55,647 nucleotides of DNA from an uncultured bacterium (GTDB lineage Bacteria > Pseudomonadota > Gammaproteobacteria > Burkholderiales > SG8-39): the NCBI GenBank assembly GCA_965233185.1, contig CBDDSA010000059.1, forward strand, positions 1 through 55,647, in the 5' to 3' direction. Below the pieces are notes generated by a model that was given only the letters and a program-made list of their open reading frames with translations, did not search any database and was not told where the DNA came from. The translations under genes and the position numbers were made by a program. Below are positions 1 through 55,647 of the stretch, in pieces. How positions within the stretch are numbered: position 1 is the first letter of the stretch; every line of letters starts with the position of its first letter.

Positions 1-1
1 C

Positions 2-259
2 ATGTACGAATCCGACCTGACCCGGTTCATGCGGGAGTTCCTCGAGGAGCACCCGGAAGAAGTGGAGTCGCAGCGCCGCGGCCGCGCCATCTGGTGGGAC
101 AAGCGCCCGGACGAGCGCTCGCCGCATCCGTCCATGCGCCATGCGCCGCGCTCCGGCGGCGCCGAGCATACTTTCGAGCCGAGCGGCGGCTACGAATGGA
201 GCTTCGGCGTGGACGACAACGCGCCCCCGCTGACAAAAAGTGGCAAGGGCACATTCTGA
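2..259 (+). CDS. DUF3460-family small protein
   Basis: N-terminal [14 protein letters not shown]...[11 protein letters not shown] resembles DUF3460; stop overlaps the prpD start (TGATG at 257-261). Confidence 0.7.
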
Positions 260-1689
260 TGTCAGCGCCCGTCTCCAACGTCCGGCCCAGCCCGGACAAA
301 GTGCTCACCGACATCGCCGACTACGTCGCCCGGTACGAGGTAGCGAGCGCCGAGGCCTACGGCACCGCCCGCTATTGCCTGATGGACACGCTGGGCTGCG
401 GCCTGGAGGCGCTCGAGTACCCCGCGTGCACCAAGCTCCTCGGCCCGGTGGTGCGCGGCACGCTGGTGCCGGGCGGCGCCAAGGTGCCCGGCACGCAGTT
501 CCAGCTCGACCCGGTCCAGGCGGCGTTCAACATCGGCGCCATGATCCGCTGGCTGGACTTCAACGACACCTGGCTCGCCGCCGAGTGGGGCCACCCGTCC
601 GACAACCTCGGCGGCAACCTCCCAACCGCCGATTGGCTCTCAAGGTCTTCAAAGAACCGAGTCCTTGTCAAGGACGTGCTGACGGCCATGATCAAGGCCC
701 ACGAGATCCAGGGCGTGCTCGCCCTCGAGAACAGCTTCAACCGCGTCGGCCTGGACCACGTGGTGCTGGTCAAGGTGGCCTCCACCGCGGTGGTGGCGCA
801 CATGATCGGCTGCAGCTACGACGAGTTGGTGAACGCAGTGTCGCTCGCCTGGGTGGACGGCCAGAGCCTGCGCACCTACCGCCACGCGCCCAACACCGGC
901 TCGCGCAAGAGCTGGGCGGCGGGCGATGCGTCTTCGCGCGCGGTGCGCCTCGCGCTCATCGCCAAGACCGGCGAGATGGGCTATCCCTCGGTGCTCACGG
1001 CGAAGACCTGGGGCTTCTACGACGTGCTGTTCAAGGGCCAGCCGTTCCGCTTCCAGCGGCCGTTTGGCAGCTACGTCATGGAGCACGTGCTGTTCAAGAT
1101 CTCCTTCCCCGCCGAATTCCACTCGCAGACCGCGGTGGAAGCGGCGATGCAGCTGCATCCCGTCGTGAAGAACCGGATTGAAGACATCAAAAACATAACC
1201 ATCCGGACTCACGAGGCGGCGATACGCATCATCGACAAGAAAGGGCCGCTCGACAATCCCGCCGACCGCGACCACTGCATCCAGTACATGGTCGCGGTGC
1301 CGCTGCTGTTCGGCCGCCTGACCGCGGCGGACTACGAAGACGACATCGCCGCCGACCCGCGCATCGACGCCCTGCGTGACAAGATCGTGTGCGTCGAGGA
1401 TGCGCAGTTCACCAAGGACTACCACGACCCCGACAAGCGCTCCATTGCCAACGGGCTCACGGTGGAGTTCAAGGACGGCAGGACGCTCGCCGAGACGGTG
1501 GTCGAGTACCCCATCGGCCACAAGCGCCGCCGCAAGGAAGGCATGCCGGTGCTGGTGGAGAAGTTCAAGACCAACCTCGCGCGCCGCTTCCCGGCCAAGC
1601 AGCAGCAGGCGATCCTCGAGCTGTGCATGGACGCGAAGCGCCTGGAGAGCACCCCGGTGGACGAGTTCGTCGACCTGTTCGTGATATGA
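259..1689 (+). CDS. prpD: 2-methylcitrate dehydratase
   Basis: Motifs [58 protein letters not shown]; ATG at 259 coupled to the upstream stop. Confidence 0.95.
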
Positions 1690-1869
1690 GCGCCTGGCTG
1701 GAAAAGCGCATCGCCGAGATCTCCGAGGAGATCCGGCATTATCCCGGCCCGATCGCCCGCTGCGACGAGCACCTGCCCGCGCTGCTCGAGGAGCGCGCGC
1801 GGCTGATTTCCCAGCTCGAAAAACAGGCCTGCAGCCCGCAAGCGCTGTGGACCAATGATGGAGGCTCCA

Positions 1870-1880
<11 letters not shown>
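1686..1880 (+). CDS. small hypothetical protein (64 aa, [10 protein letters not shown] motif)
   Basis: ATGA overlap with the prpD stop; 3' end overlaps the acnA start; host-like codon use. Confidence 0.65.
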
Positions 1881-4560
<2,680 letters not shown>

Positions 4561-4573
4561 CCCCTTTATTGGG

Positions 4574-5716
4574 TTAGCTTTCGCGCGATGCAGGGCGCGC
4601 GGCGTCGTGGGGCACGCGCCCGGTCTCGATGATGGTCTTCATGCGCAGCAGGTCGGAGTCCATCTCGCTTTTCGGGTCGGCGCCGAAGAGAGCGGCCACG
4701 GCGTGGCCGAAGGCGCCGCCGGGCGGGACATAGCACAGGCGGATGGTGATGCGGCTGCCGCCGTGGCGGTTCGCCTCGAAGCGCACCCAGCCTTCGTGCT
4801 TCACCGACGATTCGCGCGTCGAGCGCCACTTGATGAGCTCGTTCGGCGCCATCTCCTCGAGCCGCGCGTTCCACTGCACCGGCACGCCGGCCGGCCCCGC
4901 CACCACCCAGTGCGACGTGTCCTCGTGTACCTGCACCTCGCGCACGTTGCGCATGAAGCGCGGAAAGTTCTGGTAGTCGGTCCAGAAGGCGAACACCTCC
5001 TCGACCGGCGCATCCACGTTGATGGTCTTCTGCACCACGATGCCGTCGGCCGGGTCGGCGATGCCCAGGAGCAGGGAGAGCTTCTTGTTGGTGGCGGCGC
5101 GCGCCACGAGCGTGCCGCCGGTCAGCGCGAGGAGCGCGCAGGCGCCCGTGCCACGCACGCGGTAGGCCGTGGCCATGAGGCTCGCGCCGAACGAGCCGAC
5201 CGCCAGGCGCGCCGCCGGCGACCAGTTTTCCTGCATCAGCTCGAAGCGGCTGCCGGGCGCCGGATGGCCGCCCTGCAGCGCCGAGACGCGCGCGCCGTCC
5301 TCGTGCACGCTCAGGCAATCGCTCACCGCGCGCACGCCCGGCACGCGGCGCACGTGGCGCAGCAGCGGACGCACTTCGTCGGCGAGGATCGGGCCCGACA
5401 GCGTGACATGCCCGCCCTCGGCGGCCACCTCGACCGCGTGCGAGTGGGAAACGAAGCGCCCGAGCTCGGCCCTTACCCGCTCCACCAGCACGTCGTCGCC
5501 GACCGGCTCGTGGTCGAACAGCTTGCGCGTGCTCGCCCATACGCCCTTCGCCCGATGCACGGTGTCGCGCGCGGTCACCTTGCCGGCTTCGTTCAGCACC
5601 CGGCTCGCGTGCACCGCCTTGTCGCGCGTGCGCGCGCGCCGGCGGCGGCCCTGCTGCGGATCCAGAAAGTACATCGCGAGCGCACCGAGCGCGCCGCCGA
5701 GGAAAATGCGATTCAT
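4574..5716 (-). CDS. BON domain + SRPBCC (cyclase/dehydrase-like) protein
   Basis: N-terminal hydrophobic MYFLDP-RRR segment, BON-like VRAELGR...VTLSGP, C-terminal INVDAPVEEVFAFW..NFPRFM SRPBCC signature; GGAGG RBS. Confidence 0.8.
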   Translation of the reverse strand: MNRIFLGGALGALAMYFLDPQQGRRRRARTRDKAVHASRVLNEAGKVTARDTVHRAKGVWASTRKLFDHEPVGDDVLVERVRAELGRFVSHSHAVEVAAEGGHVTLSGPILADEVRPLLRHVRRVPGVRAVSDCLSVHEDGARVSALQGGHPAPGSRFELMQENWSPAARLAVGSFGASLMATAYRVRGTGACALLALTGGTLVARAATNKKLSLLLGIADPADGIVVQKTINVDAPVEEVFAFWTDYQNFPRFMRNVREVQVHEDTSHWVVAGPAGVPVQWNARLEEMAPNELIKWRSTRESSVKHEGWVRFEANRHGGSRITIRLCYVPPGGAFGHAVAALFGADPKSEMDSDLLRMKTIIETGRVPHDAARPASRES

Positions 5717-5771
5717 GAGCGGTTAAACCTCCGTGGAAGAAACCCGATCGGTATCGGGGGGTCCAATCAGC

Positions 5772-6248
5772 ATGGCTACCACATGGATCGTCGCGGCCGA
5801 TGAAAGCCGCGCCAGAGTGCTGCAAGTTGCGCGCCCGGACGAGCACCTGGTGGAAATCGAGAACCTGCTGAACCCGCAAGGCCGCCTCCAGGAGCGGGAA
5901 ATGCAGACGGACGCCGAGCCGCGCTTCAACGGCCACGGCGGCGTGGGCAAAGCCGGCACTGCCCCCACCGGCGGGCCGCCCAGCGACCGCGAGACCCAGG
6001 GCGCGGGCGAGCACAGCGCGAAGATGTTCGCGAAAGAGGTGGGGCGCTACCTCGAAAAAGCGCGCACGCAGCACCGCTTCGACGAGCTGGTGCTGGTGGC
6101 GCCGCCCAAATTCCTCGGCGCCCTGCGCAAGGAGCTCGACAAGGAAGTCGGGAAGCTCGTTACCCAGGAGCTGTCCAAGGACCTCTCCGGATTCAACGCC
6201 CGGGACCTGGAGGCCTACTTCGCGCAAGGAAGTGGCCGAGCGCCTTGA
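5772..6248 (+). CDS. host attachment family (AtsE/baeRF-like) protein
   Basis: TWIVAADESRAR start and LVLVAPPKFLGALR...KDL C-terminal motif. Confidence 0.8.
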   Translation: MATTWIVAADESRARVLQVARPDEHLVEIENLLNPQGRLQEREMQTDAEPRFNGHGGVGKAGTAPTGGPPSDRETQGAGEHSAKMFAKEVGRYLEKARTQHRFDELVLVAPPKFLGALRKELDKEVGKLVTQELSKDLSGFNARDLEAYFAQGSGRAP

Positions 6249-6771
6249 TGTCGGAATCCGAGACGCCGTAGAGCGCCGCCGCCATGATGGTGTCGCCGCC
6301 TTTGCGCTGGCCGTCGCGGTAGGCCAGCATCTCCGAGACGAGGTACTCCTCGCGCTGGCCCGCAAGGCGCGGGATCTGGTTCTGACCGCCGAAGTCGGCG
6401 GTATGGCACACGCCGCAGCGCAGCGCCCGCGCCCGGGCAGCCCCCTGCTTCATGAGCCCGGGGTCGGCCGGACCGGTGGCCGCCGATCTCGCAGGCAGCC
6501 TGGAAAAATGCTCCGCCAGGCGCGTAATTTCCGGGTCTTTCATGCCCTTCACCAGCGGCAGCATTTGCGGCGCCGGGCGCAGCTCTTCCCGGATCAGCAC
6601 CAGCTGCGTCTCGAGAAAAAGCTTCGGCTGCCCGGCGATGGAGGGAATACCGGCGCTCACCGAGTTGCCACCCGGCCCGTGGCAGGTAAGACAGGTCTCC
6701 TGAGAAAAAACAATGGAAGAAAAAAGGGCGGCGAGCATGAGCGCCCACCGCCCCCGGCGCAGTAGCGGCAC
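6193..6771 (-). CDS. periplasmic diheme cytochrome c (c4-like)
   Basis: Two CxxCH motifs (CLTCH, CGVCH), each followed by P.(I/L)AGQ and a distal Met; signal peptide; GTG at 6771 overlaps the upstream stop (alternative ATG at 6738). Confidence 0.85.
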   Translation of the reverse strand: MPLLRRGRWALMLAALFSSIVFSQETCLTCHGPGGNSVSAGIPSIAGQPKLFLETQLVLIREELRPAPQMLPLVKGMKDPEITRLAEHFSRLPARSAATGPADPGLMKQGAARARALRCGVCHTADFGGQNQIPRLAGQREEYLVSEMLAYRDGQRKGGDTIMAAALYGVSDSDIKALGHFLARSRPPGPGR

Positions 6772-8012
6772 TACTTCTTCTTCGCCTTGGCCTGGCCCTT
6801 GGGCGCCTGGTAGCTGATGCGGTAGATGGCGCCCACCTGCTCGTCGCTGACCAGCAGCGCGCCGTCGGGCATTTGCGCGACGTAGGCCGGCCGGCCCCAG
6901 AACTTGTAGCTGTCCTTGCTCTCGTTGAAGCCGGTCAGGAAGGGCGTCAGTTTCGCTTCCTTGCCATCGGCGCCCGTGCGCACGTTCACCACGTCGAAGC
7001 CGCTGGGCTTGCTGCGGTTCCAGGAGCCCTTGCGCGCGATGAACATGGTGTTCTGGTACTCCTTCGGAAACATCTTGCCGGTATAGAACTTCACGCCCAT
7101 GGCCGCGGCATGCGGTCCCATGAGGCGCACCGGAAGCGTGACACCCTTGCACGCCTGCTCCTTCGGCTTCTTAAAGTCCTGGTCGGTGATGCCGTTGGCG
7201 TGGCAGTAGGGAAAGCCGAAGTTGGCGCCGGGCTTGGCCAGGCGGTTCAGCTCGTCCTGCGGTCCGTTGTCGCCCATCCAGTCGCGGCCGTGGTCGGTGA
7301 ACCACAGCTGCTTGGTGCGCGGATGCCAGTCGAAGCCCACCGAATTGCGCACGCCGGTGGCGACCACTTCCTTGCCCGAGCCGTCGGCGTTGTAGCGGCG
7401 GATCTGCGCGTATTCCTTCGACGGCTCGCAGATGTTGCATGGCGCGCCGAACGGCACGTAGAGCTTGCCGTCGGGGCTGAAGGCCACGTACTTCCAGTTG
7501 TGGTGCTGCTCCTTGGGCAGATCGAACTTCTCGGTCAGGTCCTGCGGCTGCGCGCTCGCGTTGCCCGCGATGCCGTCGTACTTCAGCACCTTGTCGATGG
7601 CGAAGACATAGAGCGCGCCGTCCTTGTAGGCCACGCCGGCGGGCTGCGTGAGCTTGTCCGCCACGGTGCGCACGGTGCGCTTGTCGCCGGCGTCGGTGAC
7701 CTCGTACACGCGGCCGATGCCGCGCGTGCCGACATAAACCTTCTTGCCGTCTTCCGACAGCGCCATGGCGCGCCCGCCCGGCAGGCCCGAAGCCCACAGC
7801 TCGACCTTGAAGCCCGCGGGCGCCTTCAGCTTTTTCACCGGGATCTCGCTCGCCGGCGTCTCGGTCATCTTGCCGGCGTGCGGCGCAAGCTTCGAATCCT
7901 TCATTTTGTCCGGCATGCCCTGCTTCCACGCCGGCTGGCCCTGCGACTGGGCGGCAAACGGGAAAACGGCGAACGCCGCCGCGACCGCGAAACCGATGGC
8001 ACTTCTTTTCAT
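6771..8012 (-). CDS. PQQ-dependent sugar/sorbosone dehydrogenase family protein (periplasmic)
   Basis: Signal peptide; HHNWKY, GAPCNIC, GVRNSVGFDWHP, DHGRDWMGD, GFPYCH, GSWNRS, GRP, SDE motifs. Confidence 0.88.
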   Translation of the reverse strand: MKRSAIGFAVAAAFAVFPFAAQSQGQPAWKQGMPDKMKDSKLAPHAGKMTETPASEIPVKKLKAPAGFKVELWASGLPGGRAMALSEDGKKVYVGTRGIGRVYEVTDAGDKRTVRTVADKLTQPAGVAYKDGALYVFAIDKVLKYDGIAGNASAQPQDLTEKFDLPKEQHHNWKYVAFSPDGKLYVPFGAPCNICEPSKEYAQIRRYNADGSGKEVVATGVRNSVGFDWHPRTKQLWFTDHGRDWMGDNGPQDELNRLAKPGANFGFPYCHANGITDQDFKKPKEQACKGVTLPVRLMGPHAAAMGVKFYTGKMFPKEYQNTMFIARKGSWNRSKPSGFDVVNVRTGADGKEAKLTPFLTGFNESKDSYKFWGRPAYVAQMPDGALLVSDEQVGAIYRISYQAPKGQAKAKKK

Positions 8013-8039
8013 GGTGGGTCCTCCTCTGGGGGAGTGCTA

Positions 8040-10079
8040 TTAAAACTGAAGGCTGGCCTGAATGCCAACGGTCATATTGCGGCGCGGCGAAGGCTCGTAG
8101 TAGCGCCCGTTGCCGTCGTTCACGATGACCGAGCCGGCATAGTCGCGGTCGGCCAGGTTATCGATGCGTACGAACTCGGTCACCCGCCAGCGCCGGCCCT
8201 GCTGCACCAGGCCGGCCGCCGCGTTGAACACCGTGAAGGCCCCGGCGAACTCGGAATTCTGGTCGTTCACGGCGACGCGCGAGCGCGCCAGGCCCTCCAG
8301 TTGGGCGAAATAGCCGGGCCTGCGGTAGCGCAGCTCGCCGTAGAGCTGGCTGCGCGGCACGCCGGGGAGCCGGCTGCCGGCCGGCACGGTGAGCGTGCCG
8401 GTGGGGAAGCCTTCGCGGAACGTGGCCTCCAGGTAGGACCATGCGGCGCGCGCTTCCCAGGCGCCGCCCAGCACGGTTTCCAGCCCGAGCTCGAAGCCCC
8501 GCCGATCGGTATGCCCGGCGTTCTTGAAAATCGCGCGCCCGAGGTTATTCACGTCCACCACGATCTCGTCCTCGGTCACGATGTCGAAAAGGGCGGCGTT
8601 CAGCCGCAGCGCGCTCGCCACGATCGCCTTGAACCCCACTTCGGCATGCCGGCTGCGGCTTGCGTCGAGCTCGAAGTTGAGCCCGGTGCCGCCGCTGCGG
8701 TAGGCGAGCTCGACGAACGTCGGCGTCTCGAAGCCGCGGCCCAGGTTCGCATAGAGCGAAAGGCGCGGGGACGCCCGGTAAAGCAGCCCGACCACCGGAG
8801 TGGTGGCGCTGAAGTCGCGCTTGCCGCTGTCGTCGGGGTTGTCGGCGGTAACGAAGTCGTCCTCGGATTCGAAGCGCACGCGGCTGTGCCGCACGCCGCC
8901 GTGGAGCGACCAGCGCGCGGCCAGCCGCCACTCGGCCTGCGCGTAGACGTCCGAGCTGCGCACGCCGTTGTCCTCGTCGCGCCTGAGGGCACCGGCGAGG
9001 CCGAACTCGTTGACGAAACCGCGCCGCCGCTCCTGCATGCGCTCGTGCTCGACGCCGAGCGAAAGGCGCACCGCGGAGAAGTCCCTGGAATAGCGCAGCG
9101 CGCCGCCGCCATAGCTGCGCTCGAGGTTCACCACCCCGCCGGCGCTCAACAAGGGCGTGGCGCCGCGGAAAGCGAGGAACTGCTCGACGAAGCGCTCGCC
9201 CCCGTACAGCGTGGCTTCGAGGCGCCCGGCGCCCAGCCGGTGGCTCAAGGTCGTGCCGACCTGGTCCTGGTTCACCGTCTTGCGCGTATTGAAGAGGAAC
9301 GCGCCGGCCACCGCCTGGCGAGGATCGTCTTCGAAGTCGCTGCGCGTGAGGCCGAGCGGATCTTGCGTGTCCGGCTGGCGCAGGCTGTTAGCCACCAGCG
9401 TGAACGACGTGTCGTCGCTTAGCCTGTAGCGCAGCTTGGCGTTCAGGTGGTCGCGCGTCGCGGCGCTGTGCTCGCGGTAGCCGTTGGTGTCGAAGCGGGA
9501 AACGTCGCCGATGGCGTTGAGCGCGCCCCACTGGCCGCCGAAGAGGAGGCCGGCACGCCAGGTGTCGTAGCTGCCGGCATGCAGGCTCGCCTCGCCGGTC
9601 GGAGTTTGCGGCCCGTCGCGCGTCTCGATGCTGATCACGCCGCCCGAGGCGTTGCCGTACAGGGCCGAGAACGGGCCGCGCAGCACCTCGATGCGCTCGG
9701 CCGAGGACAGCGAAAAGGTGGCCGCCTGCCCCTGCCCGTCCGGCATGGTCGCCGGGATGCCGTCGGCGATCAGGCGGATGCCGCGCACGCCGAAGGTGGA
9801 GCGCGCGCCGAAGCCGCGCGAGGAAATCTGCAGGTCCTGGGCGTAGTTCTGCCGGTTCTGCACCACGATCCCCGGCACGCGGCCGAGGCTCTCGGACAGG
9901 TTCACCTGCGGCCGGCCGGCGCGGATCTCGTCGGCCTCGATGCGGTCCACCGAGGCGGGCACCTGGAGGCTGGGTTGCGGCGCGCGGGTAGCCGTGACCA
10001 CGACCGCATCGTCCTGCTGCTGCGCGACGACCATGACCGGCAGGAGCGCGGCCGCCAGCACAGCCAGGACTTTTTGCAT
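8040..10079 (-). CDS. TonB-dependent receptor, YncD/PqqU-like
   Basis: TonB box VVVTATR; plug NLSESLGRVPG..QNRQNYAQDLQISSRGFGARSTFGVRGIRL..DGIPATMPDGQGQ closely resembles E. coli YncD as I recall it; C-terminal Phe. Confidence 0.85.
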   Translation of the reverse strand: MQKVLAVLAAALLPVMVVAQQQDDAVVVTATRAPQPSLQVPASVDRIEADEIRAGRPQVNLSESLGRVPGIVVQNRQNYAQDLQISSRGFGARSTFGVRGIRLIADGIPATMPDGQGQAATFSLSSAERIEVLRGPFSALYGNASGGVISIETRDGPQTPTGEASLHAGSYDTWRAGLLFGGQWGALNAIGDVSRFDTNGYREHSAATRDHLNAKLRYRLSDDTSFTLVANSLRQPDTQDPLGLTRSDFEDDPRQAVAGAFLFNTRKTVNQDQVGTTLSHRLGAGRLEATLYGGERFVEQFLAFRGATPLLSAGGVVNLERSYGGGALRYSRDFSAVRLSLGVEHERMQERRRGFVNEFGLAGALRRDEDNGVRSSDVYAQAEWRLAARWSLHGGVRHSRVRFESEDDFVTADNPDDSGKRDFSATTPVVGLLYRASPRLSLYANLGRGFETPTFVELAYRSGGTGLNFELDASRSRHAEVGFKAIVASALRLNAALFDIVTEDEIVVDVNNLGRAIFKNAGHTDRRGFELGLETVLGGAWEARAAWSYLEATFREGFPTGTLTVPAGSRLPGVPRSQLYGELRYRRPGYFAQLEGLARSRVAVNDQNSEFAGAFTVFNAAAGLVQQGRRWRVTEFVRIDNLADRDYAGSVIVNDGNGRYYEPSPRRNMTVGIQASLQF

Positions 10080-10124
10080 TCGGGCTAGGCTACCCGGAAC
10101 CGCTTCACGAATAAACTGTTTCCT

Positions 10125-10638
10125 ATGCGGCACGCGCTTCTTCTGCTCGTCGGCCTGTTCTGGATCGGCTGCGCAACCGCCGACCCGCGCTGGAGACATG
10201 ACGAGCTACGAAGATTGCGCGAGCCAGCGCAACCTGACGGATAAAGGCCGGGAGGAAGCGCGCGCGATCGGCGCGCATGTCAGGCGGCTGGGCATTCCGG
10301 TCGGCGAGGTGCTCGCCAGCCCTTACTGCCGCACCATGGAGACCGCGCGGCTTGCGTTCGGCAAGGCGCGCGCCAGCAACGACGTGCGCGGCGGGCCGGT
10401 GGAGGCGGGACGCTATAACGCCCTGAAGAAACTGCTGTCGACCCGGGTTAAGGAGGGGGAAAACCGTGTCATCTCCAGCCACGGTAATCCGTTCCAGGCG
10501 CTGGCCGGGTCGCCTTACCTTGCGGAAGGCGAGATAGCGGTGGTGCGCCCGGAAGGCGGGATGCGCTTTAGCGTGGTGACTAGGATTCCTCCGGCGGACT
10601 GGCCAGCGCTTCGAGCTGCCGGCGATCGCGCTTGGTAG
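10125..10638 (+). pseudogene. secreted histidine phosphatase family gene, internally deleted and frameshifted
   Basis: ATG 10125 gives a signal peptide (MRHALLLLVGLFWIGCATA); the phosphatase body (QRNLTDKGREEA..LASPYCRTMETA..SHGN) is in another frame from ~10195; the catalytic RH motif is missing. Confidence 0.65.
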
Positions 10639-10960
10639 GCCGGCCTTTCAGCGCAGCGGAGGGCTCGGCATTCCAGCGCCGCAGGTCCATGCGCCGCTCG
10701 CGCTCGGCGCGGCTCGCCTCGGTTTCCTGGTAGAGCTTGCGGGCCTGCACCGCGGGCCCGCGCTGCTCCGAAAGACCGAGCACCTGCACATGCCAGTCGA
10801 GCTCGCCCACCCGGATGGATACGGCGTCGGCGAGCTTCAGGCCGTGCGAGGGCTTCACGCGTTCGTCGTTCAGCTTGACGCGCCCGGCCGCGATCGCCTG
10901 CTGCGCCAGGCTGCGCGTCTTGAAAAAACGCGCCGCCCACAGCCATTTGTCGAGGCGCAC
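10580..10960 (-). CDS. hslR: ribosome-associated heat shock protein Hsp15 (S4 domain)
   Basis: [18 protein letters not shown] and GRPTKRDRR motifs. Confidence 0.92.
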
Positions 10961-10976
10961 GGACGCAGGCCGTCCC

Positions 10977-11633
10977 TTAAGCCTTCGCCAGCACTCCGAC
11001 CGGACACGACACGCCGGTGCCGCTCAGGCCGCAGTAGCCGTTCGGGTTCTTGCCGAGGTATTGCTGGTGGTAGTCCTCGGCGTAATAGAACTCGGGCGCT
11101 GGGTAAATCTCGGTCGTGATCGGGGCGAAGCCCTTGGCCTTCAGCGCTTTTTCGAAGGCCTGCTTCGACTCGGCCGCAAGCCTTGCCTGCTCCTCGCCAT
11201 ACGTGTAGATCGCCGAGCGATATTGCGTGCCGGCGTCGTTGCCCTGGCGCATGCCCTGCGTCGGGTCGTGGCTTTCCCAGAAGCGCTTGAGCAGCTCCTC
11301 GTACGACACGACCTTGGGGTCGAACACCACCAGCACCATCTCGGCGTGGTTGGTGAACCCGCTGCAGACTTCCTCGTAAGTGGGATTCTTGGTCTCGCCG
11401 CCGGCATAGCCCACCGCCGTGGAGTACACGCCGGGCATCTCCCAGAACACGCGCTCGGCGCCCCAGAAGCAGCCCATGCCGAACTGGGCGAGCTCGAGTC
11501 CTTCGGGAAACGGCGGCTGCAGCCGGTGGCCGTTGACGAAGTGCTTGTCGGGTACCGGCATCTTCGCCGCGCGCCCGGGGATCGTGCTCTGCGCCGGCAG
11601 CAGCCGGGTCATTTTCTTCATGAAGCCGAACAT
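10977..11633 (-). CDS. msrA: peptide-methionine (S)-S-oxide reductase
   Basis: [34 protein letters not shown]; GGAGG RBS before ATG 11633. Confidence 0.96.
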
Positions 11634-11660
11634 GGAACCTCCTGCTTTTAGAATAACACC

Positions 11661-12653
11661 ATGAAAATCTGCGTCTACGGCGCGGGCGCCGTCGGGGGTT
11701 TGATCGCCGCGCGGCTCTCGCGTTCCGGCCACGACGTGTCGATCGTGGCGCGCGGCAGCGTCCTCGAGGCGATCCGCCGCCACGGGCTGCGGGTGCGCAG
11801 CCGTGCCAGCGGCGAGGTCGAAAGCCATCGGCTGCGCGCGGAAAGCGACCCGGCGGTGCTCGGGCCGCAGGACTACGTGGTGGTGTCGGTCAAGGCGCAG
11901 AGCCTGCAGGAAGTCGCCGCGGGGATCGGACCGTTGGTCGGGGCCGACAGCTCGATCCTTACGGCGATGAACGGCGTGCCGTGGTGGTTTTTCGACCGGC
12001 TTCGCTTCGGCAACGGGGCGCTGCGCCTGCAGTCCCTCGATCCGGGCGGAAAGCTCGCGCGCGCCATGCCCACCGAGCGCATCGTGGGCTGCGTGATCCA
12101 CCTCGCCGCCTCCACCCCGGAGCCCGGCCTGGTGAGCCACAACATGGGCGCGCGGCTGATCCTGGGAGAGCCCGGCGGGCGCAACACGCGGCGTACGCAG
12201 CGCATCGCCGAGGCCCTGACCGGGGCCGGCTTCGAGGCGGTGCTGAGCGAGTTCATCGAGAAGGAGTTCTGGGTGAAGCTCCTGGGCAACGTGAGCTTCA
12301 ACCCGGTATCGGCGCTCACCACGAGCACCGCGGACCGGCTCATCGAGGATGCGCACGTGAAGGCCTACATGGTGCAGATCATGCGCGAGGTGCTCGCCAT
12401 CGGCCGCGCGGTCGGCGTGGACGCCGACATTGACCCGGAGGCGCGCATCGACATGGCGCGCCAGCTGGGCCAATTCAAGACCTCGATGCTGCAGGACCTG
12501 GAAGCCGGCAAGCCGCTGGAGATCGACGGCCTGCTCGCCGGCACGCTGGAGGGCGCCGGCAAGGCGGGCGTGCCGGCGCCGTTCACCGAGAGCCTGTTCG
12601 GCCTGATCCGCGCGCGCGCCCTCTCCAGCCACCAATACCGGCCGACGACATGA
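11661..12653 (+). CDS. panE: 2-dehydropantoate 2-reductase (ApbA/PanE family)
   Basis: GAGAVGG Rossmann motif, [31 protein letters not shown]. Confidence 0.85.
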
Positions 12654-13288
12654 CAAGAGCCCTGCTCATCGCACTGCTGCTTCTTCCTTTCTGCGCGCAG
12701 GCGCAATACGACGGCCCGGCGCTCGACGCCTGCCGCGCCTACGCCAAGAAGGAGGCGGCGCGCGAGGGCATGAGCGTAAGCGACGTGGTGCTCGAGCGCG
12801 ACACGGCGCTCGCCATGGAGCGCTATGGCCGTAAGGCGGGCAGCCAGACCATCGGCTTCGTGCTCACCGGCAACGGCGCGGTGGTGCTGCCCGGCTCGCC
12901 GAGCGCCGAGCTCTCGTTCATCTGCCTGCTGGCCGACGAGAAGCGGCCGCTGTTCTTCAACTGGCTGCCGCGCCAGAACGCCGGCGCGCTGGCGCAATGC
13001 CGGCGCGATCAGGCGGTGCGCCGCCGGGCGCAATCGTGCCTGGATCTTCTGCTGCGCACCGCCGAGATGGACCTCACCCAGTACTACGCGAGCAGCTTCC
13101 AGCAGGCGCACGAGCGCGGCGAGCAGGCGCTTGCCGCCTACCGCAAGTCGAACGACGCATGGCTGCAATACCGCGATGCCGAATGCGCGCGCCGGCGCGC
13201 CGCCCCGCCCCCCGGCGTGTCGGCGGACGAGGCGCGCACCGCGTGCGTGGTCGAGCTCACCCGGCGGCGCGGCCTGGACCTGAGGTAG
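12650..13288 (+). CDS. secreted protein with C-terminal LprI/DUF1311-like domain
   Basis: Signal peptide; [13 protein letters not shown]...AC..ELTRRR pattern; ATGA overlap with panE. Confidence 0.65.
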
Positions 13289-13290
13289 CC

Positions 13291-13391
13291 ATGGCGCTGG
13301 ATGCCTATGTCGCCGCTGCGCGCTCATCGCCGTGACGGCGCCTGCCTCATTCGGCGGCGGGCTCTGGCTCGCGCTCACCCGGGGGAGATAA
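13291..13391 (+). pseudogene. collapsed membrane-protein relic (possibly LysE-like)
   Basis: GAGG + ATG 13291 (MALDAYVA) joined out of frame to a hydrophobic C-terminus ALIAVTAPASFGGGLWLALTRGR-TAA ending 2 nt before dusA. Confidence 0.35.
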
Positions 13392-13393
13392 GC

Positions 13394-14346
<953 letters not shown>

Positions 14347-14350
<4 letters not shown>

Positions 14351-15252
14351 GACCCCGGCCCGATCTTCAGACGATGCGCTTGGGGAACGTTGACGCCGAC
14401 GTTCTGGCCTTCCCCATCCGCTATGCTAGTAGGAACGACGCGAATTTCGGTCGCTGCAGGGCTCGTGGCGATGACCCGGAACTCCACGGCGGCGTGCGCC
14501 GGGTGACCCATGTAGGCCCCTGCGATGTCAACTCGCGCAAGCCCGGCCGAGCTTGACTTTCGATTGCCGCCGAGCTCGAGGATTTTCGGATCGAACGCCA
14601 GCTCCACGGTGGCGCTTTCGAGCACAGAATTTCCGCCTGCATCCAGACCTACCGTCAGGGTGAACTGCTCGCCGACTTTCACCTGGTTGGGTCCGGCGAC
14701 CAGCACCAGCGCTTCCTCCGTGCCGCCGACCGGCGCGATGGAGGACGCGGACAAGGCATCGCGCGACGCACCCGGGGAAAGGTCGAGCCGCTGGGCAACG
14801 GCGAGCTCGAGATTCGCCAAGATGACGTGGTCGTTCCGAATGGCATCGACTCGATACTTCGCTCCGATGGCGTCGCCCGCGCGCACTACGTAGGCCCGGC
14901 TGTCCCGTGTCAGAACCGCGAAGCGCTCCTTGCCGCGCGTCATCCTGCCTACATACGAGAACGGCAATGGCGGTAGCGCCGGTGCCGCTCGCCGCCCGAC
15001 CGCCTGCTCCTCCGTGAAGGGAGGCGGCTTCGGGAGGGGGTCGGCGCGCGGCTTGAAGACATCCACCCTGCTCTCGCGCAGTGCGCGCTGCGCAACCCAA
15101 GCCTTCGTCGAGCCGGCTGCGAGCCACGGCCGTTCCGGCGGCTTCGTGGCGACCTGGGCGGAATCCCCGCCAGCCACCTGCCGCTCTTCGTGCCCGCAGC
15201 CGAGCAGCGTGGCAAGTAGCCCGACGAAAAGGCAGCACTGCCGACGTCTCAC
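14347..15252 (-). CDS. putative lipoprotein: PilP/secretion-accessory-like domain + cohesin-like domain
   Basis: Lipobox LLGC; LPFSYVGRM..YVVRAGDAI..YRVDAI segment; C-terminal GPNQVKVGEQFTLTV..LAFDPKILE cohesin-like fold; GTGA overlap with the upstream gene. Confidence 0.55.
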
Positions 15253-17429
15253 TGTGGCGTCCCGACCGCTTTGGGGAGCGGCTGCCCCTCGCGCAGCTCG
15301 TAGGTCCGGTCCGCCGCAATCGGCCCCTTGAACGACTGGATGAGACCGCTACCCGGCCAGCGCACCTCCAGCACGTCGATCGACGCCGCGCCCGCCAGCC
15401 CGATATGCGGACGCAGGCTGGAGGCGCCGAAGCTGCCCCCGCTGCTTGCGCTTGCGAAGATCTCGCGTGTCTGGCCATTCTCCGTAATGCGGATGCGCAC
15501 ACGCGCTCCGACCGCAAGGCGATTGGCCTTTTCACCTACCAGGCGCAGCTTTATCCAGTGATTGCCGTGTCCCGGATTCCTGAACAGCGCGCTCCAGAAC
15601 CTGTCGGCGGTATAGGCACCGCCAATCATCCCGAATACGTCCTGGGCGCCGTCGTTGTCGAAGTCGCCGAAGGCCACTGCGTGGCCCTTCTGCAGGTGGC
15701 CGAAGCCGCCCGCGGTGGTGACGTTCTGGAAATGCCGACCGCCGGCGTTGCGGAACATCTGGTGGGGCACGATGTTGGTGAGCGGTGCCGCGCCCGTGCC
15801 GAGATAGAAATCCAGCCAGCCATCGTTGTCGAGATCGCCGAAGTTCGCGCCCATGGTCAGCAGCAGCCGATCCAGGCGCGCCTCGCGCGACACGTCGGTG
15901 AAGGTGCCATCGCGGTTGTTGCGGTACAGGCGCGGCCGATCGCCTTTGGCGTTCTTCTTGTCCCCGAGGTATTCACGCACGATGTTCGGCATCGTCGCCC
16001 AGTAGCCCGAGACGAAGATGTCCGGCCAGCCGTCGTTGTCGTAGTCGAAGAACCAGCAGGTAAAGCTCATGTTCGGCTCGGCAACGCCGGCCTGCGCGCT
16101 GGCGTCGATGAACTTGCCGTTGCCGAGGTTACGGAACAGCTTGTTCGGCCCACCCATGATCGAGACGTACAGGTCCGGCCGGCCATCGTTGTCGTAGTCG
16201 TCGCTGGCGACGCCTTTCACCATGCCGTTGAGCTCGATTCCGCTCTGCGCCCCCAGGTCGGTGAAGGTGCCGTTGCGGTTGTTGTGGTAGAGACGGAAGT
16301 TCTTCGCGTCCGCGGGCCATTTCACCTTGTCGCGCACGATCTCGTGGCCGACAAAGAGGTCGAGCCAGCCGTCGCCATCGAAGTCCGCCCAGGCTGCCGT
16401 CTGGCTGGGATGGTAATTCAGCACCCCGGCCTTCGCGGTGACGTCAGTGAAAATGCCGTTGCAGTTGTTGCGCAGGAGCGAGCCCGGATGCCGGCCCTTG
16501 TCGTGCAGCCAGGCGCCGCGCGGGATGAAGACGTCGATGCAACCGTCGTTGTCATAGTCGGCCTGCACCATGTTGAGCCCGCCGGTGATGCCCTTCAGGC
16601 CCGCGCGCTCGGTCATCCGGATAAACGTGCCGTCGCCCTTGTTGCGGAAGTAATTGACCTGCTCCTCGATGCCCATGTGCGAGGTCATCAGATCGAGGTG
16701 CCCGTCGTTGTCGAAGTCCTCGAGCACCGCGCCGCCGGCGCGGCCGAAGACGCTCACGCCGCGGCTCGCCGCGACGTCGCGGAACAGGCCGATGTCGTGG
16801 TCGGATTTGAACGCCTCGGGCGGAATCAGCCAGCGCTTGGGCACGCCCTGTGGCCATTGGCCGAGCACCATGTGCGAGAGATTCAGGAACCAGCGGAAGA
16901 TGAGCGCGTTGTCCGGGTCGACAGGATCGGCGAGTAGCTCGGCGAAGCGCTTGGCAGCCTCGGCGGCGCCGCGCCGTTCCTTGTGGATGCCCTCGTCCTT
17001 GATCGGAAAGATGCAGGCGTCGGCGTTCGGGCTCCAGGTGCAATTCTGCTGCTCGCCGAGGCGGAACCAGGCGAGCGCGAGGTCGCCCTTCAGCGTCTCG
17101 ATGTCGCGCGGCGCAAGCTTGCCGCGATATTCCTCGAGCATTTTCTCGAGCCGCGCGATGCCGGGCTCCGCGGTGCCGCCGGCGACGTACTGCTGGGCGA
17201 GCTCTCGCTGCAGCATCAGCCGCTTGATCGGATCGCGCTCGCTGCCTAGATCGGCCTGCAGGCTGCCGATCTTGCGCTCCTGCAGGTTCCAGGGGTTGTC
17301 CCAGGCCCCCTGCCGCTCGGCAATCGAAGCGAGCTCCTTCACCATGTCGAACCGCGGCCGCGGCCAGGCGAGCGCAAGCACGAGCGCAAGCACCGCCAGC
17401 GCAGCTGCACCGGAGAGAATGACCTTCAC
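15249..17429 (-). CDS. CRTAC1-like FG-GAP repeat / ASPIC-UnbV protein with helical N-terminal domain
   Basis: N-terminal anchor; repeated D(F/Y/L)DNDG.(L/P)D motifs; C-terminal NRLAVGARV..GGSFG..HIGL..VRWP ASPIC/UnbV; GTG start inferred. Confidence 0.85.
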   Translation of the reverse strand: MKVILSGAAALAVLALVLALAWPRPRFDMVKELASIAERQGAWDNPWNLQERKIGSLQADLGSERDPIKRLMLQRELAQQYVAGGTAEPGIARLEKMLEEYRGKLAPRDIETLKGDLALAWFRLGEQQNCTWSPNADACIFPIKDEGIHKERRGAAEAAKRFAELLADPVDPDNALIFRWFLNLSHMVLGQWPQGVPKRWLIPPEAFKSDHDIGLFRDVAASRGVSVFGRAGGAVLEDFDNDGHLDLMTSHMGIEEQVNYFRNKGDGTFIRMTERAGLKGITGGLNMVQADYDNDGCIDVFIPRGAWLHDKGRHPGSLLRNNCNGIFTDVTAKAGVLNYHPSQTAAWADFDGDGWLDLFVGHEIVRDKVKWPADAKNFRLYHNNRNGTFTDLGAQSGIELNGMVKGVASDDYDNDGRPDLYVSIMGGPNKLFRNLGNGKFIDASAQAGVAEPNMSFTCWFFDYDNDGWPDIFVSGYWATMPNIVREYLGDKKNAKGDRPRLYRNNRDGTFTDVSREARLDRLLLTMGANFGDLDNDGWLDFYLGTGAAPLTNIVPHQMFRNAGGRHFQNVTTAGGFGHLQKGHAVAFGDFDNDGAQDVFGMIGGAYTADRFWSALFRNPGHGNHWIKLRLVGEKANRLAVGARVRIRITENGQTREIFASASSGGSFGASSLRPHIGLAGAASIDVLEVRWPGSGLIQSFKGPIAADRTYELREGQPLPKAVGTPQ

Positions 17430-17440
17430 CGGCTTCGATT

Positions 17441-18871
17441 CTACGACTGAGGGACCTGCACCTGGCCCGAAGCTATGGGCAGGGAGAGGATCCACAGGCC
17501 GGCTGCGGTGAAGGCCACCATCAGAACCAGCATCGGTACCTGGCTCCACACCGCCTGCCTTGTGCGCGGGAACACCGCCAGGGCGCGGGCGTGCGCGAGG
17601 TAGACGCTCACCACGTGGCCGACCAGGATCAGCGCCACCTGCGTGTGCCAGACCCATTCCGCCGGAACCACGTAGGGCTCGCCGCCGGAGCGCGCGGTGC
17701 CGAAGATGTTCCAGCCCCAGCCGAAGGGGTCGGAGGCGAGCTGCACGATGGCCGGCGCGTGCCCGACGAGCAAAGTGTAGTAGTGCGTGACGTGGTAGAC
17801 GAACGCGATGGGCACCAGCGCGAAGGTGAACTCCAGCGCCAACTCACGCAGCGGCCGCTCGCTGCCCGCGGCGAGCTTCATGAGCCAGACGAAGGCCAGG
17901 TAGATCGCGAGGTAGAAGAACGGCGACAGGACCAGCATCGCCCACTGCCAGTAGTAATAGAAATCGACCAGGAACAGGTACGGCATGGCGAGCGCCGCTG
18001 CGAGCGGGGGATACAGGTATTTCCAGAAGACCTGCACCCAAGGCAGGGTCTGGTGCACGCCGTCGAAGGCGGTCGAGGACAGCATGAACAGCACCACGAG
18101 CAGCAGGCTCGGGTGATCCGCCGGCTCTTTCAGCAATCCGACGAACGGCTGCCTCAGCCGCAGCCTGCCCGACGCATATTCGAGCGGCGCCATCTTGGCG
18201 ATAAGACGCAGCACCACCGCGAACATTTCGCCGCGGCGGAACCACGCCTCGGCGCCGAAAAGACGCGCCCCCCCAAGGGTGACAAGCGTATAGCCGAGGA
18301 GAAAATAGCCCAGCCCGCGCGGCGAGGCATGCGCGAAAAGCTCGACCCAGATGAACGCCATGTACAGCAACAGCGCCGGGTAGTAGCCGAGCCGGGCAGG
18401 ATAGGCGACCCTGCCCCGGAACGCGCCCGGATAGCGCCATTCGAGCAGATCGCACAGCCCGCGCCACGGGTTTAGCGCGGTATACACGTCGCCGATCAGC
18501 GCGACGACATAGGTGAATCCCAGGACGAAGATAATCCAGAAGAAGGTGACGCTGAAATTGCCGAACGGATTGGGCGTGCCGAAGAGCGCCGTGAGGATCG
18601 TCAGCAGCAGCACCGCCACGCTGAGCGCGCGCAGCACCCCGAGCGCAGGCGCCGCCGTCGACGGCAGGCGGATTTCCACCGTGCGCGCGTTACCCGCGGC
18701 GGTCCTCGCGGTCACGAAATAGCCGACGACCACGAACGACAGGGCGAGCGCGGCCGAAGCGGCGAAGGCGTACATCCAGAACGGCAGCGGCAGCACGTAG
18801 CTCTGCCCGAAGGCATGCGCATTCGCGCCGAGCGGGAGCAAAAGCAGTAGCGTCGCGACCGCGAGCTTCAT
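17441..18871 (-). CDS. polytopic membrane protein (often annotated 'fenitrothion hydrolase' FedB-like)
   Basis: Signal peptide then AHAFGQSYVLPLP; about 10 hydrophobic segments; LNPW, STAFDG, LVPIAFVYHVTHY, SDPFGWGWN, GHVVSV..AH motifs. Confidence 0.65.
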   Translation of the reverse strand: MKLAVATLLLLLPLGANAHAFGQSYVLPLPFWMYAFAASAALALSFVVVGYFVTARTAAGNARTVEIRLPSTAAPALGVLRALSVAVLLLTILTALFGTPNPFGNFSVTFFWIIFVLGFTYVVALIGDVYTALNPWRGLCDLLEWRYPGAFRGRVAYPARLGYYPALLLYMAFIWVELFAHASPRGLGYFLLGYTLVTLGGARLFGAEAWFRRGEMFAVVLRLIAKMAPLEYASGRLRLRQPFVGLLKEPADHPSLLLVVLFMLSSTAFDGVHQTLPWVQVFWKYLYPPLAAALAMPYLFLVDFYYYWQWAMLVLSPFFYLAIYLAFVWLMKLAAGSERPLRELALEFTFALVPIAFVYHVTHYYTLLVGHAPAIVQLASDPFGWGWNIFGTARSGGEPYVVPAEWVWHTQVALILVGHVVSVYLAHARALAVFPRTRQAVWSQVPMLVLMVAFTAAGLWILSLPIASGQVQVPQS

Positions 18872-19281
18872 TTCGGGTACACCTCGAGGGCGCCGAGTTG
18901 CTGATGCTTGCGGTGCAGCTCGAGCTCGAAGCGGCCGCTGCGCGCTGCCGCAAAGTGCAGGACTGCGGGCTCGCCGGCCTTGATGCGCAGTTTCAGGTCG
19001 TAGCCATGCACGTGCAGCTCATCGTTGAAGTTCGAGTCGATGCGCAGCGTGACCTGGTCTCCCTGGCGCACCTGCAGCGATTCCGAACCCGACACCAGTT
19101 TGCCGTCCCTGACGACCAGGTCGACGGTCTTCTCCTGCGTTTTAGCAACCAGGGGGGCAGCTGCGACCGACGCAGCGGAAATTTCTTTCGCGGGCATCGG
19201 CGGCGCAGGCCGGAAGGCGAGCCACAGCCCGGCCAGCACAAGCACCGCGGTAAACGCAAAGATGATCCGGACAGAAAGCAT
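18868..19281 (-). CDS. membrane-anchored cupredoxin-fold protein (no Cys)
   Basis: VRQGDQVTLRI..DELHVHGYD..GRFELELH cupredoxin pattern; ATGA overlap with the membrane-protein gene. Confidence 0.7.
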   Translation of the reverse strand: MLSVRIIFAFTAVLVLAGLWLAFRPAPPMPAKEISAASVAAAPLVAKTQEKTVDLVVRDGKLVSGSESLQVRQGDQVTLRIDSNFNDELHVHGYDLKLRIKAGEPAVLHFAAARSGRFELELHRKHQQLGALEVYPK

Positions 19282-19313
19282 TTTCTTGTGTGGCCGTACA
19301 AACGCTACGGTAC

Positions 19314-19341
19314 CAAAAGAAAGCCCCGCTCTGGCGGGGCT
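19314..19341 (-). terminator. Rho-independent terminator after the LVIVD array
   Basis: AGCCCCGC-4 nt loop-GCGGGGCT stem (19322-19341) followed on the minus strand by a T-rich tract (TTCTTTT). Confidence 0.8.
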
Positions 19342-19364
19342 GGCGATGCGTTTCTCCTACCGTG

Positions 19365-20939
19365 TCAATTTTGCATGCCGCCCGGCGTCGAGGTGCCCTT
19401 GAATGGCCATACTCCATCCCTGAACTTGAGCACGAGCACGCCATTATCCTGGCAGGTCGTCCAGAGGGTACCGCTCTCCTTGTCCAGATGCACCTGGGCG
19501 GCGCACCAGTCCGGTCCGCCGGGGACCCAGCCGCCGACGCGGTTGTGGTTGGATCCTGCGGTCGGCGTAGTGGTGCCGGCCGGGTTGTAGTAGGCGATTT
19601 CCTTCGGCCGCACGGGGTCGCGGATGTCGAATACGCGGATACCCGAGTTGAAGTATCCGCAAGCCAGGGTCGTCGCATTGTTCCGGTTATCGACGCTGCA
19701 GTAGTGGCTGCCGTAGGTGAAGGTCGAAAGGCCGGCAACATCCGGGCTCACGCTGGAGCAGTTCTTCGGATCGTGCGTCTCGAGCATCAGGCGCGAGACG
19801 ATCTTCGGGTTCTTCTCGTCGCCGATGTCGATGATGCGCGCCATCGGGTACGGCGGCATGCCGGCAGCGCAGGCCGCGGCGTTCTGGGCCGCGGAGGCGA
19901 AGCCGCCCGAGCCGGCCTCGTCGACGAACACGATGTAGCGCTTGCCTTTGATCTTGATATTGATCGTGTGCTGCGCGCCCGAGCCGTCCTTCCACAGCAG
20001 GCTGCTGATGAGGCGCGCCTGCGGATTGGGTCTGCGCTCCTGGATCTCGGTAAGGTCGTAGATCTGCAGGCCGTTGCTCGCCGGGACGCTAGGGTCGGTC
20101 AATCCCGCGCCGAAGCCGAGAATCACGAAGTAGCCGCGCTTGCCGTCCTCGCTGATCGACAGGCCATGCACGCTGGCGATCCCCGGCCGCCAAGTCGACA
20201 GCAGCTTCGGCTTGGTGGGATCGGTCGTGTCGACGGCGTAGTACTGCGCGGCGCGCAGGTCGCCGCCGTAGTAGGTCAGGCCGTCGGGCGCCCAGCTCCC
20301 CTCGTGGCCAATCACCGGCGCTACGAGGCCGCCGTCGGCGCCGGTGCCGACCGGCACGCTGGCGAGAAGCTGCGGCGAGCGGCAGTCCTGCGAGATGTCG
20401 TAGATGTCCACCTCGGGTCCGCCACCGCCGTTCTGGCCGTTATCGGCCGCCAAGAGCTGCCGCCGCTCGTTGACCTTGAGCGACTCCCAAGGGTCGAGCA
20501 TCGAGATGGTCGTGAGGTAGGCGGTCGGCGTGGGATTGCGCTTGTCAGTGAGATCGATCACCGGCACGCCGAACTGCGTCCGGCCGGGCTGGCTCAGCGC
20601 CGGCGAGGCGGTGCCGTGATAACCGCAGTGGCGCACGCCGCCGTTGCGGGTGTCCTGCTTGAATTGCGTCGTCTGCCAGTTCGCGCCATTGCCCTTGAAT
20701 TGGCCGACGAGCTCGAGGTTGCAGTTGAAGCCCTTGAAGCCCGCGGCGCGCATGGCGGCAGGTACCTGGCCCTGCAGCGCCGTTTCCGGCTTGTCGTTCG
20801 ACCCGCAGACCGCCCTGGGTACCGTCAGCGGCGCCGGGCCTTCACCCGAACCCGGCTTGCCGGCGGATGCGACACCTGCACAGCACAGAGCAATCGCGAC
20901 CGCCGTCAGCGGCGCGCGCAACGGCATGGATCTCCTCAT
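19365..20939 (-). CDS. secreted LVIVD-repeat beta-propeller protein, paralog 3
   Basis: GGAGGGG RBS + ATG 20939; signal peptide; VIDLTD..P, IYDIS, ARIIDI.DE.NPK, RVFDIRDP.RPKEIAYY repeats. Confidence 0.82.
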   Translation of the reverse strand: MRRSMPLRAPLTAVAIALCCAGVASAGKPGSGEGPAPLTVPRAVCGSNDKPETALQGQVPAAMRAAGFKGFNCNLELVGQFKGNGANWQTTQFKQDTRNGGVRHCGYHGTASPALSQPGRTQFGVPVIDLTDKRNPTPTAYLTTISMLDPWESLKVNERRQLLAADNGQNGGGGPEVDIYDISQDCRSPQLLASVPVGTGADGGLVAPVIGHEGSWAPDGLTYYGGDLRAAQYYAVDTTDPTKPKLLSTWRPGIASVHGLSISEDGKRGYFVILGFGAGLTDPSVPASNGLQIYDLTEIQERRPNPQARLISSLLWKDGSGAQHTINIKIKGKRYIVFVDEAGSGGFASAAQNAAACAAGMPPYPMARIIDIGDEKNPKIVSRLMLETHDPKNCSSVSPDVAGLSTFTYGSHYCSVDNRNNATTLACGYFNSGIRVFDIRDPVRPKEIAYYNPAGTTTPTAGSNHNRVGGWVPGGPDWCAAQVHLDKESGTLWTTCQDNGVLVLKFRDGVWPFKGTSTPGGMQN

Positions 20940-20962
20940 AGCCCCTCCCTCGAGTGTTACGG

Positions 20963-22582
20963 TCAGTTCTGCTCGCCCGGCGGCGTGCGGCTGTCCGGGA
21001 AGGGCCACACGCCTTTCCTGAACTTCAGCATCACCACGCCGTTGTCCTGGCACGTAGTCCAGACCGTGCCCTTCTCCGCATCGAGATGCACCTGGGCCGA
21101 GCACCAGTCCGCGTGTCCGGAGATCCAGCCGCCGGGGCTGTTGTGGTTGGAGCCGGGGCTCGGGGTACGCGTCGCCGGCGGGTTGTAGTAGGCGATCTCC
21201 TTCGGCCGCAGCGGGTCGCGGATATCGAACACCCGCAGGCCCGAGTTGAAATAGCCGCAGGCGAGCGTGGTGGCGTGATCCTTGTTGTCGACGCTGCAGT
21301 AGTGGCTGCCGTAGGTGAAGGTCTGCAAGCCGACGATATCCGGCGCGACGGCCGCGCAGTTGGCCGGATCGTGTGTCTCGAGCATCAGGCGCGACACGAT
21401 CTTTGGATTCTTCTCGTCGTTTACGTCGATGATGCGCGCCATCGGGAACGGCGGGAAGCCCAGGGCGCAGGCCGCGGCATGCTGCGCCGAGTTCGACAGG
21501 CCGCCGGAGCCGGCCTCGTCGACGAATACGACGTACTTCTTGCCCTTGACCCGCACCGGGATGGTGTGCTGCGCGACCGAGCCATCCTTCCACAGAAGCC
21601 GGCTGATCTCCCGCACCTGCGGATTGGGCTTGCGCGCCTGGATTTCCGAGAGGTCGTAGATCAGCAGGCCGTTCGTGGGCGGCGTGGCCGGATCCAGCAC
21701 CGCGGCCGGGCTGGCGCCAAGTCCGCCGAGCGAGACAAAGTAGCCGCGCTTGCCGTCGTCGGAGATGGACATCCCATGGACCGTCGCGATGCCGGTCCTC
21801 CACGTAGCCAGTAGCTTCGGCCGGGTCGGGTCGGTCGTGTCCACGGCGTAGTACTGCGAGTTGCGCAGGTCGCCGCCGTAATAGGTAAGCCCGTCGGGCG
21901 CCCAGCTTCCCTCATGTCCGATGATCGGCGCGACCACTCCGCCGTCCGCGCCGGTGCCCACCGGCATGCTCGCCAGGAGCTGCGGGAAGCGGCAGTCCTG
22001 CGAGATGTCGTAGATGTCCACCTCAGGGCCGCCGCCGCCGTTCTGGCCGTTGTCGGCGCCGAGCAGCTGCCGCCGCTCGTTCACCTTGAGCGACTCCCAC
22101 GGGTCGTGCATCGCCGGCGTGTTGAGGTACGCGGTGATCGTCGGTTTGCCCGGATCGGTCAGGTCCAGCGCCCGCACACCGAAGTTGGTGCGCCCCGGCA
22201 GGCTGCGCGCCGCCGCCGCGGTGCCGTGGTAGCCGCAGATCCGCTGCGTGTTGCCGCGGCCGCGATCGTGGTCCTGGTCGTCATCCTGCCCGTGGCGCAC
22301 GCGCTGCTTGAATTGCGTGGTCTGCCAGTTCGCCCCGTCGCCGCGCGCCTGCCCGACCAGCTCGAGATTGCAGTTGAACCCGTCGAATCCCGCCGCACGC
22401 ATCGCCGCCGGCACCTGCCCCTGCAGCGCGGTCTCCGGCCGGTCGTTCGGCCCGCAGCTCGGCGGCTTGGGCACGGTGAGCGGCACCGGGCCGCCGGGAT
22501 CCTTGTTCTTGTTGTCGGCGCTGACGACGCCGGCACAGGCGAACGCGATGACAAGCGCTTTTGCGAGCGGGGCGGTTTTCAT
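20963..22582 (-). CDS. secreted LVIVD-repeat beta-propeller protein, paralog 2
   Basis: Signal peptide; same motif blocks as paralogs 1 and 3. Confidence 0.85.
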   Translation of the reverse strand: MKTAPLAKALVIAFACAGVVSADNKNKDPGGPVPLTVPKPPSCGPNDRPETALQGQVPAAMRAAGFDGFNCNLELVGQARGDGANWQTTQFKQRVRHGQDDDQDHDRGRGNTQRICGYHGTAAAARSLPGRTNFGVRALDLTDPGKPTITAYLNTPAMHDPWESLKVNERRQLLGADNGQNGGGGPEVDIYDISQDCRFPQLLASMPVGTGADGGVVAPIIGHEGSWAPDGLTYYGGDLRNSQYYAVDTTDPTRPKLLATWRTGIATVHGMSISDDGKRGYFVSLGGLGASPAAVLDPATPPTNGLLIYDLSEIQARKPNPQVREISRLLWKDGSVAQHTIPVRVKGKKYVVFVDEAGSGGLSNSAQHAAACALGFPPFPMARIIDVNDEKNPKIVSRLMLETHDPANCAAVAPDIVGLQTFTYGSHYCSVDNKDHATTLACGYFNSGLRVFDIRDPLRPKEIAYYNPPATRTPSPGSNHNSPGGWISGHADWCSAQVHLDAEKGTVWTTCQDNGVVMLKFRKGVWPFPDSRTPPGEQN

Positions 22583-22584
22583 GA

Positions 22585-24210
22585 TTAGTTCTGCTCTCCC
22601 TCAGGGGTCCTGCTCTCGGGGAATGGCCAGACGCCGTTGGTGAACTTGAGGCTAAGTACGCCGTTGTCCTGGCAGGTGGTCCACAAGGTGCCCCGGCGCG
22701 CGTCCAGATGAACCTGCGCCGAGCACCAGTCGGCGCCGCCCGGCCTGAAGTTGTTGCCTAGCGTGTGGTTCGAGCCTGGACTGTCGGTCATCACGCCCGC
22801 CGGGTTGAAGTAGGCGATCTCCTTCGGCCGCAGCGGATCGCGGATGTCGAAGACGCGGATGCCTGAATTGAACATGCCGCAGGCGAGCGTGGTGGCGTTC
22901 TTGCGGTTGTCGACGCTGCAGTAGTGCGTGCCGTAGGTGAAGATGCTCAGGCCAACGACATCGGGCAGCACCTGCGGGCAGTTCTTCGGATCGTGCACCT
23001 CGTGCATGATCTTGGTCACCACCTTCGGATTGCGCTCGTCGCTGATGTCTATGATGCGCGCCATCGGAAAGGGCGCCATGCCGGCCGCGCATGCCGCGGC
23101 CAGCTGCGCGGCGCTGGTAGTGCCCCCAGAGCCGCCCTCGTCAACGAAGATCACGTACGGCTTGCCCTTGATCCTGACGTTGATGGTGTGCTGCGCGGTT
23201 GCCCCGTCCTTCCAGTACACCTCGCCCAGCACCTTGGGTTGCGGGTTGGGCAGGCGCTGCTGGATCTCGGACAGGTCGTAGATCACCAGGCCGTTGTTCG
23301 CCGGCACGTTGGGATCGGTGAGCGTCGCCGGGTTGATCGAGCCGATCGACACGAAATAGCCGCGCGTGCCGTCGTCGCTGATCGACAGGCCGTGCGTGCG
23401 GCCTCCGGTGCCCACGCGCGGCACGAACCAGGAGGTGAGCAGCTTCGGCTTGGTTGCGTCGGTCGTATCAACTGCGTAGTAGTTGTTCGGGACGGTGCGC
23501 CCCCCGCCGTAATACGTCAGGCCGTCGGGCGCCCAGCTGCCTTCGTGGCCGATGATCGGCGTCACCACGCCGCCGCCGTCGGTGCCGGTGCCCACCTTGA
23601 CGCTGGCCAGGAGCTGCGGGAAGCGGCAGTCGTCGGAGATGTCGTAGATGTCCACCTCCGGCCCGCCCGCGCCGTCCTGGCCGTTGTCGGCAGCGAGCAG
23701 CTGCCGGCGCTCGTTGACCTTGAGCGACTCCCAGGGATCGAGCATCGAAACGGTGGTCAGATAGGCCGTCGGCGTGGGATTGCGCGGGTCGGTGAGGTCG
23801 ATCACCGGCACGCCCATGTTCGCCCGGCCGGGCCGGCTCAGCGTCGGCGAAGCCGTGCCGTGGTATCCGCATATGCGCCGCGTGTTGCCGCCGCCGCTGT
23901 CGCGGTCGTCGGGGTCATCCGCCGCATGGCGCAGCTTCTGCCTGAATTGCGTGGTTTGCCAGTTGGCGCCATCGCCGCGATGCTGGCCGAGCAGCTGGAG
24001 GTTGCAGTTGAATCCCTGGAATCCTGCCGCACGCATCGCCGCCGGCACCTGCCCCTGCAGCGCCGTCTCCGGCCGATCGCCCGGGCCGCATACCGCCTTC
24101 GGTACGGTGAGCGGGACCGGCCCGCTGTCCTTCTTCTTGTTGTCAGCGCCCGCAACGCCGGCGCAGGCTAAGGCGATGACCACGGCTTGGACGATCGGCG
24201 CGGTTTTCAT
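22585..24210 (-). CDS. secreted LVIVD-repeat beta-propeller protein, paralog 1
   Basis: Signal peptide; same motif blocks as paralogs 2 and 3. Confidence 0.85.
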   Translation of the reverse strand: MKTAPIVQAVVIALACAGVAGADNKKKDSGPVPLTVPKAVCGPGDRPETALQGQVPAAMRAAGFQGFNCNLQLLGQHRGDGANWQTTQFRQKLRHAADDPDDRDSGGGNTRRICGYHGTASPTLSRPGRANMGVPVIDLTDPRNPTPTAYLTTVSMLDPWESLKVNERRQLLAADNGQDGAGGPEVDIYDISDDCRFPQLLASVKVGTGTDGGGVVTPIIGHEGSWAPDGLTYYGGGRTVPNNYYAVDTTDATKPKLLTSWFVPRVGTGGRTHGLSISDDGTRGYFVSIGSINPATLTDPNVPANNGLVIYDLSEIQQRLPNPQPKVLGEVYWKDGATAQHTINVRIKGKPYVIFVDEGGSGGTTSAAQLAAACAAGMAPFPMARIIDISDERNPKVVTKIMHEVHDPKNCPQVLPDVVGLSIFTYGTHYCSVDNRKNATTLACGMFNSGIRVFDIRDPLRPKEIAYFNPAGVMTDSPGSNHTLGNNFRPGGADWCSAQVHLDARRGTLWTTCQDNGVLSLKFTNGVWPFPESRTPEGEQN

Positions 24211-24212
24211 GG

Positions 24213-24280
24213 CTAGTTCTGCTCTCCTCCTCGGGTCCCGCTGTCGGGGACGGCCAGACGCCTTTTCTGAACTTCAGCAG
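24213..24280 (-). pseudogene. 3' remnant of a fourth LVIVD paralog
   Basis: Minus strand reads LLKFRKGVWP, then after a 1-nt loss PDSGTRGGEQN-TAG, matching the paralog 2 tail LKFRKGVWPFPDSRTPPGEQN; 2 nt before the next ATG, as between paralogs 1 and 2. Confidence 0.8.
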
Positions 24281-24378
24281 CGAAGTTGTGCTGCTTTTTG
24301 CAGCATTATTCCCGCGCCGACTTACATGGCACTTACGATTGTCGTCAATCTAAAGCGCAGCGCCCGTTGAATTGAATC

Positions 24379-24413
24379 CAAACGATCATGAACTGAGAGC
24401 AAACGCTCATGAA
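24379..24413. promoter_or_regulatory. 14-bp direct repeat with 21-bp period in the divergent promoter region
   Basis: CAAACGATCATGAA (24379-24392) and CAAACGCTCATGAA (24400-24413), one mismatch, in an AT-rich gap between two divergent operons. Confidence 0.5.
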
Positions 24414-24491
24414 TGGTATTGCAGTGCGGTTAGGTGGCCCCGTTCGCTTACATGCCGCTTATGGTTACCATCGGCCTCGGGAGGATCCTTG

Positions 24492-25757
24492 TTGAAGCTT
24501 TGGTTGGCACCCCTGCTGGCGCTGGTCGCCGGCAGCGCCGCGGCGTTCGAAAGCGACGTGCATTACGGCATGACGTTCTGGCTTGCCCTCAAGGCGGGCT
24601 TCAACGAGCGCGAAGCCGCGACGGTCGCGACCGGCAACCAGCGCGTCGACTCGGGCGACATGCAGTACATCGACCTTGGCCTCATGTACGCCTGCCTGGG
24701 CAAGGACGACGTTGGGATGCAGCGCGCCCGGGCGCACCACTACCCGGCGGGCGCCGCCGGCGGCGAAGCTGCCAGGAAGCCCGCGCTCGAGATGATAAAG
24801 ACGGCGCCCGACAAGTCGGGATTCATGTTGCTCAAGCTCGGCGAAGCGCTGCATGTGCTGCAGGACTCCTGGGCGCACCAGGGCGAGCCGGAAGCACCGC
24901 TCGGCGGCAGGACCGGCGTCGAATGCGACGCGGCGCGCACGTGGGGACACGCCAAGGCGCGCGGCGGCGCGCGCTCGCACCGCGCCGACCTGACGCGCTA
25001 CTGGCCTGCCGACACGCTCGCCGCCGCCCGGGCAACGTATGAGGTGCTCATGCGATATCCGGCCGTCGGCGGCGTCAAGCGCACGCCGCAGGCATGGGAC
25101 GAGATCCGCCCGCTGCTCGACGGCTTTCTCAAGGCATCGACGAAGACGCAAAAGCGCGCCTGGTTCGCCCAGGAGCGCGTCCAGGATGTGTCGTTCCTGG
25201 AAGGCATCAGCCTGCCCGATGGCGCGAAGCCGTTCGAGCTGCGCTGGAACGGCCGGCGCCTGCCTCCGGTGCCGACGCACCAGTCCCGCCAGCATCAGGT
25301 CGACGCGGAGCTGCTCGAGTTCTTCCACCGCTTCTTCGAGCGTTGGCTGGGGGCCCGCGATTTCGCGGCGCTCGCCAGGGAGTTCGGCCCCGCGGCAGCG
25401 GCGCCCCGCGCCGAGCTTGCCGCGCGCCTAAAGCTGTGGCGCCTGCGCGACCACGGGCGGGTTGCCGAGCTCGCGCACAAGGCGGGGGCGCTCACCAGGA
25501 ACGAGCGCAATCGCGTCGATTCGATCAAGCCGCTCGCGACCTACGAGCAGCCCCTGGACGCCTACTTTCCGCTGCTGCCGCGCATCGAGGGCGTGTCGCC
25601 CCTGCTGCCTTTCTTCGTCGCCGAAACAGCCAAGGATCGCACCGCGCTGGCGGCGGTGAAGTTCCGGCATGCGCCGTACGACGCGCTCGCCGTCGTCGCG
25701 GCGAAGAACGGCGGGCGCTGGCGCATAGAATCGGTGCTTGCCACGATCGACCACTGA
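24492..25757 (+). CDS. secreted protein, Zn-phospholipase C/P1-nuclease-like N-terminus
   Basis: GGAGG + TTG; signal ends AAA-F; FESDVHY near the mature N-terminus, QRVD, HHY and LGEALHVLQDSWAH metal-ligand pattern. Confidence 0.55.
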   Translation: MKLWLAPLLALVAGSAAAFESDVHYGMTFWLALKAGFNEREAATVATGNQRVDSGDMQYIDLGLMYACLGKDDVGMQRARAHHYPAGAAGGEAARKPALEMIKTAPDKSGFMLLKLGEALHVLQDSWAHQGEPEAPLGGRTGVECDAARTWGHAKARGGARSHRADLTRYWPADTLAAARATYEVLMRYPAVGGVKRTPQAWDEIRPLLDGFLKASTKTQKRAWFAQERVQDVSFLEGISLPDGAKPFELRWNGRRLPPVPTHQSRQHQVDAELLEFFHRFFERWLGARDFAALAREFGPAAAAPRAELAARLKLWRLRDHGRVAELAHKAGALTRNERNRVDSIKPLATYEQPLDAYFPLLPRIEGVSPLLPFFVAETAKDRTALAAVKFRHAPYDALAVVAAKNGGRWRIESVLATIDH

Positions 25758-26734
25758 TGCCGTTCTACGCCGCCGCTTGCCAGACCGACTTCCCCTGCCC
25801 CGCCACACGCGCGGATATCGGCGAGCGCACGCGCCGCATGTGCACCATCGCCGAGCAGACGATCCTCGGCTACGCGCCATTCTTCGACGTGCGCCTGCTC
25901 GCGTTTCCCGAGTTCGCGCATGCCGCGCCGGCGTATCCGACGGTCGCAGAGCTCAGGCGCCACCTCGCTGTGCCGGTACCGAACGAGCACACCGCCGCCT
26001 ACGAGGACCTCGCGCGCAAGCATGGCTGCTATATCCAGACCGGCACCTTCCTCGAAGCCGACCCGGATTGGCCCGAAGCGGTGTTCAACACCACGGTGCT
26101 GGTCGGGCCGAAAGGCATCCAGCTCAAGTACCGCAAGGTGAATCCCTGGATTCCCTGGGAGGTGCATGCCAGTCCGCACGACCTGCCCGGCTACCGCGAC
26201 AATCCGTTCCCGGTGGCCGACACCGAGCTCGGCCGCATCGGCGTGGCGATCTGCTACGACTGGCTGTTTCCGGAGAGCATTCGCCAGCTCGCCTTCAATG
26301 GCGCCGAGATCCTGGTGCGCGTTTCTGCCTATATGGACCCGTGGGGCGCGACCGCCCCCATGGACTGGTGGACTCTTTTCAACCGCGCGCGCGCCGCGGA
26401 AAATACGGCTTACGTAGTCGCCGCCAACCAGGGTGCGCAGCTGCGCAATTACCCGCCGTTCAGCTGGCCCGGCGGCAGCATGGTGGTCGACTACGACGGA
26501 CGCATCCTCGCGCAGGCCGACCCCGGCCCGGGCGAGAAAGTGGTGGTGGCGCCGATCGACATCGCCGCGTTGCGCGCCGAGCGCGCGCGGCGCACCGGCC
26601 ACGACATGCGCGCGCATCTGCGCAGCGAAGTCCACGACTACCTGCGCGGCGGCTGGCTCGCACCGGGCGGCGAGCGGCCGCTGACCCAGGAGGACATCGA
26701 GCGGCGCATCGCGGATGCCAAAGGCAAGCTTTAG
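25757..26734 (+). CDS. nitrilase-superfamily carbon-nitrogen hydrolase
   Basis: Catalytic triad motifs FPEF (Glu), YRK (Lys), ICYD (Cys); TGATG coupling to the upstream gene. Confidence 0.9.
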   Translation: MPFYAAACQTDFPCPATRADIGERTRRMCTIAEQTILGYAPFFDVRLLAFPEFAHAAPAYPTVAELRRHLAVPVPNEHTAAYEDLARKHGCYIQTGTFLEADPDWPEAVFNTTVLVGPKGIQLKYRKVNPWIPWEVHASPHDLPGYRDNPFPVADTELGRIGVAICYDWLFPESIRQLAFNGAEILVRVSAYMDPWGATAPMDWWTLFNRARAAENTAYVVAANQGAQLRNYPPFSWPGGSMVVDYDGRILAQADPGPGEKVVVAPIDIAALRAERARRTGHDMRAHLRSEVHDYLRGGWLAPGGERPLTQEDIERRIADAKGKL

Positions 26735-29700
26735 GGCCGTTGTCGCGGTGTTGCTCCTGAGCGCTTGCGCGCCGCGGGAGCCCACCCCGGCCGAGCTCGC
26801 CGAGCTCGACCGCGGCGTCGGCCTGATGGGCAAGTTCGAGTTCCGCGAGGCGCACGACCTGTTTGCCCGGCTCGCCAAGCGGCATCCGCGCTGGTTCGAG
26901 GCGCGCTTCAACCTCGGGATAGCGACGCTCAACCGCCAGGCCGAAGGCGACGAGCGTGCAGCGGCCGAAGTGATGCGAGGGCTCCTCAAGCAACGCGCCG
27001 ATGACGCGCGCGTCCTGTATACGCTCGGCCTGATCGCGTTGCGCGGCGAACCGCCGAAGAACGCCGAGGTTCTGCTGCGGCAAGCCTTCGAGAAGGACCC
27101 GCGCGATGCCTACGCAGCGTATTTCCTCGGCCAGGCGGTGCTCGCGCAGGGCCGCCCCGCCGACGCGCTGGAGCTCTTCGAAGCCGCCGCCGCGCTCGAC
27201 CGCCGCCTGCGCAGTGCGCAGTACGGCGCGGCACAGGCGCTTGCGCGGCTCGGCCGCGGCCCCGAGGCCGAAGCGCGCATGGCGGAGTTCCAGCGCCAGG
27301 CCCACAATCCGCTGGCGCGCCTGGCAGAGTTCAAATACACGCGCATGGGACCGAAAAGCGAGGCGCTGCCCGCGCCGCGCGCGGCCGCGCACGCCGCGGT
27401 GCCATCGGGCGCGCTGTTCGCGAGTCCTTCCATACTTCTCGAGGCGAAGCCGCAGGCCGGCCAGCCGGTCGCCTCGTTCGCCGACATCGATGGCGACGGT
27501 GAGGTCGATCTCTTCATCCCGGGCGGCAGCGGGCAGCGCAGCCATGTTTTCCTGAAGCGCAGCCAGCGGTTCGAGAGGCAGCCTGAACATGCGCTGGCGA
27601 GGCTCGAAGGCATCGAGTTCGCGGCGTGGGGCGACCTCGACAACGACGGCCTCACGGACGCGCTGCTGTGTTCCGCCGGGCACGCGCCTGCAGTGAGGCG
27701 CAACTCCGGAAGCGGCGCCTGGCAGCCGCTCGCCGTCCCAGCGCTTTCCCGCGTGCGCGGGGCGCGCGACTGCGCGCTGCTCGATGCCGACCACGACGGC
27801 GATTTGGACTTGCTGATTATCAGCGCCGAGGGCCGCCGCGAGCTCGTCTCCAACAACGGCAACGGCAGCTTCCGCCCGCTTGCCGGCCGGCTGCCGAGGC
27901 CGCCGGCCGGCCGCGCCAGCCAGCTCCTCGCGGCCGACTTCGATAACGACCGCAGCCTCGACCTCGTCGTGCTGCGCGGCGAGGGGACGCACGAGGCGCT
28001 CTTCAACGACCTGCTGTGGACCTGGCGAACGGAGCCGGGATTCGGCGGGGTCGCGCGGCTGCCCGCGCTGGCGGCCGTCGCGGGAGATCCGCAGGCTACC
28101 GGCGAGAACGAGATCCTGGCACTGACGCCGGGGCTCGCGGTAGAGCGCTGGTTGCGGCAGCCCGACGGCGCGTGGCGCGCCGAGCCGCTCATCGAGCAAC
28201 CGCCGGCCGAGAAGCCTGCGGGCCGCGCGCAGATCGCGCTCGCCGATCTCGACGGCGACGGCAGGCCCGAGGTGCTCGCCACTTCGCCGCGCGGCCTGTC
28301 GGCGTGGCGCCTTTCCGGCGAGAGCATCTGGCAGCTCGAGGACCCGAACCTCGTCTCCTGGGCCCTCGCCAGCCTGGACGAGCGCGGCCCGTCGCTCGTC
28401 ACGCTGCACCGCGACGGCTCGGTCGCGCTGCACGCGCCCGGCCCGGGCCGCGCGCGCTTTGCGCGGGTCGCGCTTTCGGGCCGGCACGATGCCGCGACCT
28501 CGATCCGCTCCAACGCATCGGGCATCGGCGCGCGCGTCGCGGCGCGTATCGACGGCCGCTGGGTGGTCGCACAGACGCTGCGCGCCCAATCTGGCCCGGG
28601 GCAGAGCCTTGCGCCGCTTGCCCTCGGTTTGGACAATGCAGCGCGGATACAGTACCTGCGCATCGACTGGTCCGACGGCACTTTCCAGACCGAGACCGGC
28701 GTCGCCGGCGGCGAGTTGGTGCGTATCGCCGAAACCCAGCGGCAGCTCTCCAGCTGCCCCCTGCTTTTCGCCTGGGACGGACAGCGTCATGCTTTCGTCA
28801 GCGACTTCCTCGGCGTCGGCGGCCTCGGCTACCTGGTCGCGCCGGGCGAATATGCGCCGCCGCGGCCGTGGGAGAACTTCCTGATGCCCCCCGGCCTGCT
28901 GCAGCCCAAAGACGGCCGCTACGTGCTCAAGGTGGCCGAGCCGATGGAGGAAGCGGCCTATATCGATGCATTGCGCCTCGTCGCCTACGACCTGCCGCCG
29001 GGCTGGCAAATGGCGCTGGACGAGCGCATGCAGATCGGCGAGCCCAAGGTGAGCGGGCAGCCGTTCTACTATCGGCGAGCGGTGCTGCCGCAGCGCGCGG
29101 GCAACGAGCGGGGCGAGGATGTCAGCGCGGCGCTGCGCGAGGCCGACCGAAAAGCCGCCGACCCGGGCAGGCTCGATAGGCGCTTCATCGGGCGGCTCGC
29201 CGGCGAACACGTGCTGACGCTGGAATTCGAGGACGCGCTCGAAGGAACCGGCAAGCCGATCCTGGTCATCGACGGTTGGATCGAGTATCCGTATTCGCAA
29301 ACGATGTTCGCCGCGTGGCAGGCGGGCGCGCACTACCACGCGCCGACGCTGGAAGCGCGAGGCGCCGACGGCAGCTGGCAGGTGCTCCTGAAGGAATTCG
29401 GCTACCCCGCCGGCATGCCGCGCACCATGGCAGTCGCGCTGCCGCACCTGCCGCAGGGAACGCGGGCGCTGCGCCTGCGCACCAACCAGCAGATCTACTG
29501 GGACCGCATCTCGGTCGCATGGGCCGAGGATGCCTGGATCCAGCATCACGTGTTGCCCGTCGCGAAAGCGGAAGTGCGCGAGGCCGGATTCCCGCAGCGT
29601 TCTACCGGGCCGCAGCACCAGCCCGACTACGACTACACGCGGCGCGCGCCCCTGTGGGATACCCGGGTGCAAGCCGGCCATTACACCGCGTTCGGCGCTG

Positions 29701-30002
29701 CGGCGCCGCTCGTCGCCGCGCGCGATGATGCCCTGGCGATCATCGGGCCAGGCGAAGAGATCCACGTCGAGTTCCCTGCCGGCCTTGCACCTTTACCGAA
29801 TGGCTGGACGCGCCGCTTCGTGCTGGAGACGAACGGCTGGGCGAAGGACATGGACCTCTACACTCGCGATCGCGATACGCTCGGGCCGCTGCCGGCAGCC
29901 GGACAAGGCAGCGCCACGAAGAACGACCTTGACCGCCGTTTCAATCTGCGGCCCGCCAGCGTGCCAAACTTGCAAAGCGAAGGCCGCGCCGAAACCGATT
30001 GA
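26715..30002 (+). CDS. lipoprotein: TPR + FG-GAP repeats + ASPIC/UnbV + C-terminal beta domain
   Basis: Lipobox LSAC; TPR-like helices; DIDGDG/DLDNDG/DADHDG/DFDNDR/DLDGDG motifs; SNASGIGARV..IDWSDG; SSCPLLFAWDG C-terminal domain. Confidence 0.85.
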   Translation: MPKASFRAVVAVLLLSACAPREPTPAELAELDRGVGLMGKFEFREAHDLFARLAKRHPRWFEARFNLGIATLNRQAEGDERAAAEVMRGLLKQRADDARVLYTLGLIALRGEPPKNAEVLLRQAFEKDPRDAYAAYFLGQAVLAQGRPADALELFEAAAALDRRLRSAQYGAAQALARLGRGPEAEARMAEFQRQAHNPLARLAEFKYTRMGPKSEALPAPRAAAHAAVPSGALFASPSILLEAKPQAGQPVASFADIDGDGEVDLFIPGGSGQRSHVFLKRSQRFERQPEHALARLEGIEFAAWGDLDNDGLTDALLCSAGHAPAVRRNSGSGAWQPLAVPALSRVRGARDCALLDADHDGDLDLLIISAEGRRELVSNNGNGSFRPLAGRLPRPPAGRASQLLAADFDNDRSLDLVVLRGEGTHEALFNDLLWTWRTEPGFGGVARLPALAAVAGDPQATGENEILALTPGLAVERWLRQPDGAWRAEPLIEQPPAEKPAGRAQIALADLDGDGRPEVLATSPRGLSAWRLSGESIWQLEDPNLVSWALASLDERGPSLVTLHRDGSVALHAPGPGRARFARVALSGRHDAATSIRSNASGIGARVAARIDGRWVVAQTLRAQSGPGQSLAPLALGLDNAARIQYLRIDWSDGTFQTETGVAGGELVRIAETQRQLSSCPLLFAWDGQRHAFVSDFLGVGGLGYLVAPGEYAPPRPWENFLMPPGLLQPKDGRYVLKVAEPMEEAAYIDALRLVAYDLPPGWQMALDERMQIGEPKVSGQPFYYRRAVLPQRAGNERGEDVSAALREADRKAADPGRLDRRFIGRLAGEHVLTLEFEDALEGTGKPILVIDGWIEYPYSQTMFAAWQAGAHYHAPTLEARGADGSWQVLLKEFGYPAGMPRTMAVALPHLPQGTRALRLRTNQQIYWDRISVAWAEDAWIQHHVLPVAKAEVREAGFPQRSTGPQHQPDYDYTRRAPLWDTRVQAGHYTAFGAAAPLVAARDDALAIIGPGEEIHVEFPAGLAPLPNGWTRRFVLETNGWAKDMDLYTRDRDTLGPLPAAGQGSATKNDLDRRFNLRPASVPNLQSEGRAETD

Positions 30003-30072
30003 CGCCGCGTCAGCGGCTGCGCGAAGATTGTTCGCAAAGCCAGTTGAGTAAACCCTCGGGAGGAGAGGGCCC

Positions 30073-32901
30073 GTGGCCGAAAATGGCCTTCCACGCAAGA
30101 TCGTGTATGTGCCGGCCGTCGGGCCGCGGCTGAGGAAGCTGCTGTTCGCGGTATTCGCGCTGTTCGCAGTGCTGGCCGTGAACTCGGTCTACTTGGGCAC
30201 CATCACCTGGTTCGAGTGGCAGTCGGGCAAGACGCTGCAGGACTACTTCTACCAGCTGATGTTCTTGCTGCATCTCGCGCTCGGCCTGTTGATCATCGTG
30301 CCGGTGATCGTGTTCGGCGCGCTCCACTTGAAGAACGCCTGGCCGCGCCCGAACCGGCGCGCGGTACGCGCCGGGATCGCGCTCTTTACGTGCGCGCTCC
30401 TGCTTCTCGCCTCCGGGGTCGTGCTCACGCGCCTGGGTGCCTTCGAGGTGCGCGACCCGGCGGTGCGCGCGCTCGCGTACTGGCTGCATGTCATCACGCC
30501 GCTCGCGGTTGCGTGGCTGTTCGTGCTGCACCGGCTTGCCGGCAAGCGCATCAACTGGCGGCTCGGCGCACGCTGGGCGGGATTCGCCGGCGCCTTTGCG
30601 CTCGTGATGCTGGTCGTGCAGGCGCAGGACCCGCGCCGCTGGAACGAGAAGGGGCCGGCCTCCGGCGAAAAGTATTACTTCCCGTCCCTCGCGCGCACCG
30701 CCACCGGCAATTTCATTCCGGCACGCACGCTGCAGATGGACGGGTACTGCCGCGAGTGCCATCAGGACATCCACGAGAAGTGGAGCCACAGCGCGCACCG
30801 ATTCAGCTCGTTCAGCAACCCCGCGTATCTGTTCTCGGTACGCGAGACGCGCCGCGTAGCCAAGGAGCGCGACGGGAACCTGAACGCCTCGCGCTGGTGC
30901 GCGGGCTGCCATGACCCGGTGCCGTTCTTCTCGGGCGCCTTCGAGGACGCGCGCTTCGACAACCCAGACTACGACCTCGCCAAGGACCCGATGGCAGGCG
31001 CCGGCATTACCTGCACCACCTGCCACGCCGTCACGCACGTGAACTCGCCGCGCGGCAACGCCGATTTCACCATCGAGGAGCCGCTGCACTACCCCTTCGC
31101 CTTCAGCGACAACCCGGCGCTTGCCTGGCTCAACCGGCAGCTGGTCAAGTCCAAGCCGGCGTTCCACAAGAAGACCTTCCTGAAGGAGCACCACCGCAGC
31201 GCCGAGTTCTGTTCGACTTGCCACAAGGTGCACCTGCCGGAACAGCTCAACAAGTACAAGTGGGTGCGCGGGCAGAACCACTACGATACTTACCACCTCA
31301 GCGGCGTGTCGGGCCACGGCGTGCAGTCGTTCTACTATCCGCCGAAGGCGACGCACAACTGCAATGCCTGCCATATGCCGCTTGCGCGCTCGAACGATTT
31401 CGGCGCCCGAAGGTTCGACGAGAGCGGCGAGCTGAAGGTGCACGACCACCAATTCCCGTCGGCCAATACCGCGCTGCCCCACATGCTCGGCTACCCGGCG
31501 TGGGTCAATGAGGCACACCGCAAGTTCCTCGAGGGCGTGGTTCGCGTGGACCTGTTCGGCCTCAAGGAGGGCGGCACCATCGACGGCAAGCTGCACGCGC
31601 CGCTGCGCCCGGGGGTGCCGGTGCTCCAGCCGGGCAAGACCTATCTCCTGGAGACGGTCGTGCGTACGGTCAAGATGGGCCACCCACTTACACAAGGCAC
31701 GGTCGACTCCAACGAGCTGTGGCTGGAGATCATCGTCAAAAGCGGCCATCGGGTGATCGGGCGCAGCGGCGGCATGGACGGCGACGGAGCGGTCGATCCA
31801 TGGTCGCATTTCGTCAACGTGTACATGCTCGACCGCAATGGCAACCGCATCGACCGGCGCAACCCGCAGGACATCTTCACGCCGCTGTACAACAACCAGA
31901 TACCGCCCGGCGCGGCCGACACCGTGCACTACAGCTTCACCGTGCCGCAGCAGGCGCGCGCGCCGCTGACCATCGAGGCACGGCTGCACTATCGCAAGTT
32001 CGACGCAACGTATGTGCGGCACTTCATGCGCGACCCGCAGGCGAAGAACCGCCTGCCGGTGATCACCATGGCGGCCGACCGCGTCACATTCCCGATCAGC
32101 GGAGGCGAGGCAAGCAACCCGGCGTCGAAGATCGAGCTCTGGCAGCGCTGGAACGACTACGGCATCGGCCTGTTCCGCAAAGGGGGACGCGGCGAGCTAC
32201 GCCAGGCCGATGCCGCTTTTGCCGAGGTCGAGAAGCTCGGGCGCGGCGACGGCGCGCTCAACGTCGCGCGCGTCGCCTTGCGCGGGGGCCGGCTGGACGA
32301 GGCCGCCGCGGCGCTGGAGCGCGCGGCCAAGGTCCGAATCCCCGCCCCGGCATGGACCATCACGTGGTTCACGGGCCTGGTGAACAGGCAGAACGGCAGG
32401 CTCGACCAGGCGATCGCCGATTTTCGCGCAGTGATCGGCACGCAGTTCGCCGAGGCGCGCAGGCGCGAATTCGACTTCAGCCAGGACTACACCGCGCTTG
32501 CGCAGCTCGGCCAGACGCTCTTTGAGCGCGCGAAGATAGAGCGCGCGCCGCAGGCCCAGGCGCGCCGCGAGGCGCTGCTGGGGGAAGCGGCGCAGTGGTT
32601 CGAAAAGGCATTGGTGCTCGACTCCGAGGACCTCGCCTCTCATTACAACCTGTCCCTCATCGCAGGCCTCCTTGGCGACGAGGCGCGCGCCGAGAGGCAC
32701 CGCGCGCTGTACGCGCGCTACAAGCCTGACGAGAACGCGCGCGACACCACCGTGGCGAAGCATCGCGCGGCCAATCCTGCCGCCAACCATGCCGCCGAGC
32801 CGGTGGTGATCTACGCGTTACAGCGCCCCGGGTACTACACCGCGGACGTCGGTCCCATCCTGTCGGCCCCCGTTCCGCTGGCAAGCAGCTATGGCAAGTA
32901 G
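30073..32901 (+). CDS. membrane-anchored pentaheme cytochrome c with C-terminal TPR domain
   Basis: About 5 N-terminal TM helices; CRECH, CAGCH, CTTCH, CSTCH, CNACH; RWNDYGIG followed by TPR repeats; AGGAG RBS + GTG. Confidence 0.88.
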   Translation: MAENGLPRKIVYVPAVGPRLRKLLFAVFALFAVLAVNSVYLGTITWFEWQSGKTLQDYFYQLMFLLHLALGLLIIVPVIVFGALHLKNAWPRPNRRAVRAGIALFTCALLLLASGVVLTRLGAFEVRDPAVRALAYWLHVITPLAVAWLFVLHRLAGKRINWRLGARWAGFAGAFALVMLVVQAQDPRRWNEKGPASGEKYYFPSLARTATGNFIPARTLQMDGYCRECHQDIHEKWSHSAHRFSSFSNPAYLFSVRETRRVAKERDGNLNASRWCAGCHDPVPFFSGAFEDARFDNPDYDLAKDPMAGAGITCTTCHAVTHVNSPRGNADFTIEEPLHYPFAFSDNPALAWLNRQLVKSKPAFHKKTFLKEHHRSAEFCSTCHKVHLPEQLNKYKWVRGQNHYDTYHLSGVSGHGVQSFYYPPKATHNCNACHMPLARSNDFGARRFDESGELKVHDHQFPSANTALPHMLGYPAWVNEAHRKFLEGVVRVDLFGLKEGGTIDGKLHAPLRPGVPVLQPGKTYLLETVVRTVKMGHPLTQGTVDSNELWLEIIVKSGHRVIGRSGGMDGDGAVDPWSHFVNVYMLDRNGNRIDRRNPQDIFTPLYNNQIPPGAADTVHYSFTVPQQARAPLTIEARLHYRKFDATYVRHFMRDPQAKNRLPVITMAADRVTFPISGGEASNPASKIELWQRWNDYGIGLFRKGGRGELRQADAAFAEVEKLGRGDGALNVARVALRGGRLDEAAAALERAAKVRIPAPAWTITWFTGLVNRQNGRLDQAIADFRAVIGTQFAEARRREFDFSQDYTALAQLGQTLFERAKIERAPQAQARREALLGEAAQWFEKALVLDSEDLASHYNLSLIAGLLGDEARAERHRALYARYKPDENARDTTVAKHRAANPAANHAAEPVVIYALQRPGYYTADVGPILSAPVPLASSYGK

Positions 32902-34729
32902 GAACGAAGCCGAAGAACTGGTAGATGCCGACGACCGGCGCATCGGCCGGGCCTTCGGTATTTCGCTCTGGGTGATCGGCGCTGCCGGCTTGCTGGTCAT
33001 CATCGGCTACCTCATCAGCACGGCGCCGAAGGCGGTCGTGCCCATCAAGGAAACGCTGATCCGGGCGCCGCTGCCGCCGGACGCGCCGCCAGTCGCAGCG
33101 GCGCCCGCACCGTTCCGCGACGTGACCCGCGCGTCCGGCGTACGCTTCGTGCACCGCAACGGCGCCTACGGAGGGAAGCTGCTCCCCGAGACCATGGGGG
33201 GCGGCGTCGCGGTGCTCGACGTGCGCGGCAACGGCCGGGCCGACCTCGTGTTCGTAAACTCAGGCTCCTGGACCCCCGAGAAAGTCGGCGTTGCCGACCC
33301 GACGCTGCACTTGTATCTCAACGACGGCAAGGGGCAGTTCCGCGACGCGACCGCCGGTTCCGGCCTGGATGCGGAGCGCCTCTACGGCATGGGCATCGCC
33401 ACGGGCGACTTCGACAACGACGGTTTCGACGACCTCCTCTTGACCGGCGTCGGCGGGGTGCGCCTGTTCCGTAACCTTTCCGGCAGCGGCAGATTCGCCG
33501 ACGTCACGCGCGAGGCCGGCATCGCCTCGGCAGCCGAGGACTGGTACACCTGTGCAGCCTTCGTCGATACCGACAATGATGGTTGGCTCGACATCTTCCT
33601 CTGCCGCTATGTGCAATGGTCGCGCGAGATCGACCGCGCCATCGATTTCCGCCTGACCGGCGTCGGCCGCGCCTACGGCCAGCCGACCAGCTTCGAGGGC
33701 ACCTCGCCGCGGCTGCTGCGCAATCTGGGCAACCGCAGGTTCGTCGACGTTAGCGAGAAGGCCGGCATGCGTGTGCTGAACCCGGCTACCGGCCAACCCG
33801 TCGCCAAGTCCCTCGGCGTGCTACCCGTGGACGTCGACCGCGACGGCTGGATCGATCTCGTGGTGGCGAACGACACGGTGCGCAACTTCCTGTTCCTCAA
33901 CCGCAAGGGCGTGTTCGAGGAGGCCGGGATGAAAAGCGGCCTGGCATACGACGTGAACGGCAATGCACGCGGCGCGATGGGTATCGACGCCGCGAGGCTG
34001 GGCGACGCCGGGCAGCTCGCCGTCGCCATGGGCAACTTCGCGAACGAGATGTCTTCGTTCTACGTCGGCGGGTCCGGCGCGCGCTTTGACGACCACTCTA
34101 TAGTCTCGGGCATCGGCCCGGCGACGCGCCGCGCGCTCACCTTCGGCGTGCTGTTCCTGGATTACGACCTCGACGGCCGCGCGGATCTGTTCCACGCCAA
34201 CGGTCACATCGAGGACGAGATCAGCAAGGTGCAGGCGAGCCAGCAGTATGCGCAGCCGATGCAGCTCTTCTGGAACTGCGGCGAGGCGTGCCCGCAGCCT
34301 TACGTGGAGGTTCCGCAGAAGGAGCGCGGCGCGCTGGCGCAGGCGATCGTCGGCCGCGGCGCCGCCTATGCCGACCTCGACGGGGACGGCGACCTCGACC
34401 TGGTCGTGACGCAGATCGGTCGGCCGGCGCTCGTGCTGCGCAACGACCAAGCGAGCGGCCATCACTGGCTGCGCGTGCGCCTGGAAGGCTCGGGCAAGGT
34501 CAATCGCGACGCCATCGGCAGCTGGATCGAGGTCACCGCCGGCGGCACCACGCGTCGCGGGCAGGTGATGCCCACGCGCAGCTATCTCTCGCAGGTCGAG
34601 CGCACGCTGACGTTCGGCCTCGGCACGGCGACCCGCGTGGACAATCTCACCGTGCACTGGAGCGACGGCACCCGCCAGGCGGTTGAAGTACCCGGGGTAG
34701 ACCGGGTGCTTTCGATCAGGAAGCCGTAG
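32891..34729 (+). CDS. CRTAC1-like FG-GAP/ASPIC-UnbV protein, N-terminally membrane anchored
   Basis: TM anchor; LPETMGGGVA, GDFDNDG, DVDRDGW.D..VANDT, GAMG, GRGAAYADLDGDGDLD, NRDAIG..SYLSQ..FGLG. Confidence 0.88.
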   Translation: MASRNEAEELVDADDRRIGRAFGISLWVIGAAGLLVIIGYLISTAPKAVVPIKETLIRAPLPPDAPPVAAAPAPFRDVTRASGVRFVHRNGAYGGKLLPETMGGGVAVLDVRGNGRADLVFVNSGSWTPEKVGVADPTLHLYLNDGKGQFRDATAGSGLDAERLYGMGIATGDFDNDGFDDLLLTGVGGVRLFRNLSGSGRFADVTREAGIASAAEDWYTCAAFVDTDNDGWLDIFLCRYVQWSREIDRAIDFRLTGVGRAYGQPTSFEGTSPRLLRNLGNRRFVDVSEKAGMRVLNPATGQPVAKSLGVLPVDVDRDGWIDLVVANDTVRNFLFLNRKGVFEEAGMKSGLAYDVNGNARGAMGIDAARLGDAGQLAVAMGNFANEMSSFYVGGSGARFDDHSIVSGIGPATRRALTFGVLFLDYDLDGRADLFHANGHIEDEISKVQASQQYAQPMQLFWNCGEACPQPYVEVPQKERGALAQAIVGRGAAYADLDGDGDLDLVVTQIGRPALVLRNDQASGHHWLRVRLEGSGKVNRDAIGSWIEVTAGGTTRRGQVMPTRSYLSQVERTLTFGLGTATRVDNLTVHWSDGTRQAVEVPGVDRVLSIRKP

Positions 34730-36338
34730 GAACGCGCGCGGCCGCAGGGCTGCGCGGGTAGAACACAGGATCCTCGGTCGGCCAGCCGCGACGGGCGGGC
34801 TTGCGGCTTTGATACAGCCGCAGGTTCGTCGCAAGGAATCCCTGGTCAACCGGGGTTTTCGAGCGCTGGTAGCCGATGATCGTCTCCTGCTGCAGCTTCG
34901 TAGCCTCGTCGAAGCGGCGGTTCTCGGCGAGCGCCATGGCATAGGTCTGCCCCACCGCCAGGCTGCGCGTGGCCTCGAACAGCTCCTTCGCGAGCGCGAG
35001 GGCGCGCTTGGCGTCGCGCGCCGCCGCCTGCGGCGCCGTGGCGAGCACGCGGGCGAGCGAATTCATCAGCTCGCCGCTGCGCGGCTCGGCGGCGAGCGCA
35101 TCCTCTAGCACCCCGCGCGCTTCCACGTAGCGGCCGGATTTGATCAGCGCCATGCCGAGCGAGTGCGCCACCCTGGCCGAATAGCCGCCGCCATCCAGTG
35201 CGCGGCGGTAATGCTTCGCCGCCTCATTCGCCGCACCCGCGCGCAACTCGAGATCGGCGAGGTACACGAGAGCCTGGACGTTGTCCGGATCGCGACGCAC
35301 CGCGGCGAGGTAGTGCTCCAGCGCAGCCTTGTCGTCTCCGAGCCGGTCGTGCACCACCGCAAGGCTGAAATGCGCCACAGCATTGCCGTCATCCAGCCGC
35401 ACCGACTCGGTCAGCTCGTCGCGCGCTTCGGACACCTTGCCGAGGTTGGCGAGCGAGATCCCCAGGTTTGCGCGCGCCTCGGCGCTGCCGGGAGCCGAGT
35501 GCACCGCCGCCCGGAAGGCCTGCTCGGCGAGGTCGAAGCGACCCTCCTTGCCGTAGCGCTGGCCGCGGCGCAGAAGCACGCGGGACACCACGACCTTGGC
35601 GCTCATCAGGTCGACCGTCGGGTCGGCGACGCCGGGCTCGGGGCCGTTGGGCACGTGCCGCGCGAGGTTCGCCTGCGCGTTCGCCGTGTCACCCAGCCCG
35701 CGGTAAGCCATCGCGAGCGGATGCCGCAGGCGGCTCGCGTTTGGCCAGAGCCTGAGCGCGCCTTCAAGGTTCTCGACCGCCTGCAGGTAGCGCTTTTGCG
35801 CGAGCGCCGTCTTGCCCAGGCCGGCGAGCGCCGCTGCTTGCGCTTCCTTATTGCTTTTTGCCTTTTCGAACAAGGCTTGCGCCTTGTCCATTTCGCCGCT
35901 CTGGAAGTAAAGCTGCGCGAGGTAGATCTGAGTCGGCGCATCGTCCTGGTTGAGCGCGTGGACCGCCTCGAAGGTTCTCAGCGCCTCCGGAAGTCTGCTC
36001 GCATCGGCGTACAGATGCGCAAGGAGGTACGGCCAGCGCGTGTCTCGCGGGGCGAGCTTGCGGGCGTTGAGGTACGCAGCTTCGGCCGGGGTCGGCAAGT
36101 CCTGCGCGTGGTACACCATCGCCAGCTCGCCGTAGGCGGCGGCGAGCTCGGCGCGGGCGGCCGAGCGCTGCTTCACGGTATCGAACTGCACATGCGCTTC
36201 GGCGATGCGCGCTCGCACCGCCGCCTCGAGGTTGCTCGTATCCGTGGGCGGAATCGGTATCAGGTCCCCGACGGGAGCGTCACAGCCCGCGGCCAGCAGC
36301 CACAGCACGAGGCCCACAACACGAAAAGCGGCTGTCAT
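34716..36338 (-). CDS. TPR-repeat lipoprotein
   Basis: Lipobox AAGC; many TPR-like helical repeats; NSLARVLAT..RDAKRALALA C-terminus; ATGA overlap with the upstream gene. Confidence 0.85.
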   Translation of the reverse strand: MTAAFRVVGLVLWLLAAGCDAPVGDLIPIPPTDTSNLEAAVRARIAEAHVQFDTVKQRSAARAELAAAYGELAMVYHAQDLPTPAEAAYLNARKLAPRDTRWPYLLAHLYADASRLPEALRTFEAVHALNQDDAPTQIYLAQLYFQSGEMDKAQALFEKAKSNKEAQAAALAGLGKTALAQKRYLQAVENLEGALRLWPNASRLRHPLAMAYRGLGDTANAQANLARHVPNGPEPGVADPTVDLMSAKVVVSRVLLRRGQRYGKEGRFDLAEQAFRAAVHSAPGSAEARANLGISLANLGKVSEARDELTESVRLDDGNAVAHFSLAVVHDRLGDDKAALEHYLAAVRRDPDNVQALVYLADLELRAGAANEAAKHYRRALDGGGYSARVAHSLGMALIKSGRYVEARGVLEDALAAEPRSGELMNSLARVLATAPQAAARDAKRALALAKELFEATRSLAVGQTYAMALAENRRFDEATKLQQETIIGYQRSKTPVDQGFLATNLRLYQSRKPARRGWPTEDPVFYPRSPAAARVPTAS

Positions 36339-38032
36339 TTGCCCTGGCCTTGAACCAGCGTTGCATAGGTGCGCAACGGCGGTGCGGCAAACTGCTCCCT
36401 CGAGCCGTCGGGCCAGTGCACCAATAGCGCCTCGATCTCGCTCGCTGCGCCCAACCCGACCAGCACGCGCGGGTCGTTGGCCGACAGGTAGCTACCGTCG
36501 GCGCGCACGCGGCGCCAAAGCGTGGGCGCGCCCTTGCGCCGGATCTCCACCCTCGCGCCGTAGGCATCGCGACGACCCGTAAGCAGGCGCAGGCCAAGCC
36601 AGTTGCGCGCCGCCCCGACGCCATTGCGGAAGATGCGCAGCCGGCCGTTGTTGTTGCTCACCACGAAGTCGCTGGCCCCGTCGTTGTCGAGGTCGCCCAC
36701 GGCGAGGCCGCGGCCCACCTCCGACAGCGCAAAGGCCGGTCCGGCGCTGGCGGTGACCTCCTCGAAGCGGCCGTTGCCCAGGTTGCGCAGCAGCTGCTTG
36801 ACCTGGTGCAGCGGCAGCGGGTCGCGCGCGCGCACCAGCTTCTCGATAACATGCACCGCGCCGTTGGTAATCACCAGGTCCAGCCAACCGTCGTTGTCGT
36901 AATCGAAGAAGGCGGTGCCGAACCCGGTGTAGGGCGTCGTCGGCAGGTAGAGCCCGACCGAAGCGCTGCGATCCTCAAACTGACCCTTGCCGAGGTTGAC
37001 GAATAGCGTCGCCTTCTCGTGGGTCAGGTGGGTAACGAGCACGTCCTCGGTGCCGTTACCGTCATAGTCGGCGGCATCGATGCCCATGCCGGCTTCGGGC
37101 GCACCGTCGGCATTCACCGCGGCACCGCGCAGCTCGGCCTCATTGCGGAAGGTGCCGTTCTTCTGGTTGATCCAAAGATGGTTCGGGTTGCCATCATTAG
37201 CAACGAACAGATCCTGCCAGCCGTCGCCGTCGAGGTCCGCGGCGATCACGCCTAGCCCGTTGCCGAATGCCCGCGTGATTCCCGCCTTGACCGACACGTC
37301 CTCGAAGCGGCCGTTGCCGCGATTGCGGTAGAGAATGCCCGGGACGGCCGGATAAGTCGTCGGTGCGCAATAGTCGCGCGCACTGGTGTAGTTATGGCAC
37401 TTCTTGTCCTTCTGCACCGAGTAGTCGACGTAGTTGGCCACGTAAAGGTCGAGCAGCCCGTCGCGGTCGAAGTCAAAGAAGGTTGCGCTCGAGCCCCAGC
37501 GTCCGGCGCCGGCAACACCCGCCGCGCGCGTCGAGTCGACGAAAGTGCCGTCACCATTGTTGCGGAACAGCTGGCTGGGCGAGCCGAAGTGCGTGATGAA
37601 CACGTCGACGTCACCGTCGTTGTCGATGTCGCCGTAGGCAATGCCCATGCCGTAGCCGTGCGAGCAGAGGCTGGATTTTTCCGTGACGTCGGTAAAGCGC
37701 GCCGCGCTCGGCGAGTCGTTGCGGTACAGGCGCGCCCCGCACGAGCGTGGCTTTTGCGGCTGCTGCTCGCCGAGCGCGCCGCCTTGAAGTGCGAGGATAT
37801 CCAGCCGGCCGTCGTTGTCATAGTCGAGGAGCGCCAAGCCGGAACCGATGATCTCTGAAAAATAATACTGGCCGCTCATCCCATTGACATGTCTGAATTC
37901 GACCCCCGCCGCGTCGGTGACATCGACGAAAATTTCCCGTGCCACCTCGGGTTTCGGCGCTGCGGGTTCAGGGCCGCAAGCCGACAGCGACAGGACCAAG
38001 GCCAATGGGACAATGCAGCTCACTCGAATCAT
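36335..38032 (-). CDS. CRTAC1-like FG-GAP/ASPIC-UnbV lipoprotein
   Basis: Lipobox LSAC; EIIGSGLALLDYDNDG, YGMG, DFDRDG.LD.YVANY, EAGMG, GRGLAVGDLDNDG, GSYLSA..VGLG. Confidence 0.88.
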   Translation of the reverse strand: MIRVSCIVPLALVLSLSACGPEPAAPKPEVAREIFVDVTDAAGVEFRHVNGMSGQYYFSEIIGSGLALLDYDNDGRLDILALQGGALGEQQPQKPRSCGARLYRNDSPSAARFTDVTEKSSLCSHGYGMGIAYGDIDNDGDVDVFITHFGSPSQLFRNNGDGTFVDSTRAAGVAGAGRWGSSATFFDFDRDGLLDLYVANYVDYSVQKDKKCHNYTSARDYCAPTTYPAVPGILYRNRGNGRFEDVSVKAGITRAFGNGLGVIAADLDGDGWQDLFVANDGNPNHLWINQKNGTFRNEAELRGAAVNADGAPEAGMGIDAADYDGNGTEDVLVTHLTHEKATLFVNLGKGQFEDRSASVGLYLPTTPYTGFGTAFFDYDNDGWLDLVITNGAVHVIEKLVRARDPLPLHQVKQLLRNLGNGRFEEVTASAGPAFALSEVGRGLAVGDLDNDGASDFVVSNNNGRLRIFRNGVGAARNWLGLRLLTGRRDAYGARVEIRRKGAPTLWRRVRADGSYLSANDPRVLVGLGAASEIEALLVHWPDGSREQFAAPPLRTYATLVQGQGK

Positions 38033-38108
38033 TGTAGCGGCGCGGCTTCTACGCTTTCGTTGCGCGTCATTGTATGATGCCGGTTCCATAGGCTAGCGGG
38101 TTCCCTGT

Positions 38109-38888
38109 ATGAGCGCCATCCCCAAACCCATCCAGTCCTCCCTGCGCGACCGCGTCAGCCAGGAAGAGTGGCAGATGCGCGTGGACCTCGCCGCGGCCTA
38201 CCAGCTCGCGCACCTGAACAGGTGGACCGACCTCATCTACACGCATTTCTCCGCGCGCGTGCCGGGCACCGAGGATTTCCTCATCAATCCCTACGGCCTG
38301 ATGTTCGACGAGATCACGGCGTCGAACCTGGTGAAGATCGACTGGAACGGCAGGATCCTGGACGACCCGCTGGGCATGGGGGTGAACGAGGCGGGCTTCG
38401 TGATCCACAGCTGCGTGCACAAGGCGCGGCCGGAGGTGGCCTGCGTGATCCACACGCATACGCGCGCCGGCGTGGCGGTATCCGCGATGAAGTGCGGCCT
38501 GCTGCCGATCAGCCAGCACGCCATGATGATCCAGGCGAACGTCGCCTACCACGACTACGAAGGCATCGCGCTGTACCTGGAAGAGCAGGAGCGCATGGCG
38601 CGCGACCTGGGCAAGAGCGCCAAGGCGATGATCCTGCGCAACCACGGCCTGCTCGCGCTCGGCACGACGGTGCGCGAGGCCTTCGAGGTGATGTACTACC
38701 TCGACTGCGCCTGCCAGATCCAGATCGACGCCTGCGCCGGCGGCCTGCACAACGTGCAGCTCATGTCGGCGGCAGCGGCGAAGACTTCCAGCGAGCAGTT
38801 CAACCGCCCCAACCGCCCGGCGCACCACAAGGACTGGCCGGCGCTGCTGCGCATGCTCGAGCGCCGCGGCGTCAGGTACGCTGAATAA
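38109..38888 (+). CDS. class II aldolase/adducin family protein
   Basis: DLAAAY, YTHFSARVP, FDEITASNL, GFVIHS, HTHT, LRNHG motifs. Confidence 0.92.
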   Translation: MSAIPKPIQSSLRDRVSQEEWQMRVDLAAAYQLAHLNRWTDLIYTHFSARVPGTEDFLINPYGLMFDEITASNLVKIDWNGRILDDPLGMGVNEAGFVIHSCVHKARPEVACVIHTHTRAGVAVSAMKCGLLPISQHAMMIQANVAYHDYEGIALYLEEQERMARDLGKSAKAMILRNHGLLALGTTVREAFEVMYYLDCACQIQIDACAGGLHNVQLMSAAAAKTSSEQFNRPNRPAHHKDWPALLRMLERRGVRYAE

Positions 38889-38894
38889 GCAAGC

Positions 38895-40079
38895 TCAGCT
38901 GCGCTGAACGGCGGCGATGCGGCCGCGCTGCAGCTGCAGCACCGTCGCCACCGACAGCAGCATGCAGCCGAAGATCACGTAGAACACGCCCTGCGGCATG
39001 CCGTGGTCGATGAGCATGCCGTAGAACACCGGCATGGCGAGCGAGCCGACGTCCAGCCCGGAATACACGAAGCCGTAGACCCGGCCCGCCGCCCCGGGCG
39101 GCGTGGCCGCGCGCACGATCAGGTCGCGCGACGGGTAGGTGACGCCGGCGAAGAAGCCGGTGAGCGCCAGCACCGCCGGCAGCGCGGCGCCGGACACCGC
39201 GCCCGCGGCGACCGGCAGCACGAAAAGCGCCGCCACCAGCAAGCCGCCCACCGCCACCAGGTCGTGGCGCGGCAGGCGTGCCGCCACCACGCCGCCGGCG
39301 AGCATGCCGCCGGCGTTGCCCAGCATGTAGGCGGTGATGGCCGAAGCGGCGAGCGCGGTGCTCAGGCCGAACTGCATCTGCATGGCGGCGATGCCGAAGC
39401 TCGACAACCCGACGTAGCTCGCGCCCCAGATGGCGAAGAAAGCGAAGCACACGAGCACCGGGAAGGAGCGCAGCACGCGCGCGTCGTGCGCCATCGGCTG
39501 CCGGCGCTGCGGCGGCTGGGCGACGTGCAGGAGGTGCGAGTGGGCGAGCAGCACGATCAGCACCACGGCGCCGACCGCCGCAGTGGCGAGCAGCGCCGCA
39601 TGCCACCCGTACAGCGCCGCCACCCCGGCGCTGAACACCGGCGCGGCGGCGAAGCCGAGCTGCCCCGCCACCCCGTGCGCGCTGAAGGCATAGCCGAGGT
39701 TGGGCTGCGACACGCGGCCGTTCAGGATGGAGAAGTCGGCAGGATGGAACACGCTGTTGCCCACGCCCATCACCACCGCGCCGAGCGCGAGCAGCGGCGC
39801 GCCGCCCGCCAGGCTCATGAGCACGGCGCCCAGCGTCATCAGGCCGACGCCGCCGAGCAGCACGCCGCGCCCGCCGATGCGGTCCACCACGAACCCGGCG
39901 AAAGGCTGCAGCACCGCCGACACGGCAAAAAACAGCATCATCACCACGCCCAGCGCCGAGAACGACACGTCCAGCTCGTGGCTGATCAGCGGAAACAGCG
40001 GCGCGAGCGCGAGCTGGAAAAAATGGCTGACCGCGTGGGCGCCGGCCACGAGGCCGATGGTCACCGCGTCCTTCTTCAT
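38895..40079 (-). CDS. MFS transporter (Fsr-like)
   Basis: AHAVSH, QPFAGFVVDRIG, GNSVFHP; about 12 hydrophobic segments. Confidence 0.88.
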   Translation of the reverse strand: MKKDAVTIGLVAGAHAVSHFFQLALAPLFPLISHELDVSFSALGVVMMLFFAVSAVLQPFAGFVVDRIGGRGVLLGGVGLMTLGAVLMSLAGGAPLLALGAVVMGVGNSVFHPADFSILNGRVSQPNLGYAFSAHGVAGQLGFAAAPVFSAGVAALYGWHAALLATAAVGAVVLIVLLAHSHLLHVAQPPQRRQPMAHDARVLRSFPVLVCFAFFAIWGASYVGLSSFGIAAMQMQFGLSTALAASAITAYMLGNAGGMLAGGVVAARLPRHDLVAVGGLLVAALFVLPVAAGAVSGAALPAVLALTGFFAGVTYPSRDLIVRAATPPGAAGRVYGFVYSGLDVGSLAMPVFYGMLIDHGMPQGVFYVIFGCMLLSVATVLQLQRGRIAAVQRS

Positions 40080-40843
40080 TTCAGCCGGTCCACGAACTCG
40101 GTTACGGCGGCCAGGGTCCGGTCGGGCTGGTCGCGAAACGGCGTGTGGCCGCAATCGTCCAGCTTCAGGAGCTCGCACGGGCCGCCGACATGGCGCGCGA
40201 TCTCGTCCAGCTGCGCCATTGTGCCGTATTCGTCGGCGTAGCCCTGGATGGCGAGCACCGGAACGCGAATTTTCGTGAGGTAATCCTCGCGGATGTCCCA
40301 GCGCTTGAAGTTCTCCTGGGTCCAGACGTCGGCCCAGCCGTAGAACGTCCTGCGCGCGTCGCGGTGGTAGCGCCCCAGCTTCTCGGGAAGATCGGTGGTT
40401 TCGAACACCGCCTTCGCCTTCTGGATGGAGGAAAGGCACACCGGCTCGATGAACACGTGCGGCGCCATGGCGACCACGCCGCGCGCGCGATAGCCGGCGC
40501 CAGCGTGGATCAGCGCGATCGACGCGCCGTCCGAATGGCCGATGAGCACGCAGTCCTCGACCCCAAGACCCTTTCTCAGATCAGGCAGGAACGCGAGCGC
40601 TTCGTCATGCATGAAGCGCTCGGTGCGCCGCGGCTCCTGCAGCACGTCCGACTGGCCGTAGCCGTAGCGGTCGTACACCAGCGCCGGACAGCCGGTGGCG
40701 GCGACCACGCGGGCGGGAAAATCGCGCCACTGGCGTATCGAGCCCAGGCCCTCGTGCAGGAACACCAGCACCGGCGCGCTGCGCGACTCGCTTCCGATCC
40801 GCTCATAGCTGAGCGAGCGGCCTACCGCTTCCACGAAGGGCAT
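40076..40843 (-). CDS. alpha/beta hydrolase
   Basis: FLHEGLG, YDRYGYG, GHSDG nucleophile elbow, DEYG, CGHTP. Confidence 0.9.
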   Translation of the reverse strand: MPFVEAVGRSLSYERIGSESRSAPVLVFLHEGLGSIRQWRDFPARVVAATGCPALVYDRYGYGQSDVLQEPRRTERFMHDEALAFLPDLRKGLGVEDCVLIGHSDGASIALIHAGAGYRARGVVAMAPHVFIEPVCLSSIQKAKAVFETTDLPEKLGRYHRDARRTFYGWADVWTQENFKRWDIREDYLTKIRVPVLAIQGYADEYGTMAQLDEIARHVGGPCELLKLDDCGHTPFRDQPDRTLAAVTEFVDRLK

Positions 40844-40879
40844 CGGACGAGTTTACCTCGCAGGCGATAATGCCCTTTC

Positions 40880-41773
40880 ATGCGTTTCGCCGCGTGGCTG
40901 GTGCTGCTCGCCACCCTGTTGCTGTGGTCCGGGAACTGGATCGTGGCGCGCGCGGTGCGCGAGGACATCGCGCCCGGCATCGCGACGATGGGCCGGCTGC
41001 TGATCGTGCTCGCGCTCCTCGCGCCCTTCGCCTTGCGCGGCCTGCGGGTGAAGTGGCCGCGCCTGAGCCGCCGCGACTGGGCCATCCTCGCCGCCATGGG
41101 ATTCACCGGCGGCGGCCTGCACCTGGCGCTGCAGTGGCTCGGCCTGCACTACACCACCGCCACCAGCGGCATCCTGTACCTCTCCACCACCCCGATCTTC
41201 ATCCTGCTGATGGCAGCGCCGCTGCTGGGCGAGCGCATCGGCCTGCACCAGTGGCTCGGCGTGGCCATCTCGTTCGGCGGGGTCTACCTCATCGCCACGC
41301 ACGGACGCCCGGCGCTGCTCGCGTTCAACCGCGGCGACATGATGGCGCTCGCCTCGATGGTCATGTGGGCGGGCTACACCATCCTGCTGCGCCTGCGGCG
41401 CGATCCCCTGGATACGGCCGAGCTGCTGATCATGGTATGCGGCCTGGGGGTACTGTTCATGGCGCCCTGGATCGCCTTCGAAATCGCGGCACGCCCGATC
41501 CTGCGCCTGAACGCGGCGGGTGCGGCCGCGGTGCTCTATTCCGCGATCGGCTCGCTGCTGCTCGCCTACATCGGCTGGGGCTATGTGGTGAAGCGGCTGG
41601 GCGCGGCGCGCGCCGGCGTCACGCTGCACCTCATGCCGGCCCTGGGCGTGGTGCTCTCGGCGATCTTTTTGGGCGAGTATCCGCAGTGGTTCCACTTCGC
41701 CGGCATCGGCCTGGTGCTCGCCGGAGTCGGCCTGTCGAGCGCTAGAGCTTCATCGGCTTCCAGTGGCCGGTGA
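40880..41773 (+). CDS. DMT/EamA family transporter
   Basis: LLWSGNWIVAR, TTATSG, LLGERI, FLGE; about 10 TM helices. Confidence 0.88.
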   Translation: MRFAAWLVLLATLLLWSGNWIVARAVREDIAPGIATMGRLLIVLALLAPFALRGLRVKWPRLSRRDWAILAAMGFTGGGLHLALQWLGLHYTTATSGILYLSTTPIFILLMAAPLLGERIGLHQWLGVAISFGGVYLIATHGRPALLAFNRGDMMALASMVMWAGYTILLRLRRDPLDTAELLIMVCGLGVLFMAPWIAFEIAARPILRLNAAGAAAVLYSAIGSLLLAYIGWGYVVKRLGAARAGVTLHLMPALGVVLSAIFLGEYPQWFHFAGIGLVLAGVGLSSARASSASSGR

Positions 41774-42728
41774 GCTCGAGGTAGCCGCGCCCGACGGCCT
41801 GCGCGCCGCGATAGGCGCTCACCGCGCCTTCCCAGTAGATGGTGCCGGTGCTTGCGCGCGAATCGAGCTCCTGGTCGTCCATCAGCGGCTCCAGGCGCAG
41901 GCCGTTCACCTCCATGGACACCGGGTACTCGACGCCGGTGCGCGGCGAGCGCCATAGCCGCAACGGCTTCATCGACACGCCCGGCGGCGCGAAATGCGTC
42001 CGACCGGCGCGGTCGCGGATGCGAAACGCCATGAGCGATCCACCGTCGTCCAGGTTGATCCCGGCCCAGTCCCAGCCGGCTGCCTCGGGCGCGAGGTAGG
42101 CGCTCGACCATTCGTGGTCGAGCCAGGCCTGGCCGGTCACCGCCTTGCCGTCGAGCTCGCCCGCCACCTGCAGGTGCGGCCGGCTGTAGTAGTAGCTCGC
42201 CTCGTGCGGCCGGTGGCCCTTGCGGCTGAAGCCGCCCTCGCCCTGCAGCACGATCGAATCGGCCAGCAGGGAAAGCTCGAAGCGAAAGTCGCGCGCCGCG
42301 ACGCGCGCCTGGTAGCGGCTGCCCTCCAGCTCGAGGCTCCAATCGTTGATGGTGACGCCGGTACGCCCGGTCTCCGCCTGCGCCAGGCCGAACCCCGCAC
42401 GCGCGGCGCGCTCGTCGTGCAGCAGGCGGCCGCGCCCGGGGTCGGACAACGCGGCGTGCGCAAACAGTATCTGCCGCGGGGTGAAGCGGCTCGGGTTGTC
42501 GCTGTGCTCCTCCGGCCGCGCGCGAAAGAAGGTGATCTGGAAGCCCAGGGGGCCGTCCAGCCAGCCGGTGACGTACCACCACTCGATGCGGTACTCCGGG
42601 TGCGCGCCGTGGTCGCGCGGGAAAGAGAACCGGTACGCGGGGCTCACCTGCGGATAGTCGACCTTCGCGGCCTGCGCGCCCGCCATGCCCAGGAGCGGAA
42701 CGGCCTTGAGGAAATCGCGCCGTCTCAC
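41742..42728 (-). CDS. Tat-exported lipocalin-like AttH/CrtC-family protein
   Basis: RRRDFLK Tat signal; FPRDHGAHP..EWWY, SYYYS, WLDHEWS, WDW, YWEG, GYLELTG. Confidence 0.85.
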   Translation of the reverse strand: MRRRDFLKAVPLLGMAGAQAAKVDYPQVSPAYRFSFPRDHGAHPEYRIEWWYVTGWLDGPLGFQITFFRARPEEHSDNPSRFTPRQILFAHAALSDPGRGRLLHDERAARAGFGLAQAETGRTGVTINDWSLELEGSRYQARVAARDFRFELSLLADSIVLQGEGGFSRKGHRPHEASYYYSRPHLQVAGELDGKAVTGQAWLDHEWSSAYLAPEAAGWDWAGINLDDGGSLMAFRIRDRAGRTHFAPPGVSMKPLRLWRSPRTGVEYPVSMEVNGLRLEPLMDDQELDSRASTGTIYWEGAVSAYRGAQAVGRGYLELTGHWKPMKL

Positions 42729-45148
42729 CAGTCCTCGCGCACTGCGCGCACCGGCCCCATGCCCATCGCCTCGCGCCCGGACACGATCGCCGTGAGCACG
42801 GCCAGGCCGACGAGCACGGCGGTGAGCCCAAGCAGGAAAAGGTACGGCGGATGCAGCTCCATGCTCCAGCCGAACGATTGCCGGTTCACCACGTACACCA
42901 GAATGAGGCTGATGGCCGCGCCGAGCGCGAGACCGGCGAGCGCGCCGAGCAGCGCGAGCAGCCCGCCCTCGGTTGCGAGCATCGCGCGCACCTGGCCGCG
43001 CGTTACGCCGAGGTGGCGCAGCACGCCGAACTCGCGCCGCCGGGCGATGACGATGGCGCCGAGGCTGGACGACAAGCCGAACAACCCGACCAGCACCGCA
43101 ACGGCTTCCATCGCGTAGGTGACCGCGAAGCTGCGATCGAAGATCCGCAGCGACAGCTCGCGGATTTCCGGGGGCGCTGCAATGTCCAGCTCAGGCCCGC
43201 CCGGGAGCGCGCGCAGCGCCTGCATAGCCTGCGCCGGCGTAACGCCGGGCTTGAGCCAAGCCGCCCCGTCGTTCACGCGCCGATCGCCCGTCAGCGCGAC
43301 ATAGTCGGCGCGCTCCATGAGCACGGCGCCGTGCTGGCGCGCGTAGTCGCGGAACACGCCGGCCACCACGACCGGGACGGCGCGGCCCTCCAGAGGCAGC
43401 TCGATGCGCTGCGAAGGCGCAAAGCCATACAGGTCGACCACCGCCTCGCTTACCCAGACCGGCGGCGGATCGCCCGGGCGGCGCTGGTAGCGCTCCCCGG
43501 TCAGCGGAAAGGCGTGCTCGGCGCGCTCGCGCGCGAGCAGCGAAAGCGGCGGGCGCGCGGGATCGAGGAGCAGGCGTCCGGTACGCAGGAAGTCCACCCG
43601 CTCGATCTGCGGCAACGCGCGCACGCGCTCCTCGAATCCCGGCTCCAGCCACCCGGTGTCGCCGGCGTGGGTGCTGCGAAAGTAAAGCTCCGCCGGCAGC
43701 ACCGCGTCGAGCCAGTCGTCCACCGATTCGCGGAAGGACGCCACCATGATCGCCATGGCGGCCATAAGCGAGAAGCTTGCCACGATCGCCGCCAGGCTCA
43801 CCGCGCCCTGGCCGGGGGCGCCGCGCAGCTGGGACACGGCGAGCGCCCAGGGGATGTGGCGCGTCACCGGCAGGGCTGCGAAAGCCCATTGCGACACGCG
43901 CGGCATGAGCGCGATGGCGCCCACCAGCAGGCAGGCGATCGCCGCGTAGCCGAATAGCGGCAGCCCGCGCACCGGACCGAGCTGCGACAGCACGGCGCCG
44001 GCGGCGAGGAACGCGAGGCCCGGCCAGACGCGCGAGACGCGCCCGAACATGTGCTGCTCGTCGCCCGCCTTCAGGGCGCGCGCCGCCGGCGCGCGCGCCG
44101 CATCCCGCGCCGGCAGCCAGGCGCCGGCCAGCGCGACCAGCATCCCGGCCAACGCATGCAGCAGGGCGGCGATCCAGGTAAAGCCCAGCTCGGGCGTGGC
44201 CGCGCGCAGCTGCCCGGTGCCCAAGTCCGCCCCGGCATAGCGCACCGCGGCCGAAGCGAGGAGATAGCCGAGCACCACGCCCAGCGCGCCGCCCAGCGCG
44301 CCCAGCAGGCCGGCCTCGGAGAGGATGAGCCGCGCGAGTCCCCGCGCCGGCAGTCCCAGCACGCGAAGCAGCGCGTGCTCGGCGCGGCGGCGCGCCATCT
44401 CGAGCGCCTGCGCCGAGAACACCAGGAACCCGCCGGTGAACAGCGCGACCAGCGCGAGCACGTTGAGATTCACCCGGTAGGCGCGCGACGGGTAGCCGCT
44501 CGCCTGCTCGAGCGTCTGCACCGCCGCCACGTGCACCCCGGGCGGCAGCAGGGGCTTGACCGCCGCGAGCACCGCGTCGCGCGACGCGCCGCTTTCCAGC
44601 CGGATGTCCAGCCGGTTCAGCTCGCCCAGGCGAGCGAGACGCCATTGCGCCGTGGCGATGTCGGCAAGCGCGGAGACGCCCTTAAGGTCCGCCGTGCCTT
44701 CGACCTGCAACTCCACGATGCGCGCGCCGACCACCAGGCGCAGGGTTTCTCCGGCCACCTCCCGCGCGAGCGGCGAGAGCAGCACCCGGTCCGGTGCGAG
44801 CAGCTCGGGCTTGCCCAGGCGCAAGGCGTCCAGGCCGACCACGCGCACCGTACGTTCGCTGCCGGCGACGCCGGCCTCCAGCTCCAGGCCGGGATTCACC
44901 CAGGCCACGCCCGGCAGGCGGGCGATGCGCGGATAGAGCGACTCTGGAAAGCCGGCTCGCCCGCCGCGCACCTGCAAGTCCGCTTCGCCGGCCAGCGCGC
45001 GCACCGCGGCCGCGAGATCGTCCACCGCGGCCCGGTTGACGAGGTACACGCCGTAGCCCAGCGCCACGCCGAGCGCGATGCCGGCGACCGAGAGCAGCGC
45101 CCGGCCTCGCGGCCGGCGCCGGCCGAGCACCGCCAGAAGACCGAGCAT
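42725..45148 (-). CDS. FtsX-like ABC transporter permease (AttF/G type)
   Basis: GIALGVAL, two RR.E..LR.LG FtsX motifs, VNRQSFGW, C-terminal AVREDW. Confidence 0.88.
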   Translation of the reverse strand: MLGLLAVLGRRRPRGRALLSVAGIALGVALGYGVYLVNRAAVDDLAAAVRALAGEADLQVRGGRAGFPESLYPRIARLPGVAWVNPGLELEAGVAGSERTVRVVGLDALRLGKPELLAPDRVLLSPLAREVAGETLRLVVGARIVELQVEGTADLKGVSALADIATAQWRLARLGELNRLDIRLESGASRDAVLAAVKPLLPPGVHVAAVQTLEQASGYPSRAYRVNLNVLALVALFTGGFLVFSAQALEMARRRAEHALLRVLGLPARGLARLILSEAGLLGALGGALGVVLGYLLASAAVRYAGADLGTGQLRAATPELGFTWIAALLHALAGMLVALAGAWLPARDAARAPAARALKAGDEQHMFGRVSRVWPGLAFLAAGAVLSQLGPVRGLPLFGYAAIACLLVGAIALMPRVSQWAFAALPVTRHIPWALAVSQLRGAPGQGAVSLAAIVASFSLMAAMAIMVASFRESVDDWLDAVLPAELYFRSTHAGDTGWLEPGFEERVRALPQIERVDFLRTGRLLLDPARPPLSLLARERAEHAFPLTGERYQRRPGDPPPVWVSEAVVDLYGFAPSQRIELPLEGRAVPVVVAGVFRDYARQHGAVLMERADYVALTGDRRVNDGAAWLKPGVTPAQAMQALRALPGGPELDIAAPPEIRELSLRIFDRSFAVTYAMEAVAVLVGLFGLSSSLGAIVIARRREFGVLRHLGVTRGQVRAMLATEGGLLALLGALAGLALGAAISLILVYVVNRQSFGWSMELHPPYLFLLGLTAVLVGLAVLTAIVSGREAMGMGPVRAVREDW

Positions 45149-45154
45149 GGGGAT

Positions 45155-45161
45155 TAATATA
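45155..45161. promoter_or_regulatory. overlapping back-to-back -10 boxes (putative bidirectional leaderless promoter)
   Basis: + strand TAATAT (45155-45160) is 7 nt before ATG 45168; - strand TATATT (45156-45161) is 7 nt before ATG 45148; no RBS fits in the 19-nt gap. Confidence 0.55.
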
Positions 45162-45167
45162 CCGGCG

Positions 45168-46046
45168 ATGAAATGGCTTGCCCTGGCCGCGTTGCTGCTT
45201 GCCGCCCCCGCGCATGCGCAGGAGGTGCCGGCGTGGTTCGCGCCGTCCTTCCTCGATATCCGCGAGGACGTGAGCGAGGCGGCGAAGCAGGGACGGCGCC
45301 TGATGGTGTACTTCCACCAGGACGGCTGCCCCTACTGCAAGCGGCTGGTCGAGGTGAATTTCCGCGACCCGGCGATCCTCGAGAAGATGCAGCGGCATTT
45401 CACCGCCATCGACATCAACATCTTCGGCGACCGCGAGGTCACCTGGACCGACGGGCGGCGCATGCCGGAGAAGCAGTTCGCCGCGCTCCTCAAGGTGCAG
45501 TTCACCCCGACCCTGGTGTTCTTCGAGGAGAAGGCCGAGGTGGCCCATCGCATCAACGGCTACCTGCCGCCGGAGCGCTTCCTCGCGGCCCTGGACGCGG
45601 CGCTGGGCCACAAGCCACAAACCCGGGCCGCCGGGCCGCAGGCGGCGGACCTCAGGCGCAGCGCCGGCGCCAAGCCGCTGGCGGTCATGCTGGTGGCGCC
45701 GGCCTGCAAAGCCTGCGAGGAGATGGAGCGCAACCTGGAGCGTCCGGAAGCACGCCGGCAGCTCGCGCGGCTCGAGCTCTTGCGGCTCGAGAGCCCGGCG
45801 CAGGTGCTCACCGCGGCCGGCCGCGCCACGCTGCGCTCCGAATACCTGCCGGCGCTGGTGTTTTTCGAGCCGGGCGGAGGCGAAGTCTTCCGCACCGAAG
45901 CCTACCTGCGCCCGTTCCACCTGGCCGCGTCCCTCGAGTACGTGGCGAGCGGCGCCTATGCGCGCGAGCCCTCGTTCCAGCGCTTCCTGCACGCGAAAGC
46001 CGAGCGCATGCGTGATCGCGGCGAGCGCGTGGACCTGTGGAACTGA
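45168..46046 (+). CDS. periplasmic SoxW-like thioredoxin-fold protein (two domains)
   Basis: Signal peptide; WF..SFLDIRED, QDGCPYC, VQFTPT, second CKAC motif. Confidence 0.8.
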   Translation: MKWLALAALLLAAPAHAQEVPAWFAPSFLDIREDVSEAAKQGRRLMVYFHQDGCPYCKRLVEVNFRDPAILEKMQRHFTAIDINIFGDREVTWTDGRRMPEKQFAALLKVQFTPTLVFFEEKAEVAHRINGYLPPERFLAALDAALGHKPQTRAAGPQAADLRRSAGAKPLAVMLVAPACKACEEMERNLERPEARRQLARLELLRLESPAQVLTAAGRATLRSEYLPALVFFEPGGGEVFRTEAYLRPFHLAASLEYVASGAYAREPSFQRFLHAKAERMRDRGERVDLWN

Positions 46047-46068
46047 ACGGCTTTAGTACACTGCGGCC

Positions 46069-46641
46069 ATGAACCAGCTTTTCCTGTTGATCAGCGTTGC
46101 TCTTTCCCTGGCGGTCATTACGACACCCGCTGCGGCGCAGCCGCCGCCGCATGCCAAGGCCCACGGCTGGCGCAAGATGAACGACCCGACTTACGTCGGC
46201 TACACCGGCAAAAAGTGGGAGAAGGATTACGGCGTGGCCGAGGGCCGCTGCAATACCGCCGCCGTAGGTGCGGTGGTGGGTGGGGTGATTGGCGGGGTGG
46301 TCGGCTCGCGAGCCGCGAAGAACGACGACCGGCCAATCGCCATCATCCTTGGCACGGCGCTGGGCGCGGTGGTCGGCCATGCCATCGGCAAGGAGCTCGA
46401 TGCTTCGGATCGCGCCTGCATGGGCCACACGCTGGAGCTCGCCAGCGCGCGCAAGACCGTCGCCTGGACCAACGCAAATACCGGCGTGAGCTATGCCCTT
46501 ACGCCGACGGCGGCGTTCAAGGAGGGCTCGGTCCCCTGCCGCCGCTTCACCACGGTGCTCACTGCAGGCAGGAAGAAGGACACGCTGAAAGGCGCCGCCT
46601 GCCGGCAGGCCGACGGCGAGTGGGTGTTCAAAGCCCCTTGA
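46069..46641 (+). CDS. glycine-zipper / 17 kDa surface antigen-like protein
   Basis: Signal peptide; GAVVGGVIGGVVGS, GAVVGHAIG, CRRFT..GAACRQADGEW. Confidence 0.78.
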   Translation: MNQLFLLISVALSLAVITTPAAAQPPPHAKAHGWRKMNDPTYVGYTGKKWEKDYGVAEGRCNTAAVGAVVGGVIGGVVGSRAAKNDDRPIAIILGTALGAVVGHAIGKELDASDRACMGHTLELASARKTVAWTNANTGVSYALTPTAAFKEGSVPCRRFTTVLTAGRKKDTLKGAACRQADGEWVFKAP

Positions 46642-47134
46642 TTTGCACGTCGGCGGCCTCGCCGCCGGCCGCCGGATCGGCCTCGCGCTCGAGCAGCGCC
46701 TCGAGGCGGGCGATGTGGCGCTGCTCGTCGCCGGCCATTTCCGCAGAGAACGCGCGCACCGCGTCGTCGCGCGCGTTCTCGGCGACATCCACGTAGAAGG
46801 CATGCGTCTGGCGCTCTAAGGCGAGCGCACTCGCGAGGGCTTCTCGGCTGCTGCCCGGCGCGCGCCGCGGGGCCGCGGCCTCGCCGCTGAAGTGCCAGCG
46901 CAGCTCCCAGCCGGCGAACTGCGGCAGGGTGCGTCCGGACGTGCCGAGCTTGATCAGCTCGTATTGCTCCTGCTCCTCGCGCCCCATGCGCTCCAGCTCG
47001 TCGGCGAGGTCCTCGACGCCGATCTCGCGCATGAAGCGCTCCAGCTCGAAGTAGCGCTTCGCCGCCTTTTGCTCGATCTCGAGGCAGTACGAGAACAACT
47101 CGGGTAGTGTGCGTGGCAGCAAACGTGCGCCCAT
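46628..47134 (-). CDS. ferritin-like (rubrerythrin family) protein
   Basis: EIE..A..Y, ALALERQTHAFY, DEQRH; AAGGAG RBS. Confidence 0.75.
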   Translation of the reverse strand: MGARLLPRTLPELFSYCLEIEQKAAKRYFELERFMREIGVEDLADELERMGREEQEQYELIKLGTSGRTLPQFAGWELRWHFSGEAAAPRRAPGSSREALASALALERQTHAFYVDVAENARDDAVRAFSAEMAGDEQRHIARLEALLEREADPAAGGEAADVQIKGL

Positions 47135-47200
47135 ATTGGCTCCTTGCGCACCAATCTAGGCGGCCGACATTACGCGCAATCAGCGCGCTACGCGCCAAGC

Positions 47201-48832
47201 TTATGATTCGAATGCCCTAAGGACGTGCCCCGGGCCGTCGTGCGGCAACGAATATTGCACGCCGTCGAACACCTCTAGTCCGTTCACCCAGACGCCGTGC
47301 ACGCCAAGCGGCGAACGGGTCATGCGAGCGCCCCCGCCGGGCAGATCGTGGGTGCGGGTGAGGCCGGATACGCCGACCTTCGCGGGATCGAACAGCAGCA
47401 GGTCGGCCCATTGCCCCGGCGCGATCACGCCGCGCTGCGGGATGCGGTACTTGCGCGCCGGATCGCTGGTCAGCCGGCGCACCCCTTCCTCCAGCGTGAA
47501 GGTGCGCGTGTCGCGCACCCAGTGCGCGAGGAAGTGCAGGCCGAAGCCGGCATCGCAGAAATAGATGAGGTGCGCGCCGGCGTCGGACAGCGCCACCACG
47601 CCGGCCGGGTGCCGCAGCAGCGGCGCGACCCCCGCGTCGTCGTTCTGGAAAAGCTTGGCGACGAGCGGCGTGTCGAGCGGCAGGTCGAACACGAACGCGA
47701 GCGGATCCTGCGCCAGCTCGGTGACCGGCACGCCGTCGAGCTCCACCTGCGACCAGTCGCCGTAGAACAGGATGCCGCTTTTCGGGTTCTGCAGGTTCTT
47801 GCGAAAGTCCCGGCGAAAACCCGCATCGCGGTAGATCGCCGCGCGCTCCTGCGGCGCCGCCGCCTTCACGCGGTCGAACGCCGCGTGCGAATACAGGAGG
47901 TAAGGCTCGCGCAGCGTGAAGTCGAACGACAGCGGCTGGCAGCTCGTATGGATGTACACCTCCCGGCCCCGCTCGAGCGCGGCCGCGCAGCGCTCGTAAT
48001 ACTGCAGCGCGCGCCCGGGGTGCGCGCGGCTGTGCATCGTGAGCACGGTCACCATGAACGCCGGGCGCCCGGTATCCCCGGCGATGGCTTCCATGTACTC
48101 GGGCGTGGCGCGCGGCCCCGTGGCCATGACGAAGATGCCCTTGCCGAAGGCCTTGAGCTCGCCTGCCAGGCAGCGCAGCTCCTCGTCCGAGGCGATGGTG
48201 GAGGGCATGGGCTTGCCGCCCCAGCCGCTGTGGTTGGGCGAGAACGAGGAGGCGAATCCCGCCGCGCCCGCGTGCAGCGCTTCGCGCACCAGGCGCTGCA
48301 TCTCGGACAATTCCTGACGCGTCGGCGTGGCGCGCGTGGAAGCCTCCTCACCCATCACGGCGGTGCGGATGGTGGAGTGGCCGGCCAGCACGCCGACGTT
48401 GGCGCACGGCCGGCCGCGCTCCAGCGCCTGCAGGTACTCGGCGAAGGTCTCGAAGTCCCAGCGCGTGCCGGCGAGCAGCGCGTTGAGGTCCATGCCCTCC
48501 ACCACCGAAAGATTCTTGACGAGGGTTTCGCGCAGCGCCCGCGGGCAAGGCGCGATGCCGAAGCCGCAGTTGCCCAGGATCGCGGTGGTGACGCCCAGCG
48601 ACACCGAAGGCGACAGCGTCGGGTCCCAGGTGGCCTGGGCGTCGTAGTGCGTATGAACGTCGACGATGCCGGGCATCAGGCATAGCCCGCCGGCGTCCAA
48701 GGTGCGCCGCGCGCTTTCGCGCACGGTCCCCAGCGCCACGATTTTGCCTTTCCTGACCCCGACGTCGGCCTGCCGGGCGGGGGCCCCGGTACCGTCGGCG
48801 AGCAGTGCGCCACGTATCAAAAGTTCAAGCAT
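47201..48832 (-). CDS. amidohydrolase, N-acyl-D-amino-acid deacylase family
   Basis: PGIVDVHTHYD, GVTTAILGNCG, SDAGAH, ADLLLFDP. Confidence 0.88.
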   Translation of the reverse strand: MLELLIRGALLADGTGAPARQADVGVRKGKIVALGTVRESARRTLDAGGLCLMPGIVDVHTHYDAQATWDPTLSPSVSLGVTTAILGNCGFGIAPCPRALRETLVKNLSVVEGMDLNALLAGTRWDFETFAEYLQALERGRPCANVGVLAGHSTIRTAVMGEEASTRATPTRQELSEMQRLVREALHAGAAGFASSFSPNHSGWGGKPMPSTIASDEELRCLAGELKAFGKGIFVMATGPRATPEYMEAIAGDTGRPAFMVTVLTMHSRAHPGRALQYYERCAAALERGREVYIHTSCQPLSFDFTLREPYLLYSHAAFDRVKAAAPQERAAIYRDAGFRRDFRKNLQNPKSGILFYGDWSQVELDGVPVTELAQDPLAFVFDLPLDTPLVAKLFQNDDAGVAPLLRHPAGVVALSDAGAHLIYFCDAGFGLHFLAHWVRDTRTFTLEEGVRRLTSDPARKYRIPQRGVIAPGQWADLLLFDPAKVGVSGLTRTHDLPGGGARMTRSPLGVHGVWVNGLEVFDGVQYSLPHDGPGHVLRAFES

Positions 48833-48884
48833 TTTCCGTTAGTTGGCCGGTAGAATGGACCTAATACATAACGAGGCGTGCGCA

Positions 48885-50642
48885 GTGCGAACCACGCTGG
48901 GCCGTTACAAGATCTTAGGGGAATTGGGGCGCGGGGCGATGGGCGCGGTGTACCGGGCGCTCGATCCGCTGATCGAGCGCGAGGTGGCGATCAAGACGCT
49001 GCTGGCCGACCTGCCCACGGATGTCATGGCCGAGGTGCGCGAGCGCTTCATCCGCGAGGCGCGCTCGGCCGGGCGCCTGAACCATCCCAACATCGTCACC
49101 ATCTTCGACGTCGGCGAGCAGGACGGCATGGCCTACATCGCCATGGAGCTGCTGGAGGGGCGCTCGCTGCAGACCATCCTGCGCGAGGACGGGCGCCTCG
49201 CCTACGACCTGGTAGCCGACATCGCCGCGCAGCTCGCCGACGCGCTGGACCTGGCGCAGCGCTATTCGATCGTGCACCGCGACGTGAAGCCGGCCAACGT
49301 GATGATCGATGCCATGGAGCGCGCCAAGCTCACCGACTTCGGCGTCGCCTACGTGCCCTCGTCCACCATGACCCAGACCGGCACCTCGCTCGGCTCGCCG
49401 CGCTACATGTCGCCCGAGCAGGTGCTGGGCATGCCGGTCGACCCGCGCTCCGACATTTTCTCCCTCGGCGTGGTGCTCTACGAGATGCTGGCGCGGCGCA
49501 CGCCCTTCGAGAGCGCCGGCGACACCACGGTGTTCCCGCTCATGAACCGCATCGCCGCCATCCCTCATCCGCCGCTGCGCCAGGTCGATCCGCGCATCCC
49601 GGCCGGATTCGAGCGCATCGTCGACCGGGCGCTCGCCAAGAAGCCCGAGGAGCGCTACCAGCGCGCCGCCGAGATGGCGTTCGACCTGCGGCGCATGGGC
49701 GCGGCCCCGGCGCGCGCCGCCGAGGACGACGCCGCCCTCGCCAGCCGCTCGCACCCGGCGGCGCGGCCGATCGCGGAAGACCAGGCGCGCTCGCAGCTCC
49801 TCAAGGACCTGGACAAGTTCGTCGAGCGCTTCGACCGGGACGAGGAAGCGCGGCTGCGCGCCGAGCAGCAGGCGCAGCTGCGCAAGGAGGAGGAAATGCG
49901 CCGCTGGGCCGAGGACCAGGCGCGCAAGCGCGAAGCCTTCGAGCGCTCGCTCGGTCCCACGCCGGTGGCCGAGCTCACCAACACCGGCACCATGCGCCGG
50001 GCCGCGCTCGACATGCTGCGCAAGCAGGCCTCGGTGCTGCCGCCCAAGCCCGACGCGCACGCGGAGCGCGACAAGCGCATCGCCGAGCTCGACCAGGCGA
50101 TGGCCGCCGCCTTCCAGTATCTGCTCGAGCTGGTGCGCGAGCTGAATGAGATCCGTCCCACCTCCGAGCAGCCCTACGAGTTCATCTACCTGGGCAAGCT
50201 GCCGGCGGTGCGCCTGTCGGAGGCGTTCGTCGATGCGCGCAAGCGCCACCTGCACGGCCGCGAGGTGCACGACCACATGTTCATGCGCTTTCGCATCACC
50301 CCCAGCGTGCCGGCGAAGGCGAAGCTGCTGGGCGAGGACATCCCGCGCTGCGAGCAGTACCTGAAGGCCATGAAGATCGCCTTCAGCCACCGCGTCGAGG
50401 CGAAGAACGACTTCGGCAAGGTGTCGCGCGCCGAGTTCAGCGTCACCGGCTCGCTGCCCTGCGAGATCGTGCTGCGGCCCGACTACGACGCGCAGCTCGT
50501 GCAGGCCGAGCTTACCAACGTGCGCCGCCTGGGCCGCGTGCAGTACCGCCTGTCCACCGCCGTATTCAACGACGTGGTCGACGACCTCGCGCGCTACATG
50601 CTGGGCGTCGACGACGACTTCGAGCGCCTCGCGCGCCGCTAG
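48885..50642 (+). CDS. Hanks-type Ser/Thr protein kinase with coiled coil and C-terminal domain
   Basis: LGRGAMG, VAIK, HRDVKPAN, DFG, YMSPEQ, DIFSLG; GTG start after GAGG (ATG 48855 also possible). Confidence 0.92.
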   Translation: MRTTLGRYKILGELGRGAMGAVYRALDPLIEREVAIKTLLADLPTDVMAEVRERFIREARSAGRLNHPNIVTIFDVGEQDGMAYIAMELLEGRSLQTILREDGRLAYDLVADIAAQLADALDLAQRYSIVHRDVKPANVMIDAMERAKLTDFGVAYVPSSTMTQTGTSLGSPRYMSPEQVLGMPVDPRSDIFSLGVVLYEMLARRTPFESAGDTTVFPLMNRIAAIPHPPLRQVDPRIPAGFERIVDRALAKKPEERYQRAAEMAFDLRRMGAAPARAAEDDAALASRSHPAARPIAEDQARSQLLKDLDKFVERFDRDEEARLRAEQQAQLRKEEEMRRWAEDQARKREAFERSLGPTPVAELTNTGTMRRAALDMLRKQASVLPPKPDAHAERDKRIAELDQAMAAAFQYLLELVRELNEIRPTSEQPYEFIYLGKLPAVRLSEAFVDARKRHLHGREVHDHMFMRFRITPSVPAKAKLLGEDIPRCEQYLKAMKIAFSHRVEAKNDFGKVSRAEFSVTGSLPCEIVLRPDYDAQLVQAELTNVRRLGRVQYRLSTAVFNDVVDDLARYMLGVDDDFERLARR

Positions 50643-50658
50643 CGCGCCGCGCGCGCTA
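50640..50658. terminator. GC hairpin between the convergent kinase and frmA genes
   Basis: TAGCGCGC-CGC-GCGCGCTA inverted repeat starting at the kinase stop codon; no clear U-tract. Confidence 0.35.
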
Positions 50659-50668
50659 CACCGGGGAG

Positions 50669-50712
50669 ATCGGGGTCAGAGCCCGAATTCCAATCGGGGT
50701 CAGAGCCCGATT
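50669..50712. repeat. two tandem REP-like imperfect palindromes
   Basis: ATCGGGGTCAGAGCCCGAAT (50669-50688) and ATCGGGGTCAGAGCCCGATT (50693-50712). Confidence 0.8.
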
Positions 50713-50718
50713 GGCTGC

Positions 50719-51822
50719 TCAATAGACCACCACGCTGCGGATCGACTCTCCCGCGCGCATCAGCTCGAAGCCCCGGTTGATGTCGGTGAGCGGCAAGACG
50801 TGGGTGATGAGATCGTCGATGTTGATCTTGCCGTCCATGTACCAGTCCACGATCCTGGGCACGTCGCTGCGGCCCCTGGCGCCGCCGAAGGCGGTGCCTT
50901 TCCACGTGCGCCCGGTCACGAGCTGGAAAGGCCGCGTGCGTATCTCCTGCCCGGCACCCGCCACGCCGATGATGACCGACGTGCCCCAGCCCCTATGGCA
51001 GCACTCGAGCGCCTGGCGCATCAGGTCCACGTTGCCGACGCACTCGAAGCTGTAATCCGCACCCCCGCGTGTGAGTTCGACGATCTCAGCAACTACATCC
51101 TTGCCCTTCGGATCGACAAAGTGCGTCATGCCGAACTTCTCGGCCAGCGCCTTGCGGCGCGGATTGATGTCGACGCCGACGATCATGTCGGCGCCGGCCA
51201 ACCGGGCGCCTTGCACCACGTTCAGGCCGATGCCGCCCAGCCCGAAGACCACCACGTTGGCGCCGGGCTCAACCTTCGCGGTATTGATGACCGCGCCGAT
51301 GCCGGTGGTCACGCCGCAGCCGATGTAGCAGACCTTGTCGAACGGCGCGTCCTCGCGGATCTTCGCCAGCGCGACCTCGGGCAGCACGGTCAAGTTCGAG
51401 AACGTCGAGCAGCCCATGTAATGCAGCACCGGCTTGCCGTTCAGCGAGAACCGGCTGGTTCCGTCCGGCATGACGCCCTTGCCCTGCGTCGCGCGGATCG
51501 CCGTGCACAGGTTGGTCTTGCGCGACAGGCACGCCTTGCACTGCCGGCACTCGGGAACGTAAAGCGGGACGACGTGGTCGCCCCTCTTGAGCGTCATGAC
51601 GCCGGGACCGGCATCCACCACGATGCCGGCGCCCTCATGGCCGAGGATTGCGGGGAAAAGGCCTTCCGGATCGGCTCCCGACAGGGTGAACTCGTCGGTA
51701 TGGCACACGCCGCTTGCCTTGATCTCCACCAGTACCTCGCCCGCCTTTGGTCCTTCCAGATCGACGGTTTCGATTGCCAGGGGCTTGCCGGCGGCGAAGG
51801 CCACGGCGGCTTTGACTTTCAA
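50719..51822 (-). CDS. frmA: S-(hydroxymethyl)glutathione dehydrogenase / class III alcohol dehydrogenase
   Basis: GVCHTDEFTLSG.DPEG, GHEGAG, ECRQCKAC..NLC, CGVTTGIG, GLGGIG, TRPFQLVTGR; GGAGG + TTG start. Confidence 0.95.
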   Translation of the reverse strand: MKVKAAVAFAAGKPLAIETVDLEGPKAGEVLVEIKASGVCHTDEFTLSGADPEGLFPAILGHEGAGIVVDAGPGVMTLKRGDHVVPLYVPECRQCKACLSRKTNLCTAIRATQGKGVMPDGTSRFSLNGKPVLHYMGCSTFSNLTVLPEVALAKIREDAPFDKVCYIGCGVTTGIGAVINTAKVEPGANVVVFGLGGIGLNVVQGARLAGADMIVGVDINPRRKALAEKFGMTHFVDPKGKDVVAEIVELTRGGADYSFECVGNVDLMRQALECCHRGWGTSVIIGVAGAGQEIRTRPFQLVTGRTWKGTAFGGARGRSDVPRIVDWYMDGKINIDDLITHVLPLTDINRGFELMRAGESIRSVVVY

Positions 51823-51845
51823 GCGAACCTCCGTTGTGGGTACGT

Positions 51846-51865
51846 ATTCGGGCTCTGACCCCGAT
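51846..51865. repeat. third REP-like copy, inverted
   Basis: ATTCGGGCTCTGACCCCGAT is the exact reverse complement of the 50669-50688 copy. Confidence 0.8.
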
Positions 51866-51866
51866 T

Positions 51867-52826
51867 TCAGTTTGCGGTGATCTTGGCGTCCTTGATGACC
51901 TTGGCCCACTTCGCGTTCTCGGCGCGGATGAAGGCGGCGAACTCGACGGGGGTGTCGGCGGCGACGTAGGACCCGGTCCGGGTCACCTGGTCCTTGATGT
52001 CGGGCGCGTTGAAGGCGCGCACCAGCTCGCGGTGCAGCGCCTGGATGGCCGGCGGCGGCGTGCCGGCGGGCACGAAGATGCCGTTCCAGACGATCGCCTC
52101 CACCCCGGGCATTCCGGCCTCGCGCATGGTCGGCACGCCGGGCAGGACGTCCAGGCGCGCCGGACCCATGATGGCGAGCGCGCGCAGCTTCTCGGCCTTC
52201 ACCGGGGCGATGAGCACTTGCGGCACCACGAACGCGGTGTGCACCTGCCCGCCCATGAGGTCCGGAAGCTCGGCGTTCACTCCTTTGTAGGGCACCTGCA
52301 GGATGTCGGTGCCGGTTTCGGACTTCAGCCATTCGCCCACCAGCTGGCTGATGCTGCCCGGGCCGGCGGAGGCGTACGTCAGGCCGCCGGGCTTCTGCTT
52401 GGCGAGCTGCACGTAGTCGATGACCGTATTGGTCTTGAGCGACGGATGCACCACCATCACGAGCGGCGTCATGGTGAAGCGCGAGACCGGCAGCAGCTCC
52501 TGGTTCAGGCGGCAGCACGGATCGGGCTTGAGCACGTCGGCGATGGCGTTGTTGATGAGCGCTAGCAGCAGGGTGTGGCCGTCGGGCGCCGCGCCCGCCG
52601 CCTCGCGCGCCGCGATCAGCCCCGCGCCGCCGGGGCGGTTTTCCACGATCACCGGCTGGCCGAAGGCCTGCGCGAGCTTGCCGGCGATCTGGCGCGCGCG
52701 GATGTCGGGCGAGCTGCCCGCCGGGCTGGGCACCAGGATGCGCATGCCCTTGGACGGGAAGCTCTGCGCCTGCGCCAGCCCGAACAGCGCGCACTGTAAA
52801 ATTATGAATATCCCGAGCTTTTTCAT
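51867..52826 (-). CDS. Bug/TctC tripartite tricarboxylate transporter substrate-binding protein
   Basis: Signal peptide; VENRPGGAG, APDGHTL, YASAG.GS, VPYKG, LPGVPT; AGGAGG upstream of ATG 52826. Confidence 0.92.
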   Translation of the reverse strand: MKKLGIFIILQCALFGLAQAQSFPSKGMRILVPSPAGSSPDIRARQIAGKLAQAFGQPVIVENRPGGAGLIAAREAAGAAPDGHTLLLALINNAIADVLKPDPCCRLNQELLPVSRFTMTPLVMVVHPSLKTNTVIDYVQLAKQKPGGLTYASAGPGSISQLVGEWLKSETGTDILQVPYKGVNAELPDLMGGQVHTAFVVPQVLIAPVKAEKLRALAIMGPARLDVLPGVPTMREAGMPGVEAIVWNGIFVPAGTPPPAIQALHRELVRAFNAPDIKDQVTRTGSYVAADTPVEFAAFIRAENAKWAKVIKDAKITAN

Positions 52827-52827
52827 G

Positions 52828-54453
<1,626 letters not shown>

Positions 54454-54455
54454 CG

Positions 54456-54797
54456 CTACTTTTTACTGGTCGAGCCCGCGCTCGAGCTCTTGTCGTCGCT
54501 GCTCACCGCGTCCTTGACGGCGTCGGCGGCGCGGCCGATGTCCTTCTTGCCCTTCACCATCAGGTATTCCGCGCGGCTCACCGAGCCGTCGTTGTTGCGG
54601 TCGGCTTCCTTCCACTTCGCCGCGAGGCTCTTGTCCTTGGCCGCCTCGGCGCGCGTCAGCTTGCCGTCGTCGTTGGCGTCCAGGGCGTTGAAGCCGGGCT
54701 CGGGGTCTTTGGCCCGGGCCTGCTTGTCGTCAGCGGCGTACGCGCCGAAGGCCAGCGCGAGCGCGGAGGCTACGAGTAAGGGTTTGGCGAATTTCAT
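54456..54797 (-). CDS. secreted two-EF-hand protein
   Basis: AGGAG RBS; signal peptide; EF loops DANDDGKLTRAE and DRNNDGSVSRAE. Confidence 0.82.
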   Translation of the reverse strand: MKFAKPLLVASALALAFGAYAADDKQARAKDPEPGFNALDANDDGKLTRAEAAKDKSLAAKWKEADRNNDGSVSRAEYLMVKGKKDIGRAADAVKDAVSSDDKSSSAGSTSKK

Positions 54798-54937
54798 TTG
54801 ATCTCTCCTGTGGTATCCGGTTCGTCGGGTCGGGCAGCGATAGTGCGCGCCCGCCGAGCCTGCAGCAATAATCCTGCCCGACCGGCGGCCATGGGCCGTT
54901 CGGCTCATGCCTGGCAAGGGGCTTGCTTTCCTCACCC

Positions 54938-55308
54938 ATGCCCGAACGCATCGTTCCCGTAGCGCAGGAGGAAGCGCACGTCTCCAAGCGCGACGTCGAA
55001 ACCGGCCGCTGCGCCACGACGAGGTCGACATCGAGCATGTCGCGATCAATCCCGTGGTCGAAGCGCCTGCGCCGCCGCGCGAGGAAGGCGACCTGCTGAT
55101 CATTCCGGTCTACGAGGAAGTGGTGACGGTGCACAGGCAGTGGGTCCTCAAAGAGGAGATCCGGCTGCGCCGGCGCGAAGTGCAGACACGGCATCGCGAG
55201 CAGGTCAACTTGCGCCGCGAGCAGGCAACGGTTCAACGCAGCAGTTCCAACCCCGAGGAGAGCAAAGATGGCGAAGACGGTAGTAGGAATGATGGACAAC
55301 CTGGATGA
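54938..55308 (+). pseudogene. DUF2382/YsnF-like gene with internal deletion and frameshift
   Basis: ATG 54938 gives MPERIVPVAQEEAHVSKRDVETGR, then the family continues in another frame (LRHDEVDIEHVAIN..IIPVYEEV..VLKEEI..LRREQATV). Confidence 0.7.
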
Positions 55309-55647
55309 GGCGCAGGCCGTGGTGCGCGACCTCGTATCCTCAGGCATCCGGCGCGAGGACATCGGCTTCATGGCGAACGAGAAGCAGACGGTCCCTTCGT
55401 CGGCGCGCCTGAACGAGTCGGAAGGCGAAGCGAGCGACGCCGCGAGCGGCGCGCTGACCGGCGCGGGCGCCGGCGCCGCGATCGGCGGCCTGGGCGGGTT
55501 GCTGCTCTCGGTGGCGCCGCTTGCCATACCGGGGGTCGGGCCCATCATCGCCGCCGGGCCGATCGCCGCGGCGCTCGCCGGCGCGGGCATCGGCGCGGTT
55601 GCCGGCGGGCTGATCGGCGGCCTTACCCGGCTGGGCGTGCCCGAAGA
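55268..55647 (+). CDS. general stress protein (YflT/17M-like, Gly-rich), truncated by the window end
   Basis: GAGGAG RBS; KTVVGMMD..A..VV.DL..G, GAAIGGLGGLL..IPGVGPIIAAGP..GGLIGGL..LGVPE. Confidence 0.8.
   Translation, partial: MAKTVVGMMDNLDEAQAVVRDLVSSGIRREDIGFMANEKQTVPSSARLNESEGEASDAASGALTGAGAGAAIGGLGGLLLSVAPLAIPGVGPIIAAGPIAAALAGAGIGAVAGGLIGGLTRLGVPE

Follow-up and report, generated by a model that had tools for sequence, protein, structure and literature searches.

Does a compact block of 14 genes, nearly all of them for envelope proteins, encode one periplasmic machine in an uncultured member of the Burkholderiales, or does it join parts that elsewhere lead separate lives? The window that we analysed is a stretch of 55,647 nt (contig CBDDSA010000059.1), within which the block lies between dusA and a class II aldolase gene (Table 1). 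A first-pass annotation had read it as a single complex of beta-propellers, TPR proteins, a cupredoxin and a multiheme cytochrome, coupling substrate conversion to membrane electron transfer. Our analysis confirms the observation and partly supports the reading as a whole; our best reading is a composite of separable modules rather than one proven machine.

Layout of the island and its insertion

The 24-kb gene block (23.7 kb) is a true island. In three of the five congeners searched dusA and the aldolase gene are 39-62 bp apart on one strand, g11 was found in none of 20 relatives, and all four CRTAC1 copies of the 4.09-Mb draft genome are located inside the block. Compared with congeners the block in its entirety is inserted, and it contains every CRTAC1 copy of the genome; the observation is therefore more than chance.

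Two divergent arms around a low-GC spacer and a convergent CRTAC1-TPR pair had been described, and the gene map and GC content bear this out. The minus-strand operon runs from 24210 to 14347 in the order g07, g06, g05, g04, g03, g02, g01, the plus-strand operon runs from 24489 to 34729 in the order g08, g09, g10, g11, g12, and g14 and g13 lie on the minus strand convergent to the latter. Within the spacer the direct repeat CTTAY-N6-CTTAY occurs twice (24321-24336 and 24447-24462), these being the two copies in the whole window versus 0.03 expected. Internal stops are absent from all 14 genes. From N-termini assigned by eye on the translations, g01, g10, g13 and g14 carry lipoboxes and g02-g08, g11 and g12 a signal peptide or TM anchor, while g09 has none of these, in agreement with the earlier count of 13 envelope-targeted products. 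For g14 the ATG at 38032 yields a lipobox signal, the longer ORF reaching 38089; ahead of the ATG of g05 at 20939 stands GGGAGGGG. Pfam likewise returned the expected four FG-GAP/ASPIC-UnbV proteins (g02, g10, g12 and g14, all above the cut-offs for FG-GAP_3 and UnbV_ASPIC) and three TPR proteins (g10, g11 and g13), and the pentaheme cytochrome is g11, with its five CxxCH motifs.

Table 1. Features of the island and its flanks (window coordinates)
Feature	Position	Strand	Remarks
dusA (tRNA-dihydrouridine synthase), left flank	13301..14350	+	Pfam Dus 5.3e-82; outside island
g01 lipoprotein, 301 aa	14347..15252	-	lipobox LLGC; last gene of left operon
g02 CRTAC1_a	15249..17429	-	FG-GAP_3 1.1e-48, UnbV_ASPIC 1.9e-11; GTG start at 17429
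g03 polytopic membrane protein, 476 aa, FedA-like	17441..18871	-	ESM Atlas feature score 0.97
g04 membrane-anchored, cupredoxin-like, three-His, 137 aa	18868..19281	-	Cupredoxin_1 E 0.0042, nitrosocyanin E 1.6e-4; each under its cut-off
Terminator-like hairpin between g05 and g04	19322..19341	-	8-bp stem, T-rich tail; consensus match only
g05 propeller hydrolase paralog C (Sb-PTE-like)	19365..20939	-	shares 70-73% identity with g06 and g07
g06 propeller hydrolase paralog B (Sb-PTE-like)	20963..22582	-	paralog of g05, g07
g07 propeller hydrolase paralog A (Sb-PTE-like)	22585..24210	-	phmmer vs PDB 5HRM/5IOJ
Divergent low-GC spacer	24211..24488		GC 0.54 vs 0.674 in island
g08 secreted DUF6765 protein	24489..25757	+	PF20551 4.2e-15, 56.6 bits vs cut-off 26.6
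g09 cytoplasmic CN_hydrolase (amidase branch)	25757..26734	+	PF00795 4.9e-38
g10 lipoprotein	26715..30002	+	TPR, FG-GAP propeller, UnbV_ASPIC
g11 cytochrome	30073..32901	+	five TM helices, five c-heme sites, beta-sandwich, TPR domain
g12 CRTAC1_b, N-terminally anchored propeller	32891..34729	+	FG-GAP_3 + UnbV_ASPIC; conserved partner of g11
g13 TPR lipoprotein	34716..36338	-	several TPR families (Pfam)
g14 CRTAC1_c lipoprotein	36335..38032	-	FG-GAP_3 7.1e-56, UnbV_ASPIC 5e-15
Class II aldolase, right flank	38109..38888	+	Pfam Aldolase_II 2.1e-50; outside island

The cytochrome and its CRTAC1 partner

In g11 a five-TM domain is combined with five covalent c-heme sites, a beta-sandwich and, at the C-terminus, a TPR domain. 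Its CxxCH motifs are invariant across 17 homologs, and four invariant His (H67, H85, H139 and H153) lie in TM helices 2 and 4. With one pair per helix and a spacing of 14-18 residues, they are reminiscent of di-heme b subunits (NarI, FdnI), and the four residues may hold two b-type hemes; judged from this His pattern, both the b hemes and a coupling to quinone are putative. The membrane domain matched no Pfam family or solved chain. The model of the heme domain is poor, with pLDDT under 50 at residues 190-480, and the match of g11 to the pentaheme structure 5ZE8 is weak both by profile (E 0.0016) and by Foldseek (E 2.2e-4; TM 0.17 normalised by the model and 0.36 by 5ZE8).

Relatives of g11 are widespread. 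All 8000 scored candidates of a search matched, with Planctomycetota and Phycisphaerae proteins reaching 68-70% identity over 511 residues, and at E<=1e-30 the relatives make up 575 clusters (50% identity), mostly of 850-1000 aa, in which the match begins at about residue 200. Of 600 stretches picked out by pattern in species genomes, 584 encode a relative, and orthologs were found in 22 of 201 sampled Planctomycetota genomes and in scattered families of the window's own class (13 of 300 genomes).

Around the cytochrome a CRTAC1 gene is present in 72 of 80 loci and a g10-like gene in 22, there being no other widely shared neighbours. Counting the 67 loci with at least 2 kb of sequence downstream of the cytochrome, a g12-like CRTAC1 gene follows on the same strand in 60, spanning at least five phyla and lying within 700 nt in 56 of them, and is missing in seven. 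On this gene order, cytochrome and CRTAC1 propeller are a deeply conserved gene pair, of which the literature searched holds no earlier description. The interface expected between cytochrome and propeller was returned as a confident prediction: three runs gave ipSAE values of 0.80, 0.82 and 0.81, the best of three controls 0.00, with a contact agreement between runs of at least 89% and a partner pLDDT of at least 90. Among solved complexes 116 of 157 attain this ipSAE mark, among mismatched pairs 2 of 215, rough counts given that our own alignments were used here. In the models the concave TPR face and the beta-sandwich edge of g11 are predicted to clamp the g12 propeller, and invariant residues lie at the interface on both sides (G775 and L777 of g11; T329, G350, G357, G407, R413 and S450 of g12). 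A redox cofactor site is not evident in g12 orthologs, which share one invariant His and zero invariant Cys.

As for the remaining genes on this side, full-length g10 orthologs stand upstream of the cytochrome in four loci (L019, L023, L031 and L042), and no family matched the 430-aa C-terminal part of g10. Homologs of g13 and g14 are paired in L005, L092, L094, L116 and L130; two further contigs, L095 and L098, stop inside the g14 homolog, leaving the g13 side out of view.

The propeller array and its neighbours

The three left-arm proteins g05-g07 had been called LVIVD beta-propellers. Propellers they are, by full-length homology to PDB 5HRM, but the LVIVD label falls away, the Pfam model leaving all three unmatched even at E<=5. 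With phmmer, g07 aligns to the 'haloalkylphosphorus hydrolase' entries 5HRM/5IOJ at E 2.2e-22 (residues 39-518 against 2-477). This alignment relates g05-g07 by homology to Sb-PTE, a phosphotriesterase with a binuclear metal site, and because they are homologous to such a hydrolase the proposed substrate conversion is plausible. In 12 sequences acidic and His residues are invariant at or beside the columns of what we presume to be the six metal ligands of Sb-PTE, two of which align approximately only.

The order propellers, cupredoxin-like gene, g03, CRTAC1_a, g01 is repeated in L124, L142 and L153, and in L090 the g01 homolog follows that of g03. Out of 64 metagenome loci, 18 have a g08 homolog adjoining a propeller array. 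Where propeller loci span 8 kb or more, which is true of 18, no other island gene is present in 10. The 'His-only cupredoxin' g04 held up in part: across eight sequences LH[VL]HGY and E-x-H, with three His, are conserved and Cys is absent, but its Pfam cupredoxin score of 17.5 bits is below the cut-off of 27. The pair of cupredoxin-like gene and g03 is also found behind other metallohydrolase-like genes in G012 and G016. No Pfam or NCBIfam model matched g03, whose AF2 model (pLDDT 82.6) gave no clear solved fold and whose 120 listed homologs are all 'hypothetical' or nameless. In g02 a TM anchor and an N-terminal region of ~220 aa, with zero Pfam matches, precede the FG-GAP propeller and UnbV_ASPIC; the C-terminal part of g01 is weakly cohesin-like (Cohesin E 0.0011, below cut-off).

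Separable modules, alternatives and known relatives

We would put at even chances that the block is a horizontally acquired island of separable envelope modules, including the g11-g12 core and the Sb-PTE-like module, which were joined in this lineage and neither of which would require the other elsewhere. Their common thread would be calcium propellers of the CRTAC1 type, each with a TPR module that is fused to it or encoded beside it. The first module would consist of g09-g12, probably with g13-g14, around the two-gene core kept across phyla: g11, as an inner-membrane protein, would carry electrons from the quinone pool to the periplasm or back, and the membrane-anchored g12 propeller, encoded immediately downstream, may bind or convert a substrate beside the heme chain. 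The second, g08 with g07-g01, is confined to one soil lineage and brings together tandem secreted seven-bladed propellers, DUF6765, the three-His cupredoxin-like and FedA-like proteins, a further CRTAC1 and a lipoprotein; its role could be periplasmic ester (or amide) hydrolysis, with g04 and g03 as a metal-handling or membrane accessory pair.

That all 14 genes instead serve one pathway, in which the right-arm cytochrome/CRTAC1 complex would oxidise or reduce what the left-arm propeller hydrolases produce, seems to us unlikely. The entire block is a single insertion, one divergent spacer is common to both arms, and the arms do co-occur elsewhere, contrary to the outcome that the first-pass annotation had named as refuting it: the same divergent arrangement returns in L144, L145 and an NCBI MAG. 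In the latter a contig of 14,711 nt carries the propeller protein HSU76004.1 and, at a distance of four genes, the cytochrome HSU76008.1. Identical longest contigs (27282, 21848 and 26758) occur in the cytochrome and propeller clusters and are taken as shared contigs, CRTAC1/TPR pairs sit in rearranged orders beside propeller arrays in L092, L094, L095, L098, L116 and L130, and the genome of L005 also has propeller homologs. However, g01 or g03-g08 were found in none of the 80 cytochrome loci of other lineages, propeller homologs in none of ten same-class genomes carrying a g11 ortholog, and g11 in none of three relatives with propeller homologs, so that the claim of a single machine is not borne out. 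By these counts the arms co-occur only within a narrow soil Burkholderiales lineage, and as the co-occurrences are all among close relatives (60-88% identity), shared descent suffices to explain them.

We hold it still less probable that g11 does the catalysis itself, as a multiheme cytochrome enzyme comparable to nitrite/sulfite reductases or MccSep, with CRTAC1 as scaffold, stabiliser or substrate-capture lectin. Its heme domain is weakly akin to the pentaheme c552/ExtKL group, whose member MccSep is reported as catalytic in the available part of a preprint (bioRxiv 10.1101/2025.11.18.688581); five bis-His hemes would take ten His, and g11 has many further invariant ones on the periplasmic side, invariant motifs occur within the beta-sandwich, and g10 weakly matches a beta-propeller lectin (E 5.1e-5). 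Yet all invariant Cys of g11 belong to its five CxxCH motifs, CxxCK is absent, and the protein therefore lacks the MccSep- and NrfA-type active-site signatures, as far as that part of the preprint gives them. For the ExtKL model the cut-off is 250 bits, and g11 reaches 15.6.

Integrins and lectins are the best-known carriers of FG-GAP propellers, and on that precedent the CRTAC1/TPR proteins might be surface- or matrix-binding structural, adhesin-like proteins, linked to the cytochrome and hydrolases incidentally on a mobile island. Human CRTAC1 is an extracellular matrix protein (title of PDB 9ETN) and g12 has no evident catalytic site, but we consider this reading very improbable, given that the single gene order across phyla would be unexpected of incidental linkage, that the predicted g11-g12 interface is confident and conserved, and that the island proteins are TM-anchored (g12, g02) or lipoproteins (g10, g13, g14) and not secreted with cell-surface sorting signals; the earlier view of envelope proteins that are not merely adhesin-like repeats is supported.

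In the composite of separable modules that we prefer, the parts have different known relatives. Sb-PTE of Sphingobium sp. TCM1 (PDB 5HRM, 5IOJ), a seven-bladed propeller by the title of Mabanglo 2016 as listed in the references of PMC11656708, is like g05-g07 in full-length alignment, secretion and residues at or beside the ligand columns; unlike it, g05-g07-type genes form tandem arrays of 2-5 copies beside DUF6765, cupredoxin-like and FedA-like genes, and the alignment is sparse, with few identical positions and frequent gaps. The likeness of g03 to FedA 'fenitrothion hydrolase' (e.g. BCAM2542, so annotated in an appendix table of PMC3417382) is by features only, through automatically named ESM Atlas clusters. 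For g09, labelled a nitrilase, the CN_hydrolase family stands and Glu, Lys and Cys motifs are seen (FPE, RKV, CYD), but the closest PDB matches are the formamidase AmiF, best at 1.3e-25, and the aliphatic amidase AmiE (5G3O, 2DYU, 2UXY; 1.3e-25 to 6e-17), and no NCBIfam equivalog was matched; unlike these enzymes, g09 is linked to a periplasmic cytochrome operon.

With NapC/NrfH/CymA/TorC and NarI/FdnI, g11 would share the function of a membrane heme protein joining the quinone pool to periplasmic redox partners, but there were zero sequence matches to these families, the NapC type has one TM helix, the NarI type lacks c hemes, and none has a TPR domain. The pentaheme group (T. tepidum c552, PDB 5ZE8; ExtKL/MccSep; Gsu2801), described in the available parts of PMC11976967 and of the preprint cited above, is like g11 in its five c hemes and weakly in sequence and fold; g11 adds a five-helix membrane domain, beta-sandwich and TPR domain, lacks Cys or Sec active-site residues, and scores far under the family cut-offs.

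Hydrazine-synthase-homolog clusters of Planctomycetota and others include a CRTAC1 gene flanked by genes whose products are periplasmic subunits containing hemes and propellers, with HZS alpha and beta-gamma homologs as partners and, in the available part of PMC12758564, no TPR cytochrome. The FG-GAP propeller with UnbV_ASPIC is common to vertebrate CRTAC1 (PDB 9ETN) and the bacterial CRTAC1/ASPIC-UnbV family, whose function is unreported in the literature searched; unlike the vertebrate protein, the island copies are membrane-anchored or lipoproteins, each paired or fused with a TPR module, and the g11-g12 pair offers a testable handle on the role of the bacterial proteins.

Island layout and insertion site

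All 14 genes of the island are uninterrupted, and every product except the amidase-like g09 begins with a lipobox, a signal peptide or a transmembrane (TM) anchor as judged by eye. The gene content and layout described in the first-pass annotation held when families and N-termini were checked, with three of its labels corrected. The genes form two divergent operons and a convergent pair (Table), and the divergent spacer has a GC content of 0.54 versus 0.674 for the island. In three of the five same-genus genomes searched (G004, G302 and G005) a gap of 39-62 bp separates dusA from the class II aldolase gene, both on the same strand, whereas in the window the distance is 23.7 kb; in G011 the two genes are on separate contigs, and G263 gave no dusA match. 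The 23.7-kb block is a genomic island, inserted between two genes that neighbour each other in close relatives. A search of 20 relatives, including 12 from the same genus, found the multiheme cytochrome g11 in none. The four CRTAC1 copies in the draft genome are all confined to the island, as are its other families except for weak CN_hydrolase, TPR and g01 (lipoprotein) matches elsewhere. Pfam and NCBIfam models detected no integrase among the 14 genes, and no repeat of at least 9 nt, direct or inverted, is common to the two island borders. Of sequencing runs, the search listed a single soil DNA run (share 0.08) and none of RNA.

Coordinates and arrangement of features in the window
Feature	Position	Strand	Remarks
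Left operon, g07, g06, g05, g04, g03, g02, g01	24210 to 14347	minus	Gaps of at most 83 nt; 4-nt overlap at three junctions
Right operon, g08 to g12	24489-34729	plus	
Convergent pair, g14-g13	38032-34716	minus	
CTTAY-N6-CTTAY direct repeat, first copy	24321-24336		Half-sites 11 bp apart
CTTAY-N6-CTTAY direct repeat, second copy	24447-24462		Half-sites 11 bp apart
Terminator-like hairpin	19322-19341	minus	Separates the last propeller gene (g05) from the cupredoxin-like g04
PrpD-like 2-methylcitrate dehydratase adjoining a 917-aa aconitase	1-4560		Arrangement as in propionate catabolism
Small protein with matches to Host_attach and bacterial eRF1-like family 12 (baeRF) domains	5727-6248		
Glucose/sorbosone dehydrogenase-like propeller gene beside a TonB-dependent receptor gene	6771-10205	minus	

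Because of the hairpin between g05 and g04, the left arm may comprise two transcription units. The two CTTAY-N6-CTTAY repeats are confined to the divergent spacer (2 matches in the window against 0.03 expected), and their half-site spacing would suit a winged-helix response regulator. The same repeat occurs in the equivalent spacers of L131 and L152 and is missing from 13 other spacers checked. As a general regulatory site it was rejected, since with one mismatch allowed it was present in only 1 of 14 DUF6765-propeller spacers of other loci.

The membrane cytochrome and its CRTAC1 neighbour

The core gene g11 of the right arm encodes a multiheme c-type cytochrome whose five CxxCH motifs are invariant across 17 sequences, and it matches the Pfam family Cytochrome_C554 (26.9 bits, cut-off 20.8). 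The g11 family is very large and conserved to an unusual degree: all 8000 candidates scored in the homolog search matched. Residues 190-700 are 68-70% identical to proteins named as Planctomycetes or Phycisphaerae, and when used as a query they retrieved, at E<=1e-30, at least 575 cluster representatives. The majority of these are 850-1000 aa long with the match beginning near residue 200, and the g11 architecture is therefore common to the family. Species genomes yielded at least 584 relatives, from 600 pattern-matched stretches. By record labels the best 80 loci comprise 46 from Planctomycetota, 12 from Verrucomicrobiota, 10 from Pseudomonadota, 6 from Acidobacteriota and 6 others, tallies that are approximate because some labels are implausible (metagenome-assembled contigs L024, L029, L040 and L068 include ones named Akkermansia muciniphila, Bifidobacterium sp. 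and Candidatus Kuenenia stuttgartiensis). Orthologs of g11 were present in 22 of 201 sampled Planctomycetota genomes, and in 13 of 300 genomes of the window's class, where they are spread over scattered families. Cultured organisms that carry the gene include Wenzhouxiangella sediminis XDB06, Stieleria magnilauensis TBK1r and Rhodopirellula europaea 6C. Approximately 20 of the same 201 genomes hold members of a second, more distant family that resembles g11 (35-40% identity) from around residue 225 on, and two full-length g11-like genes, 58% and 53% identical, are present in the Stieleria genome G315.

In the 17-sequence alignment and the AF2 model of g11, the invariant residues H67/H85 and H139/H153 lie in predicted helices 2 and 4, respectively; because of these four invariant TM-helix His residues we infer that the protein carries two b hemes in addition to its c hemes. 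Neither the whole protein nor its residues 1-196 gave a NapC/NrfH or cytochrome-b Pfam match, even at E<=5; the membrane domain matched no Pfam family and no PDB chain, and membership of the NapC/NrfH-type or cytochrome-b-type quinol dehydrogenases was rejected by sequence. The ExtKL/MccSep pentaheme (seleno)proteins were likewise rejected (NF040886, 15.6 bits, cut-off 250), and the alignment holds no invariant Cys outside the heme motifs. AF2 modelled a β-sandwich (490-675) and a TPR domain (689-907) confidently and the heme domain poorly; Foldseek searches with this model returned chiefly TPR proteins, the heme domain being modelled too poorly to use.

Four island proteins (g02, g10, g12 and g14) belong to the CRTAC1/ASPIC-UnbV family, with Pfam FG-GAP_3 matches of 9.5e-31 to 7.1e-56 and UnbV_ASPIC scores of 27.1-67.3 bits (cut-off 23.4). 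TPRs were identified by Pfam in g10, g11 and g13, so that each island CRTAC1 is tied to a TPR (g10 by fusion, g12 beside g11, g14 beside g13) except g02, which has a helical N-terminal region instead. The C-terminal 433 aa of g10 and the N-terminal 244 aa of g02 matched no Pfam family. Orthologs of g12 have in common a cytoplasmic DDxxIGRAF motif, a single TM helix and a propeller. In g12 itself this motif occupies residues 14-25, directly ahead of the TM helix, and it is kept in cytochrome-linked CRTAC1 proteins.

Among the 67 of the best 80 cytochrome loci that have at least 2 kb of downstream sequence, a g12-like CRTAC1 (>250 bits) follows the g11 homolog on the same strand in 60, within 700 nt in 56, and is missing in 7. 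When all ORFs of the 80 loci were clustered, the sole other widely common neighbour was a g10-like gene (22 loci). Complex predictions combining g11 residues 490-942 with g12 residues 70-612 gave ipSAE values of 0.80, 0.82 and 0.81 in three runs, while the best of three controls scored 0.00. Of 157 solved complexes 116 attain this ipSAE mark, as do 2 of 215 mismatched pairs, counts that hold only roughly here because our own alignments were used. Contact agreement between runs was at least 89%, partner pLDDT was at least 90, and the predicted contacts fall on TPR helices, with g11 residues 772-777 and 818-822 in the modelled interface, and include invariant residues from both proteins. These models support, short of demonstrating, docking of the g12 propeller by the g11 TPR domain. 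The only CRTAC1 entry that we found in the PDB is a single chain (9ETN), and we know of no solved TPR-CRTAC1 complex.

The order g09, g10, g11, g12 recurs in two cytochrome loci (L019 and L042); L023 has g09, g10 and g11 up to the contig end, L031 has g10, g11 and g12, and in L018 and L022 the g09 homolog is on the opposite strand or several kb off. Overall the amidase is kept nearby in 5 of the 80 loci, from several phyla. Its earlier label of nitrilase stands at the level of the superfamily (PF00795, 131.4 bits, cut-off 23.2, with Glu-Lys-Cys triad motifs visible in the translation), but the nearest solved relatives of g09 are formamidases, and it is also close to aliphatic amidases. A pair like g14/g13 adjoins the core in the same layout as in the window in L005, and in other layouts in L010, L012 and L026.

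Putative propeller hydrolases and accessory genes of the left arm

The paralogs g05-g07 (70-73% identical) had been annotated as LVIVD propellers, a label that we withdraw: PF08309 gave no match at E<=5, a precomputed match to it exists in 4 of the 120 homologs listed, and a choice-of-anchor-B match is weak (E 0.0021). They are instead homologous along their entire length to the 'haloalkylphosphorus hydrolase' of PDB entries 5HRM/5IOJ (E 2.2e-22, residues 39-518 versus 2-477). This enzyme is Sb-PTE, presumably with metal ligands Glu201, His258, His317, His389, Glu407 and His475. Aligned against these, E161, H273 and H429 match exactly, H341 is one column off, and D357/E358 and H222/E223 lie nearby, unaligned; all are invariant in 12 homologs. 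Sb-PTE is described, in a title cited in PMC11656708, as having a binuclear metal centre in a seven-bladed propeller.

The description of g04 as a His-only cupredoxin survives in part, in that three His and no Cys are conserved in 8 sequences, but the Pfam Cupredoxin_1 score is below cut-off (17.5 versus 27 bits). A blue copper protein was rejected on this score and on the lack of a conserved Cys or Met, and g04 may still be of cupredoxin fold. Its neighbour g03, a putative FedA-like membrane protein, has a feature score of 0.97, from language-model features rather than alignment, to clusters automatically named 'fenitrothion hydrolase'. The AF2 model of g03 is confident; no family or solved fold was found for it (no Foldseek match at E<=0.001), and no fold was assigned, the best VIA-align Z, 7.2 against helical bundles, being within noise for helical proteins. 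The g08 product belongs to DUF6765 (PF20551, 56.6 bits, cut-off 26.6), which by sequence has no solved relative at E<=1; a tie to S1/P1 nuclease or phospholipase C is a lead from Atlas naming only.

The order of propellers (2-5 copies), cupredoxin-like gene, g03, CRTAC1 gene g02 and g01 is kept in three soil metagenome contigs (L124, L142 and L153). Across 64 soil metagenome propeller loci DUF6765 occurs in 18, and g13 and g14 in 6 each; of the 18 that span 8 kb or more, 10 are without any other island gene, the contigs being short. No island genes were found beside distant propeller homologs (33-45% identity; L085-L087 and L158-L162). The cupredoxin-like/g03 pair lies downstream of two Amidohydro_3 genes and a propeller in G012 (L088/L090), downstream of a 749-aa protein with a weak Peptidase_M19 match in G016 (L089), and 5 kb from a divergent propeller in G313 (L157). 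Given these neighbourhoods, our reading is that the pair assists periplasmic metallohydrolases.

Relation of the two arms and comparison with known systems

The reading that we prefer, and which we put at about an even chance, is a composite one in which a cytochrome module and a periplasmic hydrolase set share the island. Electron transfer by the cytochrome g11, running across the inner membrane or along it, would link the quinone pool with the five c hemes of the protein, and the docked propeller would bind or convert a substrate; g05-g07, and perhaps g08, would be periplasmic metal-dependent hydrolases, with g04/g03 as a putative metal-handling pair. A bolder and distinctly tentative proposal is that g11-g12 founds a widespread, undescribed respiratory-chain module, in which a fused b/c membrane cytochrome docks a CRTAC1 calcium propeller by means of its own TPR domain, the propeller being the subunit for catalysis or substrate binding in a periplasmic oxidoreductase coupled to quinone. 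If true, this would provide the first biochemical role for the CRTAC1/ASPIC-UnbV family, the vertebrate protein included, and would make the combination of TPR module and CRTAC1 propeller a general docking unit reused by other enzymes; the Sb-PTE-like hydrolases here appear to reuse it.

That both arms form one integrated machine, as the first-pass annotation proposed on the understanding that they should occur together elsewhere, we consider unlikely. They do occur together in close relatives: L144 has g10, g09 and g08 divergent from three propellers, and L145 has g09 and g08 likewise; the NCBI accessions of a propeller (HSU76004.1) and a cytochrome (HSU76008.1) differ by four steps, with a longest contig of 14,711 nt reported for each; and the cytochrome, propeller and g03 clusters report equal longest contigs (27282, 21848 and 26758), which we take as shared contigs, the contigs themselves being unseen. 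The genome of L005 also has propeller homologs, on other contigs. However, g01 or g03-g08 occur in none of the 80 cytochrome loci, and a propeller homolog (E<=1e-20) in none of 10 same-class genomes with g11 orthologs. Three of five further g11 carriers lack one, and in an Oceanococcus carrier all copies are distant and lie on other contigs; conversely, none of three relatives with propeller homologs has g11, and few genomes of the order possess the propeller (3 of 300 others). Since the positive cases are all close relatives, descent can explain the co-occurrence; within that lineage, the clearest pointer to a genuine functional link comes from the CRTAC1/TPR-propeller neighbourhoods with rearranged gene orders. 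More doubtful again is the assignment of g11 as the enzyme itself and of the propeller as its scaffold. That the proteins are adhesin-like and their linkage incidental is the least probable reading, set against the recurrent cytochrome-CRTAC1 gene order.

Planctomycetota, Verrucomicrobiota, Acidobacteriota and some Proteobacteria have many CRTAC1/ASPIC-UnbV proteins, and our literature search found no function assigned to these bacterial proteins. The numerous partner cytochrome, the cross-phylum gene order and the predicted interface now make this gap testable, and should the complex prove to be linked to the quinone pool, it would be an unrecognised branch of the respiratory chain in common soil and marine heterotrophs. 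In the left arm, relatives of a flame-retardant-degrading phosphotriesterase occur in large natural arrays with conserved accessory genes, and such arrays bear on the origin of xenobiotic-degrading enzymes.

The same search, of openly accessible main texts, found no description of a membrane multiheme cytochrome that bears TPRs and is paired with a CRTAC1 propeller; it otherwise returned a paper on anammox hydrazine-synthase homologs and gene-list mentions, and a peat multiheme preprint offered no related content. The nearest report, in PMC12758564, is of a CRTAC1 gene between hydrazine-synthase homologs. Quinol dehydrogenase cytochromes serve as a working analogy, drawn from the four invariant TM-helix His of g11. 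The c552/ExtKL/MccSep pentaheme group, as portrayed in PMC11976967 and bioRxiv 10.1101/2025.11.18.688581, is a weak relative whose catalytic Cys/Sec is missing in g11. The parts come from known families, and the finding would be a periplasmic multiheme module for electron transfer that has a propeller as its partner.

Follow-up and report, generated by a model that had tools for sequence, protein, structure and literature searches.

On balance, we favour the reading that the region described here is one copy of a widespread envelope cluster with g2, g3, g4 and g5 as its core, which sits on an acquired island and may work through the mechanism proposed below, with the hydrolase g2 as an accessory. 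The gene order, coupling and phyletic nesting were observed directly across genomes, and the position of g2, kept directly ahead of g3, g4 and g5 in several phyla, marks a widespread envelope redox system. The first-pass annotation had proposed a five-gene operon for the periplasmic oxidation or reduction of a nitrogen-containing compound, linked to amide or nitrile hydrolysis in the cytoplasm, an interpretation that was partly supported. Its remark that no characterised pathway has this gene set agreed with our literature searches, in which no paper on this cluster was found.

Anatomy of the gene run and its island

The window is the whole stretch of DNA that was analysed (55,647 nucleotides). 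It contains the following features:

14351 to 38108: island of about 23.7 kb with all propeller, cytochrome and hydrolase genes
15249 to 17657, minus strand: additional CRTAC1-like gene (Pfam FG-GAP_3 and UnbV_ASPIC)
17441 to 18871, minus strand: uncharacterised 476-aa ORF
19365 to 24210, minus strand: three tandem LVIVD-repeat propeller paralogues of about 530-540 aa each, divergent from g1 (ESM Atlas, 0.98 to LVIVD-repeat clusters)
24492 to 25757, plus strand: g1, exported DUF6765 protein at the head of the operon (PF20551)
25757 to 26734, plus strand: g2, cytoplasmic CN-hydrolase of 325 aa, amidase/formamidase-like (PF00795)
26715 to 30002, plus strand: g3, 1095-aa lipoprotein with N-terminal TPR, FG-GAP propeller, UnbV_ASPIC and an all-beta tail of about 430 aa (Pfam; lipobox LLSAC)
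30073 to 32901, plus strand: g4, 942-aa membrane cytochrome with five TM helices, five CxxCH motifs, a beta-sandwich and a TPR tail
32891 to 34729, plus strand: g5, CRTAC1-like propeller with an N-terminal membrane anchor (FG-GAP and UnbV_ASPIC)
34716 to 36338, minus strand: g6, secreted TPR protein, convergent with g5 (Pfam TPR families)
36335 to 38089, minus strand: g7, second CRTAC1-like propeller (Pfam)

The five open reading frames g1 to g5 were borne out, all on the plus strand, and their GC3 of 0.85-0.89 in a window of 68% GC fits real genes. The overlaps of 1, 20 and 11 nt and the single 70-nt gap reported earlier held when the junctions were checked in the sequence. The TTG start of g1 at 24492 is preceded by GGAGG, and its stop TGA (25755-25757) has one base in common with the g2 ATG at 25757. 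The 20-nt overlap runs from the g3 ATG at 26715 to the g2 stop TAG (26732-26734) and the 11-nt one from the g5 ATG at 32891 to the g4 stop (32899-32901), while the gap separates the g3 stop (30000-30002) from the g4 GTG at 30073, which is preceded by GGGAGGAG. Such overlapping or short junctions support a putative single g1-g5 operon; a scan for promoters and terminators gave a result not above chance.

The island is flanked by dus (13301-14350) and a class II aldolase gene (38109-38888), which adjoin each other in the congeners G370, G364 and G359 and are separated by 2.3 kb in G373. The whole island gene set was not found in 18 congeners, and g1, g2 and g4 were found neither in these 18 same-genus genomes nor in 12 genomes of the same order. 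Judged from these sequence comparisons, the 23.7-kb island is horizontally acquired.

The gene at the head of the run, g1, matched a single family, DUF6765 (PF20551; 57.1 bits against a gathering cut-off of 26.6), with its best stretch confined to the first ~40 profile positions, and a PDB sequence search returned no match at E<=10; the earlier label of a metallohydrolase-like protein thus found no confirmation. Its presence in 0/80 related loci (tblastn at E<=1e-3) and in 0/30 relatives identifies it as a lineage-specific local addition. The five-gene unit proposed earlier was thus retained for g2 to g5 and given up for g1: the conserved unit is the four genes g2, g3, g4 and g5. Its extent also had to be corrected, since it reaches the convergent g6 and g7 and is set on the island.

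Gene order and co-occurrence across genomes

We collected 80 g2-related loci, from a total of more than 576 g2 relatives; 72 were evaluable, having at least 1 kb downstream of g2. The first-pass annotation had asked whether this hydrolase clade consistently neighbours the cytochrome and ASPIC genes, and the answer favours a link: g3 lay directly downstream of g2 and colinear with it in 54 of the 72 loci, from Pseudomonadota, Planctomycetota and Acidobacteriota (51 counted by script plus L026, L035 and L047, where the g3 match was split). Two more loci (L015 and L069) had g3 adjacent in another orientation, and in 16/72 g2 stood in unrelated contexts with no other cluster gene nearby. A 4-nt stop/start overlap between g2 and g3 ([A/G]TGA) was possible in 40/59 loci and a 1-nt overlap in two more, with g3 identity among related loci at 33-61%. 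Of the 43 loci in which 8.5 kb or more lay downstream, 21 had the complete order g2-g3-g4-g5 in colinear arrangement, with g5 after g4. This core set was often joined by the TPR protein g6, with a homologue close to the cluster in 9/80 loci (e.g. L005, L020, L058, L071 and L072), and by a second CRTAC1-like propeller, a g7-type copy (40-55% identity) adjoining the cluster in 13/80. On the other side, homologues of the 15249..18871 genes were found directly upstream of g2 in L001, L002 and L003, and two to four copies of the LVIVD-repeat family lay upstream of it in L001 and L002. The cluster is also present in the cultured strain Wenzhouxiangella sediminis XDB06 (locus L063), which makes ordinary genetics possible.

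Of the 201 genomes in the class-level sample, 4 encoded g2, 6 the g3 tail and 10 g4, the three sets being strictly nested. In the Planctomycetota sample (n=151), the g3 tail was detected in 12/15 g2-positive against 27/136 g2-negative genomes, and g4 in 13/15 against 20/136; in both samples, genes were scored as present or absent by E-value thresholds in MAGs that are partly incomplete, and related genomes do not count as independent observations. Where g2 was unlinked, the genome encoded the g3 tail domain elsewhere in 5/5 cases. Genomes positive for g2 nearly always carry the g3 tail domain and g4, and about half of the co-occurring pairs were split between contigs (G087, G165 and 6/12 Planctomycetota genomes are examples). 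The reverse did not hold, as 6/10 g4-positive genomes of the class sample and 20/33 of the Planctomycetota lacked g2. The frequency of g4 was ~5% (10/201) and 22% (33/151), respectively, and g2 occurred in only ~40% of the genomes carrying it. Since most g4 genomes have no g2, the redox module works without it, and the g2 hydrolase is an accessory part in roughly 40% of the systems, not a core subunit.

The hydrolase g2 is closest to the amidase branch

The carbon-nitrogen hydrolase assignment of g2 was clear (PF00795, 131.4 bits against a cut-off of 23.2). As described before, it is a cytoplasmic enzyme, with no signal peptide, encoded among exported proteins, and it has kept an intact E-K-C triad: E52, K127 and C166, together with the second Glu E173, were invariant across the 81 sequences of the clade. 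The clade is separate and highly conserved (mean column identity of 79%; 69-84% identity across phyla) and has a gene context of its own. The nitrilase label given earlier had to be dropped, because the closest relatives were formamidase and aliphatic amidase. In the PDB these were the formamidases 5g3o and 2dyu, followed by 2uxy, and the similarity was weak (E 1e-25, 1e-23 and 6e-17, respectively). With these AmiF/AmiE enzymes, g2 shares the CN_hydrolase fold of the amidase branch of the nitrilase superfamily, the aligned E-K-E-C residues, the motifs YRK-x-NPW-x-P-x-E and C-x-D-x-x-FPE, a comparable length and the lack of a signal peptide; unlike them, it has an extra loop after the catalytic Lys. 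It scored far below the equivalog cut-offs of formamidase AmiF (NF009803, 107.4 bits against 406), despite this being its best PDB relative, and aliphatic amidase AmiE (NF009802, 74.5 against 427). The same applied to nitrilases proper (NF040852, 79.9 against 500; TIGR04048 Nit6803, 15 against 502.6).

The propellers carry Ca-type motifs

Four proteins carried FG-GAP_3 and UnbV_ASPIC as in human CRTAC1 (PDB 9etn), with FG-GAP and UnbV_ASPIC scores of 106.6 and 27.1 bits in g3, 103.7 and 67.3 in g5, 187.1 and 55.6 in g7, and 164.1 and 44.1 in ORF 15249-17657. No Pfam family was matched by the LVIVD-repeat paralogues. The Ca-type DxDxDG motifs of CRTAC1/ASPIC-UnbV proteins were conserved, and the conserved propeller residues were Ca-type D/N/G motifs with no redox-metal ligands among them; g5 had just one conserved His. 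We know of no function for the bacterial CRTAC1/ASPIC proteins. The sequence match to the 9etn structure was weak (E 0.0034), and the proteins described here differ from CRTAC1 in being membrane-anchored or lipidated and encoded next to a cytochrome, g3 having in addition TPR and CBM32-like parts. The g3 lipobox was present in nearly all of 50 orthologues. The g3 tail was modelled with AF2 (residues 660-1095, pLDDT 86), and model residues ~125-280 resembled CBM32/discoidin domains (VIA Z 9-11). The tail has a single invariant Cys, C681 in the motif SSCP, which 95% or more of 37 orthologues share.

A similar neighbourhood has been described for HZS-like alpha/beta-gamma clusters of non-anammox Planctomycetota and other phyla, where a CRTAC1-family FG-GAP gene also lies amid periplasmic haem-c and propeller genes (PMC12758564). 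There, the partners are HZS-alpha-like and fused beta-gamma-like proteins, unlike here, and the clusters as described in that source have neither a CN-hydrolase nor a 5-TM pentahaem-TPR protein.

The cytochrome g4 combines a membrane domain and a pentahaem domain

An alignment of 28 g4 sequences revealed four invariant histidines besides the five CxxCH motifs, H67/H85 and H139/H153, located on predicted TM helices 2 and 4. From these histidines, g4 probably binds two b-type haems besides five c-type ones; residues 1-200 had no Pfam match and no Pfam b-cytochrome family was matched. In the AF2 model, residues 490-673 form a beta-sandwich, which is accompanied by five TM helices and a TPR arm; the haem domain is modelled at low confidence (pLDDT 40-75). 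The top Foldseek match of this model was 5ze8 (E 5e-8, probability 1.0, TMt 0.58), and profile searches pointed to 5ze8 (5.6e-4) and MccSep (0.01). With five CxxCH motifs in a predicted c552-like fold followed by a beta-sandwich, g4 resembles the pentahaem c552 of Thermochromatium tepidum (5ZE8) and the proposed PHC family (ExtKL/MccSep and PtdA). It differs in its N-terminal five-helix membrane domain with the four histidines and in its C-terminal TPR arm; for c552 and MccSep, the literature describes soluble or periplasmic proteins (10.1101/2025.11.18.688581; PMC11976967).

The only characterised relative of the g4 haem domain is MccSep, reported as a polysulfide reductase (10.1101/2025.11.18.688581). 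However, g4 lacks the defining Sec/Cys site of MccSep: no invariant Cys was found outside CxxCH in the 28 sequences, and the score against NF040886 (15.6 bits against 250) led us to reject an MccSep/ExtKL assignment. An NrfA-type nitrite reductase was likewise rejected, since all five motifs are CxxCH with no CxxCK and the haem domain had no NrfA Pfam match at E<=10. In Geobacter sulfurreducens, CbcL is described as an inner-membrane b/c-type cytochrome that delivers electrons from quinol to the periplasm, with a transmembrane dihaem b-type domain and a periplasmic multihaem c domain joined in one polypeptide (PMC9129911). A similar fusion is likely in g4, whose b haems are predicted from histidines. 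CbcL is described with six helices, nine c haems and an N-terminal c domain (PMC9129911), whereas g4 begins with its membrane domain, has five helices and five c haems, and carries a beta-sandwich and TPR in addition; no sequence relationship between them was detected.

Proposed mechanism and alternatives

In the mechanism that we favour, g4 would link the quinone pool, via histidine-ligated haems in the membrane, to five periplasmic haems, and the propeller and beta-sandwich proteins would keep the substrate in place or serve as a scaffold for the complex. The hydrolase g2, translationally coupled to g3, would hydrolyse a small amide that the periplasmic chemistry either yields or starts from, so that ammonia is set free in the cytoplasm. 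Because g2 is cytoplasmic and the rest are exported, any link must run via a transported small molecule; no transporter was conserved in the cluster. A more specific version, in which a new quinone-coupled periplasmic enzyme system of seven-haem cytochrome and calcium propellers oxidises or reduces a nitrogen compound whose amide product is imported and split to ammonia by a dedicated amidase, seems to us quite unlikely. If true, it would be an unrecognised nitrogen-mineralisation route common to soil and marine Pseudomonadota, Planctomycetota and Acidobacteriota. Action of the periplasmic part on a nitrogen-containing compound, as suggested earlier, found no direct support: the haem-domain relative is a polysulfide reductase and the propeller motifs are not of a redox-metal type.

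The gene g2 could also be a passenger that travels with g3 since the island is transferred in one piece and the two genes share a promoter, with no biochemical tie to the periplasmic proteins. The different compartment of g2, its 16 unlinked loci, the many g4 genomes that lack it and the clear mobility of the cluster speak for this reading. We consider it unlikely rather than implausible, because the stop/start overlap persists across phyla despite the divergence of g3, the co-occurrence holds with genes on different contigs and every genome with an unlinked g2 has the g3 tail domain. Less probable still would be a CbcL-type respiratory or extracellular electron conduit, in which g4 passes electrons between quinol and periplasm, the role of propellers and TPR proteins is confined to scaffolding and the amidase is a co-regulated general nitrogen supply. 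The b/c fusion architecture analogous to CbcL (PMC9129911), weak MtrC/MtrF domain matches and the electron conduction discussed for the c552/PHC family (PMC11976967) point that way. Nevertheless, a porin or outer-membrane cytochrome was conserved in none of the 80 loci, the carriers, judged by record titles, belong mostly to aerobic-type soil and marine heterotroph lineages, and a strict pairing with Ca-type propellers is not known from such conduits.

Periplasmic sulfur chemistry, that is, polysulfide or persulfide reduction or oxidation with C681 of the g3 tail as sulfur carrier, would fit the conservation of this residue, the g4 profile matches to 5ze8 and MccSep, the activity of the latter and the role in sulfur metabolism suggested for c552 (PMC11976967). 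The absence from g4 of a conserved Cys/Sec beyond CxxCH, its low NF040886 score, the lack of sulfur genes in the cluster and a role for the amidase that is not obvious there make this very improbable. A glycan- or matrix-binding surface structure, with the propellers and the CBM32-like domain as lectins or lyases and the cytochrome for redox maintenance only, is scarcely credible. It would agree with the predicted CBM32/discoidin-like domain of g3 and with the lectins known among FG-GAP/VCBS propellers (PMC8023676), but sharing a beta-sandwich fold says nothing about function, a membrane protein with a predicted seven haems would be a costly partner for a lectin, and glycoside hydrolases, SusCD and sulfatases were not conserved nearby.

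Implications for the cytochrome family

The g4 family comprises at least 6479 clusters at 90% identity and carries generic names only ('TPR protein', 'multiheme cytochrome'). For the envelope redox system to which it belongs, the small-amide hydrolase gene is a first chemical hint. As the only cluster part with chemistry that can be predicted from its sequence, the g2 amidase would be the most direct experimental entry, and its substrate should point to the product or the input of the periplasmic machine.

Anatomy of the five-gene cluster

The five open reading frames and the junctions reported by the first-pass annotation were correct, every junction having been checked in the sequence. All five genes ran in the same direction and, in a window of approximately 68% GC, each showed the codon-position GC pattern typical of real genes:

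24492-25757: g1, DUF6765 protein
25757-26734: g2, CN-hydrolase
26715-30002: g3, TPR/propeller lipoprotein
30073-32901: g4, pentahaem membrane cytochrome
32891-34729: g5, anchored CRTAC1-like propeller

The g1 gene started at TTG 24492, preceded by GGAGG, and its stop codon had one base in common with the ATG of g2 (TGATG). The ATG of g3 was located 20 nt ahead of the g2 stop, g3 and g4 were separated by a 70-nt gap that carried a GGGAGGAG motif ahead of the g4 GTG, and the ATG of g5 lay 11 nt ahead of the g4 stop. Pfam and NCBIfam analyses assigned only DUF6765 to g1, for which both a second Pfam family and any match at E≤10 in a PDB sequence search were absent. The same analyses revealed CN_hydrolase and no signal peptide in g2; a lipobox followed by TPR, FG-GAP and UnbV_ASPIC domains in g3; five CxxCH motifs, a weak Cytochrome_C554 match and a TPR tail in g4; and a membrane anchor followed by FG-GAP and UnbV_ASPIC in g5. 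Promoter and terminator predictions between 24000 and 38500 did not exceed those in shuffled sequences. Among the sequencing runs sharing words with the window, no RNA run was listed and one soil-metagenome DNA run contained 7% of the sampled words.

The hydrolase and lipoprotein genes are conserved neighbours

With each species represented by a single genome, a scan retrieved at least 576 relatives of g2, and the gene order around the best 80 of them (69-84% identical) was determined by tblastn with the proteins of the window. By record title, these 80 loci belonged to Burkholderiales and other Betaproteobacteria, many Gammaproteobacteria, Planctomycetota, Kiritimatiellia, Verrucomicrobiales and Acidobacteriota. 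The association of this hydrolase clade with lipoprotein and cytochrome genes, which the first-pass annotation had proposed to examine, was borne out. Downstream sequence reached at least 1 kb in 72 loci. Among these, g3 was directly 3′ of g2 on the same strand in 54 (51 identified by script plus L026, L035 and L047, where the g3 match was split), adjoined it in another orientation in two further loci (L015 and L069) and, in 16, g2 was accompanied by none of the other genes. Sequence of at least 8.5 kb downstream was available for 43 loci, and in 21 of them the four genes g2-g3-g4-g5 were colinear; the rest comprised two in which all four were rearranged, nine with g2-g3 only and 11 with g2 alone. 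A strain of Wenzhouxiangella sediminis (L063) is an example of a carrier that has the full set and can be cultivated. The g3 N-terminus could be located in 59 loci; in 40 of them the g2 stop overlapped a possible g3 start by 4 nt ([A/G]TGA), and in two more by 1 nt. Nearly all of 50 g3 orthologues carried a lipoprotein signal with its Cys. The tightest pair therefore combines a hydrolase of the cytoplasm with a lipoprotein that is exported.

Gene g1 did not belong to the conserved unit, with no match in any of the best 80 loci (tblastn, E≤1e-3). Nine of these 80 loci had a g6-type gene, encoding a secreted TPR protein, near the cluster, and 13 had a second CRTAC1 gene of the g7 type; both counts are lower bounds because many loci end early. 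In L005 the convergent layout matched that of the window. Beyond g2-g7, no conserved transporter or regulator was common to more than 10 of the best 80 loci in a crude all-against-all clustering of home-made ORF calls, which included shadow ORFs, and the neighbourhoods of unlinked g2 copies had nothing in common. The only transporter repeatedly beside the hydrolase in the best 80 loci was restricted to one lineage, an amino-acid-permease-family protein (AA_permease_2) of approximately 700 aa, whose gene directly preceded g2, in the same orientation, in seven Planctomycetaceae loci (L009, L016 and L018 among them). Upstream of the hydrolase, L012 (4047-5837) also encoded a Porphyromonas-type peptidyl-arginine deiminase/agmatine-deiminase-like protein with a dockerin domain, another C-N-cleaving enzyme by the cluster, whose ORF family recurred in L023 and L052.

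The hydrolase is nested within the lipoprotein and cytochrome system

A locus set picked by g2 yields only the probability of g3 given g2, and for this reason we extended the search to entire genomes. One sample, at class level, comprised 201 genomes, each representing a different family, and its counts include G000. Here the g2 clade (E≤1e-80) occurred in four genomes, the g3 tail domain (E≤1e-30) in the same four and two more, and the g4 haem domain (E≤1e-40) in these six plus another four, one of them weak. In two g2-positive genomes, G087 and G165, g2, the g3 tail and g4 were on different contigs. Among 151 Planctomycetota genomes, 15 carried g2, 39 the g3 tail and 33 g4. The g3 tail was present in 12 of the 15 g2-positive and 27 of the 136 g2-negative genomes, and g4 in 13 and 20, respectively; only G228 had g2 with neither. 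One-sided Fisher tests omitting the centre genomes gave p = 1.6e-5 for the g3 tail and p = 9e-8 for g4, values that overstate the case because related genomes are not independent. Furthermore, all five genomes with an unlinked g2 that were checked encoded the g3 tail domain elsewhere. Conversely, g2 was present in 4 of the 10 g4-positive genomes of the class sample and in 13 of the 33 Planctomycetota ones. Since most g4-positive genomes lacked g2 and g2 was rare without g3 or g4, the hydrolase is an accessory component, almost confined to genomes with the lipoprotein and cytochrome system.

The cluster is carried by an inserted island

We did not find g1, g2 or g4 in 18 genomes of the same genus and 12 of the same order (completeness 60-100%), in which the flanking genes were present. 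The dus and class II aldolase genes, 74-88% identical to the copies of congeners, were 23.7 kb apart in the window compared to 48-74 bp in G370, G364 and G359, and 2.3 kb in G373. The proximity of the flanking genes in congeners indicates that 14351-38108 is an inserted island and that the contig was not mis-binned. This insertion of approximately 23.7 kb carries the entire propeller, cytochrome and hydrolase set. No tRNA was present in the window and no integrase was seen, and the island edges lacked clear repeats, a single 9-mer being their sole common word of at least 9 nt. In addition to ORFs without an assigned family, the island contained:

15249-17657: third CRTAC1-like gene
17441-18871, same strand as the preceding gene: ORF without a named family
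19365-24210, minus strand: three tandem LVIVD-repeat propeller-family paralogues of approximately 530-540 aa (ESM Atlas 0.98)

The longest-ORF calls of the first two overlapped by 217 nt (17441-17657), and the true start of the CRTAC1-like gene is probably further downstream. The extra families of the island flanked g2 in the closest of the best 80 loci, L001-L003. The LVIVD-repeat-type paralogues matched no Pfam family, and copies were located upstream of the hydrolase gene in L001 (four) and L002 (three), so that these propellers may be components of the same system in Burkholderiales. Two small putative ORFs of the island, 18868-19281 and 14347-15252 (both minus strand), showed weak Pfam hints only (cupredoxin-like, E 0.004; cohesin-like, E 0.001). 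Outside the island, a glucose/sorbosone-dehydrogenase-like propeller protein was encoded beside a TonB-dependent receptor (6771-10199, minus strand), and PrpD (2-methylcitrate dehydratase) adjoined aconitase at 94-4560, a common methylcitrate-cycle pairing with no bearing on the cluster.

Predicted properties of the proteins and possible function

The nearest PDB sequences to g2 were the formamidases 5g3o and 2dyu, with weaker matches to aliphatic amidases, and residues E52, K127, C166 and E173 were among the 91 of 325 positions invariant across 81 sequences. As a formamidase, aliphatic amidase or nitrilase proper, g2 scored far under the NCBIfam cut-offs. The earlier name nitrilase is valid for the superfamily and not for the enzyme type; on sequence grounds, g2 is assigned to the amidase branch.

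The g4 model comprised five predicted transmembrane helices, a low-confidence haem domain, a beta-sandwich modelled with confidence at 490-673, and a TPR arm. Helices 2 and 4 carried H67, H85, H139 and H153, which like the five CxxCH motifs were invariant in 28 sequences (62-84% identity), and these histidines suggest that g4 holds two b-type haems. Foldseek ranked 5ze8, the Thermochromatium tepidum pentahaem cytochrome c552, first among its matches to g4 (E 5e-8, TMt 0.58), and a g4-family profile picked up 5ze8 (5.6e-4) and MccSep (0.01). Pfam matches of its membrane domain (residues 1-200) were at chance level only. In the g3 tail (residues 660-1095), which had no Pfam family, beta-sandwiches were modelled (pLDDT 86), many acidic residues were conserved, and so was one Cys, C681. 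The central beta-sandwich resembled CBM32/discoidin domains (VIA Z 9-11, rmsd ~3 Å over 115-137 residues) and was the only sub-domain with a clear VIA match. The clusters that ESM Atlas gave for the tail were either unnamed or contained UnbV_ASPIC, and the tail's Foldseek matches all had TM <0.25. The propellers kept Ca-type DxDxDG motifs; copper or haem sites, considered by analogy with thiocyanate dehydrogenase, were ruled out by the absence of conserved His clusters.

A search combining UnbV/ASPIC, CRTAC1 or FG-GAP/VCBS with multihaem cytochromes or CN-hydrolases found no paper on the g2-g5 cluster. Hydrazine-synthase-like clusters of non-anammox bacteria are reported to contain a CRTAC1-family gene as well (PMC12758564), but the cluster described there is a different one. 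We propose that g4 would use two haems in the membrane and five in the periplasm to couple the quinone pool to a reaction or partner that the propeller, TPR and beta-sandwich proteins organise, and that g2 would hydrolyse a small amide tied to that reaction. The leading alternative casts the amidase as a passenger that travels along with the other genes. The first-pass annotation had envisaged a nitrogen-containing substrate; its interpretation was supported in part, for the link of the hydrolase to g3 and g4, and the amidase itself is the sole pointer to nitrogen in the substrate.

Other rivals concern the periplasmic part. It could be an electron conduit; CbcL, a b/c fusion, is described as injecting quinol electrons into the periplasm (PMC9129911). 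It could also perform sulfur chemistry. The PHC family is reported to unite c552 with ExtKL (PMC11976967), and MccSep/ExtKL is presented as a polysulfide reductase with a Sec/Cys site (preprint 10.1101/2025.11.18.688581); the site as described there for MccSep is absent from g4. PtdA, a related pentahaem beta-sandwich protein, is given no assigned function in its description (preprint 10.1101/2023.11.21.568154). A third rival is glycan binding, in view of the CBM32-like sub-domain of g3. Shown here are the gene anatomy, the retention of gene order and of the overlap, the nested phyletic distribution and the island. Altogether, the feature is real and represents a widespread, uncharacterised system whose parts come from known fold families.
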